Assembly: GCA_041659065.1 (NCBI GenBank) | Contig: JBAZYY010000003.1 | Coordinates: 20,696 to 84,695, forward strand | Origin: Parcubacteria group bacterium | GTDB lineage: Bacteria; Patescibacteriota; Minisyncoccia; Moranbacterales; UBA11712 | Direction: 5' to 3' | DNA: 64,000 nucleotides | Shown here: in pieces, positions 1 to 64,000 of the stretch | How positions within the stretch are numbered: the first letter of the stretch is position 1 | Layout: every line of letters begins with the position of its first letter | Position numbers and translations under genes: made by a program | Notes under the pieces: generated by a model | What the model saw: only the letters and a program-made list of their open reading frames with translations | What the model was told of the DNA's origin: nothing | Databases searched by the model: none

Positions 1-240
1 CTTCAATTTCAAAAACAATATTGAAATTGCAGCTAGTTTGGCATATTAGTCTTTTCAACGCTTAATGTCAATTTAAAAGAAAATACAAAAAGGGCAAAAT
101 GCTTGAAATAAGTATTAAATGTTGGGGTGCTTTACACATCCGGCGCGGCCGTGATATAGACGTCAATGTTTTGTTTATACTGCCACCGCTAGGGCAAAAA
201 ACAAGCCCGGATATAGTAGATAAAAAACTGTCTCGAGAGG

Positions 241-783
241 TTAATTGTATTGTCTGCTTAGCACTTCATTCCACGAAGCCTTGAAGACAGATCCCATTAT
301 CTTTGGGTTGAAAACCAAAGCGTGGTTCAACCAGAAATCGAGCGCTTTTTTAAAATCATCACTGGTTTTATCTTTGATATGAGAAGGTTCATCCGGACAA
401 GGATAGCCGATATAGGCGGTCGAAAGATAATATTCTTTTTTCAAATCATCAAATTTAATCTCCACGGTCACGCAGTCGCAAGGGATACCTTTTGCGCCCA
501 TTGCTACCCGGGACGGGAATTTTCTTTCAAGCCTCAAAGCAAATGTTGTTTTTTGTTCAGGCGCGATTTTTTCTACTTCAATGAGTTTTGCTTCACCTAT
601 AGTTCTCCCCAAATTTATGGCTTCTTCGAAATACGTCGCGTTGTCAGGAATGACGATTTTTGAAATAGCCTCATTCATAAAGTCTAAAACATCCGGATGA
701 GCCAAAAAATGCTTTTTCCTTTCTTCTCTTAAATAAATATCTTTCCCGCAAGCTGTTTTGAATTTATCTTTTATATTCATCAT
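241..783 (-). CDS. hypothetical protein (180 aa)
   Basis: Long ORF on the minus strand, co-directional and overlapping by 4 bp with the downstream SpoU gene; no recognisable motif. Confidence 0.45.
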   Translation of the reverse strand: MMNIKDKFKTACGKDIYLREERKKHFLAHPDVLDFMNEAISKIVIPDNATYFEEAINLGRTIGEAKLIEVEKIAPEQKTTFALRLERKFPSRVAMGAKGIPCDCVTVEIKFDDLKKEYYLSTAYIGYPCPDEPSHIKDKTSDDFKKALDFWLNHALVFNPKIMGSVFKASWNEVLSRQYN

Positions 784-1601
784 TTTTTTCTCTGCCTGCT
801 TATTTCATAAAGAATAATGGAAGTTGCGCAGGCGACGTTGAGCGAGCTTGCAAAACCCTGAACCGGAATTTTAATGACCGCATCGGCCATTTCTTTGTAG
901 GCTGTGCTTAATCCGGTCTTTTCATTCCCAATGAGAAGAATTGTCGGTTTTTTGAAATCATGATTATCAGCGATTTTGTCGCCGGTTTCATCTGTGGCGA
1001 CAATTTGCAAATCAGGCAGTTGTTTTTTGAGAGATGCGAGCCAAGCATCCAGCTCCTGATGCGAAGGAAGGCGGATTGAAGGAAAAGAGAAAAAGGAGCC
1101 GGTTGTGGCTCGGATGGTTTCCGGGTCATAAAGATCGACTGCGTGTCCGGTGAGGATAAGTCCGCTGGCGCCGAAGGCATCGCAAGAGCGTATTAAAGTT
1201 CCCAAGTTTCCGGGGCTCGATGGCCGGTCAAAAACCAGCGTCAGGAAATTTTCTTTTACGGGAATAGCGCTGGGATCATCGTTTCGCATATGAGCGACAG
1301 TGATGAGTTCGGAAATGTCTTCCTTAGCGCTTAGCTTTCGCATTAGTTTCAACGGGAGCTCGTAGTGAAAATTAGCTTGGGAGCTTCGGAGAACTCCGCT
1401 TGCCCAGCGAGACAGCTCTTTTTCCGGCGAATAAAGGAAAGCCTCAATTTTCCATTTTGACTGAAGGGCGTTCTTTATATTTCGGACACCCTCAAATATG
1501 AATTTTCTCTCTTTTTGCCTTTTCTGTCGATTTTCCTTGAGAGCCGAGAGGATTTGAAAAATATCATTCTCAGAATGAATTTTGATGGTTTTTGGACTCA
1601 T
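780..1601 (-). CDS. TrmH/SpoU-family RNA 2'-O-methyltransferase
   Basis: The translation carries SpoU-methylase hallmarks (FDRPSSPGNLGTLIRSCDAFG ... IGNEKTGL ... LNVACATSIILYE), the class IV SPOUT fold motifs. Confidence 0.8.
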   Translation of the reverse strand: MSPKTIKIHSENDIFQILSALKENRQKRQKERKFIFEGVRNIKNALQSKWKIEAFLYSPEKELSRWASGVLRSSQANFHYELPLKLMRKLSAKEDISELITVAHMRNDDPSAIPVKENFLTLVFDRPSSPGNLGTLIRSCDAFGASGLILTGHAVDLYDPETIRATTGSFFSFPSIRLPSHQELDAWLASLKKQLPDLQIVATDETGDKIADNHDFKKPTILLIGNEKTGLSTAYKEMADAVIKIPVQGFASSLNVACATSIILYEISRQRKK

Positions 1602-1853
1602 AGTGTTAAAAAATATTTATTACTCATATAATCATAAAGATCGATAACATGCAACTTTAACTTTATATAATTTCGTTTCAAATATAAATCCCGAACTGTA
1701 AAAAAAATAATTACATAATTTTTGTCCGCCTATCGCAAAAAAGCGCCAGGGAAAAAAGCATAGAACGACGAAAATGAAAAAGGAAAAGCCGGGTTCCAAA
1801 TATTAACTTGGTTCCCGGCTAATCACGATTCTTGAAATATTTTTTCCCTTGGC

Positions 1854-2240
1854 TTACAGACCCTCGACTTTGGACTTATCGAGCTTTCTCCCTCCCGGAG
1901 GGAAAAAAATGATAATATCTTCCGAGATCCGCGAGCTGAGCTTCAGCCGATCGCCGGCACTGCCCAGGCTTGGGCCGATGTTACTCAAATCATACGCAGC
2001 GGGGTTCACTACGTACTCGAGTAAGTCGGCTTTTACCCATTTTATCGGCAGTGGAGGCCATCCTTCACCTTTGGCTAGCCATGCAAACCGGATGGTGAGC
2101 CTATCTTCCTCCAAGATGATGGATTCTATCTCACCGCGATATAAGCCCTCTTCTCTGCTTTGGATTTCTGCCTGACCGCTCTTGAATCCTGCGAACAACC
2201 GTAGCATCATACTCATCGTCTTTACACCCTCCTTAAACAA
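1854..2240 (-). CDS. hypothetical protein (128 aa)
   Basis: ORF only; no motif recognised. Confidence 0.35.
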   Translation of the reverse strand: MFKEGVKTMSMMLRLFAGFKSGQAEIQSREEGLYRGEIESIILEEDRLTIRFAWLAKGEGWPPLPIKWVKADLLEYVVNPAAYDLSNIGPSLGSAGDRLKLSSRISEDIIIFFPPGGRKLDKSKVEGL

Positions 2241-2455
2241 CTAGATTGATTACCATGAATCTTCATGGCGAGATTTATTAATTTATTGAGGTCAATCCCA
2301 TAAATTGATGACGTTTGAAATTAGCATATCTGAATTTAATAGTCAACAATCCTGCAAAATAAATCTTAGCAACAAAAAAACCGCCAGGGCAGAAAACAAG
2401 CTCGTAAAGATAAAGCAAAAACCGCCTAAGGTTAGGCGATTTTCGGGTTTTAAAA

Positions 2456-2482
2456 AAAAGAGAGGCGCATGCCCCTCTCTTT
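2456..2482 (-). terminator. rho-independent terminator (AGAGAGG-loop-CCTCTCT + T-run)
   Basis: A 7-bp inverted repeat agagagg/cctctct with an 8-nt loop, followed by a T8 run on the minus strand immediately after the 2489..2899 stop. A second hairpin (cgcctaaggttaggcg + T-run) lies at ~2418-2450. Confidence 0.6.
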
Positions 2483-2488
2483 TCACTA

Positions 2489-2899
2489 TTAGCTCCGGTT
2501 GTCGCAGACGCCATCTCCGTCTTTATCAACAAAATTTGTTCTGTTGCTCCTGTTCATTCCCTGGCCGTTTCCTTGGCCCAATCCGAGCTCTGCTCGGATC
2601 TTATTGGCTTCGTCATATTTTTTTTCGAGCATTAGCTTACGCATTTCAGCGAAGCGCGAGAAATTTTGTTCATTGACGACCTCCGTCACTCTCCCTCGCC
2701 CGTTCATCTGTTCCTTCCAGGCGCTATAATCGTTGCTTTCAAAAGCTTTTTGCATCTCCGTGCGCCTCTCCGGGCTGTAGTTGGGACCGGTTTGGTCCGG
2801 ATTTCCCCGATAAGCAAGCGCTGTTTGGGATATGGCGAAAGCCCCTGCAATTCCCGCAACTGCGATTGCACTCATTGCGATATATTTATTCTTCATCAT
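2489..2899 (-). CDS. small secreted protein with N-terminal signal peptide
   Basis: N-terminus MMKNKYIAMSAIAVAGIAGAFA is a typical signal peptide, followed by a Gly/Asn-rich low-complexity tail. Tandem rho-independent terminators follow its stop at ~2380-2482 on the minus strand. Confidence 0.55.
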   Translation of the reverse strand: MMKNKYIAMSAIAVAGIAGAFAISQTALAYRGNPDQTGPNYSPERRTEMQKAFESNDYSAWKEQMNGRGRVTEVVNEQNFSRFAEMRKLMLEKKYDEANKIRAELGLGQGNGQGMNRSNRTNFVDKDGDGVCDNRS

Positions 2900-2964
2900 T
2901 TTTTCTTAATTATTATTGGCCGGCTCTGGTATATAAAACGAAAGCTTTCCAGATTGTTTTCAAA

Positions 2965-3771
2965 TCATTTCTGCCGTCCGTTCATCATTCCTTTTGGCCC
3001 GTCTGGATTATTTCCGTCTTCGCTCTTCGCGCCCATATTTCCATTCATAGGCCCTTTGCCTTGCCAGGGACGAATTTCATCGGCTTTGAAGGTTTGGTTG
3101 TTTTGGGCTTGGCCGATTGTCTTTATCATTTTGCCGGATTCAAGGCGCACTGATGGCCGCACGACGGTTTTCTCATCAATCAAAATTTGCCAGTCCTTTC
3201 CCGAAAGATCCTGAAGTTCAACCGAGTTTTCCGAAACAGAGTTGATCGTCCCGGCCAACAATCCAATTTCGGGCTGGGACCATTGGGATTCTTTTGTCGT
3301 GATCAATCTGTCATAACCCGGAAAGTCATGCATCATCGCTCCGTTTATTTTTCCTCCGAAACCGGCTAAAGTCGTCAGGGTTCCAAAGGCCAATATTATT
3401 CCTAAGGCCGCCGCAATAATTTTCAAAAAATTATACCTGTATCCCTGCTCGGTTTTGCGCAGGGCAAAGAACGCCAAGAAGACTATGACTATAAATGGGA
3501 CTATCCAAAGGTAGGGGATAAGGGACAGATAGTAGGAGAGCGGGAAGCTAGGCATGGCGGCAGAAAGATCCCAATCCAGCTGCGACAAGAGAAAATACAC
3601 AACAGAAGAAACGGCGGCGCCAAAAAGCGCGACAGCGAAAAATGACAGCCAAGCTGAATATTTTTTTGCCAAGTACTTCCAGCGTGGCTCGGGCCGGATG
3701 CGTTCGTCTTTAATCTTTTTAATTGTATCCGCGATTATATTTCGCATAGGCTTATTTATCAAAACAATCAA
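2965..3771 (-). CDS. membrane protein, putative anti-sigma factor
   Basis: Overlaps the upstream ECF sigma gene by 20 bp. It has an N-terminal cytoplasmic segment, two or three TM helices, and a C-terminal Gly/Asn/Met-rich extracytoplasmic tail. The assignment rests on position only. Confidence 0.5.
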   Translation of the reverse strand: MIVLINKPMRNIIADTIKKIKDERIRPEPRWKYLAKKYSAWLSFFAVALFGAAVSSVVYFLLSQLDWDLSAAMPSFPLSYYLSLIPYLWIVPFIVIVFLAFFALRKTEQGYRYNFLKIIAAALGIILAFGTLTTLAGFGGKINGAMMHDFPGYDRLITTKESQWSQPEIGLLAGTINSVSENSVELQDLSGKDWQILIDEKTVVRPSVRLESGKMIKTIGQAQNNQTFKADEIRPWQGKGPMNGNMGAKSEDGNNPDGPKGMMNGRQK

Positions 3772-4351
3772 TGCCTTCCTTTTTCATATTAGCCAAGAGC
3801 ATTTCCCGGCCGCGGGCTATCAGGGTCGCGACCGAGCCCTTGGGTTTTCTCAATATATCCATAATCTCTTCATAGCTTTTTTCTTCAAGGAAGCGAAGCA
3901 CTAAAATATCTTTGTATTTGAGCGGCAATTTTTCCAGGCAAACTTTCATTTTCTCCAGGCAGTCTTTGGATCCAAGCTCCTTCGCCATGTCCGTTTTTGA
4001 TTTCAGCAGCTTTGCCAGTTCATATTCTTCGAGTGAATTGGTTTTGGGTCTGGCGCTGGTTTTGCGGAAAAAATCTATTATGTGATTATGCGTAATTCGG
4101 TAGGCCCAGCTGGAAAATTTCAAAAGTTCGTTGTACTCGTTTAATTTTTGGTAAATCTTAATGAAAACTTCCTGCAGCAGATCCTCGGCATCTTCTTTGG
4201 GAAGTTGCGTAAGGCGGCGGATATAATGAAACAGCGGAATCTGATACCGCTTCATAAGAAGGCCGAAAGACTCAGGATCGATTTTTGCCAATTCGATCAA
4301 TTCGGCATCAGATTTTTCATTTTCTGTGGCGGTCAAATGCTGATTATCCAT
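3752..4351 (-). CDS. RNA polymerase ECF-type sigma-70 factor
   Basis: Sigma-70 region 2 (YIRRLTQLPKEDAEDLLQEVFIKIY ... AYRITHNHIIDFFRK) and region 4 (YKDILVLRFLEEKSYEEIMDIL ... GSVATLIARGREML) are recognisable. Confidence 0.85.
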   Translation of the reverse strand: MDNQHLTATENEKSDAELIELAKIDPESFGLLMKRYQIPLFHYIRRLTQLPKEDAEDLLQEVFIKIYQKLNEYNELLKFSSWAYRITHNHIIDFFRKTSARPKTNSLEEYELAKLLKSKTDMAKELGSKDCLEKMKVCLEKLPLKYKDILVLRFLEEKSYEEIMDILRKPKGSVATLIARGREMLLANMKKEGIDCFDK

Positions 4352-4505
4352 GGATTAGCGCTGCAACAAGATAATACGATTTTTATGCTATTTGTTTTCG
4401 AAATGTATTCAGAATAAAAACCGCCATAACGAAACGGCTTTTTGAGGTACAAAAAAAGACCGTTCTCGGTCAGCGAGCTGCGCAGAGCAAAAAAAGGCCT
4501 AGATC

Positions 4506-4745
4506 CTAACTGCGCTTTACCTTGTTGGGACAATAAACACTCATTCTGCCTTTGGGATAGGTCTTGCGGCACTTCGGACATGGCTTCTTAAGCATGTTTG
4601 GGCCCCAAATCCTCCTGCCTGTCCAGCCGCACGGGCACACATGATCCGAACCCTTTTCCATCCGTAGCCTTCTTTTTTGAGCTCTTCCTGCATGGTCATA
4701 GTCGATACCTCTTTCGCCAGCGGCGTTTCTCGTGCTCAATGTCAA
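4506..4745 (-). CDS. small Cys-rich (zinc-ribbon-like) ORF; frame uncertain
   Basis: CPCG...CPKC...C motifs are present in a locally GC-rich segment. An alternative 52-aa frame starting at 4700 also exists, so the true product is unclear. Confidence 0.25.
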   Translation of the reverse strand: MTLSTRNAAGERGIDYDHAGRAQKRRLRMEKGSDHVCPCGWTGRRIWGPNMLKKPCPKCRKTYPKGRMSVYCPNKVKRS

Positions 4746-4778
4746 GTTTGCCTTCTCGGTTAGCGGTGTAAGCTGATA

Positions 4779-5249
4779 CTACAGCTTACTGAGATAGGCA
4801 GCGATTTTGATTAAGGCAAGGCCGAAAATCATCCGGAAAAAGTAGGAGACACATCTTCTGCTTAATTTCCAGTGGAACCCGATTTTACAGGGAATGTTTC
4901 TGGCCTTTGCCCATGGCTTGATGTTTAACAGAGTAAGAATATGGAAGAGATTGAAATAATCGACATATTTTTCAAGCTGCCATAGCTTGTCCTCTCCCCC
5001 GGTGAAGTCCAACTCGATGGTGATCATGCCATCCAAGCAGATGATGCTGTGAACTTCAAGAGTGTAGGTCAGATCTCTCTCGGCAGTTATCCAGTTTTTA
5101 ACCGGGAGAAAAACTTTTTCTTTTTTCCAGTTATTGAGACAATATAAACCCTCCGCGCCGGATCCGGATTGGTCGGTCATAGTTTCCTCCAAGGAAAAGT
5201 TGAATGAACTGTAGCTAGAAATAATAATATGACCAATTTTCTTTGTCAA
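4779..5249 (-). CDS. hypothetical protein (156 aa)
   Basis: ORF only. Confidence 0.4.
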   Translation of the reverse strand: MTKKIGHIIISSYSSFNFSLEETMTDQSGSGAEGLYCLNNWKKEKVFLPVKNWITAERDLTYTLEVHSIICLDGMITIELDFTGGEDKLWQLEKYVDYFNLFHILTLLNIKPWAKARNIPCKIGFHWKLSRRCVSYFFRMIFGLALIKIAAYLSKL

Positions 5250-5307
5250 ACAAAAAACCGCCTTTTAGGGCGTTTTCATTCATTTAAATTACTATAAAAA
5301 GACCAAA

Positions 5308-5670
5308 TCACTCCTTCTCAAGCCAGCCCGCGAGAAAGAATCCGCCGATAATGAAGGCTACTCCGGAAATTTGGAGCGACCAAACGAGTGCCATTCTCCA
5401 GTCATCCGCGCCGCGAATAGCGAGGAAAATATAGAGAAGGCCAGCTAGGATGAAAACGACGGCTCCCACAAGCTCGCGCTTCCAAGCAACGGCCAGAACC
5501 GCAATCAAAACAAAAACTGGAATGTTGTGGATAAGGAAACCTGCCAACGTTTCCCAAAAACCGGCTCCCGTACCGAAAACATCCAAAGAGAACAGCGCCA
5601 AAAAAGCGATGAAAATTATGGAGAGGATTCTTGGAGTCCAAAATACGAATTTACTGATTTTATTTTTCAT
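5308..5670 (-). CDS. small integral membrane protein (4 TM)
   Basis: Four hydrophobic helices predicted from the translation. Confidence 0.5.
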   Translation of the reverse strand: MKNKISKFVFWTPRILSIIFIAFLALFSLDVFGTGAGFWETLAGFLIHNIPVFVLIAVLAVAWKRELVGAVVFILAGLLYIFLAIRGADDWRMALVWSLQISGVAFIIGGFFLAGWLEKE

Positions 5671-5726
5671 ACTTACGCCTCAATTATATCGCGAGCCCGC
5701 AATCTGCAGCGAATACTTTTTGGACA

Positions 5727-6029
5727 TCAATTCCAGATTAAAAGGAATTCGCATCCCGCAGGGCCGGCTTTGAGAAAATGTTTCGAGCCTTTTTTGTTTA
5801 TAATCAGATCTCCTTTGCCATACTTATGATTTTCATCAGACATGCTTCCTTTTAAGATATAGTTATATCTCGTATCCGTGTGCACATGCCGCGTAATATA
5901 TTTCCCGGGCTTAATTTTCAGGATAGAAATCTTCAATCCGCCTTTGCCCGCGAGGCACTCTCTTTCAAAAACATCCCTCTGTATTTCCTTCCATTTGATA
6001 GCAGTTGTTTTGATGTACTTATCTTTCAT
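5727..6029 (-). CDS. cupin-fold protein
   Basis: Small beta-rich ORF with the HVHTDTRYNYILKG ... GDLIIN pattern typical of cupin_2 proteins. Confidence 0.45.
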   Translation of the reverse strand: MKDKYIKTTAIKWKEIQRDVFERECLAGKGGLKISILKIKPGKYITRHVHTDTRYNYILKGSMSDENHKYGKGDLIINKKGSKHFLKAGPAGCEFLLIWN

Positions 6030-6098
6030 TTTTTTGATATGGTTAATTTTTTAGTTGGCTTGATGTTTTGTTGTGCCATTTTTATAATCTCCGATTTT

Positions 6099-6128
6099 TC
6101 TAGAGGCCTCTATAGAAGCTTCTATCTC
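6099..6128 (+). repeat. twin-palindrome intergenic repeat, copy 1
   Basis: tcTAGAGGCCTCTATAGAAGCTTCTAtctc. Confidence 0.7.
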
Positions 6129-6915
6129 AGTGGATAAATTTCTTCGGGTAATTTCCTCTTATTTCGACTGATATTTTTTTGTCTTCGATATCAACTATGG
6201 AATACGCCTGGCTTGGCACCCCTTTATCATCTTCATTTTCCACCAAAGATTGAACGGTGAAATACGGAATGGAATCATGCAGGTGCATCCTGTTCCAATG
6301 CAAATGACTATTGAATACGGCGATTACTTTTTTTGATTTTGAAAGTATGCTTCTGATTTCTTTTCTGTTCATTATGAGACATTTTTCGGGTTTCCCTTCG
6401 AAAAATGGATTTCCCGTGAGATTTTGTTCAGCCAAACCGTAATGGACGAAGACTAAGCATTGTTTTTCTGTTTCTTCTAAATCTTTCTGGAGCCATTTTT
6501 TCTGTTCATCGGAAATATAAAAACGGATTTTGTCAGCGAATCTTTTTGAAAACAATACTATAAAATGAAAGCGCCCTAAATCAAAGGAATAATACAATTT
6601 TTTTTGATTGAATGATTTGGCTAAATCATCCTCCGCTATATTTTTCAAATCATGATTTCCCGCCACATAATAGACGGGACAGTCCAATCCGTTCAATGAT
6701 TCGATAATATAATCGAGATTATCCTTATCTTTTATCGGATTTTCATCCTGAATTAAATCTCCCAGAGCGATGACCAGCTTCGGTTTGACGTTTTCCTTCA
6801 TTTCTTTGATAAAGTTGCCGAGCAACGTTTTCGCCTCTTTATTCACTTTGCGGAGAATGCCCTTGTGGTATTCTTCGGGACCCATGTGGATGTCGGTAAT
6901 AATCGCAAATTTCAT
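6127..6915 (-). CDS. metallophosphoesterase (calcineurin-like)
   Basis: GDLIQD and GNHD metal-binding motifs are present. The start was chosen at MKFAIITDIHMG (DxH motif); the ORF track extends it to 6939. Confidence 0.75.
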   Translation of the reverse strand: MKFAIITDIHMGPEEYHKGILRKVNKEAKTLLGNFIKEMKENVKPKLVIALGDLIQDENPIKDKDNLDYIIESLNGLDCPVYYVAGNHDLKNIAEDDLAKSFNQKKLYYSFDLGRFHFIVLFSKRFADKIRFYISDEQKKWLQKDLEETEKQCLVFVHYGLAEQNLTGNPFFEGKPEKCLIMNRKEIRSILSKSKKVIAVFNSHLHWNRMHLHDSIPYFTVQSLVENEDDKGVPSQAYSIVDIEDKKISVEIRGNYPKKFIH

Positions 6916-6919
6916 ATAT

Positions 6920-7369
6920 TTATTTCTGTCCCCAATCAATAAGTTCCGTGAATCTTAGATAAAAACCGAACGGATCAACCATCCGAAAATCTTTCCAGGT
7001 GTGCCCGTGATCCTCGAGTTCCCTCAAATCGCGTACTATATATTCCTGAAGATACTGCGACACCATTTTATATATTCCATCTATATCATCGGTAGTTATG
7101 GTTATTTCCGTCGCATATCCTCTTCTTGTTTCTTTGGGAAATTGTTTGAAAAATGACTGATTATAAACCCGCTCATCGCCGCCATAAAAATTGAGCATGG
7201 TGTTTCCCAATTTATCTTGGCGAGTCATCGTCAAATAACCCAACTCTTTTTCATTGAGTTTATCCTCCATGCTGACCGTGAAGCCGAGCTTCGAATAAAA
7301 ATCTTTCACAACGCGAAGATCGGGAACATGCAACTCTATGACTAAATTGTTTCTGATGGGATTTTTCAT
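6920..7369 (-). CDS. VOC/glyoxalase-bleomycin-resistance family protein
   Basis: Paired beta-alpha-beta-beta-beta modules (LVIELHVPDLRVVKDFYSKLGF ... FRMVDPFGFYLRFTE). The start was set at the internal Met MKNPIRNN; the upstream part of the ORF is a non-ATG extension that lies inside the repeat. Confidence 0.7.
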   Translation of the reverse strand: MKNPIRNNLVIELHVPDLRVVKDFYSKLGFTVSMEDKLNEKELGYLTMTRQDKLGNTMLNFYGGDERVYNQSFFKQFPKETRRGYATEITITTDDIDGIYKMVSQYLQEYIVRDLRELEDHGHTWKDFRMVDPFGFYLRFTELIDWGQK

Positions 7370-7383
7370 ATTTTCTATTGAAT

Positions 7384-7445
7384 TATTTCTTCCGCCAATC
7401 ACTGATCTCGACTTTGCCGTTCCCTTTGTCTTTCACAACCAGCTA
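7384..7445 (-). pseudogene. 3'-terminal remnant of an AbrB/SpoVT-family gene (encodes ...LVVKDKGNGKVEISDWRKK*)
   Basis: A 62-nt copy, ~85% identical to the 3' end of the intact small gene at 11440..11610. In-frame TAG/TAA stops lie immediately upstream and there is no start codon. Confidence 0.5.
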
Positions 7446-7473
7446 TTTTTATTTTTAGACGTTGTTTTAATTT

Positions 7474-8121
7474 TCATTTCTGAGTCATTTTTTCTAATAC
7501 GGACAATATGTTTCTACTGATTAATTTGTGTCCCTTCTGATTGGCGTGCAAGCCATCGCGGTAAAGATATTTTTTCTTCCATTCTTCCTCAACCGTGTCA
7601 ACACCGACGAAAGTTATTTCTCTCTCTTCGCAAAGTTGCTTTGCACGAGATTCAAATTTTTGCTTTCTTTCGTTTGTGAAATAGGATTTTCCGCCATCAA
7701 ATGGGCTGATCTTTGGGCATGTTTTTGCTTCGTCGTAAAATCCTCCGCCTACAAAAATCACTTCACTACTAAGCTTCCTTAGAAGATCAAGCAGGTCTGA
7801 CATCTCATCGGTGTATTGTTCTATAGTAGAAAGAAAATTATTCGGCTGGCCTACAGCTCTCGCGTTATTGCCCCCTATTGAAACGATGGTAATTATTTTC
7901 CCGCCCCGTCCGTAATCATTCAGCTGCTGGGGAAAAGTACTCGCGACGAAATCAATCGTAGCTCCGGATTTTCCAAAATTATAAATCTCGTATTTCTCGC
8001 CGACTCCATCCTTCGAATACATCTTTTTGTGAAGACCTTGTTTCACCAAATCGGCCCAACCTCCATTTTCCGCACCGACGCCATAAACGCTACTAGAGCC
8101 GAGTATAAATATCGGGATCAT
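7474..8121 (-). CDS. SGNH/GDSL-family hydrolase
   Basis: GSSSVYG (catalytic Ser block I), block III GGNN, and a C-terminal DGLHxN(Q)xG block. Confidence 0.75.
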   Translation of the reverse strand: MIPIFILGSSSVYGVGAENGGWADLVKQGLHKKMYSKDGVGEKYEIYNFGKSGATIDFVASTFPQQLNDYGRGGKIITIVSIGGNNARAVGQPNNFLSTIEQYTDEMSDLLDLLRKLSSEVIFVGGGFYDEAKTCPKISPFDGGKSYFTNERKQKFESRAKQLCEEREITFVGVDTVEEEWKKKYLYRDGLHANQKGHKLISRNILSVLEKMTQK

Positions 8122-8135
8122 TTAAGTGTTTTGAT

Positions 8136-8783
8136 TTAAAAATTAAAATTATCAAAATTTTCTGTGATACTCCTTATGGATTCATTGGATATCTCGGCGA
8201 GAGGAATACTCACTTTTTCTTGGATTTGTTTCTCAATGATTCGAACCGCTTCAACAAGTTCGGGATAGTCCGGACGACTACTGTAATGAGATGATCTTTT
8301 TCTGAGTTCTTCAAGCCGGTCTTCCAAAGCTTCCACTCCATTCGGAGCAACTCTTAAGTCGGCATATAGCAAAATTTTGGGATACCAATTATTTCCCGCA
8401 GCCGTTTCTTTTGATCTGCCGAAAGATTTGTTGAGAATTGTCTGAATTACTAGATCATTAACTTTGAGCTCGGTGAGCATCTTTCCGGTGGCTGCGTGAT
8501 CATCTCGGCCATATTTTCCGATCATCTCTTTCTGGATATTTTTCCAATACTCTACATTTTCACCCTCATTCGTCAAAATTTCCGGAAATTTTTCCAGGTC
8601 AAATTTTACAACGTTTCCCAAGTCATGGAGTAGGGCGGATTTTATTAGAATGTCCCAATCTATTTCCGCCGAATAATCATGCCAGCGGTTTTGAATAAAC
8701 GAAACAACTTTCGCAACGGTCAGCATATGCCTCGCAAGATTCGGGGGAATATTGAATTTTTTATAGATATCAACTATTTCCAT
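8136..8783 (-). CDS. HD-domain phosphohydrolase
   Basis: H...HD motif (ARHMLTVAKV ... ALLHDLGN). Confidence 0.7.
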   Translation of the reverse strand: MEIVDIYKKFNIPPNLARHMLTVAKVVSFIQNRWHDYSAEIDWDILIKSALLHDLGNVVKFDLEKFPEILTNEGENVEYWKNIQKEMIGKYGRDDHAATGKMLTELKVNDLVIQTILNKSFGRSKETAAGNNWYPKILLYADLRVAPNGVEALEDRLEELRKRSSHYSSRPDYPELVEAVRIIEKQIQEKVSIPLAEISNESIRSITENFDNFNF

Positions 8784-8833
8784 TTCTTTTTAGATGAATT
8801 CTCCTCTCCTACTTTTTCCGCCAATCGCCGACA

Positions 8834-9541
8834 CTATTTTGCCATAGCTTTCTTCCTCAAGTCCTCGGGCATTTTTTCAATCGCATAGCGGAGTGCCGTG
8901 CGGGGCATTTTCGCCTTGTTTTTCATGACATAACGAAAAACCTCCTTTTGATGCGCTTGGCTCGCGGCTTTGAGCATCCAACCGTATCCCTTCTGCACCA
9001 GATCCTCCTTGTCGAGAAGAAGAATATTGGCAATCTCAAAGATGTCTTTCAAAAAATTTCCCTGCCGCGCCGGAATGATGAGCGAAACCGCCGAAGCGCG
9101 GCGCATCCAAAGATTTCTTGACCGAGCCCACTTTTTCAAATTTGCCAAATATTCCGGATACATGCTAATAAAATCACCAACCGTATGGTTGCAGAGCGTA
9201 TCACAAGCTGCCCAGTTGCGCACATATTCTTTCACCCATTTTTCAAAAACTTTGAAATCCTTTGGCTCGAAATCTTTGCGAAGAAGATAGGACCAGTGGC
9301 AGGCGACAAAAGATTCTTCCATATAGCCGGACTGCCACAAATCTTCGCACAAAGCGAAAATGTCCGATTTTCTTCGGCTTTCAATGTCCTTGAAAAAATC
9401 CTTCGCTATCCGGGCGGTAACGGCGGATTTCACTCCGTATAATTTCACTGCTTCCTTGAAAAAACGCTCGCCGCTTTTTTTCGTTTTCAAATCAGAATTC
9501 TTTTTGAGTTCCAAGCGAATTTTTTTGAGGACATTATTCAT
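8834..9541 (-). CDS. DNA alkylation repair enzyme (AlkD-like HEAT-repeat glycosylase family)
   Basis: Matches the DNA_alkylation family signature over its full length (FFKDIESRRKSDIFALCEDLW ... WAACDTLC ... RRASAVSLI ... KGYGWMLKA). Confidence 0.7.
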   Translation of the reverse strand: MNNVLKKIRLELKKNSDLKTKKSGERFFKEAVKLYGVKSAVTARIAKDFFKDIESRRKSDIFALCEDLWQSGYMEESFVACHWSYLLRKDFEPKDFKVFEKWVKEYVRNWAACDTLCNHTVGDFISMYPEYLANLKKWARSRNLWMRRASAVSLIIPARQGNFLKDIFEIANILLLDKEDLVQKGYGWMLKAASQAHQKEVFRYVMKNKAKMPRTALRYAIEKMPEDLRKKAMAK

Positions 9542-9590
9542 ATATTCAAAGAATAATTTTATTCTATTATTTCTTTATAGCAGCAGAGAT

Positions 9591-10553
9591 TTAGCCTTGT
9601 TTTAGGCCAAGCTTTCCTTGCCGGAAAAAATATTCATTTTCTTTTGAATTATTTTTTTCCACTATTTTTTGATAGTTCGCCAACAAAATATGCATCGCAT
9701 GTGCCAGTTTAATATAGACAGGAAGAGCTTCTAATTCTCTGGCGGTTAATTTTATTTTCTTTTGGTATTCTTTCAGCGCAAGTTTAAGGTTTTCTTCACT
9801 CTTTGATTTACTATCCTCATCAAAAAACAGATTGCAAGTCAAGACGGCAAGCTCTTGAACGCGAGGATAATAGCCTGATACTGAAAAATCAATAATCCAA
9901 ATCTTTCCATGCTTATCTTTCATTACATTTGGTTTGATGATATCTCCGTGAATAAAGCAGTGAGGCAGTTTTTCAATTTGCAACTTTTTAAATTCCTTCA
10001 TGAGCGGCGCCACTATTTTCAAATCTCCTGGTTTCAAGTATTTTCCCTTTTTCCTGAATTCTTTGGCGAAATTTATAATTGCCCAGGAATCATAAATAGA
10101 CTTTGGCTTTATTTTTAGGGAATTTATCAATGCGGCTTGCCGAGTTATAAACTTGATCTCATTCGGATTGACTTTCTGTTTCGAACGCAAAAAATCTTCT
10201 CCATCCACATATTCCATAACGCAAAGCCTTAATTTTGTATTATTTATTTTTACTTCATATAAATAACCTTGCTTGGATTTTAATAGCTTTGGAACGGCAA
10301 CGCCCTGATCAATAACTTTTGACATGATATCTATGATCCCGCTGCAATCCTTTTCAGTCCTAAAATTGGCAAATATTTTCACAAAATAGCTCGACCTGGT
10401 TGTTTTCAAAACGTAATTAAAATCTTCATAACCGACGGTTACCAACTTATTGGATACAAAATCACCAAGTTTAAAATTCTGGCAGATATCAAAAGACACA
10501 TCTTCCAATTTTCCTTTGTATCCAATTCTTTGAAAAAATTTCTCCGTATTCAT
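9591..10553 (-). CDS. aminoglycoside/choline-kinase-like phosphotransferase (APH family)
   Basis: Brenner motif HGDIIKPNVM and the IIDFS (DFG-equivalent) motif of the phosphotransferase enzyme family. Confidence 0.7.
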   Translation of the reverse strand: MNTEKFFQRIGYKGKLEDVSFDICQNFKLGDFVSNKLVTVGYEDFNYVLKTTRSSYFVKIFANFRTEKDCSGIIDIMSKVIDQGVAVPKLLKSKQGYLYEVKINNTKLRLCVMEYVDGEDFLRSKQKVNPNEIKFITRQAALINSLKIKPKSIYDSWAIINFAKEFRKKGKYLKPGDLKIVAPLMKEFKKLQIEKLPHCFIHGDIIKPNVMKDKHGKIWIIDFSVSGYYPRVQELAVLTCNLFFDEDSKSKSEENLKLALKEYQKKIKLTARELEALPVYIKLAHAMHILLANYQKIVEKNNSKENEYFFRQGKLGLKQG

Positions 10554-10591
10554 AATTTATTTCCTCTTCCAATCGCGGATTTTAAATCTAG

Positions 10592-11413
10592 CTATTCTTT
10601 TTTCTTGCACGTTATTATCGTATATGGAATTTTCCAAGCATAAGGATTGTCCTTCCTAGTCAGAACTTCGCCTAATCTTTCGACATGCTCGCTTATATAT
10701 TTTTTAGCCTCCGCAATGTCTGCTGGAGAAGCGTTCACGCGAGTTACAAAAAATTCATCAAATTTTTCATAAAGTTTCGGTCCAACGGAAATTCGTGAGA
10801 TTTCGTCAAAAATTTGCTCGTGCAAAGCGATGCCTTCTTCTTTTCCAGAAAAAGAAACTTTTCTATGGGCAAAACCAAAAATCCCGTTGAAAGCCTCGGC
10901 TTGCTCCTTGTCTTTGAATGATCCAAATTGGCTGACCAAAATTCCTCCTGGCTTGAGAACGCGATAGATTTGTCTGAGAATTGCAGCTTGATCTTTTCCT
11001 TCAACATATTGTAACACGCTTCGCAAAAGGACGATGTCGGCCGATTCATCAGGCAGCGGATTTTTCACCAAATCGCCTACGACCTTATCTGCCTGAACCG
11101 GACTTTTCTCCATCGCCACCTTGTTCATATCAACCATCACCAGTTTTGCCTTTTTGCTGCTTGCAATAAATTTTTCTCGAATGTAATTTCCCAATATTCC
11201 CTGACTTGATCCGGCATCAATAATAGTTGGGTTTTCTAATTCAAAAATTTCAGGCGGAATATTTTCCGCAAAAATTTCGCAGTTTTCCCTGCTGCTGAAG
11301 TAGCCATTATAGATCTTCTCCAGTGATTCGCCCTGACCACCCGCAGCCCGCTTGGCAGCTTCAATATCCTGCTCGACGGCTGAAAAATTATTTTCACCTG
11401 ATGATTCACTCAT
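10592..11413 (-). CDS. class I SAM-dependent methyltransferase
   Basis: Motif I IIDAGSSQGILG and a post-I acidic residue. The start was set at MSESSGENNF; the ORF's longer N-terminal extension is an out-of-frame read of the AbrB-like gene's 3' end. Confidence 0.7.
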   Translation of the reverse strand: MSESSGENNFSAVEQDIEAAKRAAGGQGESLEKIYNGYFSSRENCEIFAENIPPEIFELENPTIIDAGSSQGILGNYIREKFIASSKKAKLVMVDMNKVAMEKSPVQADKVVGDLVKNPLPDESADIVLLRSVLQYVEGKDQAAILRQIYRVLKPGGILVSQFGSFKDKEQAEAFNGIFGFAHRKVSFSGKEEGIALHEQIFDEISRISVGPKLYEKFDEFFVTRVNASPADIAEAKKYISEHVERLGEVLTRKDNPYAWKIPYTIITCKKKE

Positions 11414-11439
11414 ATTTTGTTCATTCTGACTTTCTTCTT

Positions 11440-11610
11440 TCACTTCTTCCGCCAATCGCTGATCTCTATTTTCCCGTTTCCTTTGTCCTTCACAACCAGC
11501 TTTTGTTTTTCCTTCCATTTGTATTTTTCCACGATTTCTTTTGGGATGGTCACCGAAAAACTATACGCGCTGGATTTTTTCAATTTGTGGACGCTTTTTC
11601 GCTCGGCCAT
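11440..11610 (-). CDS. AbrB/MazE/SpoVT-family small DNA-binding protein (56 aa; not in the ORF track)
   Basis: Manual translation gives MAERKSVHKLKKSSAYSFSVTIPKEIVEKYKWKEKQKLVVKDKGNGKIEISDWRKK*, which carries the swapped-hairpin SVTIPKEIV...KLVV signature. It sits 26 nt upstream of the methyltransferase start. Confidence 0.6.
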   Translation of the reverse strand: MAERKSVHKLKKSSAYSFSVTIPKEIVEKYKWKEKQKLVVKDKGNGKIEISDWRKK

Positions 11611-11621
11611 TGTAATATATT

Positions 11622-12410
11622 TTAATTTTTACGGGCAAATATGGCACCGGACACATGGGTTTCTTTGAATTTGTCTTCAGGATTTATTTTTAGTAGTTCT
11701 TGAATCAATTCTTTTTCAAAATTTGCTGCTTTATTTCCGAACAATTTTTTTGCGGCATAAGAAGTGGTATATTGCTGTTTGATGATATCCTGGCTGGAAA
11801 TTATTTGAACGGCTGAGGGATATTTCAGATATTCTATATTCTTGAATCCAGCCTTTTTCAGAATATCCTCGTGTTTTCCGGGAGGTTCAGTATATAATCC
11901 ATTGCCCGCTCTACGCTCCTCGCCCAGATATTTTTTGATAATTTCCAGGACCTTATTTTTCCAGATATTTCGTTGCTTTTTCCAAATACTGTACCCGGTC
12001 CACGCGACAACAATGCCGCCATCGTCCAATAAAATTATATTGGCAAGATTTGCAAATTTTTCCCGGTTTATCCAATGAAAAGAAGCGCCAAAAGTTATGA
12101 GCTTGAATGAGCCGATTGTATCATCCAAATCATCCGCGGATTTGTTTATCCATTTGATATTTTGTATGCCCGCTTCTTTCGCCATCCTCTTTCCCTTTTT
12201 GATCATTCCTGAATCAATATCTACAGCAATAACTTCTTCGAAATATTTGCTCAAAGGAACAGTGAGGACTCCCGGACCGCAGCCGATATCCAACAATCTT
12301 CCTCTGCCGTCCAGATGAAATTTATCAACAATATCCGAGAACATTTTATCAGGATAGGACGGGCGATATTGGGCATAATATTCAGATGTCCCTTCAAAAA
12401 GAGTTTTCAT
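11622..12410 (-). CDS. class I SAM-dependent methyltransferase
   Basis: Motif I LLDIGCGPGVLT, then EVIAVDID, then ITFGASFHW. Confidence 0.75.
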   Translation of the reverse strand: MKTLFEGTSEYYAQYRPSYPDKMFSDIVDKFHLDGRGRLLDIGCGPGVLTVPLSKYFEEVIAVDIDSGMIKKGKRMAKEAGIQNIKWINKSADDLDDTIGSFKLITFGASFHWINREKFANLANIILLDDGGIVVAWTGYSIWKKQRNIWKNKVLEIIKKYLGEERRAGNGLYTEPPGKHEDILKKAGFKNIEYLKYPSAVQIISSQDIIKQQYTTSYAAKKLFGNKAANFEKELIQELLKINPEDKFKETHVSGAIFARKN

Positions 12411-12454
12411 ATCAAAAGTTTATATTATTTTCGAGATCAATATTACTGGATTTT

Positions 12455-12490
12455 TAGAGGCCTCTATAAAAGCTTCTATTTTTATTTTAA
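12455..12490 (+). repeat. twin-palindrome intergenic repeat, copy 2
   Basis: TAGAGGCCTCTATAAAAGCTTCTAttttt. Confidence 0.7.
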
Positions 12491-12521
12491 CAGACCCGCA
12501 AAAAAAGAAAAACAGACATGT

Positions 12522-13025
12522 TTAATTGAAAGATCTAAAACTTTTATGATGTCCCTCAAAGTCAATTTTGGTAGGAGCATTTACCTGTCTAGTTGAAAAA
12601 TAAATAGAATACAATAAGGCAGCTAATGTGATTACAAGAGTGAAATATGCAACCCATAGAGTTTTATTTGCAATTATGATAGCTTTCCGAGACAAGTTTT
12701 GTGCCAAAATTGTATCCTCTTTAGCTTGCCGGAGCTCTTCATATTCAAAATACTGAATATAGGCTTGATAGCTTAATGTATATTTACTCTCATCAGCATT
12801 CTGATTTCCCAATTGTTCAAGTAAAGTATACGGGGTTTCACGATTTAATCCTCTTGTGAAATTATCAAAAGCATCATTAAGAAATTTTTTCACTATTTCC
12901 CATTCCCTTTCCCGTCTACTGTAATGCGTTTCTATGTCTTTATATATGAAACCATTTGGACGCTCATACCCGTATCGAACTGCCCTTACATGAATCCCAT
13001 CCCCATCTTTGTTTTCACTACTCAT
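12522..13025 (-). CDS. hypothetical protein with C-terminal TM helix
   Basis: ORF with one strong C-terminal hydrophobic helix; its start is preceded by the TTAGCG-N3-CGCTAA palindrome. Confidence 0.4.
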   Translation of the reverse strand: MSSENKDGDGIHVRAVRYGYERPNGFIYKDIETHYSRREREWEIVKKFLNDAFDNFTRGLNRETPYTLLEQLGNQNADESKYTLSYQAYIQYFEYEELRQAKEDTILAQNLSRKAIIIANKTLWVAYFTLVITLAALLYSIYFSTRQVNAPTKIDFEGHHKSFRSFN

Positions 13026-13086
13026 GATTTTAAACTATAAGTGCTTAGCGCTTCGCTAATTTCTATTACAGTTAATTCAAAAATTA

Positions 13087-14046
13087 CTACTGACTATTCG
13101 ATCCTAATACTACGGTCGTAGATCTCAAAGGCTTTGGAATAGGGAAAATATTTAACTTAAATAAATGGTTCAGCAATAAATACCTTGCGACATCTTCCAT
13201 CTGAATTACCAGAGAAAGTAACGCAACAGGATCATGCTTATAATTTTTTTTGGTCTTGTCCAAATCATAAATGATCGTTTCTCCGGGAACAGTTTCTATG
13301 TGATTTTTTGCAGTTGGTATAAGGCTTTCGTGTACTGTTTTATGTCGAATGCGTTTGTTGACTGTTTCGATAATTTCTCCGTATGCATTTTGAGCATCTG
13401 GGTTGCCTGGTATTAGTTCGGTAAGCCTATGGTTTCTCCAATCGGATGGAGACACTGAATGATGCTGTAAACCAGCTCTTTTGCATCCATCACAATAAAA
13501 TAATTTATCGCAAAATGGCTGTGTCCCTATTAACTTATCTATTATTGAATAATAAATCATTAGCTGCCAATACGATGTGTCGGTTATTAATTTATTCGGA
13601 TAAGTAGTACCTTTATTTAGACGGGTCAAATAATTTATTACCAATTCAATTTCATCCGTTTTTAATTCTAGAAAAGTGGCATAGAGTTTTTGATAACTTT
13701 TTACTGTTTTTTCAGCACTATTTTTTTGAAAAAAATACACGTAAGGCAATACATCATCATAATCAATAGCGCATATGAGTTTCTCCTTAATAAATTCTAA
13801 ATTTCCAGTTCCATTTTTTTCAAACTCACTTAGAGTATAATGGGAATTTAAAACAAATGTATGAAAAATAATCCAATTTTTTAATATCTCGTTATTTTTA
13901 TAGTTTTTTGCGGTGATTGTATCAGTATAATATTTTCCTCCAACACCAATTCTTACACAGGCTCTTTTATGTGGTTCGATAATTAATCCATCTGCCAGAA
14001 GTATTTTATTTTTAGGTGAAAAATTAGTTGGAAAAATCATAACCAT
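13087..14046 (-). CDS. hypothetical protein (319 aa), possibly Abi-like
   Basis: No confident motif. Contains a C-x2-C-x...H pattern (CDGCKRAGLQHHS). Confidence 0.4.
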   Translation of the reverse strand: MVMIFPTNFSPKNKILLADGLIIEPHKRACVRIGVGGKYYTDTITAKNYKNNEILKNWIIFHTFVLNSHYTLSEFEKNGTGNLEFIKEKLICAIDYDDVLPYVYFFQKNSAEKTVKSYQKLYATFLELKTDEIELVINYLTRLNKGTTYPNKLITDTSYWQLMIYYSIIDKLIGTQPFCDKLFYCDGCKRAGLQHHSVSPSDWRNHRLTELIPGNPDAQNAYGEIIETVNKRIRHKTVHESLIPTAKNHIETVPGETIIYDLDKTKKNYKHDPVALLSLVIQMEDVARYLLLNHLFKLNIFPIPKPLRSTTVVLGSNSQ

Positions 14047-14076
14047 TATTGATTATATAAAGTTTTGAAATAGTAG

Positions 14077-14125
14077 TCTCTATAGAGGCTTCCATCTCTT
14101 CTCTAATCCTATCACTTCTATACCT
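14077..14125 (+). repeat. twin-palindrome intergenic repeat, copy 3 (degenerate)
   Basis: tctctatagaggcttccatctcttctctAATCCTATCACttct. Confidence 0.55.
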
Positions 14126-15056
14126 ACTGGCAATCCGCATCACAGGCGATGCCGTCGTGATCGGCGTCTCTTCTTGTGCATCCGCAAGTGTTGAGCTGGT
14201 ATTGCGCTTCGGCGCAGCCCATTTGCGGACAAGTCTTGCCGCAGTTGCAGGTATAAGTTCCGGTTGTGTTTGGAGTCGTCAGTTGAACGGGCAAAGCGAT
14301 TGGCGCCGGGGTCGGAGCAACGGAAACCGGGGGAGCGGGGGAAGGGGACTGGGTTTCGGTTTGGCAGGCGCCTTCGGCCCACAAGCCCCGCTTGTTATTT
14401 TTCGCTTCTTCTTCGGCAAGTTTCAATTGATCTTGAAATTTCGTGTCCGGGGGATAATTCGCGGATTTCGCAAAACCATTTCGCACGAGATAGTCATTCA
14501 CGAAAGTATCGCCGTTATAGGCATAGCGGAGGAGGCGGCCGTATTTGTCCGTTTCGGAAACATCTTTCACAAGCCGCACTTCTTTGCCTTCGACAAGCTG
14601 CCTGTTCTTTGTGCTGGCTTCTTTTTCAAAACAGGGCGCCGGATTGGCGGAGCCGGCCGCTTCGGGTGCGTCTATTCCGATATATCTCACCACTTGACCG
14701 CTTTCGAGTTTGATCGTGTCGCCGTCGACGACGCGAGCCACTTTGAATGTTTCTTCTTGGGGTGGCTGTTGCTCCGTTTGCTCCGGCTCTTTGTTTTTAT
14801 GTCTTTCGGCTTCCAGTTGGTTCTTGAGCTCTTCCACTTGGGAATTGAGAGCGGCCGTTTCACTTGGCTTTTTGTCGGCGTGTCCTCCGGAGGAAAGAAG
14901 AAAAACAAAAACAACCACGACAGCGGCGGTTGCGATCCATTTATTCCTCTTTTTCCAGTCAGTTCTTTGCCAGACGACCCAAATCAACGTGATCGGCAGA
15001 AAAATGACCATGATGATTGCTTTCAAGATGGCGAGAAGATCGATTTTTTGAGCCAT
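14124..15056 (-). CDS. membrane-anchored thermonuclease (SNase-like) with C-terminal Excalibur Ca-binding/Cys-rich domain
   Basis: An N-terminal TM helix, then an SNase fold (VVDGDTIKL ... VRYIGIDAPE ... YGRLLRYAY), then a Pro-rich linker, then DADHDGIACDADC (Excalibur-like DxDxDGxxCE). The segment is strongly GC-enriched. Confidence 0.7.
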   Translation of the reverse strand: MAQKIDLLAILKAIIMVIFLPITLIWVVWQRTDWKKRNKWIATAAVVVVFVFLLSSGGHADKKPSETAALNSQVEELKNQLEAERHKNKEPEQTEQQPPQEETFKVARVVDGDTIKLESGQVVRYIGIDAPEAAGSANPAPCFEKEASTKNRQLVEGKEVRLVKDVSETDKYGRLLRYAYNGDTFVNDYLVRNGFAKSANYPPDTKFQDQLKLAEEEAKNNKRGLWAEGACQTETQSPSPAPPVSVAPTPAPIALPVQLTTPNTTGTYTCNCGKTCPQMGCAEAQYQLNTCGCTRRDADHDGIACDADCQ

Positions 15057-15153
15057 AGGCTTGTTTTAATTCTATGTCGAGGATAATCCTTTTTGGCTTA
15101 AAAATCAAGTATTGTTTCAAAGATTAAGAGCCAGCATGTTTCGGCAAGAAAAA

Positions 15154-15207
15154 TAGAGGCCTCTATAGAAGCTTCTATTTTTTAATCCTATCGCTCCTGT
15201 TTTTTTA
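15154..15207 (+). repeat. twin-palindrome intergenic repeat, copy 4
   Basis: TAGAGGCCTCTATAGAAGCTTCTAttttttAATCCTATCGCTCCTGttttttt. Confidence 0.75.
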
Positions 15208-15352
15208 AGCTACGGAAAAAAATAAAAAAGGCGGCCTCCATAGGGGAGCGCGTCGCTCTTTCTGTTCGAGCCAGCGACCCGGAGATGCCCGAACCGACGG
15301 GAGCAAACGCCTTAGTTTCTCGCACCTTGCGGACTATTTTTTCTGATGGTCG

Positions 15353-16438
15353 CTAAGATTCAAGAAATATGTCTTGATTTCGAGGATTTATTCCTTCTAC
15401 TCTCTCTACCATAAACTTTACCGCTTCATTCATATTCGCAGTCTGTAATTTTATTTTCGGATATTTATTGTGAAAAACACGAAATATTTCATCAGCAAAC
15501 GCCTGACCAACGACAGGAACCTTATCAAAATCGAAAACAATAAACCGAAATTTTTCCAATCCAACCAAAACTCTTCTGGCCTGTGAGCGAGAAATATGCA
15601 CACCTCCTAAGGCATAAAGCTTGATCTTGATTTCCGTTTTATCAAAACCATAGTTGCTTTTTTCGTCAATATTAGCATAGCGCTTGAAAACGTCATTAAG
15701 ATGGCCCTTTGATTCTACTGAAATATTGAATATGACTTTAGTGCCATTTTTTCGTTTTCCCTTGCCTTTTATCTCTTGTAAAAAAACATCTTTCACTTTG
15801 TTGTTTACTATCAGTCTGTAGCCATAGCTATCCAAAATGAATTCGTCGCCGACTTTTGATGTAAAAAATATACCTTCACCTGAATGAGATTTGGGTAAAG
15901 TGGTTGTTTTTCCTTTCAGGAGATCCTGGATAGCCTCCAACTCTGATTTGAGACCTTTTTTCTGCATGATATTTCGAAATACGCCCACACCGAAATCATT
16001 CACAATGAACGAAAGATGCTTTTCTTTGACGGACACCTCTACGGAAATCTTCGATGATCCGGAATGCTCAATGGCGTTATTCAGCATTTCAGAAAAAGCA
16101 TAGATGAAAATACTCCTCACATTTTCACCCAGTTTCAATACCACTGGAAATCTGGCTTCTATCTCATCCAGGACTTTGTGCTCTTCCAAATTATCGTTAG
16201 GAAATGTTTTAACAAACTTTGCAGGAAAAATCTCCAAATGTTGGGAAGCGTATTCGGGAAGAGTATACTGCGCGTTTCTGGTTGAACCTATTTTAGTAAG
16301 TTTTCCGTCCGAAACAAGCTCCGAAATTATGCTGCTTGCATATTGCCGTGAAACGCCAAGAAGCTTGGCGATATCAACCGTCTTTATGGACCTGCCTCGT
16401 TTTTTCGCCAGTTCAAGAATTTTTTTTCTCGTATCCAT
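15353..16438 (-). CDS. HTH + HATPase_c-like + STAS-like (DUF4325-type) regulatory protein
   Basis: N-terminal winged HTH (TVDIAKLLGVSRQYASSIISEL), a central GHKL-type ATPase N-box (NAIEHSG), and a C-terminal STAS-like segment. Confidence 0.55.
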   Translation of the reverse strand: MDTRKKILELAKKRGRSIKTVDIAKLLGVSRQYASSIISELVSDGKLTKIGSTRNAQYTLPEYASQHLEIFPAKFVKTFPNDNLEEHKVLDEIEARFPVVLKLGENVRSIFIYAFSEMLNNAIEHSGSSKISVEVSVKEKHLSFIVNDFGVGVFRNIMQKKGLKSELEAIQDLLKGKTTTLPKSHSGEGIFFTSKVGDEFILDSYGYRLIVNNKVKDVFLQEIKGKGKRKNGTKVIFNISVESKGHLNDVFKRYANIDEKSNYGFDKTEIKIKLYALGGVHISRSQARRVLVGLEKFRFIVFDFDKVPVVGQAFADEIFRVFHNKYPKIKLQTANMNEAVKFMVERVEGINPRNQDIFLES

Positions 16439-16605
16439 ATTTGTAAACTAATTGTAATCTATACAAAATTAATTGTCAAGCAATTGTCAAGTCAATACAA
16501 CAAAATTAGGTTTATACAAGCCTTAAAATAAACTTACTCACGAGACAGAAAATCAAACGTTGCTTCGCAAAGGTCGAGTTCGGTGAGGATTCTGCCTTTC
16601 TTTTT

Positions 16606-16672
16606 GAGGCCTTTATAGAAGCTTCTATTTTTTATCCTATCATTCCTGCTTTTGGGCAAGGCTGAGATGGGA
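16606..16672 (+). repeat. twin-palindrome intergenic repeat, copy 5
   Basis: GAGGCCTtTATAGAAGCTTCTAttttttATCCTATCATTCCTGcttttgggCAAGGCTGAGATGGGA. Confidence 0.7.
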
Positions 16673-16708
16673 TTTTGCAATCGAAAAACGGAGATATGAG
16701 ATGAAACT

Positions 16709-18004
16709 TCAAATCATCTTTTTATCTTCGCTCAAGGCTATTTCTGCGTCGAGAGTGACTACTTCGACTGCGGCGAGCGAGCGTTTCTGATTGCGCATGA
16801 CCATGATTCCCAATGCCGCAGCAACGATCGCAGCCAATCCTCCGACACCCAAACTCCAACGCGGACCAGCATGTTCACCAACCCAGCCGATTAACGGACC
16901 GCCGATTGCCGTGGATCCGAGATAAGACATTGACCAGAGAACCATAACCCGTCCGCGCAGCTGTGGGTCGCTGTTTAGTTGCAAGGTTGAATTGGCGAGA
17001 GTTGCAAACCAAATGGAACATGCCCCGACCAGCACCATGACACCTACCGCAAGAAACAAAGTTGGCATCAGAGATATCAGAATGACAGAGCAGCCAAACA
17101 CGAACGCGGCTATGGCTAGCGTATCCGATCCCTTAATTTTTCGACTGGCATGAAAAAGTCCTCCCAAAACAGAGCCGAGCCCTAGGGCTCCTGTCAGTGC
17201 AGCGTAGCTGCTGGGGCTGCCGTGAAATGAGGTCTTGGCAAGCAGCGCCAAGCTAACCGGAAATTCATACGTGAGCGTGCCAATTATCGCGATCATAACG
17301 ATTGTGCCGGCGAGGATAGGTTTTGATAAAACGTGGCGAAAGCCCTCCCAAATCATTCCTTTTGATTTTGGAAGCGGTGAACCTTTGTGAAGTTCATCCT
17401 TGTTTATGAGAGAGAGGGCAATGATTATCACGATATAGGAAGCACCATTGAGAATAAAACAGGGAGCGAACCCAGTTGTTGCGATTAAAATGCCTGCCAC
17501 TGCCGGCCCCGCAACTCTGGACAAATTTAGCATACTTGCGTTGAGCGTAATAGCATTCTTTATTTTATGCCCCTCGACCATTTCTGGAATAAAAGCATAA
17601 TAAGCTGGGCTGTCAATAAGGCTTATGATTCCTGTGGCGAGACTCAAAAGAAAAATCATCCAAACTTGGATGATCCCAGTCAAGACCAGGATGCCAAGCG
17701 AAAAAGCCAGGATACCAAAGGCTGATTTGGTCATGATCAGGAGGGCACGCTTGGAAAATCGATCTGCAACCATGCCGCCCCAAGGTCCCAACAGTAATAT
17801 GGGCAAATATTGCAAGGATACGGCGACTCCCAAAGCGGTGCCTGAGTTGGTCATTTTCAAGACCAGCCAAGCAAGAGCAATTCCCTGCATGAAGGTACCT
17901 GCCATTGAAATGCTCTGGCCGATAAAATACAAACGAAAATTACGGGTTGCAAGCGAAGAAAAAGTATCTTGGCTGAATTTTTTTATTTTTGCTTTCATAA
18001 CCAT
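16709..18004 (-). CDS. MFS transporter
   Basis: Twelve TM helices with the MFS motif A (GPWGGMVADRFSKR). Confidence 0.8.
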   Translation of the reverse strand: MVMKAKIKKFSQDTFSSLATRNFRLYFIGQSISMAGTFMQGIALAWLVLKMTNSGTALGVAVSLQYLPILLLGPWGGMVADRFSKRALLIMTKSAFGILAFSLGILVLTGIIQVWMIFLLSLATGIISLIDSPAYYAFIPEMVEGHKIKNAITLNASMLNLSRVAGPAVAGILIATTGFAPCFILNGASYIVIIIALSLINKDELHKGSPLPKSKGMIWEGFRHVLSKPILAGTIVMIAIIGTLTYEFPVSLALLAKTSFHGSPSSYAALTGALGLGSVLGGLFHASRKIKGSDTLAIAAFVFGCSVILISLMPTLFLAVGVMVLVGACSIWFATLANSTLQLNSDPQLRGRVMVLWSMSYLGSTAIGGPLIGWVGEHAGPRWSLGVGGLAAIVAAALGIMVMRNQKRSLAAVEVVTLDAEIALSEDKKMI

Positions 18005-18060
18005 CCAAGGTATTATTTCTAGCGCTTCGCTAAGGTTCGACCTTAGCGATAATCAGTATG

Positions 18061-18100
18061 CTCTATAGAAGCCTCTATTTCTTTTTTTATCTCGTCACCC
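18061..18100 (+). repeat. twin-palindrome intergenic repeat, copy 6 (degenerate)
   Basis: ctcTATAGAAGCCTCTAtttctttttttatctcgtcaccc. Confidence 0.5.
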
Positions 18101-18124
18101 TTGCTCTAGGAGAAAAGCAAAGAC

Positions 18125-19228
18125 TCAAAAATCTTTATGCCTTATTTCGCTGAGCCCTTTTTTGGCTTTCTTGATGAATTTCCCAAATTGACGATCCTTT
18201 TCCTTTTTTTTAAGTCCGGTCATTTCAAAATATTCAGCTTCTTTTTTCAGACCAATATAGTTTGAATATTTATCTTCATCTAATTTGCCTGATCTTAACG
18301 CGGCCAGCACCGCGCAGCCTGGTTCGTGGACGTGCGCGCAATCGACATATTTGCAATCTCTCCCGATGGCTGTTATTTCATCAAATGTGTCGTTTATGCC
18401 GGCGTTCGCATCTGTCATTCCCACTTCCCGCACCCCGGGATTGTCGATTACGATGCCGCCCTGAGCCAAAAAATACATTTCTCTGGCAGTAGTTATATGT
18501 TTTCCTCTGCCGGAACGCGAACCAATGTCGCCGGTTTTTATTTCGCTTCCTCCAGTCAGCTTGTTTATTAAGGAAGATTTTCCAACCCCGGATGATCCCA
18601 AAAAGCAATAAGTTTCCCCTTTGGCTATATATTTTTTCAATTCATCCAATCCTTTGTCTGTCAAAGTGCTGGTCGGAATGACATCAATATTTTTGAACCT
18701 GTCTTTCATCTGGACCAGCTTTGAATCCAATTCTTCCCTTGAGATTAAATCTATTTTATTAAGTATCAGAGAGGGCTTTATCCCGCCATCACTTGCTAGG
18801 GCGAAATATCTTTCCACGCGGTTCAGGTTATAGTCCCTGTCGACAGATTCGATGATGAACGCCACGTCAATATTTGTTGCGATGATTTGGGCTTCATCTT
18901 TTTCGCCAGCTTTATTTTTATCGCCGCGTCTTCTTTTGATTATCGTCTTTCTGGGTAAGATGCTGCGAATTACCGCCTGCTGTCCATCAGCCTCTAAAAT
19001 TGTCACCCAATCGCCGACAGCCGGATAATCTTCCCGCGATGTCGCGCTGAACATTTGCTTTCCGGTTATTTTTGCCAGATACTCGCCAGCGGCATTTTTT
19101 ACTTTGTAAGCACCTCTCATCTCGGCAATCACCCGGGCAATTTGAAAAGTATCCAGTCCGAGTTTTGCTCGACTGGTTTCAAAAAAGGCATTCCAGCCTA
19201 GATCTTCAATTGATAATCCTTTTTCCAT
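18125..19228 (-). CDS. rsgA: ribosome small-subunit-dependent GTPase A (RsgA/YjeQ/EngC)
   Basis: Circularly permuted GTPase order (NKIDL ... then GSSGVGKSSLIN) plus a C-terminal zinc motif CKYVDCAHVHEPGCAV. Confidence 0.85.
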   Translation of the reverse strand: MEKGLSIEDLGWNAFFETSRAKLGLDTFQIARVIAEMRGAYKVKNAAGEYLAKITGKQMFSATSREDYPAVGDWVTILEADGQQAVIRSILPRKTIIKRRRGDKNKAGEKDEAQIIATNIDVAFIIESVDRDYNLNRVERYFALASDGGIKPSLILNKIDLISREELDSKLVQMKDRFKNIDVIPTSTLTDKGLDELKKYIAKGETYCFLGSSGVGKSSLINKLTGGSEIKTGDIGSRSGRGKHITTAREMYFLAQGGIVIDNPGVREVGMTDANAGINDTFDEITAIGRDCKYVDCAHVHEPGCAVLAALRSGKLDEDKYSNYIGLKKEAEYFEMTGLKKKEKDRQFGKFIKKAKKGLSEIRHKDF

Positions 19229-19245
19229 TTTTTTAAATTTTTGAC

Positions 19246-19320
19246 AGAAGCCTCTGTAGAAGCTTCTATCTCTCCCTTAATCCTATCACTCCTGTTTTTT
19301 CAGGCAAGGCCGAGATGAGA
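19246..19320 (+). repeat. twin-palindrome intergenic repeat, copy 7
   Basis: cAGAAGCCTCTGTAGAAGCTTCTAtctctcccttAATCCTATCACTCCTGttttttCAGGCAAGGCCGAGATGAGA. Confidence 0.7.
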
Positions 19321-19328
19321 AACAGAAA

Positions 19329-19358
19329 ACCCGCCAAAGCATATTTTCTGCTGGCGGG
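19329..19358 (-). terminator. rho-independent terminator
   Basis: cccgcca-loop-tggcggg hairpin followed by a T-run on the minus strand, directly after the stop of 19361..19903. Confidence 0.6.
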
Positions 19359-19360
19359 TT

Positions 19361-19903
19361 TCAGAACTCGATTGTCAGCCGGCTTCTATCAACCGGCTCA
19401 TTTTTTTCAAGGTCCACTAAGGCTTCAAATAGGTCTTTGCCAACGAGCCGGCCGCTGCGATCGTGCCAACGCAGCTTGTCTCTCTGATAAAAGTATCCTT
19501 TCTTTTTGAGGAGAGTTTTGAGCGTAGCTTTGTTCAGCTCTCGAAAAGGAATTTCATTTCCCGTCCCGACCCAAACGGCCAGGCGCATTCTTCTTTTGAG
19601 CAAATTCGAAAGCTCGAGAGATTTCCTTTTCTTGCCTCTCTCGGGTAGGTATTTTTCATACCCCGGTCGAAGCTTGGCCAGCAGGCGCAAGGATTTTTCA
19701 TAAGTTGCGTCCTCTTCATCATCCACTATTTTCTTTCTCCTCTCAAGAGGGCTGATCTCCTTTTCTTCCTCACCCAGGCCCTCAGCGCTGTTCATTAGCT
19801 TGTAAACTGCCTTGTGCAAAGCTTTTATGAAAGCAATTGTGAACCTATCTTTGATTTTTCCGTCATGAACCATGAGGCTCAATAAGCTCTTTATTTTTTC
19901 CAT
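19361..19903 (-). CDS. hypothetical protein (180 aa)
   Basis: ORF only; charged helical composition. Confidence 0.45.
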   Translation of the reverse strand: MEKIKSLLSLMVHDGKIKDRFTIAFIKALHKAVYKLMNSAEGLGEEEKEISPLERRKKIVDDEEDATYEKSLRLLAKLRPGYEKYLPERGKKRKSLELSNLLKRRMRLAVWVGTGNEIPFRELNKATLKTLLKKKGYFYQRDKLRWHDRSGRLVGKDLFEALVDLEKNEPVDRSRLTIEF

Positions 19904-19968
19904 CGCCCCCTCCTTGAATTAATTGCGATACCAAAAAATAGCATTCTTATTGCTATTTGTAAAGATGT

Positions 19969-19980
19969 TCCCGGGACAGG
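19969..19980 (+). repeat. left direct repeat (attL-like): copy of tRNA 3' end TCCCGGGACAGG
   Basis: An exact 12-mer, 17/20 over the extended alignment, identical to the 3' acceptor/T-stem segment of the tRNA gene at 41622..41634. The tandem motif atcctacgc x2 follows. Confidence 0.55.
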
Positions 19981-19998
19981 TATCCTACGCTTAGCATC

Positions 19999-20313
19999 CT
20001 ACGCCAGGGGCTTCGGAGCGCCATGCTTCGGACTACTCTTGCGTCCGAGTAAAAAATCCTTAGCCAAGGCTACTGATAATAAACGCTTATATGCAAATGC
20101 TTTTCCTGAACCAGATTTCAAATATTGCTCAAAATCTCTAGCTTGTTTTTCAGTCTCAAAAGCGGAGTACCAAACCAATCTCCAAGGCAAATGAGGTTTT
20201 GTCGATTTCACATTGCCGGAATTGTGTAATTTTATTCTCTCTTTAAGATTATTTGTTGAACCAAAATAAAATATATGAGATTTTGAGCTAAGTAAAATAT
20301 ATGTATAGTGCAT
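19999..20313 (-). CDS. GIY-YIG nuclease superfamily protein (YhbQ-like)
   Basis: YTYILLSSKSHIFYFGSTNNLKERIKLHN is a GIY-YIG core. The start was set at MHYTYILL; the ORF track extends it to 20358. Confidence 0.7.
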   Translation of the reverse strand: MHYTYILLSSKSHIFYFGSTNNLKERIKLHNSGNVKSTKPHLPWRLVWYSAFETEKQARDFEQYLKSGSGKAFAYKRLLSVALAKDFLLGRKSSPKHGAPKPLA

Positions 20314-20527
20314 AACAAAAACCAAGGCTAATAATAGAATAGTATACCATAGTGGCATGCCATTCCGTAGCCTTGGCGAAGGATGGCTCCCTGAGCCGGT
20401 CTAGAACCGGGGATTATTGACGTTTTCAAGGAGCTTTCGGGGGTTTACGATTTTTGGAAATTTGAAGAGGATCGGTCGCAATTCGAAAAGCAAAATGAGA
20501 CAAATGAGACACGAGACAGCACTTGTC

Positions 20528-21634
20528 TCATTTTGAAGAATGGGACATCTCCCTGTCTCTTTTTTTGAGATCACTTTCAATAAGCTTTCTTAAATTTTCT
20601 TCGCCTTCTACTCCCCTGAGGCGTCCCGTAAGAAATCCCAGGCGATATCTGGCTCCATCGCTCATCAGACGCCAATTCGTGCCTTCTAGAGCTTTCTTGA
20701 AGATTTTTTGAAGCTCGTGGACACTGTCCCATTCGGATCGGCCGGATTTGGAATCTTGCAGGCCAAAGCCCAAAATAACATCTTTTTGAAGTTCAGGTTT
20801 TTCAAATTCTAGTTTAGCGTAACCTGCTTTCTTAAGAATCGGATCAAGGAGTTTTTGAAGCTCTGAAATGGTAAGATTTTTTATATTATCAACGGCTTCA
20901 TAGAGTTCTTTGTTTTCTTCTTTTTCTTTCCAGTCATCCATAAGTTTCCCCATGCTTTCAATCTGACTCATAATCTCGTATCCTTCCTGCTCCGGAAGGC
21001 AGTATTTCTTTCGATTGGCTTCAAAGTCGGGATCAATCTGTTCTTCTTTCTCTTCGGCCAAATCTAGTGTGTCAATTTCTATGTGGCCGCATTGTGGGCA
21101 GGAATATTTTGTAGTAATGATATTATCTTTTCTTCTGCTTTCTGATTGCGCTTCCGCTTTGCATTTTATGCAAATCGGCTTATGCTCCCATTCTTTTCCG
21201 TTTTCCCAATATGCTCGACGCTTACCGCATTTCTTGCACTCAAACATAAAAAGGACTTCCTCTTTTCCTTGATGATTGTTCATAAGATCGCGGGACGTGC
21301 AATTTTTCAAAAGTGAGCTGCAATTGAGGCATCGAACACCTTGAGGTTCCCGGGCATTGGCAATTTTTTCGTCCTTGGCTTGATCTCGCTTCATCCATTC
21401 CTGGATCACTTCCGATTTTTTTGAAGCGTAATCGGCCTTCATAATGTTGAGGACAAGCGGAACAGCCGCTTTTTTGAAGTATTCTTTTTTTATCTTTGCC
21501 AGCTTTTTTTCTTTGCCCTTAAGCTTGGAAATGTCTTTTGGATATTTCGTGTTATCCCAACGTTGGCATTTTTCAATAGTGAGTTTGTCGTAGAGCTCGC
21601 TGTAATAAGTGTGATCTTTGAGATATTGATACAT
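20528..21634 (-). CDS. multi-zinc-ribbon protein of unknown function (368 aa)
   Basis: Several CxxC pairs (CLNCSS...C, FECKKCGKR, CIKCKAE, CPQCGH). It lies 3 bp downstream of the 1220-aa gene, and a hairpin/T-run terminator overlaps its stop. Confidence 0.5.
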   Translation of the reverse strand: MYQYLKDHTYYSELYDKLTIEKCQRWDNTKYPKDISKLKGKEKKLAKIKKEYFKKAAVPLVLNIMKADYASKKSEVIQEWMKRDQAKDEKIANAREPQGVRCLNCSSLLKNCTSRDLMNNHQGKEEVLFMFECKKCGKRRAYWENGKEWEHKPICIKCKAEAQSESRRKDNIITTKYSCPQCGHIEIDTLDLAEEKEEQIDPDFEANRKKYCLPEQEGYEIMSQIESMGKLMDDWKEKEENKELYEAVDNIKNLTISELQKLLDPILKKAGYAKLEFEKPELQKDVILGFGLQDSKSGRSEWDSVHELQKIFKKALEGTNWRLMSDGARYRLGFLTGRLRGVEGEENLRKLIESDLKKRDREMSHSSK

Positions 21635-21637
21635 CTT

Positions 21638-24600
21638 TTATTTCTTATTCAATTCCCAGTATTTGCTAGGATTTCTATCAAAAAGGTTTTTTATAATTTT
21701 CTTGGCATCTTTGTCTGATTTAGATAATTCCTTTACTGCGGATACTATTGCATCTGATTCGTGTAAATCTATTTCGTTGGGAAAAGAAAAAAATATATTT
21801 GCAACTTCCATAAATTTATCTTTTCCCATTTTTTCATTAATAAGCTCCAATATCCTTGAATGATATAATGTGGGATACCATCTCACTTCTGAAAGATTTC
21901 CAGATTTTTTTGTTTCTTCATAGAAAGCGGCTTCATTTTTCAAACATTTAAGAAGCAAGTCGTACCAAGCATCCAGATGTTTATTGGCTTTTTCTTGAAG
22001 TTTTTTTTCTATAGTTTGGTAAACAAGATTATATATATTGTGGGCATACTTATCAGTCATAAAATTGAAATATTCGAGAGCGAGACTTTCATATTCATCA
22101 ATCTTGTTCTCTTTGACTGCAATCTCTCGCATTAGGTGTTCGACAGAGGCAGCAAACTTGAAGCAACTATCGGGATCTTGTTTTTGCATATCCTTTATTA
22201 TTTCTTTTGTTGCTTTTTTGAATTTCTTGTCATTAAATTTATCTGGCCCAAGATCATCATAAAGTACTGGCGAACTAAATCTCCATTTTTTGTAGGCATC
22301 TTTTCTAAATTCAGCAAGATATATAAATAAGGATGCCGCTTCATCAATCGCTTCTATCGGAAGTCTTCTTAAATTGGTAACTAATTTCCATGAATCAGCC
22401 TCATTTAGCGATCTTATTGGGTCAAAAGCATGTAATATACTTTTTGTCATTGCTTTTTGAACATTAACTGGCCATGAAGCAAGCCTGTCCAATAGATCAA
22501 ATGCTATTCTTTCCACTTTCTTTGACATTTTTAATGCTTTCTTTTTATCATCATTAAAGAAAAGGGTATTTCTATCCGAGGGCAAGACAGTCAGCCTGTT
22601 TCTTGCGAGCTGTCCTAGAGCAAAACAAGCCATGTGCGTAACATAGTAATTTTCATCTACAGTAAGTTTTTTCGTCAGATTTATTATTTCGTTAAGTTGC
22701 TTCCGTCCTTCGAGAATTGGGCATTTCATTAATGTCCATCCGCACCATCCTCTAACTGAGGTTATTGTGCTCGGCTCTTCTCCTTGCTCGATTTTTTTAT
22801 GCTCATTATATTTATCTTCTTTATCATTGGGATCTTTACCTGAAAGATATGGATCGGGATCATCAATAAAAACTTTAATAATTCTTATTGCCTTATCTAT
22901 TTGTTTGTGGGCAGCCAGCCTCACTGCAAATTGGACAAATGCATAACGACAACTATCATCAGAAAATCTCTGGTAAATTTTTTTGATATCATCTCCAGTG
23001 GATTTCAGATATGGATCTATAATATCCTTATAAATTTTATTCAAAAATGTTGGGTCGGTAGCTTGATCATTTCCTCTATTATTAAATAGGCTATAAGCAA
23101 AGATTATTTGCTGACTTTTATTTAGTTTTTTCTCTCCTTCTAAATCCCTAAGTATTTTTAGTCCCTTAGTGTAATCTTTATTTAAAATGTCGTGAAGCAG
23201 CCCCGCTACATCATAAGCGCCAAATGTATCTCCTTTTTCTGATTGGACATATTCACTTTTCAAAAAGGATTTAAATAATTCAACAGAAAAATCAATATCG
23301 ACATCCAAAAAAGCTTTGATACTTGAGACGGAGTCAATTTCAAGTAAGCGATGCTTGTAATAGTCCGGGCTAGCAAACCATTTTTTTAGCTCAGCTTTTG
23401 CTTTTGTATGACTATTTTTTGCAAGATTAGTTACGATCTGTTCCACAAAGGGATTTACAGGCACTCCATATTTTTTTGTTGTTAACTCAGCTAGTCTCCA
23501 TTTTTTGTCATCAATTAAATCGCTACCGATAACTGCTTGATAAATCAAATCAGATTTGTGCGGAATACCTCTTCTGGAAAGAATGAGTTCTCTTAAAATT
23601 TCAAACGCTTCTCCAGACGTTTTCTTATCAGCACTGGCATATCTTTTTAATACAATATGATAAACAGAGCGATTAAGAAAATCTGGCCTTCGTTTCGAAA
23701 CTGGTTTTGTAATTACTTTATTTTTTGTTTTTTTATCGGTCTTGCTTAAACATCTTTCTTTGATAAAATTCCAACAGTCCTTTTCATTTTTTGCATAATA
23801 TTTATCAATGGCACAAGTAAATACATTGACAAAGTGACGATCATATACATGATGCGAACCACTGAAAGATATTCCTCCGCCAGAATGTTCCCAGCCATCA
23901 AAGCTTATATTTTTGCTATATGTTTTATAGAACTTATCATACTGATTAACAACTTCCTTAACTAACCTTTCAAAACGATCAAGAAAATATTTCGTCTTGG
24001 CTCCTTTATTAATCCAATCAATAAGAATGTCAAAAACCTCCTTAGGAGAGTAATGGCTGAATTGGCTGTCGTCTTCAACAATATTAAAAACATTTATAAT
24101 CAAACGAATAGTTTTTTCTTCTATATTGGAGCCCCCAATATTATAAATTCTGTGTAATGACTTGCAGATCTCTTCTTTTTCCCATTTTCCATGATCATAG
24201 TCATTGTCTTTGATATAGAAAAATTGCTGACCATCAAACGTCAATAAATCCTTTACAATAATAAATGCATCATCAAGATACCTTTTCCCATTTTTACTAT
24301 CAATAATTTTTGTAAGTATTTTAATAACATCAACATCAAAGAAATCTGAGCGATAAAAACCTCGAATTGTTTTAGTATATTTTTTTATGTACCCAAGTAC
24401 ATATTTTATATTTTTTTCCGTTTGCAGATTATTTTCAAAAACGTCAAAAATACCAAATGTAAAATGATATACCTTATTCAACTGCCATAACTTATCCCAC
24501 TTTTTTAGATCAAGGTCGGTTCGTGTTTTGAGTCTGTCGATGGCAAACGACATTAAATCCCAACGAATAGAGAAAGCGGATATCGAACGGCTACCTAATG

Positions 24601-25300
24601 TAATTTTTCCGTTTCCATTAATAATTTTTTCTAATGCCACAAATTGCTTCTCTCTCTTTATTTTCAGATTAAAATAATCACTACTTGTTTGGATTTCTTT
24701 TTTAAATTTTTCTATTTCTTCAACAATATTCGTTCTATTATATGTCGCTCCACTTGCTGATCCTTTATAAATTTTTTGAATTAAAATATTGTCAACAAAT
24801 CTTTCAATATCCTCCGGTGGAAGCCAAAAATTGATTAGTTCTGCAAATAGAGAATAAATTACATCCTCGTTAAAAGATGCTGGAACTACCCAAAACTGAA
24901 CTTTTGGCAGGAGAGATAATAATTGAGATGAGTAACCCTTTTTAGCAAATTTATTTTGAAGTTGTTCAAAATACTTAACATTGTGAACATTGGAAATTAA
25001 GTCAGTATTCGCTTTACTACATATAATAAGTATTTCATCTTTATCACCTAATGATCCCTTTTTCACAATATTTTCCAACACCTCTTTAAGATGTGGGTAG
25101 CTGAATTTTTCTTTTCTGTCTTTTGATTCGCAAATAATCTTTTTGCCATCGTCAAAAACAAGATTAAAGTCCTCAAAGTTTGTTGCTTCAAGCTGAATAG
25201 ATAAAAATTTTGGATCACGCAGATGCTGAAAAAACAAAGACATTGCAGCCCATGCCTGTGCATTTATTCCTTTATAATTGTATTGTCCTGCTTTACTCAT
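21638..25300 (-). CDS. 1220-aa protein with N-terminal PD-(D/E)xK-like nuclease motif and large alpha-helical body
   Basis: Uninterrupted 3.66-kb ORF. The N-terminus has FEDFNLVFDDG...ICESKDRK (D...ExK arrangement). No Walker A motif is found. It overlaps the upstream AlbA_2 gene by 4 bp. Confidence 0.55.
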   Translation of the reverse strand: MSKAGQYNYKGINAQAWAAMSLFFQHLRDPKFLSIQLEATNFEDFNLVFDDGKKIICESKDRKEKFSYPHLKEVLENIVKKGSLGDKDEILIICSKANTDLISNVHNVKYFEQLQNKFAKKGYSSQLLSLLPKVQFWVVPASFNEDVIYSLFAELINFWLPPEDIERFVDNILIQKIYKGSASGATYNRTNIVEEIEKFKKEIQTSSDYFNLKIKREKQFVALEKIINGNGKITLGSRSISAFSIRWDLMSFAIDRLKTRTDLDLKKWDKLWQLNKVYHFTFGIFDVFENNLQTEKNIKYVLGYIKKYTKTIRGFYRSDFFDVDVIKILTKIIDSKNGKRYLDDAFIIVKDLLTFDGQQFFYIKDNDYDHGKWEKEEICKSLHRIYNIGGSNIEEKTIRLIINVFNIVEDDSQFSHYSPKEVFDILIDWINKGAKTKYFLDRFERLVKEVVNQYDKFYKTYSKNISFDGWEHSGGGISFSGSHHVYDRHFVNVFTCAIDKYYAKNEKDCWNFIKERCLSKTDKKTKNKVITKPVSKRRPDFLNRSVYHIVLKRYASADKKTSGEAFEILRELILSRRGIPHKSDLIYQAVIGSDLIDDKKWRLAELTTKKYGVPVNPFVEQIVTNLAKNSHTKAKAELKKWFASPDYYKHRLLEIDSVSSIKAFLDVDIDFSVELFKSFLKSEYVQSEKGDTFGAYDVAGLLHDILNKDYTKGLKILRDLEGEKKLNKSQQIIFAYSLFNNRGNDQATDPTFLNKIYKDIIDPYLKSTGDDIKKIYQRFSDDSCRYAFVQFAVRLAAHKQIDKAIRIIKVFIDDPDPYLSGKDPNDKEDKYNEHKKIEQGEEPSTITSVRGWCGWTLMKCPILEGRKQLNEIINLTKKLTVDENYYVTHMACFALGQLARNRLTVLPSDRNTLFFNDDKKKALKMSKKVERIAFDLLDRLASWPVNVQKAMTKSILHAFDPIRSLNEADSWKLVTNLRRLPIEAIDEAASLFIYLAEFRKDAYKKWRFSSPVLYDDLGPDKFNDKKFKKATKEIIKDMQKQDPDSCFKFAASVEHLMREIAVKENKIDEYESLALEYFNFMTDKYAHNIYNLVYQTIEKKLQEKANKHLDAWYDLLLKCLKNEAAFYEETKKSGNLSEVRWYPTLYHSRILELINEKMGKDKFMEVANIFFSFPNEIDLHESDAIVSAVKELSKSDKDAKKIIKNLFDRNPSKYWELNKK

Positions 25301-26118
25301 GTTTGATGGGCTTGTTCATATTTAGTCAGAAAGTCTGTTATTTTGCTTGCCAATTGGTTGCAATCCTCAAGAACACTTGAATTATCAAGCACACCTAGAT
25401 TATCTCCATTAGTAATGCCAACCGCTTGTTTCTTTTTTATACCTTCATAAAGATTTGCAATTTCAGTAAGTGAGCAGGAAAGGGCCATAAATTCTGGATT
25501 TCTACCCAAACTGCGATCTTCCAAATATCCTTTCAGGGATTTTAAATATAAGACATCTATATGGTCTGGATTAAACCTAGCATTATTTATTTTAGTGAGA
25601 TCTCGCTGAAGATCGCCAATGTTTTTGGGATCGAATTTATTTATTAAAAACTTTTCTCTAATTTCGTTTCCGTCATGAATTGGAATATTTTCTCCATTAC
25701 CTCTCTTGTATATTTTATGTTCTGTAATATGCGGCCTCACAAAATATGGTGAAGGAAATATATAGACACAATACACAAATAGCATTCTTTTCCTTGGAAT
25801 TTTAAAAGTTTTTATATCCCACCCATTGTCAGATATGGCTGGTAGAATATTAGCATTAATAATACGACTTATTTTTGTCCTTAAGTCAGTCACCTTACCA
25901 ACGCCAATAATATTTTTCGAATCGTCAACTCCAAAAATAATTATGCCTCCATTAGTATTGGCATAAGCGCAGAAAGTATTTCTTATTCTTTGATTTTCTA
26001 AGTTAATTATTTTTTTCCATTCATGCCACCAACATTCTTGACTATCTAGATCCCTTAACCAAGATTGAAAATCATCGAATTCCCAAGTTGTTATTTTTTT
26101 CCAATCCATTTTATTCAA
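25297..26118 (-). CDS. AlbA_2 (Schlafen-like / divergent AAA-4) domain protein
   Basis: FCAYANTNGGIIIFGVDDSKNIIGVGKV matches the AlbA_2 putative DNA-binding domain core. It starts 57 bp after the hsdR stop on the same strand. Confidence 0.6.
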   Translation of the reverse strand: MNKMDWKKITTWEFDDFQSWLRDLDSQECWWHEWKKIINLENQRIRNTFCAYANTNGGIIIFGVDDSKNIIGVGKVTDLRTKISRIINANILPAISDNGWDIKTFKIPRKRMLFVYCVYIFPSPYFVRPHITEHKIYKRGNGENIPIHDGNEIREKFLINKFDPKNIGDLQRDLTKINNARFNPDHIDVLYLKSLKGYLEDRSLGRNPEFMALSCSLTEIANLYEGIKKKQAVGITNGDNLGVLDNSSVLEDCNQLASKITDFLTKYEQAHQT

Positions 26119-26175
26119 CCTTTATATACGACCGAAATTATTATATAAAAGTGAAAAAAGATTTATTGTATATTT

Positions 26176-29100
26176 TTACTCTCCGCTCCAATCTTTACAC
26201 AAAACCTCGGCCTGCTCTAAAACGGTTTTGGTTGCAAGCTCTTGTTTGTCCGGCGGATATTTATATTTATTAAGCAGTTTCTTCACATACACTCGAAGCT
26301 TCGCCCGGACGCTTTCTTTGAGCGTCCAATCGATTGTGGTATTTTTGCGGAGCATGGCTACCAGTTCTTGAGCGATTTTCCGTAACGTCTCGTCGCCGAG
26401 TTCCCTAACTGCGCTTTCGTTGTCGCAAAGAGCATCATAGAAAGCCACTTCATCCTCGGTGAGATTCAATTCACCGCCCCGATCTTTTTCTTCTCTTATT
26501 TTTTTCGCCAGTTCCACCAGTTCGGCAATCACTTGAGCCGCTTCGATTGTTTGGTTCTGATATTTCCTGATCGTTTCCTCAAGCATTTTGGCGAACGAGC
26601 GGGATTTGACCAAAAACTTTCTCTGCATCGTCAAAATCTCGTCATTGAGAAGTTTTTTGAGAAGTTCGAGGGCGACATTCTTATGTTCCAGCTCTTTTAC
26701 TTCCTGCAAAAATTCATCCGACAAAACCGAAACATTCGGAGTTTTTAGTCCAGCGGCATCAAAAATATTCACGACCTCATCTGAAACTACCGCGTTGGAA
26801 ACAATTTGCTTTATTGCTTGATCATAATCATCCTGTGTTGGTCCGCCTTGTCCTCCGCTTTGATCAAGTTTAATAATAATCGCCCGCACGGCTTGAAAAA
26901 ACGCCACTTCATCCCGAATCTTCAAGGCTTCGTCGCTGGGAACCGACAGCGAGAAAGCATAGGATAATTCGGTCACAGACTGCAAATATCTTTTCTTGCC
27001 GTCTTCCAATCCCAAAATATAGTCCGTGGCGCCAGAGATAACTCTTGTTTTATCGGCGGCCTTGTCGCTGAAATATAGAGCGTAATCAAATTTGTGATAC
27101 ATGTCTTTGACTATCTCGTATTTCTCAAGCATCACGGCGATCGCTTCTTCTTGCGGAATGGTCGGCTGTTCTTTTCCTTCCTTGGTATAATTTGCCAAAG
27201 CTTCTTTGAGCGAGGGAGCAATACCGAGATAATCAACAATCAGCCCGCCCGGCTTGTCTTTGTAGACCCGGTTTACTCGGGCAATAGTTTGCATCAAGCC
27301 ATGCCCCTTCATCGGCTTATCAATATACATCGTGTGGAGCGACGGGGCGTCAAAACCCGTGAGCCACATATCCCGAACAATCACGAATTTCAATTCGTCT
27401 TTCGGATCTTTCATGCGGCTTGCCAGAAGCTCCCGTTCATCTTTCGTGTGAATATGCTTTTGAAAATTGGCCGGATCGCTGGCCGAACCCGTCATTACAA
27501 CCTTGATAAACCCTTTGTTGATATCATCGCTATGCCAGTTCGGACGAAGCTTCACAATTTCCTCATAAAGTTCCACGGCGATTCTGCGACTCATCGCCAC
27601 AAACATTCCCTTGCCCTCCATAGCGTCAAGTCTGGCCTCGAAATGATCAACGACATCTTTAGCGATAAGCTTGATACGTTTCTCCGATCCGACCATCGCT
27701 TCAAGGCGCGCCCACTTGCTTTTGAGTTGTTCTTTTCTGGAAACCTCCTCGCCCTCCGTGAGTTCTTCAAATTCAGTATCAATTTTCGGGGTCTCTGATT
27801 TGAGGAGCTGAATTTTCGCCAGTCGTGCTTCATAATATATCGGCACGGTGGCATGATCTTCGACGGCTCGCGAAATATCATACACATCAACATATTCGCC
27901 AAATACCGCCCGTGTGTTTTTGTCAGTGAGCTCAATCGGCGTTCCCGTGAATCCGATGAATGAGGCGTTTGGCAAAGCGTCGTGCATATGACGAGCAAAA
28001 CCGTCAATGAAATCATACTGACTTCGGTGGGCTTCATCGGCGATCACCACAATATTTCGTCTGTCAGATAAAAGCTGGTGTTGATCGTTCTTATTTTCCG
28101 GAAAAAACTTTTGAATCGTGGTAAACACAACACCCCCCGAAGCAACGCTGAGCAAATCTTTCAAATCCGAACGATCCTTTGCTTGAACAGGAGTTTGGCG
28201 GAGGATCTCATCGCATCCGGAAAAGACTCCGAAAAGCTGATCATCCAAATCGTTGCGATCAGTAAGAATCACAAGTGTCGGGTTATCCAAAACTTGAATT
28301 ATTTTCCCGGCGTAAAAAACCATTGTAAGAGATTTTCCCGATCCTTGCGTGTGCCAAACCACTCCGCATCGGCGATCTCCCGATTCCCGTGTGGCTTCAA
28401 GAGTTTTCACAACCGCTTTGTTGGTCGCGTGATATTGGTGATAAGCCGCCAGTTTTTTGATAGTATTTTTCCCGTCAGATTCGAAGACAACAAAATTGCG
28501 AATAATATCGAGGAAATGTTCTTTAGCAAATATGCCTCTGATCAGCACTTCCATTTCTGGAATGGAGGCTGGAGCCACAGTTTCGCCGTCAATCGTCCGC
28601 CATTTCATGAATCGTTCAAGATCAGCCGAAAGCGTTCCGACTCGCGCGTCTATACCGTCACTAATGACGCAAAACGAGTTATATGCAAAAAGTGAAGTAA
28701 TTTGCGCTTTGTAGGTTTGAATCTGATTGAAAGCGTTTTTGACCGTGGCGTTGGTGTCAGCCGGATTTTTGAGTTCAAAAACAGCCAGAGGCAGGCCGTT
28801 CACAAAAATGACGACATCCGGACGGCGATTGTGATTGTTTTCAATAACAGTATACTGATTGACCGCCAGCCAATCATTTTGATCTATATTTTTGGAATCG
28901 ATCAGATAAACTTTGTCACCCGCGATTGTTCCGTCGGTTCGACGATATTCCACATCCACACCTTCAACTAGCATTTTGTGAAAAGAATGATTGGTTTCCA
29001 AAAGGCTGGGGTTGGAATATGCGACATTGATTACTTTTTTAATGGCATCTTCTTGAGCTTCACTGGGAATTGTCGGATTTATTTTTGCCACAGCTGATCG

Positions 29101-29256
29101 CAAATGCTCAACCAAAACAATGTCCTTGTATGATTGCCGTTCCGGCGATTCACCATCAAAAGCGATATTGGGACCGAAAACAATCGAATAGCCAAGTTCC
29201 TCAAGCCATTCGAGGGCTGCGTTTTCCAAGTCTGATTCGGTGTATTTGTTTGTCAT
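26176..29256 (-). CDS. hsdR: type I restriction enzyme R subunit
   Basis: N-terminal HsdR_N nuclease region, SF2 helicase motifs ([11 protein letters not shown] = motif I; [10 protein letters not shown] = DEAH box), and a C-terminal HsdR-specific domain. Length is 1026 aa. Confidence 0.9.
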
Positions 29257-29258
29257 AG

Positions 29259-30164
29259 TTATATTTTTATAATTTTATCTTCCGTTGCCCTGTATTGTTC
29301 AAAGAATGGAAATGTTTTTTCTGAAAGCGGACTCGATGCAAGTGGATTATGCATCAAAACGCACTCACCGCCCATTTTTTCTCGACAACTCAAAACGGCA
29401 TCTTTGGAATAGATTACCGCACTTATTCCAGCATGTTTTGGATCTTGAAAAAAATCCATCGGCACAGGGCTCCCATTTTTTTTCGGAACTTCTTTTCGTA
29501 TTGACCAAAATGGCTTATCAAATTTACTATCTCCTTTTTTCTCTCCAGCTTTTAAAATACGGAATGTCTGGTATCCGATGCTAAACAGAACCTTGAGAAT
29601 AAGTGGTATTCCAGTATCAACATGATCCAGTGATGCTCTGTTGACGGCAATTATGAATATATCGTCTTTTTTGACTATTCCATCGGAAACATATTTTTGG
29701 TAAACCCTAAGCTTTTCATTTAATGAGTTCCTTAGACGAAATAACATTTGTTTTTCTGGGACATCTTGCAAAACACCGTATTGCACATCTGGCACATAAT
29801 TTTCACTGTCCTTGCTGCCTTTTTGCGGTGCTACGCATTCAATCCAAATCGTTTTGCCGCTTGTAACTAATTTGATGTCCGGACCGCTATCGCTCGATGA
29901 TATTTCAAAACCTTTCCCGAGAAGAACGCAAGCAAGATACATCTCCCAAGTCCTTTGATGAAAATTGCTTTTCACATCTATCAAAAAATTGCTATCTTTA
30001 TGCGGTTCAAATTGTTTATACATTTCATCAAAAAACTTCTTCCTGTCTGGAATAGATCCACTAGCAATATACCAACCATCGTAATTCGAATATTGCTTTT
30101 GCAAGCGCGCTAATTCCTCATTATTTTTTGTAACTGGAAAATTGTCGGTAAATAAACTTGGCAT
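29259..30164 (-). CDS. hypothetical protein embedded in the type I R-M operon (301 aa)
   Basis: The ORF stop abuts the hsdR start (2-bp gap). A possible nuclease-like D...E..K pattern is weak. Confidence 0.45.
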
Positions 30165-30184
30165 GTTATCTTACTCTTATTTTT

Positions 30185-30649
30185 CTACTTATAAACATTA
30201 GCGATAGACACATCAATAGTTTTCATTATTTTTGCATTAGCAGGAATAATATAGTTCATAGATAATTCATTTATAAGTTCGATTTGCTTTTTTGATTTTT
30301 CAATATTTCTTTTTTTAACATTTTTTATGCAAATATCTGGATTATTTTCAAAACAATGCCATTGAATTTCAACAGAATTTGAAAAATAAATTTTTACAAA
30401 ATCTTTTAAATCTTCCTGTTTATTTTTTTGGGAAAACCTAACATCTGCAATAACACAATTTTCTCTATTACCCAGCCTTTTGATAAGTTCGTCTTTAAAT
30501 TTACTATGCTTCATATCGCCTATATTATCTACGGCTTCCGCAAAAATATCATCAAAGGCATAAAAACCAAGCGGCTCCAACTTATTTTTCATGTAATAAG
30601 ATTTTCCTGAACCCGGCGAACCAATCACAACTATTAATATTGTTTTCAT
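30185..30649 (-). CDS. small P-loop NTPase/kinase-like protein
   Basis: Walker A VIGSPGSGKSYY at the N-terminus, 154 aa. It overlaps the hsdS end by 4 bp. Confidence 0.6.
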   Translation of the reverse strand: MKTILIVVIGSPGSGKSYYMKNKLEPLGFYAFDDIFAEAVDNIGDMKHSKFKDELIKRLGNRENCVIADVRFSQKNKQEDLKDFVKIYFSNSVEIQWHCFENNPDICIKNVKKRNIEKSKKQIELINELSMNYIIPANAKIMKTIDVSIANVYK

Positions 30650-31899
30650 AATTTTATTTTTACTCTTATTTTTCCACTCATCAGTCGAGGCAACAGAGAA
30701 TCTCGAATTAAAATCAATTCTTCATTTTCTTGACCATTTTTCTTAATCTTTTCAAAGAGTGGGCTGACGGTTGTTTCGTATTTTTTGATTAAATCTAAAT
30801 CTGGAAACGGAAATGATACTTGTGCAAAAGTTGAAATAGTTATAGTTGAAAACACTGAACCATGCGCCTTTTGTTTCAATTCCTCGGCAGTCATTTTTGT
30901 TAGTTCATAGACAAAATATGGATCGGTATCGTCTTTTCCCCTTAGTGCATAGCATGATTGATTCATTGCCATCGGCACTCCAGCCATCGCAACTTTTCCT
31001 ACTGTGCCACGAGCAGTAATAAATGTTGTATCTATTGGATAGAGCGGACTATTACAACTTTTCAATCCATCCTGTGTAATGTATTTTTCAGTTCCCAATA
31101 CATACACAGAGTCGTCAGCGTCTTTCGGTGTGAAAAAAGGAATATTACCGTTCCAATATTGATATGCGTTTGTTTTTGGAGTGCCGCCACTCATCACTTC
31201 GACAACATCAGTAAATTTAGCAACTTTCCATTCTTCCAGCAGCCTATCGCCAATATCAACAAACCACTTTTTGAAAAGAATGGATGCTATTTTTTCTAGG
31301 TTGGCATTGATTTTACGATTAAGTTCTATTTTATCGTCGAGTGAGGAAATAATTTCGGCGATTTGTTTTTGTTCCTCAATTGTCGGCCGAATTATTTTAA
31401 GATTCTTTAAATCCCTGATTGGTAGTTGCGGTTGTGCTGATCCAGTGGTTAATTCGACAATTTGTTTTTTTGTAATCCAACTTTTCAATAATTGAAATAA
31501 GTATTTTGAATCAAAATCCTTATTGTTTCTCAAAATAACCATTCCGGAATTAATCCTCATATTTTCAAAGGGTATAGTCTCATCATAAAAGGCAACATTT
31601 CCCACAGTTCCTCTCGTTGTTAACACAAAATCACCTTTCTGCATTTTGCCTTTTCGTAGCTCCGCATCTTTTGACTGTGAAATAAATTGACTATTCGAGA
31701 AATTGAAACTATCGCCACAAACATTTTTTGCATTAAGAAATAAGCAGTAATCTTTATCAGAAAAATCTGACCCATGAGGATAGTTTGACCCCCGATCCCC
31801 ATCAATTATATTTAGAGCCTCATTAATATTAACAATATCCCATTCTTCTGGAATGATCCCAATTTCTGTTTCTTTAAATTTTGTTTCAACTATTTTCAT
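30646..31899 (-). CDS. hsdS: type I restriction-modification specificity subunit
   Basis: Two target-recognition domains separated by and ending with the conserved coiled-coil repeats (LPIRDLKNLKIIRPTIEEQKQIAEII / LLPRLMSGKIRV). Confidence 0.85.
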   Translation of the reverse strand: MKIVETKFKETEIGIIPEEWDIVNINEALNIIDGDRGSNYPHGSDFSDKDYCLFLNAKNVCGDSFNFSNSQFISQSKDAELRKGKMQKGDFVLTTRGTVGNVAFYDETIPFENMRINSGMVILRNNKDFDSKYLFQLLKSWITKKQIVELTTGSAQPQLPIRDLKNLKIIRPTIEEQKQIAEIISSLDDKIELNRKINANLEKIASILFKKWFVDIGDRLLEEWKVAKFTDVVEVMSGGTPKTNAYQYWNGNIPFFTPKDADDSVYVLGTEKYITQDGLKSCNSPLYPIDTTFITARGTVGKVAMAGVPMAMNQSCYALRGKDDTDPYFVYELTKMTAEELKQKAHGSVFSTITISTFAQVSFPFPDLDLIKKYETTVSPLFEKIKKNGQENEELILIRDSLLPRLMSGKIRVKIKL

Positions 31900-31900
31900 G

Positions 31901-32653
31901 CTATTTTCTGTTGATCAAGTCGTAAGCCAAGCTGGCCAGCGCGATATAATGAACTGCTAAATTTTTATCCAGATCTTGAGCTGGGGTATGAGCCTTCTCG
32001 TTTCTCAAAAATTGAATTGCCATATGTAAAAACTTGATGCCCTCAAAAAAATCTTTCTCGGCATCATTCAAGGGTTGATGACCAAAAATTTTTTCATAAT
32101 TTGAATTACTGAAAGCATCAGTGGCTTTTTCCTTACCCGACACATCTTTCAATTTTTTTCTGACAACCTTATACGCTTCTTCGACAGCATTGAAGCAGTG
32201 ACCGTCATTTAATAATTTTTGCACATGATCAAAAATATCTTTTTGCAGAAGAATGTTAATGTTGCCGTTCTGAAAAGTGGCTTGGGATTTATTTTCCTTT
32301 TCTTCTATTTTTACACCTAATAACCTCTTGCTAACTTTTTCGCCCGCGTCAATTATTTCTTTTGGAAAATCTTCTCTTTTCAGATTGTCGATAAGTATCT
32401 GATTCTCGATATATTCGATAAGCTTGGCGATGCTTTTGCCAATAAGTTTGTCGTCAGCGGTTAGCCACAGACCACGCAAACGATTAGCCTTTGATCCGCT
32501 ACCATACATATATTTTTTGTTGTAGATGTCGATGCCAACGTCGTCCCTGAAAAACTCGCCCATAGTTCGGTCGGAAAAATTCAAAACATAACCACCACCC
32601 ATCTGGAACAGTTTCTCAAGGAGTTGTTTTTCATTTGTGGTTAAGTTTGCCAT
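31901..32653 (-). CDS. TIGR02391-family protein (HEPN-like, R-M-locus associated)
   Basis: The C-terminal region has GHCFNAVEEAYKVVRKK ... FLRNEKAHT (Rx4-6H HEPN motif), characteristic of the ymh family found between hsdM and hsdS. Confidence 0.65.
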   Translation of the reverse strand: MANLTTNEKQLLEKLFQMGGGYVLNFSDRTMGEFFRDDVGIDIYNKKYMYGSGSKANRLRGLWLTADDKLIGKSIAKLIEYIENQILIDNLKREDFPKEIIDAGEKVSKRLLGVKIEEKENKSQATFQNGNINILLQKDIFDHVQKLLNDGHCFNAVEEAYKVVRKKLKDVSGKEKATDAFSNSNYEKIFGHQPLNDAEKDFFEGIKFLHMAIQFLRNEKAHTPAQDLDKNLAVHYIALASLAYDLINRK

Positions 32654-32655
32654 AG

Positions 32656-34206
32656 TTATTCCAAATTAAACCCGATACTTTTCAGATTTCTTCTTATTCT
32701 TTCCTCTAATTCTCCCGACTGTTTGAATTGCTTGGAAAGCTCGCTAGTCAGTCTTTTCATTTTTTCCTCAAAAACTTCGTCATCCTCTTCCACAAAATCC
32801 GTTCCGACATATCGGCCGGGAGTCAAAACAAAACCGTTCTTTTCAACTTCTTCAATTTTTGCCGCTTTGCAAAAACCTTTTACATCTTCATATTTCCCAT
32901 CTCTATTTCTCCAGCTATGATAAACACTGGAAATTTTTTGAACATCTTCACTCGTGAGCTCTCGGTTCTTTCTGGTGACCATCGTTCCCATTTTTCGGGA
33001 ATCAATGAACAAAATCTCATCTTGCCGATCTCTGAATTTATGATTATGTCGATCTCGGGAAACAAACCAAAGGCACGCTGGAATCTGTGTTGTATAAAAA
33101 AGCTGCGGTGGCATCGCCACAATGCAATCCACCAATCCGTTTTGAATGAGGTTTTTTCTAATTTCCCCCTCGCCTGAAGTATTCGATGAAAGCGAACCAT
33201 TCGCCAAAACAAATCCAGCAATTCCGGCCGGAGTCAAGTGATGGATCATATGCTGAATCCATGCGTAGTTCGCATTGCCAGCTGGAGGCACGCCATATTT
33301 CCAGCGGATGTCATCTTTGAGCCTCTCGCCACCCCAGTCGCTGATGTTAAACGGCGGATTTGCCAAAATAAAATCCGCTTTCAAATCTTTGTGTAGATCA
33401 TTATGAAAAGTATCGGCGTTATGCGTTCCGATGTTACCCTCAATCCCACGGATGGCGAGATTCATTTTGCAAAGCCGCCAAGTGGTCGGGTTCGATTCTT
33501 GTCCATAAACAGCAATATCATTTTTATTTCCTCCGTGAGCTTCAACAAATTTTTCACTTTGAACAAACATGCCACCACTTCCGCAGCAGGGATCATATAT
33601 GCGTCCCTTGTACGGTTCGAGCATTTCAACTAAGAGTTTGACCACCGATTGAGGAGTGAAAAATTCGCCCCCGCCTTTTCCTTCGGCAGATGCGAATCGT
33701 CCAAGAAAATATTCATAGACCCGTCCGAGAATATCTTTACTTCGGCTTTCTTTGTCTCCAAGGCCAATTGTGCTTACCATATCAATGAGTTCACCGAGAC
33801 GAACTTTGTCTAGATCGGGACGGGCATAGTTTTTGGAAAGCACGCCTTTGAGGCTCGGGTTGTCTTTTTCGATGGCCACCATGGCGTCGTCAAGCATCTT
33901 TCCAATCTCCGGTTTTTTGGCGTTTGCTTTCAAAAATTCCCAACGAGCCTCCTGTGGAACCCAAAATACGCCTTCGCCAACATAAGCATCGCGATCTTCT
34001 TCCTGACCTTCATAATGATCGGGATCATTTTTGATTTGAGTGTGCACTTCCTCAAACGAATCGGAAATGTATTTGAGAAATATCAAACCAAGCACCACGT
34101 GCTTATATTCAGCTGGATCCATATTGTTTCGCATCTTGTCCGCGGCTGCCCAAAGTGTTTCCTCGAAGCCAACATTTGTGCCATTAGATTTTTTATTTTT
34201 TGCCAT
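32656..34206 (-). CDS. hsdM: type I restriction-modification DNA methyltransferase M subunit
   Basis: N6-adenine MTase motif [11 protein letters not shown]; motif [10 protein letters not shown]; N-terminal HsdM_N. Confidence 0.9.
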
Positions 34207-34402
34207 GATTTTGGTTGATTATTTTTAAGACATCTTCTTTTTTGTATCTGCGATCGCCACGTTTTCCAAATCGGATGGCTTTCAGCGTGCCTTCATTATC
34301 CCAATTGCGAAGCGTGTTGGGATGGCAATTTAGCAGCTCGCAAGCGTCCTGAAGCGTCAGTATTTCCGGATATTCTTCAATTTTTCGTGATTGCTTTTTC
34401 AT
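34193..34402 (-). CDS. small HTH DNA-binding protein (excisionase/AlpA/MerR-like)
   Basis: [44 protein letters not shown] is an HTH_17-type helix-turn-helix. It overlaps the hsdM start by 14 bp. Confidence 0.6.
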
Positions 34403-34428
34403 AAAATATGACTTAACATTAGTTTACA

Positions 34429-35274
34429 ATGAAAAAACCCATAAGTAAAGGCAAAAAGAACAATTACCGCAGAGGCCGTTTTTCGAAAAAAAGCGAGCCT
34501 CAATTTTCATATTCATCACACAAAAAGAACATAGACAATGTGAAGTTGCTGTTTTCCTATAGCTTGTTTCGGAAGGAGATAAAAACAATTAGAGATTACC
34601 TAAAAATACCAAAGGATGGATTAAAAGATGAAGATTCAAAGAAATGGCATTTAGATAGAGACAAGGAATCAAATGAAATTATGGAATCTGAACGATTTTT
34701 GCTTCAAGGGGAAAGAATTTGTCAAAAAATTATACTAGGAGAAATTAGTCTTGCGATGGGCAATAAGCAAGCTCGTCTTCTGCTCAATAAGATGCCTTGG
34801 AATTATTTATCAAATTCAGTTAATTTCTTGATTGAAAAGTTTCATGTTCCGCTTAATTATGAGCAGACCATAAGGCGCTACATCCTTTTTAACAAGATTG
34901 TGTTCGTTCCAGCTCAAAATTTCGTTGTCGGCGGATTTGACGGTAGCTTTCGGATTAAGGACGCCAGATTTTTACCAATAAGAATTTATGCCAAGCTGAC
35001 AGATGAGGATATCGAAGAAATAAAAGATACGATTGAAAGATTCGGTAAAAATCTTCCTAATTTTCAACCGCTTAAGGATATTGATAAGCGATTGACCATT
35101 GAAGAATGGGTTAGGAGTAGAGGAAAAATTGATCCGCTGACTGGGAATGAATATCAAATGACAGTAGAGGAAATCGCGGAAAATATTTACGGCAATAAGA
35201 AACAAAAAAATAAGGTCAGAGATAATCAACGTAAATTGGATGAGATAAGAAAAAAGAGGTTCGGAAAATTGTAG
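34429..35274 (+). CDS. hypothetical protein (281 aa)
   Basis: ORF only; basic N-terminus. Confidence 0.45.
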   Translation: MKKPISKGKKNNYRRGRFSKKSEPQFSYSSHKKNIDNVKLLFSYSLFRKEIKTIRDYLKIPKDGLKDEDSKKWHLDRDKESNEIMESERFLLQGERICQKIILGEISLAMGNKQARLLLNKMPWNYLSNSVNFLIEKFHVPLNYEQTIRRYILFNKIVFVPAQNFVVGGFDGSFRIKDARFLPIRIYAKLTDEDIEEIKDTIERFGKNLPNFQPLKDIDKRLTIEEWVRSRGKIDPLTGNEYQMTVEEIAENIYGNKKQKNKVRDNQRKLDEIRKKRFGKL

Positions 35275-35383
35275 GTTATAATTTTCCGAGGGCTAGTAGC
35301 ATTGCATGATTTAATAGACACAGTTAGCTGTGTCTATTTTTTTATCGAAAAAAGACACGGTAATAATTATTAAGTAAAAATCT

Positions 35384-36733
35384 ATGACACCACAAAATGT
35401 CGCAGAGAAAATCTCGAGGGAAAAACTTCGAGTCGAGTACGTGGACGCTTCGATGCTCAAAGCGTCCGAATACAATCCTAGGAGAATAAGCAAAGAAGGG
35501 ATGGAGCACCTAAAAGAAAGTATTCGTCGATACTCTCTTGTGGATCCCCTTATCGTGAACTCAGCTCCCAACCGCAAAGGAATTTTGATTGGGGGTCACA
35601 TGAGATTACGAGCAGCCGTAGAGCTAGGAATCAAAAAAGTGCCGATAGTCGAGCTAAATATTCCGGATATCGAAAAGGAAAAAGAACTCAATATACGACT
35701 CAACAAAAACACGGGGGAATTCGATTGGAACTTGCTAGCTGATTTCGGCGAAACATTTCTCGCTGATGCGGGCTTCACCAGCGAAGAGTTGGATAATATT
35801 TTTGCAGTCGAAGACTCGCCCGAATTGTTTGATCTTCAGAAAGAATTGACTAAGCTCGATATAAAAAAAATCGAAATCCAAAAAGGCGATGTTTGGCAAT
35901 TCGGCGAATCGAGATTGATGTGCGGCGACTCAACCGTCGAAGCCGATATGTTAAAACTTATGAACGGCGAAAAAGCTGACATGTGCTTCACTGATCCCCC
36001 GTACATTTTAGACTATCTTAAGGGTAAGAAAAAGAACGGAAAACCGATTGAAGGATTTGGCTATAAACGCGATCGCAAATACCTTGAAACTGACATTCTA
36101 CCAGACGACTTCACGGAAAAATGGATGTCGAATATCCACGAAGTAGCCAATGAAAATTTCTCCATTATTGTTTATGAGAATTGGAAAAACATCAGGACTA
36201 TTTGGGGAGAAATGGAAAAGTATTTCAAGATGAAGAACATGATTGTGTGGCACCTTCCCAATCGAGTCCAGGGATTCGCCGCAAAATACAAATTCTTTAA
36301 TAAACACGATATCGCCATGGTCGGTGGCAGTGGAAATGTGACAATCAACATGGAATCGGAAGATGAACTACTTCAAAACGAATACGAAACCGCCCTATTT
36401 GGAATTCAAGGCAAGCCTCACTGGGAAAGTTATGAAAAAGGCAAAAAAATCTGTCCTACTGACTTTTTGGAATTTAAGGCAGCTGATGAAAAAAGTTCCG
36501 GGCAAGGAATAATTTTCGGAACTAAGCCGACGGAAATATTGATTCCATACATCAAAGTCCTTACAAAACGAGGCAGCCTAATTGTCGAGCCCTTTGGCGG
36601 AAGCGGATCGACTTTGATTGCGGCCGAGAAAATGAAACGCAGGTGCTACCTTATGGAAAAATCCCCAGTATACGCTGAAGTTATCCGCAACCGTTGGGAA
36701 AAACTAACTGGCAAAAAAGCCACAAAAATATGA
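35384..36733 (+). CDS. ParB-like nuclease domain fused to N6/N4 DNA methyltransferase (phage-type)
   Basis: An N-terminal ParB/Srx fold (LIVNSAPN..GILIGGHMRLRAAVELG), then methylase motif IV CFTDPPY and a C-terminal motif I-like EPFGGSGST (permuted beta-class order). Confidence 0.8.
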   Translation: MTPQNVAEKISREKLRVEYVDASMLKASEYNPRRISKEGMEHLKESIRRYSLVDPLIVNSAPNRKGILIGGHMRLRAAVELGIKKVPIVELNIPDIEKEKELNIRLNKNTGEFDWNLLADFGETFLADAGFTSEELDNIFAVEDSPELFDLQKELTKLDIKKIEIQKGDVWQFGESRLMCGDSTVEADMLKLMNGEKADMCFTDPPYILDYLKGKKKNGKPIEGFGYKRDRKYLETDILPDDFTEKWMSNIHEVANENFSIIVYENWKNIRTIWGEMEKYFKMKNMIVWHLPNRVQGFAAKYKFFNKHDIAMVGGSGNVTINMESEDELLQNEYETALFGIQGKPHWESYEKGKKICPTDFLEFKAADEKSSGQGIIFGTKPTEILIPYIKVLTKRGSLIVEPFGGSGSTLIAAEKMKRRCYLMEKSPVYAEVIRNRWEKLTGKKATKI

Positions 36734-36871
36734 AAAAGCAACATCACAAAAAAAGCCTTTCTGGAGCACCTTCGTAAAATTCCAATTATACAAGTAAGTT
36801 GCGAAAAAACCGGCATCGCAAGATGCACGATCTATCGTTGGAAAAAAGAAAGCAAGAAATTCGCCAAAGAA

Positions 36872-37120
36872 ATGGAGAATGCATTGGCTGAGGGAGAAGC
36901 CCTGATAAACGACATGAGCGAATCCCAGCTAATATCGCTCATTAAGGACAAGAATTTCAGCGCCATAAGATTCTGGCTCAAAAATCGTCACGAAAAATTC
37001 CGTGAGCGATTTGAAGTAACGACTAATTTACAAGGACAAGAAGAATTGACCAAAGAACAAAAAAACGTTGTCCGGGAAGCTCTCCGCCTAGCATCACTCG
37101 GCAATAAAAAGAAGAAATAA
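36872..37120 (+). CDS. terminase small subunit-like HTH protein (annotated from first ATG; ORF likely begins upstream at a non-ATG codon)
   Basis: The open frame extends back to 36734 (ITKKAFLEHLRKIPIIQVSCEKTGIARCTIYRWKK...) with an HTH, then AIRFWLKNRHEKFRERF resembling terminase small-subunit C-terminal motifs. It lies directly upstream of TerL. Confidence 0.4.
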   Translation: MENALAEGEALINDMSESQLISLIKDKNFSAIRFWLKNRHEKFRERFEVTTNLQGQEELTKEQKNVVREALRLASLGNKKKK

Positions 37121-37138
37121 CTATTAAAATTTAATTCC

Positions 37139-38587
37139 ATGTCAACCGACAAAACGCTAAACAAAAAAATAATCAATCGGATGCTCAAAGATAAGCAAGT
37201 CCGCATTGCAATCACCAAAGAAAGCCACTATATATTCTTTCACCTATATTTTTCGCACTATGTTGTATACCCAACAGCTGAATTTCAAAAAGAGATTTTT
37301 GAGATGACGGAAGATAAAAAGAAGAAAAGCCTATTTATAGTCGCCTTTAGATCTTCCGCTAAATCGACAATTGCCACAATGTCACTTCCGATCTGGTCAA
37401 TTCTCGGAAAGCACCAGAAAAAGTTTGTGCTCATTCTGTGCCAGACCCGCCACCAAGCGAAACAGCATATGATAAATCTTAAACAAGAATTGGAAAGCAA
37501 CGAACTGCTCAAAAACGATCTGGGGCCATTCCAAGAAGAAGGAGATTCCGAATGGGGCACGACATCGCTGGTGTTTTCGCGCCTCAACGCTCGGATCAGC
37601 GTAGCTTCCTCCGAGCAAAGTATCCGCGGACTGCGTCACAACCAATACCGACCCGATTTAATCATTGGTGACGATGTTGAAGATATGAACTCAACAAGAA
37701 CTCGAGAAGGTCGGGATAAAACCTACCAGTGGCTGACCAGTGAAGTTATTCCCTGCGGAGACCGAAACACTCGGTTGGTTATTGTCGGAAATCTTCTCCA
37801 TGAAGATTCGCTCCTCATGCGATTGAAACAAGATTTGGAGGAAAAAAAGATTGACGGACATTTTTTGTCCTACCCGCTGGTTGATGAAAACGGTATCATC
37901 CTTTGGCCGGGGAAATATCCAACACCGGAAGATATCGCCCTTGAGCGAAAGAAGATTGGTAGTGAATCTGCTTGGCAACGTGAATTCCTGTTACGTATCG
38001 TTCCCAGCGAAGGACAACTTATCGATCCGAGATGGATCCGCTACTATGACGAATTGCCGACCAAAGCTGAAGCGCGATTCAGATATACCGCCACCGGAGT
38101 CGACTTGGCTATTTCAAAAAACGAAACGGCCGATTATACCGCCATGGTGTCGGGTAATATTTATAACTGGGACGGTGATGTTACCATTTATATCTTGCCG
38201 GATCCCATCAACAAGCGATGGAGTTTTCCAGAAACAGTTGACCAGATAAAAATTCTCGCCAATGCCGGCAAGAATTACCCCTACTTCTATATCGAGGAAA
38301 TCGGATATCAGGCTGCTTTAATTGGACAGCTTCAGCACGAAGGTATCCGCAATGTCAGCGGAGCCAAGGTGCATGGGCAAGATAAGCGTTCAAGGTTGGC
38401 GCTTACTACACATCTCATCAAATCAGGAAAAGTGCTTTTTCCGAGAAAGGGCGCGGAATTTCTGATTCAGCAACTGACCGGATTTGGCATTGAGAAACAT
38501 GATGATTTGGCCGATGCTTTTGCGATTCTCGTGCTCAAAACCATGCAAGGCGATCACTGGCTTCCGAGGGTTGATTGGGTATCATAA
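37139..38587 (+). CDS. phage terminase large subunit
   Basis: ATPase region (VAFRSSAKSTIAT Walker A-like; LIIGDDVED Walker B) and a C-terminal RNaseH-like nuclease region (YTAMVSGNIY ... YIEEIGYQA ... HDDLADAFAI). Confidence 0.8.
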   Translation: MSTDKTLNKKIINRMLKDKQVRIAITKESHYIFFHLYFSHYVVYPTAEFQKEIFEMTEDKKKKSLFIVAFRSSAKSTIATMSLPIWSILGKHQKKFVLILCQTRHQAKQHMINLKQELESNELLKNDLGPFQEEGDSEWGTTSLVFSRLNARISVASSEQSIRGLRHNQYRPDLIIGDDVEDMNSTRTREGRDKTYQWLTSEVIPCGDRNTRLVIVGNLLHEDSLLMRLKQDLEEKKIDGHFLSYPLVDENGIILWPGKYPTPEDIALERKKIGSESAWQREFLLRIVPSEGQLIDPRWIRYYDELPTKAEARFRYTATGVDLAISKNETADYTAMVSGNIYNWDGDVTIYILPDPINKRWSFPETVDQIKILANAGKNYPYFYIEEIGYQAALIGQLQHEGIRNVSGAKVHGQDKRSRLALTTHLIKSGKVLFPRKGAEFLIQQLTGFGIEKHDDLADAFAILVLKTMQGDHWLPRVDWVS

Positions 38588-38626
38588 TAGGCGTTTTTCA
38601 AGGCTTTTCGGGGTCTGGACAAAGGT

Positions 38627-40012
38627 TTGGGTTTGCGTCATTCATTGTGGTATATGAATACTCAAATGAATCAGACTATTACAAGCCAGATAGGTGCCAA
38701 ACCGCCGGAGGAACCGATGAAAACACGCTATTGCCTTTACGCGAGAAAATCCACCGAATCGGAAGAGCAGCAGGTGCTTTCCATAGAATCCCAAGTGAAG
38801 GAAATGCTCCAGATCGCCGAACGCGATGGACTCGAGATTGCGGAGATCCGGCGCGAAAGCCATTCGGCGAAAGATTCGGGACAGCGGCCCGTGTTCAGCG
38901 AACTTGTTGAAGACATCCGAAAAGAAAAATTCAACGGCATCCTCACCTGGGCGCCGGATCGCTTGAGCCGCAATGCCGGAGATCTCGGATCGCTTGTCGA
39001 CCTCATGGATCAGAAACTCCTGTTCGAGATCCGCACATACGGGCAAACCTTTGCCAACTCGCCGAACGAAAAATTCCTACTGATGATTCTTTGCTCGCAG
39101 GCGAAGCTCGAAAACGATAACAAGAGCGTCAACGTGAAGCGGGGTCTTCGGGCGAGGTGCGAAATGGGACTCTGGCCGACGCTTGCTCCAGTCGGATACA
39201 CGAACGGACAGACCGAAGATCGGAAAGGCCGCGTCGTCCCGGATTCCGAAAGAGCTCCGGTCGTCAAAAAAATCTTCGAGAAGATGGCTCACGAGAAATG
39301 GAGCGGAAGGAAAATATTTCACTGGCTCAAGTTCGAGCTTAACTTCAAAACCAGAGGCGGAAAGTCTCTGTCGCTCTCGAGTATATACGTCATGATCCAG
39401 AATTCTTTTTACTACGGCCCCTTTGAATATCCAAGAGGAAGCGGAAACTGGTATCAGGGGAAGCACGATCCGATCATCACGAAGGAATTGTTCGATCTTG
39501 CGAACGAGCAGATCAAGCGCGATCGGATTGTGAAAGACAGCAAGGAGTTCGCTTTTACTAAATTGATGAAATGCGGATTGTGTGGGTCGGGAATCTCGGC
39601 CGAAGAAAAATACAAGAAGCTCAAGAACGGGAATGTCAACAAACACGTATATTACGGATGCACGAGATCGCGGGATCTCAAATGCAAATGTGGATACATG
39701 AAAGAAGATGACATAATTTCGCAGCTGGTGAAAATAGTGGATGATCTCGATATGAACGAGATCGGAATTAAGAAACAATTTCAGGAAGAGGTGGAGCGAT
39801 TCAACAAATTCCAACAGATGGTGCTCAAGATGAACGGCCGGGAAAACGAAATAGATAAAATGTTGGAATTCGATATCCGGATGTATGCCAAATATGTATT
39901 GAAAGAAGGAAGTGTTACTGAAAAAAGAGAAATGCTGGCGGGACTCACAAGCAAGCTGATCGTGGAGAACAAGCAGATCCGACTGGAAAAAGCGGAGAGT
40001 GAAAAAAGTTGA
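38627..40012 (+). CDS. large serine recombinase (phage-type integrase)
   Basis: N-terminal resolvase catalytic domain (YCLYARKSTESEEQQ with catalytic Ser; WAPDRLSRN), a recombinase domain, and a zinc-ribbon CGLCGS...YYGC...C. Confidence 0.85.
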   Translation: MGLRHSLWYMNTQMNQTITSQIGAKPPEEPMKTRYCLYARKSTESEEQQVLSIESQVKEMLQIAERDGLEIAEIRRESHSAKDSGQRPVFSELVEDIRKEKFNGILTWAPDRLSRNAGDLGSLVDLMDQKLLFEIRTYGQTFANSPNEKFLLMILCSQAKLENDNKSVNVKRGLRARCEMGLWPTLAPVGYTNGQTEDRKGRVVPDSERAPVVKKIFEKMAHEKWSGRKIFHWLKFELNFKTRGGKSLSLSSIYVMIQNSFYYGPFEYPRGSGNWYQGKHDPIITKELFDLANEQIKRDRIVKDSKEFAFTKLMKCGLCGSGISAEEKYKKLKNGNVNKHVYYGCTRSRDLKCKCGYMKEDDIISQLVKIVDDLDMNEIGIKKQFQEEVERFNKFQQMVLKMNGRENEIDKMLEFDIRMYAKYVLKEGSVTEKREMLAGLTSKLIVENKQIRLEKAESEKS

Positions 40013-40234
40013 TAAATCAGCAGAGAAGCAGTATAGTGATATTAACAATTTAGCCTAAACTCACGCCTTCTGGTGTGAGCATGGCGCATAAAACCTAGCT
40101 AATAGAGACGGCCTCATGGTCGACACTTATTAGCTAGGTCGGTGTTCCGAAAGGGCATCGGGCAATCCGAAAGGGTTGTCGTCGTACTGTGGGGCCTTTT
40201 GTGTACCCACAAAATAAATCCTAGCTAAAAAATC

Positions 40235-41164
40235 ATGGAAAAAAACTATTGGGTCGTCCGGATGGGCGAAGCAAACAAGTATGCCGATTATGCGCACGAA
40301 AACAATCTAGTCGCCATCGGCTGGAACGAACTGAAAAAAGACTTGAACGAGTATCGGGCGTTGAATAAAAAAGAATTCTTCAAAACAGTTATTCCTCTTC
40401 TCGAAGAAGCCTATGAAATTAACTCAAAGGCAAATTCAATGAATGCCGGCCAGTTATTCAGATTCAGCAACTTGGTGGAAATCGGAGATATTGTGCTGGT
40501 GCCAAAAATGCAGGAAGGAAAAGTATATGTCGGTTCGATCGAAGGCGATTATATATATCATCAGGAATCGCCTGACGAATTCGGCTATCATCACAGAAGA
40601 GCGGTGAAATGGATCAAAACAATCAGCACCCAAGATCTATCCCAGAATCTGCGCAATTCAATCGGAGCGATGATGACGATTTTCAGCGTCAACAAATATG
40701 CGGACGAAATTGAGACGCTATTAAGCAAAGACAAAGGCGCAAGCAATGATATAGAAAGTTTGGAAAGCTTCGGGCTGGAATCCCAACTCGAAGATTTTAT
40801 TGTGGAAAATTGGGATAAACTCACTTTGGGTAAAAGTTATGAAATCCTGCAAGAGAATGGTCAGATAATCGGCCAGCAATTCGCAACACCAGTCGGAAGA
40901 ATAGATATTCTTGCCAAAAATAAAGATGGCAAAGAGTGGCTGGTGATCGAACTCAAAAAAGGAAAAAGCAGCGACCATGTTATAGGACAAACATTGAGAT
41001 ACATCGCCTGGATCAAGGAAAACGAGGCTGGAGCGGATGAAAATGTCAAAGGCCTCATAATCACCAAAGATCAAGATGAAAAGTTGAAATATTCCTTGAA
41101 AGCCGCGCCCGATGTGGATTCGATGACCTATTCGGTAAATTTTCAACTGAATAAACCTGAATAA
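40235..41164 (+). CDS. DUF91/NucS-like PD-(D/E)xK nuclease with N-terminal PUA/EVE-like domain (possible modification-dependent restriction enzyme)
   Basis: The C-terminus has PVGRIDILAKNKDGKEWLVIELKKGKSSDHVIGQTLRYIAWI (DUF91 signature). The N-terminal ~150 aa (YWVVRMGE...W...GDIVLV) has an EVE-like pattern; this domain call is tentative. Confidence 0.5.
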   Translation: MEKNYWVVRMGEANKYADYAHENNLVAIGWNELKKDLNEYRALNKKEFFKTVIPLLEEAYEINSKANSMNAGQLFRFSNLVEIGDIVLVPKMQEGKVYVGSIEGDYIYHQESPDEFGYHHRRAVKWIKTISTQDLSQNLRNSIGAMMTIFSVNKYADEIETLLSKDKGASNDIESLESFGLESQLEDFIVENWDKLTLGKSYEILQENGQIIGQQFATPVGRIDILAKNKDGKEWLVIELKKGKSSDHVIGQTLRYIAWIKENEAGADENVKGLIITKDQDEKLKYSLKAAPDVDSMTYSVNFQLNKPE

Positions 41165-41446
41165 TCAATGAATGTTGAGTATTGAAAAAACGAAAGAATT
41201 GCTAGATGACAAAACCATATCGGACGATCAAGCCGAAAAAATCAGGGATGATGTGCAGACGCTTGCCGAAATCATCATCGAAAAATACATATCTGACAGA
41301 AAAAGCGGAAAGTGGAAAGACTGAAATTTCAGACCAACAAAAAGAAGCTATCGCGGAAAATATAGCCTCTTTTTTCTTCAAGTTTTGGAAGAATAGAAAT
41401 AATCTAAAATCGACGGAATAATTTTGAAGCCATCGAAATACAAAAA

Positions 41447-41471
41447 CCAAGGCCTTTCGAGCCTTGGTTTT
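41447..41471 (+). terminator. rho-independent terminator
   Basis: ccaaggc-ctttcga-gccttgg hairpin followed by TTTTAT. Confidence 0.6.
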
Positions 41472-41621
41472 ATATCTTGATGGCGATAGGACTGGAACCG
41501 AATTAATGGCTTGAATAAAGTAAATCGATTTTTTTATGGCGACCGGACGTTGTGAAGCTATGGCCTAAAATAGCTTGTATATAGTAAAAAGGATCGGTCT
41601 CTCGATAAAAAAATGTAGCTG

Positions 41622-41930
41622 CTCCCGGGACAGGATTCGAACCTGTAACCAATTGATTACACTTATCCTAATGTTTCCAAAAGGGGTGGACTATATCATT
41701 CCCGCATAGCGGGATGAGGCGCTTCCCCCGACGTGACGTCGGAGTACTCTCTTTCGAGATAGTCTCTGAACCTTCCCTGACATTAAGTCGGGGCTTGGCT
41801 TCTGATTACCTTTTTTCGGCTGAAGAAAATTAAGGCTTCCAGAAATTCACCTCATTTTCACTTCCAAATTTCTCTGAAAGGCTGCGTTTAATGTTCACAG
41901 TCAACTGCTCTACCATTGAGCTACCCGGGA
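41622..41930 (-). tRNA. tRNA gene interrupted by a group I intron in the anticodon loop (anticodon most consistent with GUU/Asn; alternatives not excluded)
   Basis: 5' exon UCCCGGG-UA-GCUCAAUGGUAGAGC-A-GUUGA-CUGU. The 3' exon is UAAUCAAU-UGGUU-ACAGGUUCGAAUCCUGU-CCCGGGA-G. The acceptor halves are perfectly complementary across ~300 nt. The intervening ~236 nt carries the group I core elements R (GGTTCAGAGACTA) and S (ATGATATAGTCC), a P1 (CUGU/GCAG with a U.G pair at the splice site), a P10, and a terminal G. Confidence 0.7.
41660..41895 (-). ncRNA. group I self-splicing intron (tRNA anticodon-loop insertion)
   Basis: Conserved R and S elements forming P7 (GACUA/UAGUC), P- and Q-like elements (AATTTCTGGAAGCC / AATCAGAAGCC), and an omega-G at the 3' end. 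There is no internal ORF. Confidence 0.65.
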
Positions 41931-41933
41931 ATA

Positions 41934-42170
41934 TTATATTCTATTTTTTAGGAACCTTCTTCCAAAACCAGTCTTAAAATATTTCTCTCTTTGAATTGCT
42001 TTATTGCGATCCAGGCAAGCTTCATAATATACCAGGACAAGGGGAGCTCTTTCTTTTGTGGCGTCAACCAATTTCGAGTTATGTTCTTTTAATCTTTTTC
42101 TAAGATCTGCTGTAAAACCAACATACAATTTATTATCGTTTTCACTTTTAATAACGTAGGTATAATACAT
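41934..42170 (-). CDS. GIY-YIG nuclease superfamily protein (YhbQ-like)
   Basis: MYYTYVIKSENDNKLYVGFTADLRKRLKEHN is a GIY-YIG core. It ends 4 nt from the tRNA 5' end. Confidence 0.7.
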   Translation of the reverse strand: MYYTYVIKSENDNKLYVGFTADLRKRLKEHNSKLVDATKERAPLVLVYYEACLDRNKAIQREKYFKTGFGRRFLKNRI

Positions 42171-42182
42171 AAACTATTATTG

Positions 42183-42228
42183 AGCCCCGCCCGCAACGCC
42201 TTGCAAGCAAGCCTTGCATGGCGGGCGG
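42183..42228. other. GC-rich nested hairpin (CCCGCCCGC ... GCGGGCGGG)
   Basis: A 9-bp perfect GC stem enclosing an inner palindrome CTTGCAAGCAAG, lying between the GIY-YIG gene and a 14-bp repeat of the tRNA 5' end. Confidence 0.5.
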
Positions 42229-42498
42229 GTACCCGGGAATATTCGTATTCAAAGAACACGATGGGATTATAATAGAATAATGCCAGTTTGGCAAGTCCGG
42301 TAGTAGAAATTTGACAAAGAAAAATTCTCCTTTTTTTTTGCGAAAAACATAAGTATAGCGACATATATTTCGTATTTCCCAAGCTACGAATTCTGGCTAA
42401 TAGCTGGTCAAATTTTCACTACTGGGCAAGATTAGGCTAAAAGCCTGAAATGTGATAAAATAGTACGCGCTTGAGCAAAATAACCCGAAAAATAAAAG

Positions 42499-43815
42499 GT
42501 GATTAAGAAAAAGCTTATAAAACGGATATTTGCAACCCTTCTTTTGGCGCTTCTAGCCACGCCAAGCGGGGTTTTTTATTTTGCCGAAAATGTCGCTGAG
42601 GCGAAAACAAAGCCGACGAAATGGCAGACAATGCTCGAAGAAAATAAGGTTGACCAGAGTCTTTGGGCAAAATATCTTCCGACAATCAGCCGCACTGAAT
42701 ACAATAAAGTTAAGATGAAATTGGACGGCAAAACAGAAGTCAAAGCCCAGAAGAAATCAAAAAAAACCAAGTGGCAGAAAATGCTCGAGAAGAACAATGT
42801 TGATCAGTCGCTCTGGCGAAAGTATTTGCCAAAGGTTTCTCGCAAAGAATATCTTAAGGTGAAAAAAGCCTTGCGCAGTATGGGCTTGGGCGGCGGGTCA
42901 CTGGGGCCGACAATCAGGATAGGACTTTTTAGCCTGAATCCAAACGCTGACAGCAGCGACCGCAGGGTGAAAGTGAAAACTGTGGCGGGAAGCTACACGG
43001 TGAAAAATTTAAACGGCACGGTACTGGCGTCTGTTTCCGCGGACACCGTGACGGATATCAAGCTCGAAAAGAATAAAAACTTCAGCTTTAACGATGTCGA
43101 GGTCGGGAATAAAATCAGAATTGAGGCGGCCGACACCAGCGGAGTCATTAAAATTGATAATTGCAAAAACGACAAATACGATACGGACGCGGATGGAAAC
43201 CGATTCGCGATTGGCTGCTATGGGGACTATGATGAATTTCGCGGAACCTTGGAATTGAGCCAGGACGATGAAGGCACGCCCTGGGTGATTGACGAATTGC
43301 CACTTGAACAATACACCTGGGGGACAGGCGAAATCGGAGATTGCGTGCATGAGTACTACAAACTGTTTTCCATTGTTTTTCGCACTTATGGCTATCGTAA
43401 TTTGGAAAGCAAAAAATCAACGCATGCCAAACATAACTTCGATTTATCCGACACTTCGTCTGACCAGATCTATAAAGGCTATAAGATTGAAGAAAATTAT
43501 CCGGATATGAAGCGGGCGGCGGCGGAAACGCGCGGGCAGATAGTCACTTATAAGGGGAAGACGGCTCTTACGCCGTATTGCTCATGGTCGGACGGCCGTA
43601 CCCGGAATTTCCCGGGCGATTACCCGTATCTTAAAGGGGGTAAAGACAAATACGGGAAACATCCGACGAAAAGCACGAAAGAGCTGAAGGACGAAGGAAA
43701 TCATATGTACGGCCTCGTCGCAAATGGTGCCAGAAAAATGGTAGAAAAAGGGAAAACGTATAAACAAGCCATTGCCTATTATTTAAAAGGGGTTGATATT
43801 ACGGGAGCGTACTAA
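42499..43815 (+). CDS. secreted SpoIID/LytB-domain protein with internal tandem duplication
   Basis: A signal peptide, then a ~38-aa segment (KWQTMLEENKVDQSLWAKYLPTISRTEY) repeated twice. The C-terminus has HAKHNFDLSDTSSDQIYKGY resembling the SpoIID catalytic region. Confidence 0.5.
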   Translation: MIKKKLIKRIFATLLLALLATPSGVFYFAENVAEAKTKPTKWQTMLEENKVDQSLWAKYLPTISRTEYNKVKMKLDGKTEVKAQKKSKKTKWQKMLEKNNVDQSLWRKYLPKVSRKEYLKVKKALRSMGLGGGSLGPTIRIGLFSLNPNADSSDRRVKVKTVAGSYTVKNLNGTVLASVSADTVTDIKLEKNKNFSFNDVEVGNKIRIEAADTSGVIKIDNCKNDKYDTDADGNRFAIGCYGDYDEFRGTLELSQDDEGTPWVIDELPLEQYTWGTGEIGDCVHEYYKLFSIVFRTYGYRNLESKKSTHAKHNFDLSDTSSDQIYKGYKIEENYPDMKRAAAETRGQIVTYKGKTALTPYCSWSDGRTRNFPGDYPYLKGGKDKYGKHPTKSTKELKDEGNHMYGLVANGARKMVEKGKTYKQAIAYYLKGVDITGAY

Positions 43816-43909
43816 AGGAAGTTAAAATTTTCATGCCAGGGGCAGGTCAGCCTATGGCTGAAAAAATGAAAAGTGAAAGGTTATGGTGTCCCGCCTTGGC
43901 GGGATGCTT

Positions 43910-45244
43910 TTAATATGTGGCGGCGAGATCCAAGGCCTTCTTGAAGTTGACTTTTCCTCCGGATTTTATTTTTCCCGCAAGACTGGCATTGGAGTCAACT
44001 GAATTTTCGATAATTTGAATTATTTGAACATTCGAAAGGGTCGGCTTTTTTGAAAGCAGGAGCCCGGCTTCAGCGGTGACAAACGCAGCGGACAAGGAGC
44101 TGCCCTCGGCCGAAACATACCCGCTTTTTTTATTGGAAAGCCCGACAATATCGTCGTCATCAGTCCCTCCGGGGGCAACCACATCTACGGAAGTCGCGCC
44201 GTAATCGGAATAATAAGCAAGATTTCCGTCGCGGTCCGATGCTCCAACGCAGATGATGTTTGGCAGGTCAAAATCACAGGGGTACATTTTTTGATTCGGA
44301 TCGGCGCCGTCGTGATTATAGCCGTTTCCTTCGTCATCCCCGTTGCCCGCAGCCGTGACGAAAACGCCCGGGTAATTGGCAATGGTATCTTTCAAAACCA
44401 GATCTAAGCCCTCATCACCATAGCTGCCCCAGCTCGCGTTAATAATCGGAACACCTTTCGATTTGGCATAGTTGATGGCTGTGATAGCCTGATCGGTCGT
44501 AAAATCGAACTTCAAGGGCATGACGCGCAGATGATTATAATAGCTCGCGCCGGCGATACCGGTCTTATTTTTTGTCACAGCGGCGATTATTCCGGCCAAA
44601 AAAGTTCCGTGTCCGTCCGAGTCAGTGGGTTTGTTTTTGGGCCGGTTGATGTTTCGGCCCTTAGCCTTGCCTTTGGACAGGTTTTTTTTCAGGTCTTTGT
44701 GGTTGTAATTAACTCCAGTGTCGATTACTCCGATGACAAGATTTGTTTGCTTCTTCGCTTCCGTCCCCCAGGCGGATTCGGCGTCTACTCCTCCCGCTAT
44801 CCTATATGTTGGAGAAAGCGACCATTGCTGGGCATAATATTTGTCGTCCGTGACTGAAGCTAAGGGCTTATATTTGAAATTGGGCTGGGCGGATTTTACG
44901 GCCGGATTTTTTTTGACGTCTTTCAGGATTTTCTCTACCGGCTTTTGCTCCGGACTCTTCATTACATAAAGATTCTGGTCATCGCCCGCGGGCAAGATAG
45001 GGGAAACGATCAAATTTTCTTTTTGGGCTATCTGGAAGGCCGCCTGAGGTGAATCTATTTTCACGATTGCTTCGCTTTCCGCGTAATTTGGCGCGGTATT
45101 GCTTTCGTCCGGAATGCTATTTTCCGACGCTTGCGCCTGCGAAGGGCTATTTTCAGTCCACAAAAAAAATCCCATGACTAGGAACGATACCAAAACGAAA
45201 TAGCATTTTTTCATCAGATTCTTTTTAGGTTGGCTTATAAACAT
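43910..45244 (-). CDS. subtilisin-like serine protease (peptidase S8)
   Basis: Catalytic triad blocks GVIDTGVNYNHKDL (Asp), HGTFLAGIIAA (His) and GSSLSAAFVTAEAGLL (Ser), with an N-terminal signal/TM segment. Confidence 0.8.
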   Translation of the reverse strand: MFISQPKKNLMKKCYFVLVSFLVMGFFLWTENSPSQAQASENSIPDESNTAPNYAESEAIVKIDSPQAAFQIAQKENLIVSPILPAGDDQNLYVMKSPEQKPVEKILKDVKKNPAVKSAQPNFKYKPLASVTDDKYYAQQWSLSPTYRIAGGVDAESAWGTEAKKQTNLVIGVIDTGVNYNHKDLKKNLSKGKAKGRNINRPKNKPTDSDGHGTFLAGIIAAVTKNKTGIAGASYYNHLRVMPLKFDFTTDQAITAINYAKSKGVPIINASWGSYGDEGLDLVLKDTIANYPGVFVTAAGNGDDEGNGYNHDGADPNQKMYPCDFDLPNIICVGASDRDGNLAYYSDYGATSVDVVAPGGTDDDDIVGLSNKKSGYVSAEGSSLSAAFVTAEAGLLLSKKPTLSNVQIIQIIENSVDSNASLAGKIKSGGKVNFKKALDLAATY

Positions 45245-45414
45245 AGTTTACAAGATTAATTTTAGATTCACAAATGAAAAAAGGCCGGCTCGGCGGAGCA
45301 GACCCTGTTGAGGTTACGATTATTCTTATTCTTTCTCGCTATTTAACCAAGTTTCCAGGGCACAAAAAAAGACAATCAGTGATTTGGAAACCTGGTTTCC
45401 AAAAAAAATAATTT

Positions 45415-46137
45415 ATGAAAAATATTCTCAAAAAATTCGGACTGAGCGAAAAAGAGGCGGAGGTATATCTTGCGGCTTTGGAGCTGGGCGAAGCAACCGG
45501 ATTTCGGATCTATAAAAAAACCGAACTCAAAAAGCCGACGGTGTATTATATTCTCGATGAGTTGCAAAAACGCGGGCTGGTGAGCCAAACGAAGAAAGGG
45601 AAGAAGCGATATTTTGTCGCGGAAGATCCGGGGAAAATCAGAAAAAAAATTGAAGATAACCCGAAATCCTTTGACGAAATTCTGCCCGAGCTAAGATCGA
45701 TTTTTAATCGAAAAGCGACAAAACCGATAATTCGATTTTATGAAGGCCGACAAGGCTTGGAAGAAGTCTACGCCGATACTTTGAAATATAAGGGCGAAAT
45801 TCTTGCTTTCGCGTCGGAACAAATATTCCATTCTTTGGGACAGGAATTCAGCGAAAGCTATGTTGAAAAAAGAATAAAGGCCGGTATCCCGGTGCGGGCG
45901 GTTATGCCAAGCACCGAGAATCTTCAAAAAAACTACATCGAAAAAGATTTGGCGCAGCTGCGGGCGACAAAACTGATCAACCCCAGAAAATACAATTTTC
46001 CAATCGAAATAAACATATATGCCAATAAAGTGGCCTTAATTTCTTTTCGGGATGAGCTTGGTTTGATCATCGAGTCCGACGAAATCAACCGGATGACGAA
46101 GATGATGTTTGAATTTTTTTGGGTTGCGTTGATGTAG
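45415..46137 (+). CDS. TrmB-family transcriptional regulator
   Basis: N-terminal wHTH (LSEKEAEVYLAALELGEATGFRIYKKTELKKPTVYYILDELQKRGLV) typical of TrmB, followed by a TrmB_C-like domain. Confidence 0.7.
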   Translation: MKNILKKFGLSEKEAEVYLAALELGEATGFRIYKKTELKKPTVYYILDELQKRGLVSQTKKGKKRYFVAEDPGKIRKKIEDNPKSFDEILPELRSIFNRKATKPIIRFYEGRQGLEEVYADTLKYKGEILAFASEQIFHSLGQEFSESYVEKRIKAGIPVRAVMPSTENLQKNYIEKDLAQLRATKLINPRKYNFPIEINIYANKVALISFRDELGLIIESDEINRMTKMMFEFFWVALM

Positions 46138-46312
46138 AAATATTTAATTGCCGAAGCCCCGGCACCAATTAGAAAAATTATATTATACGCAGCTACATAG
46201 CAAGCTGGCGGACAAAAATTATTTCTTTCAATATGCTCTATAATTCGTGCGGGGCAAGCTTGTCAGACAGCCTTTATATATGTATAGTTAAGCCAGAGCT
46301 TAAACTAAAAAT

Positions 46313-47461
46313 ATGAGAATTGGAATCGATGCCAGAGCCATCCTGAACCCGGAGAAATCCGCCCCTAGCGGGGTGGCGCATTATGTTTGGCATCTCATCA
46401 AAAATCTGCTTGAGATTGATAAGGAAAACCAGTACGTCTTGTTTTTTGATTTCAAGGTGCGGGACTCGGATGTGAAGCGTTTCGCTCAGCCCAATGTCAA
46501 GATAAAATTCTTCCCATTTTCGGATTACAAAAAATATATGCCCGGGGCCTACAGTGAAATTTTGGGTTTGGCTACCTATAGCCGTGAAAAATTGGATATT
46601 TTGCACGCAACTTCGCCTTTGTACCGCGTGCCGGCGTCGTACCGCGGGAAAATTGTGACAACTTTCTACGATTTTGCCATGTACCGGGAGCCGGAACTTT
46701 TTCCGAAAATCGGCACGGCGAAAACCAAAGCTCTCTACAGCTTCATGGCGAAGATGTCGAACCGGATTATCGCGGTATCAAATTCGACCAAAGAAGACGT
46801 GAAAAAATATTTAGGGTGTCTCGATGAAAAAGTCAGCGTGGTCCATAATGGAATTGACAGAAGATTTTTTGAGGAGTGCGAATACGACCGCGAAAAGCTG
46901 AAGGAAAAATTCGGTCTGAAGGATAAATACATTTTATTTTTGGGAACGCTCGAACCGAGAAAAAATTTAGGCCGGGTACTTGAGTCATTCGCAAAACTTC
47001 GAAAAGATCCGCAGAAAAATTTCAACTATCAGCTGCTGGTGGTCGGAAAACGGGGATGGCTGGCGGAGGAATATCGGCAAATTGCCGAAGACTTGGAAAT
47101 ACAAGATGATGTGATATTTTCAGGTTATGTCGGCGGGGATGAGCTTAAGCCGCTCTATGCATTCGCGGAATTTTTCGTGATGCCGTCGCTTTATGAAGGC
47201 TTCGGTCAAACAATCGTGGAGGCGATGGCTTGCGGCGCGCCGTGTCTTGTTTCCCGAGTTTCTTCGATTCCGGAGGTGGCTGGGGACGCGGTTTATTACG
47301 TTGATCCGCATGACACAGATGGCATCGTAAAAGGCATGGAGGAGTTGGCAAAAAGCAAGGAGCTTCGCAGCGAATTGAGCGCGAAAGGGAAAGAGCAAGC
47401 CAAAAAATTCAGTTGGGATAAATGCGCGCTGGAAACATTAGAGGTTTATAAAAGTATTTAA
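46313..47461 (+). CDS. glycosyltransferase family 4 (GT-B, group 1)
   Basis: The C-terminal domain has EGFGQTIVEAMACGAPCLVS (EX7E motif region). Confidence 0.85.
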   Translation: MRIGIDARAILNPEKSAPSGVAHYVWHLIKNLLEIDKENQYVLFFDFKVRDSDVKRFAQPNVKIKFFPFSDYKKYMPGAYSEILGLATYSREKLDILHATSPLYRVPASYRGKIVTTFYDFAMYREPELFPKIGTAKTKALYSFMAKMSNRIIAVSNSTKEDVKKYLGCLDEKVSVVHNGIDRRFFEECEYDREKLKEKFGLKDKYILFLGTLEPRKNLGRVLESFAKLRKDPQKNFNYQLLVVGKRGWLAEEYRQIAEDLEIQDDVIFSGYVGGDELKPLYAFAEFFVMPSLYEGFGQTIVEAMACGAPCLVSRVSSIPEVAGDAVYYVDPHDTDGIVKGMEELAKSKELRSELSAKGKEQAKKFSWDKCALETLEVYKSI

Positions 47462-47484
47462 ATACGGAGAAGAATAAATAAATG

Positions 47485-47510
47485 ATAGCCTTGTTTTTCC
47501 AGGCTATTTT
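47485..47510 (+). terminator. rho-independent terminator
   Basis: atagcct-tgtttttcc-aggctat hairpin followed by TTTT. Confidence 0.55.
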
Positions 47511-47711
47511 TGTTGTTTGTAAGCCCTACAGTATTACAGTATATTGTAGGACATTTTAAAGCGGGGGTTGAGAAAATTAGGGAGAGATTAATGAAGGGGA
47601 AGTTATGAATAAAGTGAAAGGAAAAAGGGAAGTAGTAAATAAATTGACTTTAGCGAGGTTTTTTAGTAATTTTACTAGGTAATTTGATGCATAAAGCAGA
47701 AAAAATAAATT

Positions 47712-50700
47712 ATGTTTAAGCCAGTCGATCCCAAGCAATCGCTTCCCAAAATGGAGGAAGAGATTTTGAAGTTTTGGGAGGAAAATAAGATATTTGAGAA
47801 GTCGGTGGAAAAAAATTCAGCCGATAAATCTTTTGTGTTCTATGAAGGTCCGCCGACCGCCAATGGCCAGCCCGGGTTGCACCATGTCTTGGCGCGCTCT
47901 TTTAAGGATATTATTCCCCGCTACAAAACGATGAAGGGCTTTCGCGTGGAGCGCAAAGCCGGTTGGGATACGCATGGTTTGCCGGTTGAAATTCAGGTCG
48001 AAAAAGAGCTTGGTATTCACACAAAACCTGAGATTGAAAATATTATTCCGGGCAATGCGCGCGCGAGCATTATCGAATTCAACAAGAAATGCAAAGAATC
48101 AGTTTGGAAATATAAGGACCTTTGGGAAAAACTCACGGAAAGGATGGCTTATTGGGTGGACATGAAGCATCCCTACATTACTTACGAGAATAAGTATATT
48201 GAATCGGTCTGGTGGACATTCGCGCAAATTTTCAAGACGAAAGGAAAGAATGGCAAGGGTCTGGTTTATCGAGGCAGCAAGGTGATTCCATATTGCTATC
48301 GTTGCGGGACCGGGCTTTCCTCGCACGAAGTTGCGCAGGGCTACCAAAAAGTCAGAGACAATTCGGTGTATGTGAAATTCAAAGTGAAGTCCGGCCAAAA
48401 AATCGGCGAGTTTGAAACTGATGATCAAACATACTTTTTAGTCTGGACGACAACGCCCTGGACTTTGCCGGGAAATGTTGCGCTCGCGGTCGGAGAAAAT
48501 ATCGATTATTTAATCGCTGAAGTTGAGGAAAATGATTACAAGGAGGTGGGTTTGCATAAAGGCGATAAAATAATCTTAATCAACGATGTCGAATTGCAGA
48601 GAAATATTTTTCGAGGAGATCATATTCGTTGGGGGTCAGTCCATAATCACGAAGATGACCATGCCTGGGGGGCGGTGAAATATGGCAACCAACAGGAAAA
48701 TAATATTTTATTTACGAATAAAAAGCTAAAATTTCCGAAAGGAAAAGAATTGATCAATTTAGAGTACGAACCACTTTACGAAACCAATAACACCGATAAA
48801 AAATCTTATTTCGTATTAACCGATGATTTTGTCTCAACGGGTGAGGGAACCGGAATGGTGCACATCGCGCCGGCATTTGGTGAGGATGACGCGCGGGTCG
48901 GTGCGGAAAATAATTTGCCAACTTTGATTACGGTAAATGAGGAAGGAAAAATCACGGCCGATGTCCCTGGAAAAGGAATTCCAGTCAAGAAAAAAAATGA
49001 TAAGAATCAATATGAAGCCGATGCTCTTATAATGGAGGATCTGAAAAAACGCGGTTTGCTGTTTAAAGAAGAAATAATTGAGCATGATTATCCGCATTGC
49101 TGGCGATGTGACATGCCGCTTATATACTATGCCAAACCCTCTTGGTTTATCCGGATGAGCGAATTTTCGGAGGAGCTAAAAAAGAATAATGAAGGCATCA
49201 ACTGGATCCCGAAGCATATCAAGGAAGGGCGCTTTGGCGAATGGCTCGAAAACGTGAAGGATTGGGCGATCTCGCGGGAAAGATATTGGGGCACGCCGCT
49301 GCCGATTTGGATTTGCGAAAAATGCGGGGCGCAAAAAGTTATAGAATCCATTGCCGAGCTTGAGAATTTATCCGGGCAGAAAATGGAGGATTTGCACAAG
49401 CCCTTTATCGACGAAGTTTCATTTAAATGCGCGGAATGCGGCGGAGCCATGAAAAAAACTCCGGAGGTTATGGACGTTTGGTTTGATTCCGGGGCGATGC
49501 CGCTTGCCGAGTTCAGCTATCCTGGCGGTGCGACAGAGGAGGAAAAAGAGAAAATCGAAAGTGGAAAATATTTTCCCGCGGATTATATTTCGGAAGCGAT
49601 AGACCAAACACGCGGATGGTTCTATACCTTGCATGCCATTGCGACCGTTCTGAATCTCTCAAAAAAAGTTCCAACCGGGAATGCTTATAAGAATGTCATC
49701 TGCCTGGGGCACATCTTGGATGGGAAAGGGAAAAAGATGAGCAAGTCCAAAGGCAATGTAATTGAGCCGATGGCGGTAATGGCCGAGAATGGCGCGGATG
49801 CTTTGCGCTGGATGCTTTTTTCAATCAATCAGCCGGGTCTGCCCAAAAAATTTGATCTCAAGGGCATGAAAGATGTCATGAACAGGGTTTTCAGGATGTT
49901 GTGGAATACTTATTATTTTTTTGTTCTCTATGCTAATGTGGATAAATTCAGCGCCGAGGGGGACAAGGACAAAAAAATCGTTAATCTCCTCGACCGCTGG
50001 ATTATTTCTGAAACGCAAGCCCTCATAAAAGAGGTGGATGGCAAATTGGACGCTTATGACGTGTATGGAGCAACAAAAATAATTGAGAAGTTTATTGATA
50101 ATCTTTCCAATTGGTATATCCGCCGTAGCCGGAGAAGGTTTTGGAAATCGGAAAGCGACGAGGATAAAAACCAGGCCTATGAAACTTTGCATTACGTTTT
50201 GCTCGAGCTCTCGAAACTCATGGCGCCGTTCACGCCTTTTATCGCCGAAGAAATATTCAAAAACCTAAGCTGGAAAGAGTCAGTGCACTTGGAAGATTTT
50301 CCAGAGGCTAAAGAAAATTGGATTAACAAGGAGCTCAACGAAAAAATGCAGGTCGTGCGCCGTTTCGTTAATATGGGTCTCGCGGTGCGCGCGAAAGCCG
50401 GCGTGAAAGTACGACAACCTCTCGCGGAGTTGCGCATCAATGAGGAGCTCGACCAAGAACTCTTGGAACTGATCCGGGATGAGGTAAATGTCAAAGCAGT
50501 CAATTTCTATAGCTTCATTGAACACGAGGAAGGATTTATGACCGCGGAAGAAGCAAAATGGATGATGGGCCTGGATACCCGCGTTACTGACGAATTGAGG
50601 CTTGAAGGTCAAGCCCGCGAGCTGATTCGGCAAATTCAAGAGCTGCGGAAAAAGGCCGGGTTTGAGGTTGACAATCGGGTAATGCTAAGTTATGCTGGCG

Positions 50701-50855
50701 GGTCGGATATATTCAGCCGATTCGAAAATTTAATAGCGCGGGAAGTGCTTGCAACGGGTGTCATGGAGGCCGAAATACCTGACGCGGAAATTGTGGAGGA
50801 AGTTGAAATAGACGGGAACAAGATTAAGATTTGGATAAAGAGAGTTTTTGCATAG
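47712..50855 (+). CDS. ileS: isoleucine--tRNA ligase (type 2, 1047 aa)
   Basis: HIGH-region PPTANGQPGLHHV, a KMSKS motif (GKKMSKSKGNV), and editing and Zn-binding C-terminal regions (CEKCG...C..CG). Confidence 0.95.
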   Translation: MFKPVDPKQSLPKMEEEILKFWEENKIFEKSVEKNSADKSFVFYEGPPTANGQPGLHHVLARSFKDIIPRYKTMKGFRVERKAGWDTHGLPVEIQVEKELGIHTKPEIENIIPGNARASIIEFNKKCKESVWKYKDLWEKLTERMAYWVDMKHPYITYENKYIESVWWTFAQIFKTKGKNGKGLVYRGSKVIPYCYRCGTGLSSHEVAQGYQKVRDNSVYVKFKVKSGQKIGEFETDDQTYFLVWTTTPWTLPGNVALAVGENIDYLIAEVEENDYKEVGLHKGDKIILINDVELQRNIFRGDHIRWGSVHNHEDDHAWGAVKYGNQQENNILFTNKKLKFPKGKELINLEYEPLYETNNTDKKSYFVLTDDFVSTGEGTGMVHIAPAFGEDDARVGAENNLPTLITVNEEGKITADVPGKGIPVKKKNDKNQYEADALIMEDLKKRGLLFKEEIIEHDYPHCWRCDMPLIYYAKPSWFIRMSEFSEELKKNNEGINWIPKHIKEGRFGEWLENVKDWAISRERYWGTPLPIWICEKCGAQKVIESIAELENLSGQKMEDLHKPFIDEVSFKCAECGGAMKKTPEVMDVWFDSGAMPLAEFSYPGGATEEEKEKIESGKYFPADYISEAIDQTRGWFYTLHAIATVLNLSKKVPTGNAYKNVICLGHILDGKGKKMSKSKGNVIEPMAVMAENGADALRWMLFSINQPGLPKKFDLKGMKDVMNRVFRMLWNTYYFFVLYANVDKFSAEGDKDKKIVNLLDRWIISETQALIKEVDGKLDAYDVYGATKIIEKFIDNLSNWYIRRSRRRFWKSESDEDKNQAYETLHYVLLELSKLMAPFTPFIAEEIFKNLSWKESVHLEDFPEAKENWINKELNEKMQVVRRFVNMGLAVRAKAGVKVRQPLAELRINEELDQELLELIRDEVNVKAVNFYSFIEHEEGFMTAEEAKWMMGLDTRVTDELRLEGQARELIRQIQELRKKAGFEVDNRVMLSYAGGSDIFSRFENLIAREVLATGVMEAEIPDAEIVEEVEIDGNKIKIWIKRVFA

Positions 50856-50908
50856 GATTCTCAGGGGGAACTGTTCGTTTAAAACTTAAAAAAAGAAGGT
50901 ATATCTTT

Positions 50909-51064
50909 ATGGATAGCAATCTTGCATCCAAACTGATGATTGCCGCTCTGGGTGTGATTGGAATTGGAGTTTCGCTTTTTGTATCCCTCACGATCGAATA
51001 CCTTGGTGGATGGCGGATATTAGCTGAAACAATTTTGAAGAAGATTAAGAAAAAACAATCATAA
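50909..51064 (+). CDS. tiny membrane protein (51 aa)
   Basis: A single TM helix (MIAALGVIGIGVSLFVSLTI) with an RBS-like aagaagg upstream. First of a run of six tiny ORFs. Confidence 0.4.
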   Translation: MDSNLASKLMIAALGVIGIGVSLFVSLTIEYLGGWRILAETILKKIKKKQS

Positions 51065-51094
51065 TTTTTTCGGCCCAAGGGGCGGGAGGGGATT

Positions 51095-51325
51095 ATGCAG
51101 CCGATAGCGGAAGGTATTATTATGGCGACCCGATATTTTTGGGAGCTCTTTGACCTTTTGATTTCTCCTCGCTGCCCAAAGTGCAAGAGCTACGATGTCG
51201 AGGCGACGGGTAAATCGAAAATTTTCGCTTCTCCCATGGAGGGACAAGACAGCTCAAGCTCCATATTATTTATGCAAGAGTATAAATGCCGTAAATCTGG
51301 TCATAAGTTTCTGTGGTGGTTTTAA
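51095..51325 (+). CDS. small zinc-ribbon protein (76 aa)
   Basis: CPKCKS ... CRKSGH; preceded by the GGGAGGGG RBS. Confidence 0.45.
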   Translation: MQPIAEGIIMATRYFWELFDLLISPRCPKCKSYDVEATGKSKIFASPMEGQDSSSSILFMQEYKCRKSGHKFLWWF

Positions 51326-51335
51326 AGGAGGCGGT

Positions 51336-51500
51336 ATGAGAAAATTTTTGATCTGGCTATGGAAAGGCGTCGTCTCATTTTTTGCGGCTCCTAAAAAACC
51401 GGATAACAAGCATTCGCTTCTCTCGTCCCACTCTAGAGTCTATGGCCAGGAATCTCTATATCTTTGCGTGGGTCAGCTAGGCTCCAAAGAGGAAAAATAG
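51336..51500 (+). CDS. tiny membrane protein (54 aa)
   Basis: RBS aaggaggcgg followed by ATG; hydrophobic N-terminus. Confidence 0.4.
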   Translation: MRKFLIWLWKGVVSFFAAPKKPDNKHSLLSSHSRVYGQESLYLCVGQLGSKEEK

Positions 51501-51501
51501 A

Positions 51502-51660
51502 ATGACTGCGACCCTTTTTCTGGCGATTTTAACCGTCGGCTTAGCGGCGTACGTTTCCGATGCGGATTCAGCCTGGAAAATCCTGGTTGCCAGCGCTTTC
51601 TTGCTAACGACTTTCAGACTCCTCTTTTGGAGCCGTAAGAAAAAATTCACAGGCCAGTAA
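51502..51660 (+). CDS. tiny membrane protein (52 aa)
   Basis: The start sits 2 nt after the previous stop, with RBS agaggaaaaa; one TM helix. Confidence 0.4.
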   Translation: MTATLFLAILTVGLAAYVSDADSAWKILVASAFLLTTFRLLFWSRKKKFTGQ

Positions 51661-51687
51661 TTTCCTCTGGCCAAAGGAAGGGGAAAA

Positions 51688-51873
51688 ATGGTCTATACTC
51701 CGTTCCCTCTGACGATTCTTGTGCCCGGGATGATAATGGGCGGAATTTTGCTTCTGGTAATTTTTTCTCTCCTCAATATGGCACAAAGAGGGGACAGCCA
51801 ACAGGATCAACTGGAATTTGAATTGGCCCACAAAAGCTCCGAGGACTCTAACGATGAGGAATGTGTATCATGA
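51688..51873 (+). CDS. tiny membrane protein (61 aa)
   Basis: RBS aaggaagggg; a TM helix then an acidic tail. Confidence 0.4.
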   Translation: MVYTPFPLTILVPGMIMGGILLLVIFSLLNMAQRGDSQQDQLEFELAHKSSEDSNDEECVS

Positions 51874-51968
51874 CTGACTTACCGCCTTGCGGCTTCGGGT
51901 GGATTTTTTTCATCGGTCCGGTATCCATGTTTATTTATACCATGCTCATGGGAGGCCGCGGGAAATGA
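51870..51968 (+). CDS. tiny membrane protein (32 aa)
   Basis: ATGA start/stop overlap with the previous ORF (translational coupling); hydrophobic. Confidence 0.3.
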   Translation: MTDLPPCGFGWIFFIGPVSMFIYTMLMGGRGK

Positions 51969-52108
51969 TTATTGCGCGGATCTCAAAGACTTCAACCACC
52001 GCTGTGGGGGCACCTCTACAGCGGTTTTTTTATAAAATACTCTATACTATAATAGAAGTGGGATAATTGCGCAGCTTTATTTTCTAGATCCCAAACATAT
52101 AAAAACTT

Positions 52109-52822
52109 ATGCAAAAATATACTGCTATAATTCTTTCCTCCCGCGATACGAATGAATTTGACCGCATATATATAATGTACACGCTGGAATTCGGCTTGGT
52201 GCGGGCGGTAGCCAAGGGCGCGCGAAAGCCAACCGCGAAACTGGCCGGGCATCTTGAGCCCGGAACGCTCTCCGAGGTCTATATCGCGCGAGCGAAGGGC
52301 CTAGGGCAAATCACTGGCGCGGTCGAAATCAAAAATCATGAGCACATAAAAAACAGCTACGAAAAGCTGCAACAGGTTTTTCCCGTGCTTAATTTCATTG
52401 CGCGAAAATTCAGCGAAGAAGAAAAAGACGAAAAGATCTTCGAACTGCTGTCAGATTTTCTAGACTTGCTGAACGGGCGTGATAATCCTGAGGGAAGCGA
52501 TAAGATTATCACGGCTTCTTTTTGGTGGAAACTGTTTGATTTTTTAGGGCATCGTCCTGAAGTGATGCGCTGCGCTAACTGCGAAAGTATTCTTACGGAA
52601 TCCGGAAAGAAATTTTTCAGCGTCTCGAAAGGGGGGATAATCTGCGCGGGATGCTCCACAAGCGGAGAAAATCTTCTGAATATATCCTCGAATAATATCA
52701 AGCTTATCCGCGTGTTTCTGGGAAATCCGATCAAAAAAATTTCCAAAATCAAAGCGGAAAAAAATGATATCCAAAACCTCGAAAGGATTACCGAACTTTT
52801 TCAAAAATATAACTTTACTTAA
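52109..52822 (+). CDS. recO: DNA repair protein RecO
   Basis: N-terminal OB-fold region and a C-terminal zinc motif CANCES...CAGCS. Confidence 0.8.
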   Translation: MQKYTAIILSSRDTNEFDRIYIMYTLEFGLVRAVAKGARKPTAKLAGHLEPGTLSEVYIARAKGLGQITGAVEIKNHEHIKNSYEKLQQVFPVLNFIARKFSEEEKDEKIFELLSDFLDLLNGRDNPEGSDKIITASFWWKLFDFLGHRPEVMRCANCESILTESGKKFFSVSKGGIICAGCSTSGENLLNISSNNIKLIRVFLGNPIKKISKIKAEKNDIQNLERITELFQKYNFT

Positions 52823-52928
52823 GGTATTTGTGCCGGTGCGGCTATTATTGTAAAATGAAGCCAATGCTTTGGGGAATCGCTGAAAAATTCATTGCCGCAG
52901 GCCGCTCTAATAAGCGCATAAACAAAAA

Positions 52929-54872
52929 ATGTCGTTAAAAAACATAGAAGAGAGTTTATACAGGAGAGAGGAAAATCCGGAAGAGAAAAAATCTTTTACA
53001 CTTGAGAGTTTGAACCCCGCCCAGACGGATGAAAGTCCCTTCGCTCCGGCTAGCTTTAGCGCGCCAAAAAACGAGTCAAAAGATGTTTGGATAAAAGAGG
53101 GAGGCGAGGAAAAGAAGGCAAAGAGGAAAAGAATCACGAAAATCGTGTTGATAACGGCGGGCGTTATCGCGCTGATCGTAGGAATTATTTACGCGGCTGT
53201 CGTCTATAGGAGCACGGCTTTTTCCGAAGATAAAGTGGCGGTGACGGTCTCCGGACCGGATAAAGTAAAGAGCGGGGAGCTCGCGACCTACGAGATAACT
53301 TACAATAATGATAATCGGGCCGCGCTCAAGGACGCCGTTGTCAGAATCGGCTACTCGGACAATTTCAAACCGATCGGGAATCTCGATCTCGTAGCGGACG
53401 GACCCAATGCCAGCAAATACAATATTGGGGCGATCGACAAAAAAGCCAGCGGCAAGCTCATCCTAAAAGGAAAGTTTTTTGGGCCTAAGGACTTGATGGT
53501 TTACTTGAATGTCAAACTGGATTACAGCTCTTCGAATTTCAATTCCACGTTTTCGACCGAAAGCAAGCAAAGCGTCTTTATCTCCTCCAGCCCTTTGACG
53601 CTTGAGCTTTCCGGCCCGCAAAACGCATCAGCGGGAAATTCAGTCACCTACACGGTAAAATATGAAAACACCGGGCAAGATGCCTTCAAGGATTTAAAGA
53701 TAAAGGCGGAATATCCAAAAGATTTCACTTATATTTCTGCCGAGCCGCTGGCTACCCGGGACAATAGCTTGTGGTATGTCGGCGATCTCGAAGCCGGACA
53801 GAAGGGTGAAATAAAATTCACGGGATCAATAAGCGGCGGGGCGGATGAAGTAAAAAGGTTTAGCGCTTCAATCGGGGAATTTGGCGATAATGAAGAGTTT
53901 GTTGCCTACCAAAAATCGGATGCCAGCGTGAGAATAGTCGGATCAGCTCTTCTAGTCGCCCAGACTATTAACAAGGAAAAGGATAATATTTCCGTGAACG
54001 CGGGCGAAACATTGAATTTTAATATCAAATATAAAAATACGGGCCGAATTGGACTTAAGGATATAATTCTTACCGAGGAAATGGTCAGCCCGATCATAGA
54101 TTATTCCACGCTGAGATTCAATAGTTCAAATGGTTCGCTTGATTCCGGCAGCAGCGTTATTACCTGGAAAGGGTCCGATACGGATAAATTAAAACTCCTG
54201 GAACCCGGAGAAGCGGGGGAAATATCTTTTTCAGTAAAAATCAAAGATCAAATTCCCATAGCCAGCACTAAGGATAAAAACTTTTCTTTTGCGGCCAATG
54301 CCAAGATGGATAGTCCGGATATTCCCACTCCGGAAGGAGTGAATAAGATAATCGCGAGCAATACCGTGGGAGTAAAGCTTAAGTCGAAACTTCTGATTGA
54401 AGAAACGGGCTGGTATAATGACGATACCGGGCTTGAAAATTCCGGATCGCTGCCTCTCAAGGTCGGGGAGGAAACTACGTTTAGCATCCATCTGAAACTG
54501 ACCAATGTTTCAAATGACATCACAAACGTGAAGGTCGCCGTGACGCTGGCTCCGGGCATTAAGTGGAAAAACAATTTTCTTCCTAAGGACGCGAGTGTTA
54601 GTTTTAATGATCGGACCAATGAACTGACTTGGAATATCGGGACCATGCCGGCCGGAGTTGGTATTTTGACCGATCCCAAACAACTGGCTTTTCAAATCGG
54701 AGCGACTCCCTCTGAAAACCAAAAAGGGCAATATATCCCGCTCATAAGCAAGGCCGTCTTTTCGGCGGATGACACGTTTACGAAAGAAAAGCTTGAGACA
54801 GGGCTGGGTGAAAAAAATTCCAATCTTCAGGAAGACATCAGTGTTGGAGATAGCGGGAAGGTGGCACTGTAG
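52929..54872 (+). CDS. membrane-anchored DUF11 (CARDB-like) repeat protein
   Basis: An N-terminal TM helix followed by at least four beta-rich repeat modules of the form VSGPDKVKSGELATYEITYNN... / LSGPQNASAGNSVTYTVKYEN... Confidence 0.6.
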   Translation: MSLKNIEESLYRREENPEEKKSFTLESLNPAQTDESPFAPASFSAPKNESKDVWIKEGGEEKKAKRKRITKIVLITAGVIALIVGIIYAAVVYRSTAFSEDKVAVTVSGPDKVKSGELATYEITYNNDNRAALKDAVVRIGYSDNFKPIGNLDLVADGPNASKYNIGAIDKKASGKLILKGKFFGPKDLMVYLNVKLDYSSSNFNSTFSTESKQSVFISSSPLTLELSGPQNASAGNSVTYTVKYENTGQDAFKDLKIKAEYPKDFTYISAEPLATRDNSLWYVGDLEAGQKGEIKFTGSISGGADEVKRFSASIGEFGDNEEFVAYQKSDASVRIVGSALLVAQTINKEKDNISVNAGETLNFNIKYKNTGRIGLKDIILTEEMVSPIIDYSTLRFNSSNGSLDSGSSVITWKGSDTDKLKLLEPGEAGEISFSVKIKDQIPIASTKDKNFSFAANAKMDSPDIPTPEGVNKIIASNTVGVKLKSKLLIEETGWYNDDTGLENSGSLPLKVGEETTFSIHLKLTNVSNDITNVKVAVTLAPGIKWKNNFLPKDASVSFNDRTNELTWNIGTMPAGVGILTDPKQLAFQIGATPSENQKGQYIPLISKAVFSADDTFTKEKLETGLGEKNSNLQEDISVGDSGKVAL

Positions 54873-54931
54873 CCTCATAACACACGACGCATGGCGCGCA
54901 ACTTAATTACTAACGCGAATTTGAGGTTTAG

Positions 54932-56143
<1,212 letters not shown>

Positions 56144-56188
56144 AAGGATTTTTATGGGCGTTTGCCGAGTAAGCATTAATTCGTTTAT

Positions 56189-57001
56189 ATGGCGATAAAT
56201 CAGAAGAAAAAAGTCGGCGTGGTCGGCTATGGCTACGTTGGCAAGGCAGTGTATAAGTTTTTCGAGGATAATTTTGAAGTTGCTTTTTACGATCCGGAGG
56301 TCGATGGTTCGGCAACAAAAGAAGAGATTAACGCGTGTGATTTGGCGGTTGTTTGCGTCCCCACTCCGATGAGCGAGAGCGGAGCCTGCGACTTGTCGAT
56401 TATCGAAGAGGCTATTAATTGGCTTGAAACTCCGCTAATCCTGATAAAGAGTACGATTCCGCCAGGAACAACAGCCAAGCTTATTGAAAAAACGGGCAAA
56501 AAAATTTGTTTTTCCCCGGAGTACATCGGCGAGGGAGGATATTTTGTGCCGCATTGGAAATATCCCCACCCAAAGAAAATGAAATACCATAATTTCCATA
56601 TTGTTGGCGGGAAAAAGGAAACAGCTTCTCAAATTATGGACTATTTTGTGCGGATAATGGGGCCGGACGCGAAATTTTTCGCGACGGATTCGACCACGGC
56701 CGAACTGGTTAAATATATGGAAAACTCTTTTATTGCTGCTAAAGTGACATTCTGCAATGAATTCTACGGCATAGCCAAATCTTTTGGAGTTGATTACAAA
56801 GAACTCCGGGAACTGTGGCTTCTGGACGAACGGGTGGGCAGGATGTTTACCGCAGTCTTTCCGGACAAACGTGGTTTTGAGGGAAAATGCATACCTAAAG
56901 ATGTTAACGCGATTGCAAAGGCCGCTGAAGATTCCGGTTATGATCCTAGATTTATAAAATCAATCCTGGAGAATAACGAGCGGATAAGGAAAGAATCCTA
57001 A
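56189..57001 (+). CDS. UDP-glucose/GDP-mannose dehydrogenase-family protein (short, 270 aa)
   Basis: An N-terminal Rossmann GVVGYGYVGKAV and a central-domain region. It lacks the usual C-terminal UDP-binding domain. Confidence 0.55.
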   Translation: MAINQKKKVGVVGYGYVGKAVYKFFEDNFEVAFYDPEVDGSATKEEINACDLAVVCVPTPMSESGACDLSIIEEAINWLETPLILIKSTIPPGTTAKLIEKTGKKICFSPEYIGEGGYFVPHWKYPHPKKMKYHNFHIVGGKKETASQIMDYFVRIMGPDAKFFATDSTTAELVKYMENSFIAAKVTFCNEFYGIAKSFGVDYKELRELWLLDERVGRMFTAVFPDKRGFEGKCIPKDVNAIAKAAEDSGYDPRFIKSILENNERIRKES

Positions 57002-57095
57002 AAAGCGGAGAAAGAATTATAAATTTTCGGAACCTGAACGCGAGAGTCCCTAAAAATTTGTAATTCTTTCTTTTATTATATAAATATATCAAACC

Positions 57096-58358
57096 ATGGA
57101 ACTTATTGCTCCCGGCGGGAGTCTCGAAAAAATTGAATATGCTTATCATTACGGAGCAGACGCGGTCTATGTTGGCCTACCAGCCTTTTCCCTGCGCTCA
57201 AGAATTAATGAATTCAACGAAGCTAAGCTAAAAAAGGCGGTGGAATTGGCGAGATCCGCCAAGAAGAAGATTTATTTTACGCTCAACATATACGCGCACG
57301 AGCGCCACTTGAAATTACTCGAAAAGCATGTGGCATTCATAAAAAGCATAAAGCCCGACGCACTGATCGTCAGCGATCCCGGGGTTGTAAGATTGCTCAG
57401 AAAGAAAATCCCAAAAATCAGAATTCATCTCTCAACTCAGGCCAATACGACCAACTCCGAATCCGTAAAATTCTGGAGCGAACAGGGTATTTCAAGGATT
57501 ATCTTGGCGCGCGAAGTGACGCTCTCGGAAATAAAGGCAATCAGGAAAAAATGTCCTAAGATCGAACTCGAATATTTCGTCCATGGAGCGATGTGTATGA
57601 GTTATAGCGGCCGATGCCTCCTTTCGCGTTGGCTGGCGAATCGGAGCGCGAACCTCGGAGACTGCATCCAGCCTTGCAGATGGAAGACTAAGTTAAAAGT
57701 TAAAAGTGAAAAATTAAAAGTTTCGGAAGACTGTTTATTATCAATAGACAACAAGCAGAGTGCAGTTGTCAGTGAGGATAAAAATGGGACGTATATTTTC
57801 AATTCCAAAGATCTTTGTCTGATTGAATATCTGGACAAGCTTGCAGAAGCGGGAGTAAATGCTTTCAAGATCGAAGGGCGAACCAAGAGCGTCTACTATG
57901 TTTCCGTTGCTACGAAGTTTTATCGGGAAGTTTTGAATGCCGCGGCCTCTGAAAAAAATAAGGGGAAAATAAAGATAATTACCGCCGAAGCCAAGAACGA
58001 GCTTATGAAATTGACGAATCGCGGCTATACCACCGGATTTTTACTCGGGAAAGAAGGTTGGGAGAATAATTTCTCATGTTCGCACAAAAAAAACGATTAC
58101 CAATTTGTGGGACAAATAATAAAATCAGGCAAAGATTTTTTTCACAAAGCGAAAGTTCACAACGCACTCAGAGAAGGCGAAGAAGTCGAAGTTATTTCCA
58201 GTTCCGGTATATCACTGTCGCGAGTAGCCGAAATAAAAAGTCCGGATGGCAAGACCGTCGCAGAGGCCCATGGCGGGAGCAAAAGCATATACTATCTTAG
58301 GCTTGAAAAAGACTATCCGGAAAAAACTTTACTTAGAAAAAAAATGTTTTGTGGATAA
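57096..58358 (+). CDS. peptidase U32 family protein
   Basis: The U32 signature region E-x-F-x-H-G-A-M-C-x-S-Y-S-G-R-C (EYFVHGAMCMSYSGRCLLS). It contains an in-frame AAAGTT-type repeat insertion. Confidence 0.8.
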   Translation: MELIAPGGSLEKIEYAYHYGADAVYVGLPAFSLRSRINEFNEAKLKKAVELARSAKKKIYFTLNIYAHERHLKLLEKHVAFIKSIKPDALIVSDPGVVRLLRKKIPKIRIHLSTQANTTNSESVKFWSEQGISRIILAREVTLSEIKAIRKKCPKIELEYFVHGAMCMSYSGRCLLSRWLANRSANLGDCIQPCRWKTKLKVKSEKLKVSEDCLLSIDNKQSAVVSEDKNGTYIFNSKDLCLIEYLDKLAEAGVNAFKIEGRTKSVYYVSVATKFYREVLNAAASEKNKGKIKIITAEAKNELMKLTNRGYTTGFLLGKEGWENNFSCSHKKNDYQFVGQIIKSGKDFFHKAKVHNALREGEEVEVISSSGISLSRVAEIKSPDGKTVAEAHGGSKSIYYLRLEKDYPEKTLLRKKMFCG

Positions 58359-58431
58359 CTTTTTTGCTATGCGCAAAGATAAAAATATGTTATTATTTGG
58401 AAAAGAAATTATCTAACTAACGTATAAAACA

Positions 58432-59160
58432 ATGAAAGGGAGGATTCAAACAAAAAGCAAAAAAACGCCGAATAATAAAAGGAAAATTAAATCAGGCGTG
58501 AAAGTTGCGGCGGCAAAAAAGTTTTTTAGCAGCCAAAGCAAAAAGGCCGACACCAAAGAGCTGAAAATAAAATGGCACAAAGATAACCTGCGGTTCGGAG
58601 TTTCTCTGATCGTTCTGACAGCACTCCTTGAAGCGGCTTTGTTTATGTTTCTCTTGGTTTTGAATAATTCAACGGACATCGCAGCGAGCAAGGCAAATGC
58701 CTATCAGGCGCCGATTCAAACAGGCGCAGTTCAAAAAAAGATAGCCAGTTCCGCGGAAAAAACAGTAAAGGATGACGGTTTGGACTATGAGGTTACTATC
58801 CCGAAGGAAATTGGAGATTGGATGTATAAGACCGGATACGTGAAAAGCTTGGTCGATGATACTCTCTCGGATGAATATCTGCAAATTTATATGCCGCTAC
58901 CAGCTAAATCAGGAGGAAATAAATTTGAAGGTCGCTATCAAAATATCCTGACAATTATGCGTTTTACGGAGGAGGAATGGGATGACATTGACAAAGGCTG
59001 CGCGAAAAGCGACCTCTACTATTGCGATACGCAAGGAAAAGAACTGGACAGAAAAGATGGCTATGTCTATAGCTACACCGCGCCGGCGGATTGTCCGAAA
59101 GAGATAAGCTACGGATGTGGAAAAACCGATCAAATTGTTGGGAGCTTCAAGCTAAAGTGA
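58432..59160 (+). CDS. hypothetical membrane-anchored protein (242 aa)
   Basis: A basic N-terminus, one TM helix, and a C-terminal Cys-containing domain. Confidence 0.4.
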   Translation: MKGRIQTKSKKTPNNKRKIKSGVKVAAAKKFFSSQSKKADTKELKIKWHKDNLRFGVSLIVLTALLEAALFMFLLVLNNSTDIAASKANAYQAPIQTGAVQKKIASSAEKTVKDDGLDYEVTIPKEIGDWMYKTGYVKSLVDDTLSDEYLQIYMPLPAKSGGNKFEGRYQNILTIMRFTEEEWDDIDKGCAKSDLYYCDTQGKELDRKDGYVYSYTAPADCPKEISYGCGKTDQIVGSFKLK

Positions 59161-59165
59161 TTTGA

Positions 59166-59189
59166 AGGCCTCGGCAAGAGGCCTTTTTC
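59166..59189 (+). terminator. rho-independent terminator
   Basis: aggcctc-ggcaa-gaggcct hairpin followed by TTTTT, directly after the stop. Confidence 0.7.
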
Positions 59190-59254
59190 TTAAATTGCAT
59201 CTTACTCGTCGGTATCGGCGTAATATATATCCGGAAAGAATATCCGCAAAGTAA

Positions 59255-60043
59255 ATGGCAATAATCGATAAAATCAGGTTTCTCTTATCCAGGATGGAAA
59301 TCCTTCGCAACGTTTTTCTGATAGTATTTCTGATTTTGGTCGTCACAATTATCCTAACCCCCATTCTTGTCAGCCGGGGACTTTTTGGCTTTACGGAGGA
59401 AGCTTTTGAAGCAGTCCTTCTTTTTGTGCAGGTATCGGTAGCGTGGAACGTTTTTCGGCAATACGAAAAAACGGTCAAACGGCAGGAGGAAGAAACTCGA
59501 AAACTGGAAATAGAATACGAAATAAAAGAAAAAGAGCTCTTGGAAGCTTTCAAGCACCTGGGCAAAATTAACGTACAAATATCGCTGGTAAAATCTTTTC
59601 TGCAAAAACTTAAAGCTCCCACCTCAAAAAAGGAGATGAAACAATATATCGATGAGATCTTGCGAATTGCTCTTTCTCTGGCAAGAAAGCAATGGATCGC
59701 GCTAAAGATGATAAACCCGGAAAATCTCAACACGGTCTCCGAGCACTGGGCGCAAGTTTCACCCAACACGAAAGTCGATGATATTAAGATAGGCAACAAA
59801 GACATTATTGATCTAGCGGATAAAAATGATATCTGCAATAAGGATGGCTATTGCGTAATTACATCTGAAGGGGATGGCACCGCGCCTCTCCGGGCTTATC
59901 TGGTATTTCTTGAAAATAAGAAAATTGACCCCGAAATCAGGGATTTTCTCGAAGCGGCGGCGAATCAATGCGAGCTTCTATATGCCCTTTATTCCCTGAA
60001 ATATAAAAAAGACAACGGGAAATCGGTAATTTTCGGGCCTTAG
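59255..60043 (+). CDS. hypothetical membrane protein (262 aa)
   Basis: An N-terminal TM helix and a coiled-coil central region. Confidence 0.4.
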   Translation: MAIIDKIRFLLSRMEILRNVFLIVFLILVVTIILTPILVSRGLFGFTEEAFEAVLLFVQVSVAWNVFRQYEKTVKRQEEETRKLEIEYEIKEKELLEAFKHLGKINVQISLVKSFLQKLKAPTSKKEMKQYIDEILRIALSLARKQWIALKMINPENLNTVSEHWAQVSPNTKVDDIKIGNKDIIDLADKNDICNKDGYCVITSEGDGTAPLRAYLVFLENKKIDPEIRDFLEAAANQCELLYALYSLKYKKDNGKSVIFGP

Positions 60044-60063
60044 CGCCAAAAGCGCGAATAAGT

Positions 60064-60092
60064 CTTGACGCAGGGCGAATAACCTGTTAAAT
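60064..60092 (+). promoter_or_regulatory. sigma-70-like promoter (TTGACG-17-TAAATT) for the glyS leader
   Basis: A near-consensus -35 and -10 with 17-nt spacing, ~360 nt upstream of glyS. Confidence 0.4.
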
Positions 60093-60099
60093 TAATTCA

Positions 60100-60454
60100 T
60101 GGGGAATTGGCAACTCCTCCGATAAAATTCCATATTTAAAGTGTCTTTTGAGATTAGCCTGTCCTCCAGCCAGGAAATTTCAGAGGGAAGTCGGGTGGAA
60201 CCGCGGACCGATTAGTATCTGGTATTTAGTATCTAGTATCTAGTATTTTGGAATGATCCTGAAAATATTGATCAGCGAAATACTAAATACGAAATACTAT
60301 ATACAAAATACGATTTTGGCTCGTCCCGAATATCTGAAATTAATTTTTTGGATGTTTAGGACGAGCTTTTATAATAAGCTAAAAAGTAAAAATGAAAAGT
60401 GAAAAAGTCTGGTGTCGCTTCGCGATTATTATATTAAATTGTTAAATTAATATT
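60100..60454 (+). promoter_or_regulatory. T-box-like leader upstream of glycine--tRNA ligase
   Basis: Contains GGGTGGAACCGCGG, matching the T-box consensus AGGGUGGNACCGCG 13/13. A candidate GGCA specifier context lies upstream. A strong intrinsic terminator follows at 60318..60370 (GGCTCGTCC...GGACGAGC + TTTT). The spacing is atypical because an intervening repeat-rich hairpin is present. Confidence 0.45.
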
Positions 60455-61855
60455 ATGGCAGAAAAAAAAGAAAACATGATGGAAAAAATTGTGTCGCTGT
60501 GCAAGCGGCGGGGATTTGTTTTTCCTTCTTCGGAAATTTATGGAGGGATGCAGGCTATTTATGACTATGGCCACTACGGGACATTGCTGAAAAATAATAT
60601 TCGCGACGAATGGTGGAAGCATATGGTGCAATTTCGAGACGATGTGGTTGGTCTCGACAGTTCCATTTTCATGCATCCGACAACTTGGGTGGCTTCCGGA
60701 CACGTGGAGGGTTTTGACGATCCGCAAATCGATTGCCGCCAGTGCAAAGCCAGAATGAGAGCTGATCATGTTCTGGAAGAGCATGGCATCAGCGCCGACA
60801 AAGCGCCGATTGAATTCATCAATGAAAAACTCGACGAATTGCGGGCAGCCAAAAAATTGAAGTGCGTCGCCTGCGGATCGGATGATCTCACTCCGGCGAA
60901 AAGATTTTCTTTGATGGTGAAATCGAATCTGGGATCCCCAACGGATGCGTTGAGCGAGGAAAACGTAGTGTACTTGCGGCCGGAGACTTGCGGAGGAATT
61001 TATTTGGAATACAAAAATACCGTTGATTCTTTGCACGTGAAGCTGCCTTTCGGGATCGCTCAAATCGGGAAGGCCTTCCGCAACGAAATCGTTGCGCGGC
61101 AATTCATATTCCGCACTCGCGAATTCGAACAAATGGAAATGCAATATTTCTTGCACCCGAGCGTCATGAAAGAAAAATATGATATGTGGAAACAAATCCG
61201 CTGGGACTGGTATCTTGAATATGGCATAAAAGCGGATGAAATTCGCTGGTACAAGCACGAAAAGCTGGCGCACTACGCTTCCGAAGCCTACGACGTTGAG
61301 TATAATTTCAAATCCCTTGGAGGTTTCAAGGAAGTTGAAGGAATCCACGCGCGAGGAAATTGGGATTTGTCGCAGCATTCCAAATTTTCGGGAGTGGAAC
61401 TTGACTATTTCGACGAAAAGACCGGTGAAAAATTCATTCCTCATATCATGGAGACTTCAGCTGGTCTCAATCGGCATGTGCTGATGTTCATTGATCAGGC
61501 CTACACCGAAGAAAAAGTCGGCGATGAAACAAGGGTAGTTCTGAAATTTGACAAGAGGCTAGCGCCGATCAAAGCGGCCGTTTTGCCGCTTTCCAAAAAA
61601 GACGAGCTGACCAAACCTGCCAAGGAAATTTGGAATACATTGAAAATGCAATTTATGACGGACTATGATGAAACCCAATCAATTGGCAAGCGCTATCGCC
61701 GGCAGGATGAGATCGGAACACCCTATTGCGTGACGGTTGATTTTGAAACTTTGAATGACAAAGCCGTTACGGTGCGCGAACGGGATTCAATGCAGCAGGA
61801 AAGGGTGAAGATTGAAGAATTAGTGAAATATCTGAGAGAGAGAATAGGGGATTAA
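60455..61855 (+). CDS. glyS: glycine--tRNA ligase (alpha2 dimeric type)
   Basis: Class II motifs (FRNEI ... RTREFEQME; GLNRHVLMF), a zinc/insertion region, and a C-terminal anticodon-binding domain; 466 aa. Confidence 0.9.
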   Translation: MAEKKENMMEKIVSLCKRRGFVFPSSEIYGGMQAIYDYGHYGTLLKNNIRDEWWKHMVQFRDDVVGLDSSIFMHPTTWVASGHVEGFDDPQIDCRQCKARMRADHVLEEHGISADKAPIEFINEKLDELRAAKKLKCVACGSDDLTPAKRFSLMVKSNLGSPTDALSEENVVYLRPETCGGIYLEYKNTVDSLHVKLPFGIAQIGKAFRNEIVARQFIFRTREFEQMEMQYFLHPSVMKEKYDMWKQIRWDWYLEYGIKADEIRWYKHEKLAHYASEAYDVEYNFKSLGGFKEVEGIHARGNWDLSQHSKFSGVELDYFDEKTGEKFIPHIMETSAGLNRHVLMFIDQAYTEEKVGDETRVVLKFDKRLAPIKAAVLPLSKKDELTKPAKEIWNTLKMQFMTDYDETQSIGKRYRRQDEIGTPYCVTVDFETLNDKAVTVRERDSMQQERVKIEELVKYLRERIGD

Positions 61856-61937
61856 GTTGCAACTCATAAGAAGTTCTAATCGATAAAACATTATTACAGT
61901 ACTACGTAGTATTGAAGTATTGTAGAAAATAACATTT

Positions 61938-62903
61938 ATGAAAATAAAAGAAATCTACAAGCTGGCTATAAAAATGGGGATTGAATCCGATTTGCGCGGC
62001 AAAGATTTTGTTTTGAAACAATTAAAAAAAACAAAGGAGAAATATGAAAAGCTGTCCAAGGAAGAAAAAGCTGAATTTGACGAGGAAAAATTACACAATC
62101 CTTATTCAGACTCAAGGATTTTGACCGGTGATCCAAATAAGGAAATTAAAAGAATAATGGTCGGAATTGATATCGACCCGGCGGAATTAATGATGGCTCG
62201 TTATTTGAGTGACAAGGGCCAGGAGATTGATTTGGTCATGGGGCATCATCCGATTGGCAGCGCGCTTAACGATATCGCCGGAGTAATGCACTTGCAAGCG
62301 GATATTTTGGCGCAATACGGTGTGCCTATCAATATTGCCGAGGCCGTGATGCTGCCGAGAATTACGGAAATATCCCAAGGAATTTTTCAAGCCTATAACT
62401 ATGACCGACCGGTCCAAGCCGCCAAACTTTTGGGGTTTCCGCTGATGTGTATCCATACCCCGGCCGATAACTTGGTGGCTAATCATATAGAGAAAATAAT
62501 CAAGAAAGAGAAGCCTGATACGGTTGGAGAAGTGCTTAAGGTTCTGAATGATATTTCGGAGTATAAAGAAGCGATAAAATACAAAGCGGGCCCGCAAATT
62601 GTAGTCGGCCGGAAAGAAGCTCGATCCGGTAAGATTGCTGTAGATTTTACTGGGGGTACGAACGGCGCTAAAGAAATATTTAAGCATTCATCTCACGCTG
62701 GTATTGGAACCGTTATTAGTATGCACATGCGGGAGGAATGGCGCAAAGAAGCGGAAAAACATCATATCAATGTAATCATTTGCGGAGACACCCAATCCGA
62801 CTCAATCGGGATGAATCTTTTTCTTGATGAGCTTGAAAAGAAAGGGATTGATATCATTCCTTTTTCAGGTCTAATGCGAGTTAAGAGGTTCAAGAAAAAA
62901 TAA
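61938..62903 (+). CDS. Nif3-family dinuclear metal centre protein
   Basis: Conserved His clusters (DLVMGHHP ... CIHTPAD ... HSSHAG) and the NIF3 bipartite architecture. Confidence 0.7.
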   Translation: MKIKEIYKLAIKMGIESDLRGKDFVLKQLKKTKEKYEKLSKEEKAEFDEEKLHNPYSDSRILTGDPNKEIKRIMVGIDIDPAELMMARYLSDKGQEIDLVMGHHPIGSALNDIAGVMHLQADILAQYGVPINIAEAVMLPRITEISQGIFQAYNYDRPVQAAKLLGFPLMCIHTPADNLVANHIEKIIKKEKPDTVGEVLKVLNDISEYKEAIKYKAGPQIVVGRKEARSGKIAVDFTGGTNGAKEIFKHSSHAGIGTVISMHMREEWRKEAEKHHINVIICGDTQSDSIGMNLFLDELEKKGIDIIPFSGLMRVKRFKKK

Positions 62904-62944
62904 TTAACAAACAATGGCGGGAGTTGAGCTCCCGTCGTAAGATT

Positions 62945-64000
62945 ATGCATTATAAAAAAACTGTCTTAAAAAATGGTTTGCGGCTGGTTACCGCGCCGAT
63001 GAAAGATACAAACACAGTGACGGTGATAGTGTCGGCGGGGGTGGGGTCAAAATATGAGAACAAGGAAAATAATGGAATCTCACACTTCCTCGAACACATG
63101 TTTTTCAAAGGAACCAAAAAGCGCCCGAAGTCAAAAGATATTTCGGGAGCCTTGGACGCAGTGGGCGGAGAATACAACGCTTTTACCGGTAAGGAACAGA
63201 CGGCGTATTATGCTAAGGTTGACGCGAAGCACTTAGATCTCGCGCTTGACGTGGTGAGCGATATTTATCTCAACTCCAAGATTGACGGGAAAGAGATAGA
63301 GAAAGAGAGAGGAGTAATTTTGCAGGAGATAAATATGTACGAGGATACGCCGGCGATTCAAGCCAGTGATGTGTTTGAGGAGCTGCTCTACGGCGATCAG
63401 CCGGCGGGTTGGGAGATAATCGGAACGAAAGGAAACGTTTCCAAGATTAAGCGGGCGGATTTTTTGAAGCACCTCAAAAATTTCTACACGGCTCCAAATA
63501 CGGTTGTGTGCGTTGCCGGAAATATTGACGAGGACGAGGTTATAAGCAAAGCAAGAAAAATATTTGCCCGAATGCGGAAAGATGAGAGAAAGGGCAAGGC
63601 TGCCATCAGCGAAAGCCAGAAAGAGCCGCAGATTCGAATCAAGCGCAAAAAAACCGACCAAACCCATCTGGTCTTGGGAGTTCGGGCTTACAATATGTTC
63701 CATCCGGATCGTTACGCGCTTTCTCTGCTGGCCAACATTTTGGGCGGCAGCATGAGCAGCCGGCTATTTCTTTCTATCCGGGAGAAACTGGGCCTGGCGT
63801 ACTACATCGGCGCGAGTTATGAAAGCTACACGGATTCCGGTTATTTGTCAGTGAGGGCCGGCGTGGACACTGACCCGAAAAAAATCGAAAAGGCAGTCAA
63901 GACAATAATCGCCGAAATCAAGAGAATACGAGAGCGAAAAGTCGGGAAACAGGAGCTCCAAAAAGCCAAGGATAATTATCGTGGCAGAACGGCACTCGCC
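62945..64000 (+). CDS. M16-family zinc peptidase (insulinase-like), 3'-truncated by window end
   Basis: The inverted zinc motif HFLEHMFFKGT (HxxEH) near the N-terminus. The ORF runs in frame to the end of the window. Confidence 0.8.
   Translation, partial: MHYKKTVLKNGLRLVTAPMKDTNTVTVIVSAGVGSKYENKENNGISHFLEHMFFKGTKKRPKSKDISGALDAVGGEYNAFTGKEQTAYYAKVDAKHLDLALDVVSDIYLNSKIDGKEIEKERGVILQEINMYEDTPAIQASDVFEELLYGDQPAGWEIIGTKGNVSKIKRADFLKHLKNFYTAPNTVVCVAGNIDEDEVISKARKIFARMRKDERKGKAAISESQKEPQIRIKRKKTDQTHLVLGVRAYNMFHPDRYALSLLANILGGSMSSRLFLSIREKLGLAYYIGASYESYTDSGYLSVRAGVDTDPKKIEKAVKTIIAEIKRIRERKVGKQELQKAKDNYRGRTALA

Follow-up and report, generated by a model that had tools for sequence, protein, structure and literature searches.

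We predict, with somewhat more confidence than doubt, that a seven-copy intergenic repeat in the 64-kb stretch of DNA analysed here (the window) is the operator of an autoregulated repressor that controls a lineage-wide Candidatus Moranbacteria regulon. If so, this would be the first predicted gene-control network for this uncultured lineage. Dimers of a small AbrB/MazE-fold protein, such as the product of the gene at 11440-11610, would bind side by side, one per palindrome, and thereby prevent initiation or promoter escape. In this way its own gene or genes would be repressed together with a regulon conserved across Candidatus Moranbacteria. This regulon would include rsgA, a peptidase-S51 gene and, downstream of rsgA, accessory genes in a shuffled array of single-gene units; the 6-19 kb region of the window is such an array. 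Both the binding of the AbrB-like protein to the sites and the direction of control (repression rather than activation) are predicted from sequence patterns. Readings of the repeat as a MITE, a terminator, an attC site or an uptake sequence fit worse than an operator.

The conserved unit is a 24-bp core, (TAGARG·CYTCTA)x2, whose four TAGARG half-sites form two abutting 12-bp palindromes (sometimes three). Seven copies, all in one orientation, start at 6101, 12455, 14071, 15154, 16604, 18054 and 19245, compared to ~0.1 expected by chance. A repeat search of the window identified one seven-copy family on a single strand (6108, 12462, 14078, 15161, 16611, 18061 and 19252), and an nhmmer profile of the core recovered exactly these seven sites in the 64 kb, which bears out the restriction of the repeat to the 6-19 kb array in the first-pass annotation. 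The 12-mer TAGAGGCCTCTA (≤1 mismatch) has 4 matches versus 0.06 expected and the 12-mer TAGAAGCTTCTA has 6 versus 0.13; no shuffle reached either count. The palindromes were found where that annotation had placed them, in intergenic DNA before minus-strand gene starts: the flanking genes all run along the minus strand, and each copy occupies the gap after one gene's stop, with 16-165 nt left to the ATG of the following gene (ORFs and gene boundaries are our own simple ORF and codon-score calls). Two perfect palindromes, previously attributed to every copy, are present only at 6101 and 15154; the copies at 12455, 16604 and 19245 carry one to three substitutions in the core, while the fourth half-site is degenerate at 14071 and 18054. 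Similarly, the T-run module AATCCTATC(R)CTCCTG said to follow the palindromes occurs in five copies (14071, 15154, 16604, 19245 and, in degenerate form, 18054) and is absent from 6101 and 12455. The tail CAAGGC(T/C)GAGATG(G/A)GA is, as described, common to the longest two copies, 16604 and 19245.

Read as its reverse complement, this module, AATCCTATC(R)CTCCTG/CAAGGC, is a promoter with TTGCCn as -35, a 16-nt spacer and TGaTAGGAT as extended -10. On the transcribed (minus) strand, 5-11 nt separate its end from the core, so that, from the predicted transcription starts, the core would span roughly +1 to +25 of the transcription unit. TAGGAT had been paired with a -10-like TATAGA; it is instead itself the -10, following TGn and, 16 nt upstream, TTGCCn. 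All of the features described below are on the minus strand. The perfect site at 6101..6124 (sense strand TAGAAGCTTCTATAGAGGCCTCTA) abuts the stop of a metallophosphoesterase gene 71 nt before the ATG of a cupin gene, and no recognisable -10 lies upstream of it. The site at 12455..12478 (one substitution) is 44 nt before a SAM-methyltransferase gene, which is followed by the AbrB-like gene; an extended -10, TGtTAAAAT (12484..12492), lies 5 nt upstream, and the same arrangement is found at L002:5789, L015:3401 and L125:6106. Upstream of the site at 14071..14094 (TGGAAGCCTCTATAGAGACTACTA, with a degenerate fourth half-site), which is 24 nt before a 319-aa gene, are TTGCCA, a 16-nt spacer and TGaTAGGAT (14106..14133). 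The perfect site at 15154..15177 follows TAGCTT, a 16-nt spacer and CGaTAGGAT (15185..15212) and is 97 nt before a thermonuclease gene, the orthologue of which in L002 carries the same site and promoter module. At 16604..16627 (two substitutions), the site follows TTGCCC, a 14-nt spacer and TGaTAGGAT (16634..16659) and is 165 nt before an HTH-HATPase-DUF4325 gene; a separate promoter match, TTGACA-17-TACAAT (16479-16451), lies between the two. The site at 18054..18077 (degenerate fourth half-site) is 49 nt before an MFS transporter gene and has a weak upstream -10, TGaCGAGAT (18089-18097). Finally, the site at 19245..19268 (three substitutions) is 16 nt before the rsgA ATG, with TTGCCT, a 16-nt spacer and TGaTAGGAT upstream (19280..19307). 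A -10-type hexamer is thus found 5-11 nt upstream of six of the seven copies (one degenerate, CGAGAT), with TGn in five and a TTGCCn -35 in three, at a spacing of about 16 nt (14-16).

The core recurs, often exactly, in many Moranbacteria and Parcubacteria MAGs and in metagenomes, for a total of 128 non-redundant sites. The exact 19-mer is present in 17 stretches from Moranbacteria/Parcubacteria-type MAGs and the degenerate 24-mer in 110 metagenome stretches. The core is kept between genomes while the flanks differ, a conservation that is partly ascertained because most loci were found by an exact-match pattern. Units occur in runs of two (123 cases) or three (22 cases). The site is retained between promoter and ATG in rsgA orthologues of at least five species (62-71% amino-acid identity) and in five loci of the peptidase-S51 gene. 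At 15 of 69 co-directional sites, the sense strand has an extended -10 (TGnTAnnAT) within -2 to 14 nt upstream, against 0 of 69 for the antisense strand; for TAnnAT alone, the counts are 28 and 15. These results support the lineage-specific promoter/operator arrangement that had been suggested. The proposed check for a gene-start bias, applied to the 128 sites from related genomes, gave a strong intergenic bias (80% of sites compared to ~17% non-coding DNA) and this strand-specific link, but no exclusive bias toward gene starts: 20% of the 128 sites lie within coding regions, contrary to the claim that all copies mark gene 5' ends. A recognisable -10 adjoins only 22-41% of co-directional sites, and some intergenic gaps are nearly all site (such as stop-1 nt-site-6 nt-start), which leaves no room for a promoter.

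The best candidate for the protein that binds these sites is, as first suggested, the product of the AbrB-like gene (11440..11610, minus strand), a 56-aa protein assigned to the AbrB/MazE/SpoVT fold using Pfam and an AF2 model. It matches PF04014 with 32.2 bits (cut-off 24.7), and the top 18 PDB fold matches of the model (pLDDT 73) are all AbrB-fold, including MazE, AbrB-N and SpoVT structures; at the sequence level, no PDB chain matches the protein at E ≤1. The other partner put forward, the HTH-HATPase gene, is not supported, having no homologue in any other locus. Close homologues of the 56-aa protein number 92, all from Moranbacteria/Parcubacteria-type sources. AbrB-like genes are the commonest genes behind a site (10 in one cluster and at least 13 loci overall), with the site 18-106 nt upstream. 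When homologues were located independently, through the protein alone, eight of nine had a tandem-palindrome site within ~130 nt upstream of the ATG. The motif also co-varies with the protein. Six homologues with SSA, NGA, SSK or KSC at residues 13-15 have TAGA-type sites, the ANK and INR homologues have sites of the TAGT type (TAGTGGCCACTA TAGTAGCTACTA, and TAGTATCTACTATAGTAGATACTA) and a TSK genome has TAGTGR/TAGAGR hybrid sites, one of them before rsgA. A changed residue 13-15 segment accompanies a symmetric half-site change from TAGA to TAGT, based on three variant cases. The double palindrome would seem to behave like the dimeric-protein site that it had been proposed to be. The link could also mean merely that AbrB-like genes lie in the regulon of another factor. 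Genes following the AbrB-like gene are varied (MFS, NUDIX, HAD, methyltransferase and peptidase) and include no toxin partner.

Sites without an adjoining -10 inside genes are not predicted by a plain operator. About 16-20% of sites are found in frame (IEASIEAS) in genes, among them essential ones for RF2, the aminoacyl-tRNA synthetases CysRS, MetRS (two positions), TyrRS and PheRS-beta, and PolA, as well as a gene for a radical-SAM enzyme, with no -10 adjoining. Orthologues with flanks of just 66-87% identity have these sites at matching positions, where the R/Y bases drift but the 20 fixed bases do not; the sites appear to be under DNA-level selection. In an RF2 alignment, the motif replaces an equal-length native segment in place, with a one-residue length difference and no insertion. 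Such sites would be expected if the repeat were a target of a nucleoid, partition or occlusion protein (parS-, NBS-, SBS- or matS-like) or a DNA-uptake sequence, kept wherever tolerated, genes included. Like Neisseria DUS and Pasteurellaceae USS, the repeat is a lineage-specific word that replaces tolerant segments of genes in one or two frames. We consider this explanation unlikely. Uptake sequences are evenly spread at about one per kb, whereas these sites are 10-100 times less dense, mostly intergenic and strongly clustered, with seven in 13 kb of the window and none in its other 51 kb, and with only four per ~40 kb in L129 and L132, all within 1 kb of an AbrB-like gene. Furthermore, 24 bp with four half-sites suggests an oligomeric DNA-binding protein, unlike DUS and USS. 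The motif bears no relation to canonical parS, and an origin-proximal parS-type cluster is not supported because the strand switch at ~34 kb corresponds to an R-M or mobile island rather than to an origin.

It is similarly unlikely that the repeat is a REP/BIME-like palindrome or a cassette-shuffling crossover site (attC- or pdif-like) that spreads through intergenic DNA, with a secondary link to promoters. As with REP/BIME elements, short imperfect palindromes occupy many intergenic gaps, often right after stops, and co-directional, convergent (nine sites) and divergent gaps are used in background proportions. The window, L138 and L002/L015 contain one-site-per-gene arrays that carry the same genes in different order (glyoxalase 82% identical, MFS 80% and nuclease 65%), and a 60-75-nt module of promoter plus site shows similarity both among the copies and across genomes. 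Truncated AbrB-gene 3' ends occur at cassette borders: one remnant (7387..7453, minus strand, ...LVVKDKGNGKVEISDWRKK*), 87% identical to 11444-11510, is directly before the glyoxalase gene, and a shorter one (8802..8831, minus strand, ...GDWRKK*) is before an HD-domain gene. However, the annotated window-array genes and the L136 and L138 gene tables yielded no transposase, RAYT-like gene or integrase, no target-site duplications or terminal repeats were found at the sites, and the site has neither the GTTRRRY core of attC nor an XerC/D arm pattern. In contrast to REP/BIME elements, the core is conserved across species-level genomes at orthologous positions, is linked to a DNA-binding protein gene and, strand-specifically, to a -10, and occurs in frame in essential genes, in RF2 by replacement. 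The earlier MITE reading is not supported: the conserved unit spans just 24 bp, apart from the palindrome there are neither terminal repeats nor target duplications, and in RF2 the motif takes the place of native sequence.

An RNA-level role, as a 5' stabiliser, intercistronic processing site or intrinsic (sometimes bidirectional) terminator, is unlikely as well. In the transcribed 24-mer, 10 bp pair into a hairpin whose loop is UAUA; the folding energy is -8 kcal/mol for the core and -13 kcal/mol (z = -3.2) with its A/U flanks. A fully symmetric variant framed by an A-run and a T-run reaches -19.8 kcal/mol (z = -7.7) and separates convergent genes at three orthologous loci (L016:3434, L068:10048 and L095:10133); this frame is found at 10/69 co-directional and 4/9 convergent sites. 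Some sites fill tiny intercistronic gaps, and lineage variants keep the 24-nt dyad. However, the four R/Y positions vary almost independently (64% of units are palindromic compared to 50% expected) and the variable long-hairpin pairs show no covariation, with Watson-Crick pairs in 52% and sense-strand G-U (22) not clearly favoured over mismatch (16), which points to a degenerate protein half-site rather than a base-paired stem. The commonest window type (AAGCTT + AGGCCT) gives a mismatch and a wobble on both strands, a sense-strand T-run follows only 1/7 window copies, transcripts from the nine sites overlapped by a -10 would lack the 5' arm and could not hold the full hairpin, and the AbrB-like link and co-variation are left unaccounted for.

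An operator of abutting palindromes has parallels in known systems. MetJ met-box operators consist of two to five tandem 8-bp palindromic units, with one dimer thought to bind per unit and neighbours cooperating. The operator proposed here likewise has a variable number of abutting units (two or three), but these are 12 bp and the candidate protein is a swapped hairpin rather than ribbon-helix-helix; unlike for MetJ, we know of no co-repressor. AbrB of Bacillus subtilis, a relative of Abh and SpoVT, is an AbrB-fold global regulator of many unrelated genes and of its own; it carries a tetramerisation domain at its C terminus, and its binding consensus is only loose. The candidate protein resembles AbrB in its predicted fold, but has a single domain, and its predicted site is a sharply defined 24-mer. 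The small E. coli protein MazE, which has the swapped-hairpin AbrB fold, is a repressor of its own promoter and acts through an operator with three consecutive dimer sites within 47 bp (PMC4333400). The candidate protein shares the MazE Pfam family and, by prediction, its fold, but lacks a toxin partner and a disordered toxin-binding tail. Unlike the mazEF operator, window-type sites are two or three highly conserved, abutting 12-bp palindromes, and turn up at dozens of promoters and in some coding regions rather than only at the protein's own promoter.

Both 12-nt palindromes lie where the first-pass annotation had placed them. TAGAGGCCTCTA, with at most one mismatch allowed, was matched 4 times in the window (0.06 expected), and TAGAAGCTTCTA was matched 6 times (0.13 expected). 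A repeat search of the window returned one family with seven copies on a single strand, and a core profile search recovered the same seven sites (6101, 12455, 14071, 15154, 16604, 18054 and 19245) and nothing else in 64 kb, which bears out the earlier description of a seven-copy repeat in one orientation. All genes between 0.2 and 34 kb of the window are carried on the minus strand, and every copy sits in an inter-gene gap, with 16-165 nt to the next start.

On the transcribed strand, the consensus of the site is CTTGCCTnnAAAAACAGGAGTGATAGGATTAAAnAAgAA-ATAGAAGCTTCTATAGAGGCCTCTA. The four R/Y positions are nearly independent of each other: AGGCCT was found 68 times, AAGCTT 47 times and AAGCCT/AGGCTT 65 times, and 64% of the units are palindromic (50% expected). 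If the site is instead drawn as one 24-nt hairpin, 52% of its two variable pairs are of Watson-Crick type, and the sense strand shows no clear preference for G-U pairs (22) over mismatches (16). Neither the short palindromes nor the long hairpin shows a covariation signal. Based on the independence of the R/Y positions and this lack of pairing preference, the unit is the half-site TAGARG, present four times in alternating orientation. Such dyad symmetry with repeated half-sites is what is expected of an operator. Runs of in-register units comprise two units in 123 cases and three in 22.

The element is not confined to this genome. A scan of one genome per species for exact matches to the 19-mer TAGAAGCTTCTATAGAGGC returned 17 stretches, the majority from Candidatus Moranbacteria, Parcubacteria or Patescibacteria MAGs; four matches were labelled "uncultured Bdellovibrionales" and one "uncultured Saprospiraceae". 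The self-complementary pattern TAGARGCYTCTATAGARGCYTCTA matched 110 metagenome stretches. A profile search followed by duplicate removal (≥ 18 bits) gave 128 non-redundant sites in approximately 0.84 Mb. The longer module previously described as following the palindromes (AATCCTATC...CTCCTG, CAAGGC...) is restricted to the window and a few relatives and is not part of the general element. The searchable literature yielded no account of the motif, nor of a regulon in Moranbacteria, and nothing relevant for Patescibacteria or the Candidate Phyla Radiation; the 12-mer matched only synthetic eukaryotic heat-shock-element oligonucleotides and primers.

Read in reverse complement, this module is a promoter. 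Four window copies have a -35 element, a spacer and a -10 region: copy 19245 (TTGCCT, 16 nt, TGaTAGGAT), copy 14071 (TTGCCA, 16 nt, TGaTAGGAT), copy 15154 (TAGCTT, 16 nt, CGaTAGGAT) and copy 16604 (TTGCCC, 14 nt, TGaTAGGAT). For copies 12455 (TGtTAAAAT) and 18054 (TGaCGAGAT, degenerate) only the -10 region was assigned, and for copy 6101 neither element was found. A -10-type hexamer, one of them degenerate, is thus present 5-11 nt upstream of the core in six of the seven copies. As the -10 ends at this distance, a transcript starting 6-8 nt past it would begin at the very first bases of the site or immediately ahead of them. In several genomes, sites are preceded by the TTGCCn...GGAGTGRTAGGAT module. 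Of 69 co-directional intergenic sites, 15 have TGnTAnnAT at -2 to 14 nt on the side that faces the gene and none has it on the opposite side, while the counts for TAnnAT alone are 28 and 15, respectively; the distance of the -10 peaks at a 1-nt overlap (TAAAAT|AGA...) and at 4-5 nt. Together with the modules of the window copies, the gene-side bias of TGnTAnnAT identifies TAGGAT as the -10, and the earlier assignment of TAGGAT as -35 and TATAGA as -10 is not supported. Many sites across the loci have no recognizable promoter. An ECF-type sigma factor gene (Sigma70_r2 and r4_2 domains) is located just downstream of the array (3752-4351, minus strand).

When the first ORFs beside the sites were clustered, one family was dominant, encoding a 55-59 aa AbrB-like protein (10 cluster members, at least 13 loci overall) with the site 18-106 nt upstream; rsgA and a peptidase S51 gene were the next commonest neighbours. 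The window member (11440-11610, minus strand) has an above-threshold Pfam MazE_antitoxin/SpoVT-AbrB match. A PDB sequence search with this protein gave no match, and the top 18 PDB fold matches of its AF2 model (pLDDT 73) are all AbrB-fold proteins, including SpoVT, MazE, a Sso7c4-type "histone-like protein", AbrB-N and C68. The close homologues of the protein form 92 clusters (65-91% identity), and where the sources give taxon names, nearly all are Moranbacteria or Parcubacteria. To avoid ascertainment via the site, homologues were also found by protein alone, which gave nine independent loci with DNA. In this small sample, a site lies upstream of eight of the nine AbrB-like genes: canonical sites precede the ATG by 18-125 nt in L129, L132, L137, L138 and L139, the site of L142 is of the canonical type but diverged, and L135 and L140 have variant sites. 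The exception, L136, has just a degenerate site, located in front of the gene that precedes the AbrB-like one. The approximately 40 kb flanks in L129 and L132 hold four sites only, none of them more than 1 kb from the AbrB-like gene. A second regulator candidate, the HTH-HATPase gene, was rejected as none of the other loci has a homologue. A toxin-antitoxin reading of the AbrB-like gene was similarly rejected, as the downstream genes encode unrelated enzymes and transporters and no toxins.

Many AbrB-like genes have a second conserved hairpin, CCCCAGTTGAAT..TGCG..CGCA..ATTCAACGGGG, in the stretch from the site to the ATG (L002, ~7585-7625; L015, ~6660-6700; also L077, L088/L025 and L037). The hairpin has no Rfam match at E ≤ 1, and a search of the AbrB leaders of three loci returned no Rfam family. 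In L135 (6100-6270) and in a second genome, a variant AbrB-like gene is part of the str/S10 ribosomal-protein cluster, where it lies between fusA and tuf; in L135 it has its own variant palindrome upstream.

The protein and the site appear to vary together. Residues 13-15, which were placed by hand alignment to AbrB, lie just ahead of the conserved "VTIP" strand, in a segment that corresponds to the DNA-contacting loop of AbrB-fold proteins. In six homologues these residues are SSA, NGA, SSK or KSC and the half-sites are TAGA-type. P0080 of L140 has ANK, with TAGTGGCTATCA, TAGTGGCCACTA and TAGTAGCTACTA; P0084, encoded between fusA and tuf in L135, has INR, with TAGTATCTACTATAGTAGATACTA; and P0077 of the L136 genome has TSK, with TAGTGGTCTCTATAGAGGTCACTA before rsgA and a three-unit relative ahead of a hydrolase gene. 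In this small sample, the three residue 13-15 variants are thus paired with TAGT-type or hybrid sites and the six others with TAGA-type sites. Position 4 of the half-site is altered symmetrically, in every half-site, as predicted by regulator-operator co-evolution.

A further property expected of an operator is retention at orthologous genes in different genomes while the spacer diverges, and this was observed. In rsgA orthologues (62-71% amino acid identity), the site is kept between the -10 box and the ATG; this arrangement is seen in the window, L051/L068/L099, L138, L053 and L136 (variant site), representing at least five species, and L003 contains an N-terminal rsgA fragment that is likewise accompanied by a site. 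The peptidase S51 gene has an upstream site in five loci. In L138, nine to ten sites, one per gene and gene-oriented, are found in the 8 kb downstream of rsgA, which is the same layout as in the 6-19 kb part of the window. The array genes are reordered between genomes (glyoxalase 82% identical, MFS 80%, nuclease 65%). In addition, 3'-end remnants of AbrB-like genes (...ISDWRKK*) lie at 7387-7453, 8802-8831 and 26489-26518 of the window, directly before unrelated genes such as those for glyoxalase and an HD domain protein. The remnants and the changed gene order point to reshuffling, and the remnants look like scars of recombination between AbrB paralogues.

Based on these results, the mechanism that we consider most likely, at somewhat better than even confidence, is autoregulated repression: dimers of the AbrB-like protein would bind side by side over the transcription start, and the protein would thereby repress its own gene. 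The earlier interpretation of the element as an operator at promoters, with the AbrB-like protein as candidate binder, stands to this extent; its hexamer assignment and its alternative of a MITE-like element do not. AbrB of Bacillus is a global regulator and in this capacity is also close to the predicted system. Closest in working principle is the MazE operator, in which the promoter of an AbrB-fold repressor carries three successive sites for dimers of that repressor (PMC4333400). The predicted Moranbacteria system differs in that it has no toxin partner, its protein is a single 56-aa domain, its site is a sharply defined 24-bp sequence with four half-sites found at many promoters, and sites are also conserved within essential genes.

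Several observations do not fit a simple operator. Intergenic DNA contains 102 of the 128 sites, and the other 26 were assigned to ORFs; the gaps used are co-directional (69), convergent (9) and divergent (7) in the same proportions as the background (84%, 8% and 8%). In addition, 12 of the 69 co-directional sites begin no more than 5 nt from the preceding stop codon, and certain gaps are hardly longer than the site itself. Approximately 16-20% of the sites remain in coding regions after a few start-codon miscalls are removed from the 26. The host genes encode RF2, CysRS, MetRS (two positions), TyrRS, PheRS-beta and DNA polymerase I, as well as an ELP3-like radical-SAM enzyme, a glycosyltransferase and an LTD/PKD protein. 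The in-frame translation is (I/V/L)EASIEAS (YRGxYRGxY from the other strand); in-frame 24-mers read as IEASIEAS include L126:4768, L067:21, L041:1854, L064:5682, L082:6304, L080:6281 and L090:5965. Compared with solved structures, RF2 has "IIEASIEASK" in place of "EFNDEIDID". The lengths differ by one residue: the motif arose in place, with no insertion. Orthologous pairs carry the motif at the same position, with 66-87% nucleotide identity in the flanks; variation between orthologues is seen at the R/Y positions and not at the 20 fixed ones. Internal promoters were rejected as an explanation for the coding-region sites, as an adjacent extended -10 is present at none of the 26.

These sites could reflect a genome-wide Moranbacteria control system of AbrB-like proteins and (TAGARG·CYTCTA)n sites that extends beyond promoter repression, a speculative reading that we regard as improbable. 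Selection at the DNA level would keep the sites read as IEASIEAS in RF2, four aminoacyl-tRNA synthetases and PolA, where they might act as intragenic roadblocks or nucleoid anchors coupling growth-related genes to one factor, and the sites and AbrB paralogues might serve as crossover points that shuffle single-gene units downstream of rsgA.

The site fits poorly with a terminator or RNA hairpin: as RNA the core folds at only -8 kcal/mol, its stem does not covary and a sense-strand T-run accompanies a minority of sites (18 of 69 across the loci). An intrinsic terminator is a G+C-rich stem-loop with a U-run behind it, located after a gene; for the window copies this reading was rejected because only one of the seven has such a T-run. 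The sequence TAGAGGCTTCTATAGAAGCCTCTA, a variant of full symmetry with an A-run and a T-run as its frame (-19.8 kcal/mol), lies midway between convergent genes in three genomes (L016:3434, L068:10048 and L095:10133), where it looks like a bidirectional terminator. The MITE reading is not supported: the 24-bp unit has no terminal repeats or flanking duplications, and RF2 differs in length by one residue and not by the 8 codons expected for an insertion. No transposase was found among the annotated array genes of the window. REP/REPIN elements flank a RAYT (Y1 transposase) gene with which they are associated, and no such gene was seen among the annotated array genes or in the gene tables of L129-L138. 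DNA uptake sequences occur at a very high and even density (approximately one per kb) on both strands of the whole genome; the sites are too sparse and too clustered for this function, with none in the 51 kb of the window outside the array and only four in the approximately 40 kb of L129 and L132. An integron cassette array has an IntI integrase with attI beside it, promoterless cassettes and attC sites of R''-L''/L'-R' structure with a GTTRRRY core. The array fits this poorly, as the site lacks that core and promoter modules accompany the individual genes; no tyrosine recombinase or integrase was found in the 0-34 kb part of the window. ParB binds parS sites that are 16-bp TGTTNCACGTGAAACA-type palindromes clustered near oriC, and a partition site was rejected because the sequence is unrelated and no origin is nearby.

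To our knowledge, Moranbacteria have not been grown in pure culture, so their gene regulation can only be deduced from sequence. A sharply defined motif that is conserved across species, together with a candidate regulator and residues that may determine specificity, provides a directly testable entry point: the 56-aa protein could be produced in E. coli and combined with the 24-bp site. The predicted regulon includes rsgA, peptidase S51 and the array of accessory enzymes and transporters, and the motif should be useful for annotating promoters and transcription units in Moranbacteria MAGs. If functional, the in-frame sites in essential genes would be an unusual example of protein sequence being constrained by a regulatory DNA word.

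Beyond the array, 20000-36800 of the window is a defence or mobile island. It carries a type I R-M system (hsdR, 26176-29256; hsdS, 30646-31899; hsdM, 32656-34206), a GIY-YIG gene (19999-20358), a Schlafen/AlbA_2 gene (25297-26118), a ParB_N-DNA-methylase fusion (35384-36733) and a Ymh-family gene. A sign change in GC skew at approximately 34 kb raised the idea of an origin, which was rejected because the flanking genes are hsdM and the ParB_N-methylase fusion and not dnaA; the change follows the gene-strand switch in the type I R-M island (20-34 kb). No tRNA or rRNA genes were found in the window. An Rfam search of the window at gathering thresholds returned only two RNAs, both elsewhere than the sites. 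A group I intron (RF00028, 78.7 bits) lies at 41667-41907 on the minus strand and is adjoined by a GIY-YIG ORF on the same strand (41934-42170). A LOOT RNA (RF03000, 69.7 bits) is found at 40052-40180 on the plus strand, 40 nt past an ORF (38627-40012) that looks like a large serine recombinase, judging by an N-terminal resolvase-like motif recognized by eye.

What the first reader, a model, noticed from the sequence alone, without database searches (positions are those of the whole stretch)
19969..41634. A ~21.6-kb island flanked by direct repeats of a tRNA 3' end, with a large serine recombinase at the tRNA-proximal end
The 12-mer TCCCGGGACAGG is the 3' acceptor half plus the T-stem 3' strand of the tRNA at 41622..41930. 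It recurs in direct orientation at 19969..19980, and the match extends to 17/20 with flanks. In a 64-kb window the chance of an exact 12-mer at that specific site is about 0.01. Genes between the repeats are accessory: type I R-M, HEPN, AlbA_2, a giant nuclease-like protein, ParB-MTase, TerS/TerL, a serine recombinase and an EVE?-DUF91 nuclease. Genes outside the repeats are core. tRNA-targeting elements usually use tyrosine integrases, so a serine recombinase with this att geometry is less common. The repeat at the left end is followed by a tandem atcctacgc x2 motif, which could be a recombinase-binding subsite.
Basis: partly seen in the sequence, partly recalled or inferred. Interest (0 to 1): 0.7.

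Follow-up and report, generated by a model that had tools for sequence, protein, structure and literature searches.

The report
Serine-recombinase island beside a tRNA gene
A 21-kb mobile island carrying defence genes sits right after a tRNA-Asn gene in a candidate-phyla-radiation (CPR) bacterium, and it belongs to a large, apparently undescribed family whose serine recombinase gene almost always lies next to the 3' end of a tRNA gene, a target this enzyme class is thought to avoid.

Summary
TCCCGGGACAGG occurs exactly twice, and 41622..41930 is a genuine minus-strand tRNA-Asn(GUU) split by a group I intron.

The island is real too. Two relatives carry different cargo between tRNA-Asn and the same 180-aa gene.

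The 12-mer is probably not the recombinase's footprint. It is best explained as the flanking repeat of a ~400-bp GIY-YIG cassette (19981-20385). Such cassettes sit at tRNA ends (8 of 13 versus 0.37 expected) and are usually flanked by a repeat of that end (20 nt around a lone cassette in L029).

The recombinase element proper is about 20386..41626, bounded by a 6-bp core, GGGAGC. Joined in silico, its ends align as one 331-bp match (80%, E=6e-79) to a relative.

Across 75 homologous recombinase genes, 22 had a detectable downstream tRNA (the window makes 23). In every case the nearest one has its 3' end facing the recombinase gene. Only one tRNA lies upstream. The targets cover eight amino-acid specificities.

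The family core is ParB-methylase, small and large terminase, the recombinase, and often the orphan LOOT RNA. No virion genes were found in the members examined.

That the recombinase catalysed the insertion is inferred, not shown.

The parts
41622..41930 (-). tRNA-Asn(GUU) gene: 5' exon 41930-41897, group I intron 41896-41660, 3' exon 41659-41622. This is the integration target.
   Evidence: Rfam RF00028, 78.7 bits. In-silico splicing gives a 73-nt tRNA-Asn. Intron-less orthologues occupy the same position in L085-L088 and L100. Insertion position 35/36 is as published in PMC13011429.
41623..41634 (+). 12-mer copy 1: the last 12 nt of the tRNA before the discriminator (T-stem 3' strand plus acceptor 3' strand).
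19969..19980 (+). 12-mer copy 2 ('R2'): a displaced copy of the tRNA-Asn 3' end on the far side of the 3' GIY-YIG cassette, 66 bp from the start of the 180-aa gene.
   Evidence: It parallels the 20-nt repeat around the L029 cassette and the 14-38-nt repeats around other cassettes.
19981..20385 (-). 3' GIY-YIG cassette (ORF 19999-20358, 119 aa). Inferred to have been the original 3' neighbour of tRNA-Asn before the recombinase element inserted. It contains the ATCCTACGC x2 motif at its 3' end.
   Evidence: Pfam GIY-YIG, 4e-17. Homologous cassette ends in L096. GIY-YIG lies immediately 3' of tRNA-Asn in L021 and L029.
20386..20391 (-). Distal copy of the 6-bp common core GGGAGC (read on the tRNA-sense strand). 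Proposed attR crossover region.
41621..41626 (-). Proximal copy of the core GGGAGC. It covers the last four acceptor bases, the discriminator and one further base. Proposed attL crossover region.
20392..20533 (-). Distal terminal block of the element. It contains AATGAGACA repeats and a pseudo-tRNA 3' end ('R1', pseudo T-arm GGTTCTAGACC at 20396-20408).
   Evidence: 80% identical to L100 9150-9296. R1-type motifs lie at the far end of L091, L096 and L100.
41442..41620 (-). Proximal terminal block of the element, including the terminal motif ACATTTTTTTATCGAGAGACCGAT at 41593-41616.
   Evidence: The same motif follows tRNA-Asp in L102 (2 errors in 20, same offset) and in L091, and follows tRNA-Asn in L100. 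80% identical to L100 9291-9479.
38627..40012 (+). Large serine recombinase. The ORF as listed is 461 aa from a TTG codon; the true start is probably an internal Met. Catalytic motif YARKST (Ser42), DRLSRN motif, and a zinc ribbon.
   Evidence: Pfam Resolvase, Recombinase and Zn_ribbon_recom. phrog_95 integrase, 4e-70. NCBIfam CcrB/XisF-like, below the curated cut-offs. Sequence.
40052..40180 (+). LOOT RNA (Rfam RF03000), 40 nt downstream of the recombinase stop codon.
   Evidence: 69.7 bits against a gathering score of 46.4. Same position in L089, L090, L091, L096 and L107. Covariation.
40235..41164 (+). PD-(D/E)XK/NucS_C nuclease, PADLOC candidate defence protein PDC-S02. Cargo lying between the recombinase and the tRNA.
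   Evidence: A 40% identical homologue lies in the L100 island.
35384..38587 (+). Family core module: ParB_N-DNA methylase (35384-36733), an 82-aa small-terminase-like protein (36872-37120) and the large terminase TerL (37139-38587).
   Evidence: Homologues are present in 56, 55 and 52 of 74 family loci respectively.
34429..35274 (+). 281-aa protein of unknown function, specific to this element.
   Evidence: No match in Pfam, PHROGs, NCBIfam, PADLOC or PDB. Found in 1 of 74 family loci.
26176..34206 (-). Type I restriction-modification cluster with inserts: HsdM (32656-34206), Hypoth_Ymh/HEPN-like (31901-32653), HsdS (30646-31899), AAA_33 (30185-30649), PD-T7-5-like (29259-30164) and HsdR (26176-29256).
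25297..26118 (-). Schlafen/AlbA_2 domain protein.
20474..25300 (-). Portable two-gene cassette: a 1220-aa protein (21638-25300) and a 368-aa zinc-ribbon-rich protein (20528-21634). Function unknown.
   Evidence: 77-89% DNA identity to L091. No family matches. The 368-aa model has pLDDT 87 and no PDB fold match.
41922..42243 (-). 5' GIY-YIG cassette (ORF 41934-42170, 78 aa), flanked by the 14-bp direct repeat TACCCGGGAATATT (41922-41935 and 42230-42243). The repeat comprises tRNA nt 1-9 plus 5 upstream nt.
19361..19903 (-). Lineage-specific 180-aa gene: the conserved far flank of the hotspot.
   Evidence: Homologues at 66-68% identity flank the tRNA-Asn hotspot in L100 and L101. DNA homology resumes at 19914.

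Best explanation
The tRNA-Asn(GUU) gene of this Patescibacteria genome carries three independent selfish insertions.
1. A group I intron sits in the anticodon loop.
2. Two small GIY-YIG cassettes sit one at each end of the gene. Each is flanked by a short duplicate of the tRNA end it abuts, so the tRNA stays intact.
3. A ~21.2-kb integrative element (about 20386..41626) is inserted exactly at the tRNA's 3' terminus, between the tRNA and its 3' cassette.

The element belongs to a very large CPR family. The family core is a ParB-methylase, a small and a large terminase, a large serine recombinase and often the LOOT RNA, with variable defence cargo. Here the cargo is a type I R-M system, PD-T7-5-like, AlbA_2 and PDC-S02 proteins, and an unknown 1220-aa/368-aa pair.

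Proposed mechanism (inferred). The serine recombinase recombines an element site (attP) with a host site (attB). attP consists of a pseudo-tRNA 3' end as its left arm, the core GGGAGC, and the conserved arm ACATTTTTTTATCGAGAGACCGAT. attB has the T-arm and acceptor stem of the tRNA gene as its left arm. Crossover falls in the last few bases of the tRNA. Because only ~6 bp are shared, no long repeat is made and the tRNA is not disrupted.

It is the GIY-YIG cassette's own flanking repeat, and the 21-kb insertion later pushed its two copies apart.

Shown: the anatomy, the homologies, the family statistics and the hotspot variability. Inferred: that the recombinase catalysed the insertion, the exact crossover position, the order of events, and whether the element is still mobile.
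For: Hotspot:
- L100 has tRNA-Asn(GTT) and the 180-aa gene homologue bracketing a different 8.1-kb island. The P0123/L101 genome has yet another.

Element ends:
- blastn places L100 9150-9296 on window 20533-20386 and L100 9291-9479 on window 41626-41442, overlapping on GGGAGC.
- The in-silico join gives one 331-bp alignment (80%, E=6e-79) across the junction. A join through the 12-mer aligns on one side only.

The proximal arm belongs to the element:
- The same motif lies 7-14 nt after tRNA-Asp in L102 and L091, and after tRNA-Asn in the window and L100.
- In 2.2 Mb, the two hits to the tRNA-Asp form of the motif core both lie beside a tRNA 3' end. The tRNA-Asn form occurs only in the window, L100 and L101.

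Distal arm:
- The R1 pseudo-T-arm GGTTCTAGACC lies at the far end of the window, L091, L096 and L100 elements.

Family rule:
- Among 75 recombinase genes, the nearest downstream tRNA is convergent in 22 (23 with the window) and co-oriented in none.
- The pooled counts are 27 convergent to 1 co-oriented.
- One tRNA lies upstream, in 570 kb scanned upstream against 344 kb downstream.

Other support:
- The recombinase is intact, with three Pfam domains and the Ser42 motif.
- No tyrosine recombinase was found among the island ORFs of at least 80 aa. The 368-aa protein next to the distal end has a confident model with no recombinase fold.
- L091 has the same architecture: R1, the 368/1220 cassette, methylases, recombinase, LOOT, cargo, the terminal motif, then tRNA-Asp.

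Origin of the 12-mer:
- GIY-YIG genes lie within 300 bp of a tRNA, on the same strand, in 8 of 13 cases against 0.37 expected.
- Flanking repeats of the abutting tRNA end measure 20, 15, 38, 14 and 12 nt. The control using the other tRNA end gave none.
- In L029 the 20-nt repeat brackets only the ~350-bp cassette.
- L021 and L029 show the order tRNA-Asn, GIY-YIG, then RsgA. That is the order predicted for the window without the element.
Against: - No same-species empty site or circular junction was found. Exact-protein look-ups returned only contigs collinear with the window.
- Reconstructed attP and attB show no significant dyad symmetry about the core. attP scores 13/30 and attB 14/30, and 41% and 18% of shuffles do as well. 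Characterised serine-integrase sites are imperfect dyads.
- In L100 the two terminal blocks are contiguous inside a chromosome beside another island. This needs an extra assumption: a relic of an older element, or serial integration. An alternative reading is that the 185 bp after the tRNA is ancestral host trailer in this lineage.
- R1 is adjacent to a GIY-YIG cassette in L096 as well as in the window. The cassette may therefore have homed into attR after integration and not before it.
- No family member showed an end repeat above control level within the 10 kb available.
- No recombination directionality factor is identifiable in the window. The HTH_17 gene present in L090 and L095 is absent here.
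- TerL is fragmented in L090 and L096, so many copies may be decaying relics.
Confidence: 0.6

Rival explanations
1. One 21.6-kb island (19969..41634) integrated by the serine recombinase into the 3' part of tRNA-Asn, with crossover inside the 12-bp identity. The 12-mers are attL and attR, and the GIY-YIG gene is the terminal cargo gene.
For: The repeat is an exact 12/12, in direct orientation, ends exactly at the acceptor end, and lies 66 bp from the conserved flank gene. Serine recombinases tolerate short cores (PMC9262239). GIY-YIG also lies next to R1 in L096, so it might travel with the element.
Against: A join through the 12-mer is collinear with L100 and L101 on one side only, whereas the GGGAGC join is collinear across the junction. 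GIY-YIG cassettes generate the same kind of tRNA-end repeat on their own. L091 has the R1 end without a GIY-YIG gene. The copy-2 flank has AC where the shared core has GC.
Confidence: 0.2
2. A layered hotspot with no single element. The recombinase element is only the ~7-kb right-hand module (about 34.3-41.6 kb). The R-M cluster, the AlbA_2 gene and the 1220/368 cassette are remnants of older islands that accreted at the same tRNA.
For: Composition is mosaic: GC is 0.345 at 19969-26150, 0.453 in hsdR and 0.422 in the recombinase module, and tetranucleotide distance peaks at 20-25 kb and 27.5-32 kb. The 1220/368 pair is a portable cassette. L100 and L101 show serial turnover at this site. Gene strand and GC skew switch at 34.3 kb.
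Against: The terminal blocks that are contiguous in L100 lie at 20.4 kb and 41.6 kb, not at 34 kb. L091 carries the same far end and the same cassette, with a 76% identical recombinase, in one 16.7-kb unit bounded by R1 and tRNA-Asp. R-M cargo is common in family members.
Confidence: 0.12
3. A classical tRNA island made by an unrecognised tyrosine integrase, for example the 368-aa or 281-aa protein. The serine recombinase would be a passenger, or an invertase or resolvase.
For: The 368-aa gene lies next to the distal end in the window and in L091. The L100 island shows a 38-bp repeat typical of tyrosine-integrase islands and has no serine recombinase.
Against: No Phage_integrase match among the island ORFs of at least 80 aa. 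The 368-aa model (pLDDT 87) has no PDB match below E=0.02 and none to a recombinase. The 281-aa protein has no PDB sequence match. Recombinase gene orientation relative to the tRNA is essentially invariant across the family, which a passenger gene would not show.
Confidence: 0.04
4. Nothing mobile: the 12-mer is a chance match and the region is ordinary chromosome.
For: A 12-mer from the tRNA 3' end recurs by chance in about 2.5% of simulations, and other chance 12-mers exist. GC differs only modestly from the flanks.
Against: Relatives have different content at the same bracket. The cargo consists of defence and phage genes. The family-wide tRNA association and the shared terminal motifs also argue against chance.
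Confidence: 0.02

Closest known systems
Large serine recombinase (serine integrase) elements such as phiC31, Bxb1 and SPbeta prophages, and SCCmec Ccr or XisF elements
   Same: The same three-domain recombinase (Resolvase, Recombinase, zinc ribbon). A very short shared core (6 bp here). The recombinase gene lies near one end of the integrated element.
   Different: Characterised serine integrases insert into protein-coding genes. For mycobacteriophages they are stated not to use tRNA genes (PMC9262239). This family sits at the 3' end of tRNA genes of at least eight specificities. The dyad symmetry expected of att sites was not detected. No directionality factor was identified.
Classical tRNA-targeting genomic islands and prophages with tyrosine integrases (P4-like, PICI, Tycheposons and others)
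   Same: The island lies at the 3' end of a tRNA gene, and the integrase gene is at the tRNA-proximal end. The cargo is defence genes. Different islands occupy the same tRNA in related genomes, and serial accretion leaves remnants.
   Different: There is no tyrosine integrase. The element itself is bounded by only ~6 bp of identity instead of a 20-50-bp copy of the tRNA 3' end. The longer 12-bp tRNA repeat nearby belongs to another element.
Phage satellites and cryptic prophages
   Same: An integrase plus a packaging module (small and large terminase) without capsid, portal, tail or lysis genes. Defence cargo is present. IMG/VR classifies many members as viral.
   Different: No replication or helper-interference module was recognised. 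A large terminase without any capsid gene is unusual for described satellites. Helper dependence is untested.
Free-standing GIY-YIG homing endonuclease genes (for example T4 SegB in the phage tRNA gene cluster; recalled from memory, not checked here)
   Same: A small GIY-YIG ORF beside tRNA genes, behaving as an independent insertion.
   Different: Here the cassettes sit exactly at tRNA gene ends in a bacterial chromosome. They are flanked by a 12-38-nt duplicate of that end, which keeps the tRNA intact. Nuclease activity and target are untested.
LOOT RNA (Rfam RF03000), an orphan structured RNA known from metagenomes
   Same: A full-length match above the gathering score, with strong covariation.
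   Different: No genomic association or function is given in the sources I could read. Here it is linked to a serine-recombinase element family in two fixed arrangements.

Membership tests
Large serine recombinase | N-terminal resolvase catalytic domain with the nucleophilic serine | tested here: met
   PF00239, 2.3e-19. The YARKST motif with Ser42 and the DRLSRN motif are present and nearly invariant across 22 homologues.
Large serine recombinase | C-terminal recombinase domain plus zinc-ribbon domain | tested here: met
   PF07508, 4.7e-14, and PF13408, 6.2e-7. phrog_95 integrase, 4e-70.
Large serine recombinase | Short common core between attL and attR (about 2-12 bp) | tested here: met
   The 6-bp GGGAGC lies at both proposed junctions. 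This depends on my choice of junctions.
Large serine recombinase | att sites are imperfect dyads of ~40-50 bp centred on the crossover | tested here: inconclusive
   Ungapped dyad score is 13/30 for attP and 14/30 for attB, not above shuffles.
Large serine recombinase | Catalyses attP x attB integration | not testable with these tools
   Needs a recombination assay.
Classical tRNA-integrating island (tyrosine integrase type) | Encodes a tyrosine recombinase | tested here: not met
   No such match among the island ORFs of at least 80 aa. The fold of the 368-aa protein is unrelated.
Classical tRNA-integrating island (tyrosine integrase type) | Island bounded by a direct repeat of the tRNA 3' end that restores the tRNA | tested here: inconclusive
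   A 12-bp repeat exists but is better assigned to the GIY-YIG cassette. The element itself shares 6 bp.
Classical tRNA-integrating island (tyrosine integrase type) | Site occupied by different content, or empty, in relatives | tested here: met
   L100 and the L101/P0123 genome carry different islands in the same bracket. L021 and L029 show tRNA-Asn, GIY-YIG, then RsgA with no island.
Temperate prophage | Virion structural genes (portal, capsid, tail) and lysis genes | tested here: not met
   None in the window. None after TerL in L123 by PHROGs, in L095 by the precomputed Pfam annotation of its called genes, or in L089, where only small ORFs follow TerL.
Temperate prophage | Terminase and integrase | tested here: met
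   TerL matches phrog_38, 1e-79; the recombinase matches phrog_95.
Phage satellite (PICI-like) | Integrase, a replication module, packaging redirection, and induction by a helper phage | tested here: inconclusive
   An integrase and terminases are present. No primase or replication gene was recognised in the window. Helper dependence cannot be tested.
LOOT RNA (RF03000) | Match to the covariance model above the gathering score | tested here: met
   69.7 bits against 46.4. Across 27 copies, 88.8% of cells are paired against 58.7% in shuffles, and strand-specific G.U pairs are present.
Patescibacteria tRNA group I intron at position 35/36 | Group I intron between anticodon positions 35 and 36 of tRNA-Asn(GUU) | tested here: met
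   Described in PMC13011429.
GIY-YIG homing-endonuclease-like cassette | GIY-YIG catalytic domain in a small free-standing ORF behaving as an insertion | tested here: met
   PF01541, 4e-17. tRNA-end association and flanking repeats. Nuclease activity was not tested.

The most novel reading that the evidence does not exclude
This CPR-wide clade of large serine recombinases uses the universally conserved T-arm and acceptor end of tRNA genes as the left half of its attachment site, and crosses over in the last bases of the tRNA. The clade can therefore retarget among many tRNA species (Ser, Asp, Gln, Glu, Trp, Arg, Asn and possibly Met) by changing a pseudo-tRNA arm in its own attP. If so, it is a naturally retargetable serine integrase system. 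The elements would also be terminase-only, satellite-like defence carriers that encode the orphan LOOT RNA as a regulator of recombinase expression or of the element's life cycle.
Probability: 0.3. Interest if true: 0.8.

Novelty: new variant of a known kind. Interest (0 to 1): 0.6.

Why it matters
Serine integrases are important genome-engineering tools, and their natural targets are usually protein-coding genes. The large discovery survey (PMC10083194) does not mention tRNA in its main text, and a major review says serine integrases of mycobacteriophages do not use tRNA genes.

It sits at the 3' terminus of many different tRNA genes. Studying it would show how such enzymes can exploit a conserved target without disrupting it, and how target choice shifts between close relatives.

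It also identifies a main vehicle of defence-gene traffic in CPR bacteria, whose mobile elements are poorly known. It gives the orphan LOOT RNA its first genomic context.

Finally, it shows that a single tRNA gene can host three or four unrelated selfish elements. That is a caution against reading any tRNA-end repeat as an integrase footprint.

Tried and rejected
- RsgA-based search for an empty site in 80 species genomes. RsgA neighbourhoods are not syntenic at 57-71% identity, so there was no direct empty site. The loci later served as an unbiased CPR sample.
- Exact-protein look-ups of the genes nearest each end. They returned only short contigs 99.96-100% identical to and collinear with the window. 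The nuclease is not on record.
The large terminase alone found no IMG/VR relative.
- LOOT as a guide RNA pairing with the target tRNA: cognate pairs share no more sequence than non-cognate pairs, so I rejected this in its simple form.
- The LOOT central hairpin as a DNA-level att site: the RNA has GNRA loops and strand-specific G.U pairs, and it also occurs three times in L014 without a recombinase. I did not pursue it.
- ATCCTACGC as a recombinase subsite: rejected, because it is the GIY-YIG cassette's 3' end.
- Repeats of the tRNA 3' end at the far side of 22 family elements: nothing above controls within the 10 kb held.
- The homology shared between the window and L091 as an element terminus: it covers only the portable 1220/368 cassette.
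- My interim idea that 41442-41626 is native host trailer: weakened when the same motif was found after tRNA-Asp in other genomes.
- Dyad symmetry of the reconstructed att sites: not significant.
- A hidden tyrosine integrase: rejected.

Full report
**1. The observation**

The 12-mer TCCCGGGACAGG occurs at 19969-19980 and 41623-41634 on the same strand. It occurs nowhere else in the window, even with one mismatch allowed.

ARAGORN reports no tRNA in the window. Rfam finds a group I intron at 41667-41907 on the minus strand (78.7 bits). The flanking sequence is a split tRNA.

The U.G pair in helix P1 puts the 5' splice site after U35. Joining 41897 to 41659 gives a standard 73-nt tRNA-Asn(GUU). 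Relatives have an intron-less tRNA-Asn(GTT) at the same place. A 2026 paper shows that position 35/36 introns are typical of Patescibacteria tRNA-Asn and are missed by ARAGORN (PMC13011429).

The repeat alone is weak evidence. A tRNA-3'-end 12-mer recurs by chance on that side in about 2.5% of simulations. Other chance 12-mers from the tRNA region exist in the window.

**2. Host and gene content**

The flanking genes place the window in Patescibacteria (CPR). The closest RsgA match is Moraniibacteriota at 71% identity. The source MAG is labelled 'Parcubacteria group bacterium'.

Gene content between the repeats, left to right, is as follows:
- a GIY-YIG protein
- an unknown 368-aa protein and an unknown 1220-aa protein
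- an AlbA_2 protein
- a type I R-M system with Hypoth_Ymh, AAA_33 and PD-T7-5-like inserts
- an unknown 281-aa protein
- ParB_N-methylase, an 82-aa protein, and the large terminase TerL (phrog_38, 1e-79)
- a complete large serine recombinase
- a LOOT RNA (RF03000)
- a PDC-S02/NucS-like nuclease

No capsid, portal, tail, lysis or tyrosine-integrase gene is present.

Composition is mosaic. Tetranucleotide distance to the flanks peaks at 20-25 kb and at 27.5-32 kb. It is only mildly raised over the recombinase module.

**3. Is it an island?**

No close relative exists in the collections. However, the 180-aa protein next to the left repeat is lineage-specific.

In L100 (68% identity), a tRNA-Asn(GTT) and the 180-aa gene bracket a different 8.1-kb island. 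Its contents include an AEP-helicase, Fic and a NucS-like nuclease. The P0123/L101 genome carries R-M, OLD and Vsr genes upstream of the same 180-aa gene, and its distal junction (L101) matches L100's.

The right flank (SpoIID, S8 peptidase, GT4, IleRS, RecO) is syntenic in L085-L087.

The interval between tRNA-Asn and the 180-aa gene is therefore a genuine integration hotspot.

**4. Where the ends are**

blastn of L100 against the window gives three blocks:

| L100 | Window | Identity / content |
|---|---|---|
| 9990-10578 | 19914-19320 | the 180-aa gene |
| 9291-9479 | 41626-41442 | 80%, just 3' of the tRNA |
| 9150-9296 | 20533-20386 | 80%, between the 368-aa gene and the GIY-YIG gene |

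The last two blocks abut in L100 and overlap on GGGAGC. That hexamer is present at both 20386-20391 and 41621-41626 in the window.

Joining the two window ends at this core gives a single 331-bp alignment to L100 across the junction (80%, E=6e-79).

The block next to the tRNA starts with ACATTTTTTTATCGAGAGACCGAT. The same motif follows tRNA-Asp in L102 (2 errors in 20, same offset) and in L091. It therefore belongs to the element and is not host trailer.

The far block ends in a pseudo-tRNA 3' end (R1, with the pseudo T-arm GGTTCTAGACC). R1 also marks the far end in L091, L096 and L100.

L091 repeats the whole architecture in 16.7 kb, between R1 and tRNA-Asp. Its 1220-aa protein is 91% identical to the window's, its 368-aa protein 76%, and its recombinase 76%.

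I therefore place the recombinase element at about 20386..41626.

**5. What the 12-mer is**

The 405 bp between R1 and the 12-mer is a GIY-YIG cassette. A second cassette (ORF 41934-42170) lies at the 5' end of the same tRNA. It is flanked by a 14-bp repeat made of tRNA nucleotides 1-9 plus 5 upstream bases.

In 2.2 Mb of CPR DNA, 8 of 13 GIY-YIG genes lie within 300 bp of a tRNA, always on the same strand. The expected number is 0.37. Five of the eight abut tRNA-Asn.

Flanking repeats of the abutting tRNA end are 20 nt (L029), 15 nt (L062), 38 nt (L095), and 14 and 12 nt (window). The control using the other tRNA end gave none.

In L029 the 20-nt repeat of the tRNA-Asn 3' end brackets only the ~350-bp cassette. 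L021 and L029 also show the order tRNA-Asn, GIY-YIG, then RsgA. That is what the window would look like without the 21-kb element.

The simplest history has two steps. The cassette first inserted at the tRNA's 3' end and made the 12-bp repeat. The recombinase element later inserted between the tRNA and the cassette.

The ATCCTACGC tandem is the cassette's conserved 3' end with a 14-bp local duplication.

**6. The family**

The recombinase has thousands of CPR homologues. All 8,000 scored candidates pass E<=1e-20, and the top 120 are at least 64% identical.

I analysed 75 genes in 74 loci:
- The nearest downstream tRNA is convergent in 22 genes (23 with the window) and co-oriented in none. Convergent means its 3' end faces the 3' end of the recombinase gene.
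- The pooled counts of downstream tRNAs are 27 convergent to 1 co-oriented.
- Only one tRNA lies upstream, although more upstream sequence was scanned.
- Distances from the recombinase stop codon to the tRNA range from 104 to 5644 bp.
- The nearest tRNAs are Ser (four anticodons), Asp, Gln, Glu, Trp, Arg and Asn.

ParB-methylase, the small-terminase-like protein and TerL accompany the recombinase in 56, 55 and 52 of 74 loci. No virion genes follow TerL in L089, L095 or L123. L123 carries a diversity-generating retroelement as cargo instead.

[quoted passage not shown] The large discovery survey never mentions tRNA in its main text. I found no paper describing this family.

**7. Mechanism, and what is not shown**

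I infer that the recombinase mediates attP x attB recombination, with crossover in the last bases of the tRNA.

Supporting evidence:
- It is the only recombinase found in the element.
- The short core fits this enzyme class.
- The gene geometry is invariant across the family.

Contrary or missing evidence:
- There is no significant dyad symmetry in the reconstructed sites.
- There are no junction reads.
- No directionality factor is identifiable.
- The contiguity of the terminal blocks inside L100's chromosome requires serial integration or a relic.

A hidden tyrosine integrase is unlikely. The 368-aa protein gives a confident model (pLDDT 87) with no recombinase-like fold.

**8. LOOT**

LOOT is an orphan RNA known from metagenomes.

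| Arrangement | Recombinase genes (of 75) |
|---|---|
| 38-68 nt after the recombinase stop, same strand (as in the window) | 6 |
| 150-211 nt upstream of the recombinase start, divergent | 8 |
| Any LOOT copy within 6.4 kb | 25 |

LOOT also occurs three times in L014 without a recombinase.

Across 27 copies, 88.8% of cells are paired against 58.7% in shuffles. The covariation score is 0.70 against 0.20, and G.U pairs are strand-specific. No LOOT-tRNA complementarity was found.

**9. Verdict**

The locus is a member of a large, apparently undescribed family of tRNA-3'-end-associated serine-recombinase elements in CPR bacteria.

Noticed in passing
window 40052-40180; L089, L090, L091, L096, L107 (3' of the recombinase); L031, L105, L108, L111, L116, L127, L128, L158 (upstream, divergent); L014 207-332, 9047-9182, 9423-9544: The orphan LOOT RNA (RF03000) is physically linked to this serine recombinase family in two fixed arrangements. 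It also occurs three times within 10 kb in L014 with no recombinase. Covariation is strong and strand-specific. Its function is unknown.
   Followed up: partly
window 41922-42243 and 19969-20385; L029 1955-2400; L062 9480-9872; L095 12472-12907; L021, L065, L067: Small GIY-YIG genes sit exactly at the 5' or 3' ends of tRNA genes, most often tRNA-Asn, on the same strand. They are flanked by a 12-38-nt duplicate of that tRNA end. They look like mobile cassettes that target tRNA gene termini while keeping the tRNA intact.
   Followed up: yes
window 41660-41896: A group I intron at anticodon position 35/36 of tRNA-Asn(GUU). It is absent from the orthologous tRNA in L085-L088, L100, L021 and L029. 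ARAGORN does not detect the gene. This class is already published (PMC13011429).
   Followed up: yes
window 20474-25300; L091 299-5756: A 1220-aa plus 368-aa gene pair is shared at 77-89% DNA identity with L091 and matches no known family. The 368-aa protein has several conserved Cys pairs that look like zinc ribbons and a confident predicted fold with no PDB match. Homologues share contig lengths with recombinase homologues, which suggests they lie on the same contigs. A 63% identical paralogue (P0187) lies elsewhere in the same MAG.
   Followed up: partly
window about 34200-34430: Gene orientation switches at this point: long ORFs are almost all on the minus strand to the left and mostly on the plus strand to the right. 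The cumulative GC skew reaches its minimum at about 33-35 kb, inside the element. This could reflect transcription-linked skew or proximity to a replication origin. No dnaA gene turned up among the genes annotated.
   Followed up: no
window 21093; L001, L097, L098: Contigs from three assemblies (JGI, ENA, Logan) all end at window position 21093, inside the 368-aa gene. A Logan contig (L002) ends at 41903, inside the tRNA. This may reflect repeated paralogues or strain variation. The assemblies may share the same reads.
   Followed up: partly
L089, L090, L095 versus window and L096: The ParB-methylase/terminase block is inverted relative to the recombinase gene in some family members and co-directional in others. 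TerL is fragmented in L090 and L096. This suggests frequent inversion and decay.
   Followed up: no
IMG/VR contig 3300014208_000734 (L114, L141), from the same metagenome as the window: A 24-kb 'viral' contig carries two family recombinase genes at opposite ends, each pointing outward toward its own tRNA (Ser-UGA and Arg-GCG). It is probably two elements back to back. Several other contigs also carry two recombinase genes.
   Followed up: no
L123 3616-5016: One family member carries a diversity-generating retroelement (Avd plus reverse transcriptase) as cargo between the terminase and the recombinase.
   Followed up: no
L086 9560-9760 and upstream: In more distant relatives, the 3' side of tRNA-Asn is also occupied by mobile-looking genes: an XRE-like ORF, endonuclease VII, a LexA-methylase fusion and AlbA_2. 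A partial copy of the tRNA 3' end lies 55 bp away (9706-9735).
   Followed up: partly
window 12522-16438: The left flank is not purely core. It holds a wHTH-HATPase-DUF4325 gene and a staphylococcal-nuclease-like gene. The 167-aa protein at 12522-13025 has a 43% identical homologue inside the L100 island.
   Followed up: no

What the first reader, a model, noticed from the sequence alone, without database searches (positions are those of the whole stretch)
20528..26118. Candidate uncharacterised three-gene defence module (AlbA_2/Schlafen-like + 1220-aa PD-(D/E)xK-headed giant + multi-zinc-ribbon protein) fused to the end of a type I R-M operon
Three minus-strand genes are packed with 4-bp and 3-bp junctions: 25297..26118, 21638..25300 and 20528..21634. 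They start 57 bp after hsdR on the same strand and end at a bidirectional hairpin terminator (~20503..20533). The first gene has the AlbA_2 core (FCAYANTNGGIIIFGVDD). The 1220-aa protein has an N-terminal D...ExK arrangement (FDDG...ICESK), no Walker motif, and >1000 aa of helical sequence that I cannot assign to any family. The third gene has at least three CxxC zinc knuckles. Their location inside a tRNA-integrated island, beside hsdRMS and a HEPN gene, is the classic context of anti-phage systems. I do not recognise this gene combination as a named system.
Basis: partly seen in the sequence, partly recalled or inferred. Interest (0 to 1): 0.8.

Follow-up and report, generated by a model that had tools for sequence, protein, structure and literature searches.

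The report
Two-gene nuclease-plus-solenoid defence candidate
The three genes are real, but only two of them (a small Schlafen-type RNase and a 1220-residue protein made of a Cap4-type DNA nuclease head on a very long helical repeat body) form a conserved, unnamed cassette that rides behind restriction-modification genes in candidate-phyla bacteria and is most likely a new anti-phage system.

Summary
The three minus-strand ORFs, their 4-bp and 3-bp junctions, the 57-bp gap after hsdR and the terminal hairpin are all confirmed. The "three-gene module" reading is only partly right.

The giant belongs to a small family: 467 representative clusters at E<=1e-3, mostly Patescibacteria. In 64 of 68 loci it is preceded by a tightly coupled small gene. 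That partner swaps between at least five unrelated families, even among closely related giants:
- AlbA_2/Schlafen, as in this window
- two Cap4-like nuclease families
- a family of about 190 aa
- a family of about 370 aa

The zinc-ribbon gene (g3) is found near only 2 of 44 other giants. It occurs without the giant at the end of the same small mobile-element backbone, so it is a neighbour and not a component.

About two thirds of loci carry R-M genes of several types directly upstream. PADLOC, Pfam, NCBIfam and PHROGs name no system.

Best reading: an unnamed two-gene defence cassette in which a sensor solenoid controls nucleases.

The parts
25297..26118 (-). g1: the exchangeable partner gene, here a Schlafen/AlbA_2-type predicted RNase. 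The domain spans residues 31-146 and is followed by a C-terminal region of about 120 aa that Pfam does not assign. The likely true start is the ATG at 26109.
   Evidence: - Pfam SLFN_AlbA_2, E = 6.4e-19.
- The family profile hits rat Slfn13 and human SLFN5/11/12/14 over the catalytic segment.
- E28-x4-E33-x-K35 has the same spacing as the CbCash catalytic triad E17/D22/K24.
- Across 22 partners: E28 in 21/21, [DE]33 in 21/21 and K35 in 17/22.
- The 4-bp overlap with the giant is shown.
- A 100%-identical 270-aa protein, P0241, supports the ATG start.
24686..25300 (-). Giant, residues 1-~205: a Cap4-type PD-(D/E)xK nuclease head.
   Evidence: - AF2 domain model, pLDDT 81.
- G11, Q15, Q25, E38, D44 and E58 are invariant in 88 relatives; K60 is present in 87 of 88.
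21638..24685 (-). Giant, residues ~206-1220: a HEAT/ARM-like alpha-solenoid body, the inferred sensor and scaffold.
   Evidence: - The AF2 full-length model (pLDDT 88.5) is all helices after residue 205.
- Foldseek against PDB returns only generic solenoids (CAND1, importins, RRP12) with TM of about 0.2.
- The PDB sequence profile search returns only alphaRep.
- Invariant patches include RPDFLNR (P539, D540, R544), GIPHK (P580, K582), DPDP (D814, P817), SVRGW (R850) and R999.
20528..21634 (-). g3: a two-zinc-ribbon protein with a conserved C-terminal domain. It is probably co-transcribed with the cassette but is not part of it. It is likely the terminal backbone gene of the mobile element.
   Evidence: - Conserved cysteines at C102/C105, C133/C136, C155/C158 and C179/C182 (C136 >=90%, the others invariant) and the motif 'TNWRLMSDG..YRLGFL.GRLRGVEGEE'.
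- 336 homologs, many without a giant nearby.
- Found with only 2 of 44 other giants.
- No Pfam hit above the curated cut-off (only weak zinc-ribbon matches, E about 0.01) and no PADLOC, PHROG or PDB match.
20491..20535 (-). Terminator-like hairpin closing the operon.
   Evidence: - Inverted repeat of 16 nt, 94% complementary, with a 13-nt loop (I23).
- RNA fold of -20.3 kcal/mol, z = -5.8.
- Also picked up by the terminator scan.
26176..34206 (-). Upstream type I R-M operon. It is context, but a recurrent one. Gene order: hsdM 32656..34206, Hypoth_Ymh 31901..32653, hsdS 30646..31899, AAA_33-like 30185..30649, a 301-aa ORF 29259..30164, and hsdR 26176..29256.
   Evidence: - Pfam assignments for these genes are, and phrog_8571 for the 301-aa ORF.
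- R-M or methyltransferase genes lie within 4.5 kb upstream, mostly on the same strand, in about 37 of 57 related loci.

Best explanation
The functional unit is a two-gene cassette, g1 plus the giant. It is an unnamed anti-phage (or anti-mobile-element) system that was inserted behind a type I R-M operon inside a small integrative element of a Patescibacteria genome.

What is shown:
- The giant is a Cap4-type DNA nuclease head with an intact D...ExK site, joined to a ~1000-residue HEAT/ARM-like solenoid with no NTPase.
- A small gene is translationally coupled upstream in almost every relative.
- That gene is swapped among unrelated families, most of them nuclease-like, while the giant stays conserved.
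- One partner family also occurs fused to the solenoid in place of the head, and headless solenoids have a separate Cap4-like gene.

What is inferred:
- The solenoid is the sensor and scaffold. By analogy with the HEAT domain of DSR2 and the repeat arms of Avs proteins, it binds an infection cue, most likely a phage protein.
- Binding releases or assembles the nuclease modules docked at its N-terminal end.
- The Cap4-type head then cuts DNA.
- The partner adds a second activity. In this window that is a Schlafen-type endoribonuclease with the E-E-K triad, predicted to cut tRNA and stop translation (abortive infection).

g3 is a neighbour: the last gene of the element's cargo operon, not a component of the system.
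For: - Family and coupling: there are 146 full-length homologs of conserved length (~1200 aa). In 64 of 68 loci an upstream ORF is coupled, mostly through -4 or -8 bp overlaps.
- Partner diversity: AlbA_2 in 23 loci, a Cap4-like family of ~300 aa in 19, a ~190-aa family in 16, a family with a Pfam Cap4_nuclease hit in 9, and a ~370-aa family in 4.
- Partner exchange among close giants: the window has AlbA_2, a 91%-identical giant has the ~370-aa family, and 75%-identical giants have the ~190-aa family. Window g1 is 76-77% identical to partners whose giants are only 62-64% identical.
- Body: solenoid with no NTPase.
- Fusion evidence: the head of P0320 belongs to the ~300-aa partner family (hhalign probability 100%, E = 9e-43).
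- Headless variants: proteins of ~950-1020 aa exist, and in L093 one is preceded by a separate 248-aa Cap4-like gene.
- Schlafen triad in g1.
- Neighbourhood: 82 upstream ORFs are dominated by Eco57I/N6_Mtase/TaqI_C/MmeI, HsdM/R, type ISP and ResIII domains. Also nearby are a KAP NTPase, SIR2, NERD, OLD-family genes, and Shedu in the equivalent slot.
- g1 and the giant share GC 0.32, distinct from both flanks.
- Architectural precedent: DSR2 is a SIR2 effector plus a HEAT sensor that binds a phage tail tube protein (PMC11263360).
Against: - There is no experimental evidence. Defence is inferred from domains and context only.
- The Pfam Cap4_nuclease model does not hit the head, and hhalign against a Cap4-like partner family is weak (E = 0.0018). 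The head assignment therefore rests on a predicted structure.
- Some loci sit in plain housekeeping context, for example the Deltaproteobacteria loci L003/L004.
- In the AlbA_2 partners a third acidic residue (D65/D66), which aligns with D248 of rat Slfn13, is present in only about half of members.
- No shared docking domain was detected between partner families.
- Partner genes are truncated in a few loci (L002, L064), so the giant may work alone or those copies may be decaying.
- The trigger is unknown.
- No homolog was found on viral contigs, which neither helps nor hurts.
Confidence: 0.55

Rival explanations
1. R-M guard. The cassette is a second-line system tied to the neighbouring restriction enzyme. 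The solenoid monitors the R-M complex or binds phage anti-restriction proteins (DNA mimics such as Ocr or ArdA) and fires its nucleases when restriction is blocked. This would be analogous to PrrC with EcoprrI, or to PARIS with Ocr.
For: - The cassette lies immediately 3' of R-M genes on the same strand in this window and in about 37 of 57 related loci. Those R-M systems span at least four types: I, IIG/L (Eco57I/MmeI-like), ISP and III.
- The guard concept is established for PrrC and PARIS (papers listed; mechanism from my own knowledge).
Against: - R-M genes are the commonest inhabitants of defence islands, so adjacency alone is weak evidence.
- The upstream R-M types are unrelated to each other, which makes a specific protein-protein guard unlikely, although sensing a generic DNA mimic remains possible.
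- Some loci have no R-M gene nearby (L003, L005, L006).
Confidence: 0.18
2. Direct restriction-like nuclease. The solenoid binds nucleic acid itself, and the head plus partner cut foreign DNA or RNA directly, like a type IV or otherwise unusual restriction enzyme. There would be no protein sensing and no abortive infection.
For: - The partner families are nuclease or nucleic-acid-binding folds: Cap4-like, a weak Mrr_cat hint (E = 0.08), and AlbA_2.
- HEAT-like repeats can bind DNA, as in the AlkD family (my own knowledge).
Against: - The best structural matches are conditionally activated effector nucleases, not restriction enzymes.
- An always-active DNase without a cognate methylase would be self-toxic.
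- The Schlafen partner points to RNA or tRNA as a target.
Confidence: 0.12
3. A true three-gene system including g3.
For: - There is a 3-bp spacer between the giant and g3, and one terminator after g3.
- g3 also lies downstream of giants in L001/L013 and L027.
Against: - g3 is absent from 42 of 44 other giant loci with enough downstream sequence.
- In the two positive loci another gene intervenes.
- g3 occurs without the giant next to the same ParB-MTase/TerL backbone.
- Its GC content differs from that of the cassette.
Confidence: 0.05
4. Not host defence. The cassette is an addiction or competition module of the mobile element. It either kills cells that lose the element after segregation or acts against rival elements.
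For: - The cassette is cargo of a small element with a serine recombinase, TerL and a ParB-methylase, here and in L001, L007, L009, L038 and L057.
- The cassette shows rapid exchange of its partner gene.
Against: - There is no antitoxin-like small gene.
- Many copies are not on this backbone.
- Defence cargo on such elements is the norm, for example Shedu in the same slot in L011.
Confidence: 0.1

Closest known systems
DSR2 (defence-associated sirtuin 2)
   Same: - A single large protein with an N-terminal effector domain followed by a long helical/HEAT-repeat body.
- That body forms a cavity which binds a phage protein.
- It has no NTPase (PMC11263360).
   Different: - The effector here is a Cap4-type nuclease, not a SIR2 NADase.
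- There is no detectable sequence relation: the PDB profile search found only alphaRep, and DSR2 is not among the top 50 Foldseek matches.
- This system has an obligatory, exchangeable second gene.
Avs3 and other Avs/STAND pattern-recognition receptors
   Same: - A C-terminal repeat sensor.
- Modular swapping of effector heads.
   Different: - There is no STAND NTPase domain anywhere in the model.
- The repeats are HEAT/ARM-like rather than TPR.
- It is a two-gene unit.
CBASS Cap4, Hachiman HamA and Lamassu LmuA effector nucleases
   Same: - A GxxxQ ... D ... ExK signature.
- LmuA-type effectors are likewise exchanged around a conserved core.
   Different: - There is no SAVED/CARF domain, no HamB helicase and no LmuB SMC partner.
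- SMC_N is found in only 2 of the 82 upstream neighbours.
Prokaryotic Schlafen nucleases (Cash; R-M-associated Schlafen 'Cluster 4' of PMC13462974)
   Same: - g1 has the AlbA_2/Schlafen domain with an E-x4-[DE]-x-K catalytic motif.
- It has a C-terminal region of unknown function.
- It sits next to an R-M system.
   Different: - There is no Csx15/CARF-like sensor and no CRISPR link.
- Here the Schlafen gene is just one of several alternative partners of the giant, which that paper does not describe in the passages I searched.
PrrC/EcoprrI and PARIS (guards of restriction)
   Same: - A nuclease toxin genetically linked to R-M.
- tRNA is the likely target of the partner.
   Different: - There is no ABC ATPase or HEPN anticodon nuclease architecture.
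- No trigger has been demonstrated.
- The resemblance is one of context only.

Membership tests
Schlafen / AlbA_2 (PF04326), for g1 | Domain match above the curated threshold | tested here: met
   69.1 bits against a cut-off of 25.3, E = 6.4e-19, residues 31-146. The family profile hits Slfn13 and SLFN5/11/12/14 in PDB.
Schlafen / AlbA_2 (PF04326), for g1 | Catalytic E-[D/E]-K triad of active Schlafen RNases (CbCash E17/D22/K24) | tested here: met
   g1 has E28, E33 and K35 at the same spacing. They are conserved in 21/21, 21/21 and 17/22 partners.
Schlafen / AlbA_2 (PF04326), for g1 | tRNA/rRNA endonuclease activity | not testable with these tools
   Needs biochemistry.
Cap4-type nuclease (PF14130 / DUF4297), for the giant's head | Sequence-profile match to the family | tested here: not met
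   No Cap4_nuclease hit at E <= 1. hhalign against a Cap4-like partner family gives only E = 0.0018, probability 15%.
Cap4-type nuclease (PF14130 / DUF4297), for the giant's head | Fold and catalytic D...(E/Q)xK signature | tested here: met
   [not shown]
CBASS Cap4 effector | C-terminal SAVED/CARF nucleotide-sensor domain and a CD-NTase in the operon | tested here: not met
   The remainder of the protein is all-helical. None of the ten ORFs scanned between 16.7 and 34.2 kb is a CD-NTase.
Avs / STAND NTPase receptors | Central STAND P-loop NTPase domain | tested here: not met
   There is no P-loop Pfam hit. There is no alpha/beta NTPase fold in a model with pLDDT 88.5.
DSR2 | N-terminal SIR2 NADase domain | tested here: not met
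   The head is a PD-(D/E)xK nuclease. A SIR2_2 gene occurs only as a separate downstream neighbour in one locus, L006.
DSR2 | HEAT-repeat C-terminal sensor homologous to that of DSR2 | tested here: inconclusive
   [not shown]
Lamassu / Hachiman | Core partner: LmuB SMC-like ATPase (+LmuC), or HamB helicase | tested here: not met
   Neither is next to the giant in this window. SMC_N occurs in 2 of the 82 upstream ORFs and is not coupled to the giant.
Any PADLOC-DB v2.0.0 system | Profile match of the component proteins | tested here: not met
   - The giant and g3 have no hits.
- g1 has only a weak hit to the Schlafen region of a pAgo model.
- 18 diverse giants give no consistent hit.
- Newer DefenseFinder models could not be searched.
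Type I restriction-modification (context genes) | HsdM, HsdS and HsdR domain sets | tested here: met
   N6_Mtase + HsdM_N; Methylase_S; HSDR_N + SWI2_SNF2 + T1RH-like_C, with E-values from 1e-28 to 1e-129.

The most novel reading that the evidence does not exclude
The cassette is a portable 'restriction guard'. It is an NTPase-free solenoid receptor that has been bolted onto R-M operons of at least four unrelated types. It detects phage anti-restriction factors, or failure of restriction, and answers with a two-nuclease response: a Cap4-type DNase plus an exchangeable second nuclease, here a Schlafen tRNase. It would be a general mechanism by which genome-reduced candidate-phyla bacteria, which mostly lack CRISPR, back up their R-M systems.
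Probability: 0.15. Interest if true: 0.8.

Novelty: new variant of a known kind. Interest (0 to 1): 0.6.

Why it matters
- If it is confirmed as a defence system, it adds a receptor class built like DSR2 or Avs but with no NTPase and no SIR2. Its effector part is split into a fixed Cap4-type head and a freely exchangeable second gene.
- The natural variants (partner in trans, partner fused, headless body) give a ready-made genetic dissection of how a helical sensor controls nucleases.
- It is concentrated in Patescibacteria, whose immune repertoire is poorly known and cannot be screened by culture.
- Its strong linkage to R-M genes of several types makes the 'guard of restriction' idea directly testable.
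- It also provides a bacterial context in which a Schlafen-type RNase is controlled by a separate large partner protein.

Tried and rejected
- Sequence libraries (Pfam, NCBIfam, PADLOC, PHROGs) gave nothing for the giant and g3 beyond weak zinc-ribbon and MMS19/HEAT hints.
- The PDB sequence profile search for the giant, g3 and three partner families gave nothing significant.
- Foldseek with the full-length model returned only generic solenoids, so I modelled the head alone. That was the informative step.
- The viral-contig scan found no relatives.
- A genome-contig scan with a single sequence found only two close relatives. The metagenome scan with the alignment was what gave the 79 loci.
- The first representative search failed because the profile had more than 1200 positions. 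I re-ran it with shorter members.
- I looked for a docking domain shared by the partner families with hhalign. AlbA_2 against the ~300-aa family gave nothing. P0304-type heads against the ~190-aa family also gave nothing.
- I looked for att-like repeats around the island and found none convincing.
- I considered a STAND/Avs reading and rejected it, because there is no NTPase.
- I considered BREX PglX for the large Eco57I-like neighbours. I did not adopt it, because no PglZ appears in the top-25 family list of the census.
- I first concluded there was no tRNA in the window. That was wrong, because the tRNA is interrupted by an intron.


Full report
**1. Observation**

g1 overlaps the giant by 4 bp. 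The giant stop and the g3 start are 3 bp apart.

hsdR (26176..29256; HSDR_N, SWI2_SNF2, T1RH-like_C) ends 57 bp upstream of the TTG. A 100%-identical database protein has 270 aa and starts at MDWKK. The real start is therefore probably the ATG at 26109.

A strong hairpin follows g3. Its arms are at 20491-20506 and 20520-20535, with a fold energy of -20.3 kcal/mol and z = -5.8.

The operon upstream is hsdM, a Hypoth_Ymh gene, hsdS, an AAA_33-like gene, a 301-aa ORF and hsdR.

**2. The three proteins**

*g1.* It is a bona fide AlbA_2/Schlafen protein (Pfam E = 6.4e-19). A profile of 22 such partners hits rat Slfn13 and human SLFN5/11/12/14 over the catalytic segment. g1 carries E28-x4-E33-x-K35. 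This is the same spacing as the experimentally defined E17/D22/K24 triad of the bacterial Schlafen tRNase CbCash (PMC13462974). These positions are conserved in 21/21, 21/21 and 17/22 partners.

*The giant.* It has no Pfam, NCBIfam, PADLOC or PHROG family. With 88 homologs, AlphaFold gives a confident model (pLDDT 88.5). It has an alpha/beta domain up to about residue 205 and then only helices. Foldseek finds just generic HEAT/ARM solenoids.

Ordinary restriction enzymes score below 8. G11, Q15, Q25, E38, D44 and E58 are invariant in 88 relatives, and K60 is present in 87. There is no NTPase fold.

*g3.* It has two zinc ribbons (eight conserved cysteines, seven of them invariant) and a conserved C-terminal domain. 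It matches nothing known.

**3. What is conserved**

The giant family is small. There are 146 hits in the word-indexed search and 467 representative clusters at E <= 1e-3 among 1.84 billion. It is found mostly in Patescibacteria, with a few members in Deltaproteobacteria and Margulisbacteria.

I collected 12 loci by exact look-up and 79 from a metagenome scan.

*The upstream partner.* In 64 of 68 non-redundant loci with upstream sequence, a same-strand ORF of 150 aa or more is coupled to the giant's start. The gap is -4 bp in 27 loci, -8 bp in 11, and otherwise mostly within a few bases. Two of the four exceptions carry remnants of partner C-termini.

These partners fall into at least five families that BLAST cannot connect:
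- AlbA_2: 23 loci
- a ~300-aa family with GxxYQ...D...ExK: 19 loci
- a ~190-aa family: 16 loci
- a family with a Pfam Cap4_nuclease hit: 9 loci
- a ~370-aa family: 4 loci

Partner type changes among close giants. The window has AlbA_2, a 91%-identical giant has the ~370-aa family, and 75%-identical giants have the ~190-aa family. Window g1 is 76-77% identical to partners whose giants are only 62-64% identical. The partner is therefore an exchangeable cassette.

*The downstream gene.* Downstream genes are mostly singletons. g3 homologs accompany only 2 of 44 other giants, and in both cases another gene lies in between. The g3 family is larger (336 hits). It also occurs after a Shedu gene, after an FtsK-like gene, or alone. 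g1 and the giant share GC 0.32, against 0.41 for g3 and 0.45 for hsdR.

The conserved unit is therefore two genes, not three.

**4. Architectural variants**

The exhaustive profile search shows three kinds of variant.

- Headless proteins of about 950-1020 aa match from profile position ~220 onward. In L093/L094 such a protein is preceded by one 248-aa gene with a Cap4-like signature (GFLFED...DFAIL...YQVK). hhalign against the Cap4-like partners gives E = 4e-4. A type III res gene lies further upstream.
- P0320 has, in place of the head, a domain that belongs to the ~300-aa partner family (hhalign probability 100%, E = 9e-43). In its locus there is no tightly coupled upstream gene.
- P0304 and P0315 carry yet other heads (sequences). 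No Pfam family matches the P0304 head.

The small partners and the head are thus interchangeable modules that sit at the N-terminal end of the same solenoid. This is Rosetta-stone-type evidence that the partners work physically with the giant.

**5. Context**

I scanned 82 ORFs of 200 aa or more lying within 4.5 kb upstream of the partner in 48 metagenome loci. The domain counts were:

| Pfam domain | ORFs |
|---|---|
| Eco57I | 21 |
| N6_Mtase | 19 |
| TaqI_C | 17 |
| MmeI_Mtase | 12 |
| N6_N4_Mtase | 5 |
| HsdM_N | 4 |
| Type_ISP_C | 3 |
| ResIII | 3 |
| EcoEI_R_C | 3 |

HpaII, DpnII, HSDR_N and OLD/AAA_15 also occur. By locus, about 37 of 57 have a methyltransferase or R-M gene upstream. 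Other neighbours include a KAP NTPase, SIR2, NERD and PD-(D/E)xK genes.

In the window the cassette is cargo of a small element. Its backbone recurs in L001, L007, L009, L011, L012, L027, L038 and L057 with different cargo. The backbone consists of:
- a 281-aa ORF
- a ParB-methyltransferase
- an 82-aa ORF
- a large terminase
- a large serine recombinase (the whole backbone spans 34429..40012)

Beyond the recombinase lie a LOOT RNA, a NucS-like gene and a tRNA gene split by a group I intron at 41621..41930. Default ARAGORN missed this tRNA.

**6. Mechanism**

*Shown.* There is a conserved nuclease-plus-solenoid protein with an intact catalytic site. It has an obligatory, exchangeable partner that is usually nuclease-like. 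The partner can fuse to the body or split from it. The cassette is linked to R-M genes and other defence genes, and is carried on a mobile element.

*Inferred.* The solenoid senses an infection cue and controls the nuclease modules at its N-terminal end. The precedents are DSR2, a SIR2 effector plus a HEAT sensor that binds a tail tube protein (PMC11263360), and Avs proteins. In this window the outputs would be DNA cleavage by the Cap4-type head and tRNA cleavage by the Schlafen partner, giving abortive infection.

I put 0.55 on this overall reading. The main alternative concerns the trigger: a guard of restriction that senses anti-restriction factors (0.18). Other rivals are a direct restriction-like enzyme (0.12), an element addiction or competition module (0.10), and the original three-gene idea (0.05).

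**7. Comparison and novelty**

The cassette works like DSR2 or Avs but is a member of neither. SIR2 is absent. The NTPase is absent. There is no sequence relation to solved DSR2 chains. It shares its nuclease fold with Cap4, HamA and LmuA but lacks SAVED, HamB and LmuB.

PADLOC v2.0.0 has no model for it. Six full-text searches found no description of it. A 2026 survey notes R-M-associated Schlafens with unknown C-terminal domains but, in the passages I searched, not the giant.

I could not search current DefenseFinder models or AFDB. I therefore rate it a new variant of a known kind (an effector-plus-repeat-sensor defence protein). Interest is 0.6.

Noticed in passing
window 34429..40012 (+), and L001, L007, L009, L011, L012, L027, L038, L057: A compact mobile-element backbone recurs in other Patescibacteria loci with different defence cargo beside it, for example Shedu SduA_C in L011 and no cargo in L012. 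It consists of a 281-aa ORF, a ParB_N+N6_N4 methyltransferase, an 82-aa ORF (possibly a small terminase), a large terminase (phrog_38) and a large serine recombinase. g3 homologs mark the far end of the cargo slot. It looks like a satellite-like or cryptic-prophage defence-carrying element of candidate-phyla bacteria.
   Followed up: partly
window 41621..41930 (-): A tRNA gene is interrupted in the anticodon loop by a 237-nt group I intron (Rfam RF00028, 78.7 bits, at 41667..41907). ARAGORN finds it only when introns are allowed. It calls the gene tRNA-Thr(tgt), but the anticodon is uncertain. It lies about 1.6 kb beyond the recombinase end of the island.
   Followed up: partly
window 40052..40180 (+): A LOOT RNA motif (Rfam RF03000, 69.7 bits, E = 5e-11) lies 40 bp after the stop of the large serine recombinase. 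It may be linked to the element's end or to its regulation.
   Followed up: no
window 29259..32653 (-): The type I R-M operon has three extra genes embedded in it: Hypoth_Ymh (HEPN-related) between hsdM and hsdS, and a 154-aa AAA_33 kinase-like gene (GC 0.275) plus a 301-aa ORF (phrog_8571) between hsdS and hsdR. These are possible further R-M-linked accessory defence genes.
   Followed up: no
window 19999..20384: A small GIY-YIG gene (119 aa, 19999..20358) is largely bracketed by a 21-nt inverted repeat (20056-20076 and 20364-20384, 90% complementary), directly after the island's terminator. A 56%-identical GIY-YIG segment (79 aa aligned) lies about 5 kb downstream of a g3 homolog in L010.
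   Followed up: no
L002 3853..3981; L064 4874..5008: Short ORFs that overlap the giant's start are remnants of partner C-termini. L002 matches the ~190-aa family and L064 matches AlbA_2. The partner gene was therefore truncated in these loci, apparently by insertion of R-M genes, leaving the giant alone.
   Followed up: partly
window 20528..21634 (-) and P0121-P0240: g3 defines a sizeable family of its own, restricted to candidate-phyla bacteria (at least 336 hits, 48-86% identity). It has two zinc ribbons and an invariant C-terminal motif (TNWRLMSDG..YRLGFL.GRL). No structure or function is known.
   Followed up: partly
L006 9609..10601; L095 4857..5528; L059/L068/L071 downstream ORFs: Some giants have additional effector-like genes immediately downstream: SIR2_2 overlapping the giant's stop, a NERD gene, or ~695-aa AlbA_2-containing proteins. 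This suggests further optional modules.
   Followed up: no
P0308, P0323 (representative search): Two giant relatives carry an extra N-terminal segment of about 70 aa before the nuclease head. By eye it looks like an XRE-type helix-turn-helix. This was not tested with a profile.
   Followed up: no
window 40235..41164 (+): A 309-aa protein with a NucS_C/YhcG/PDDEXK_4-like nuclease C-terminal half and a phrog_10226 N-terminal half sits between the LOOT RNA and the intron-containing tRNA.
   Followed up: no
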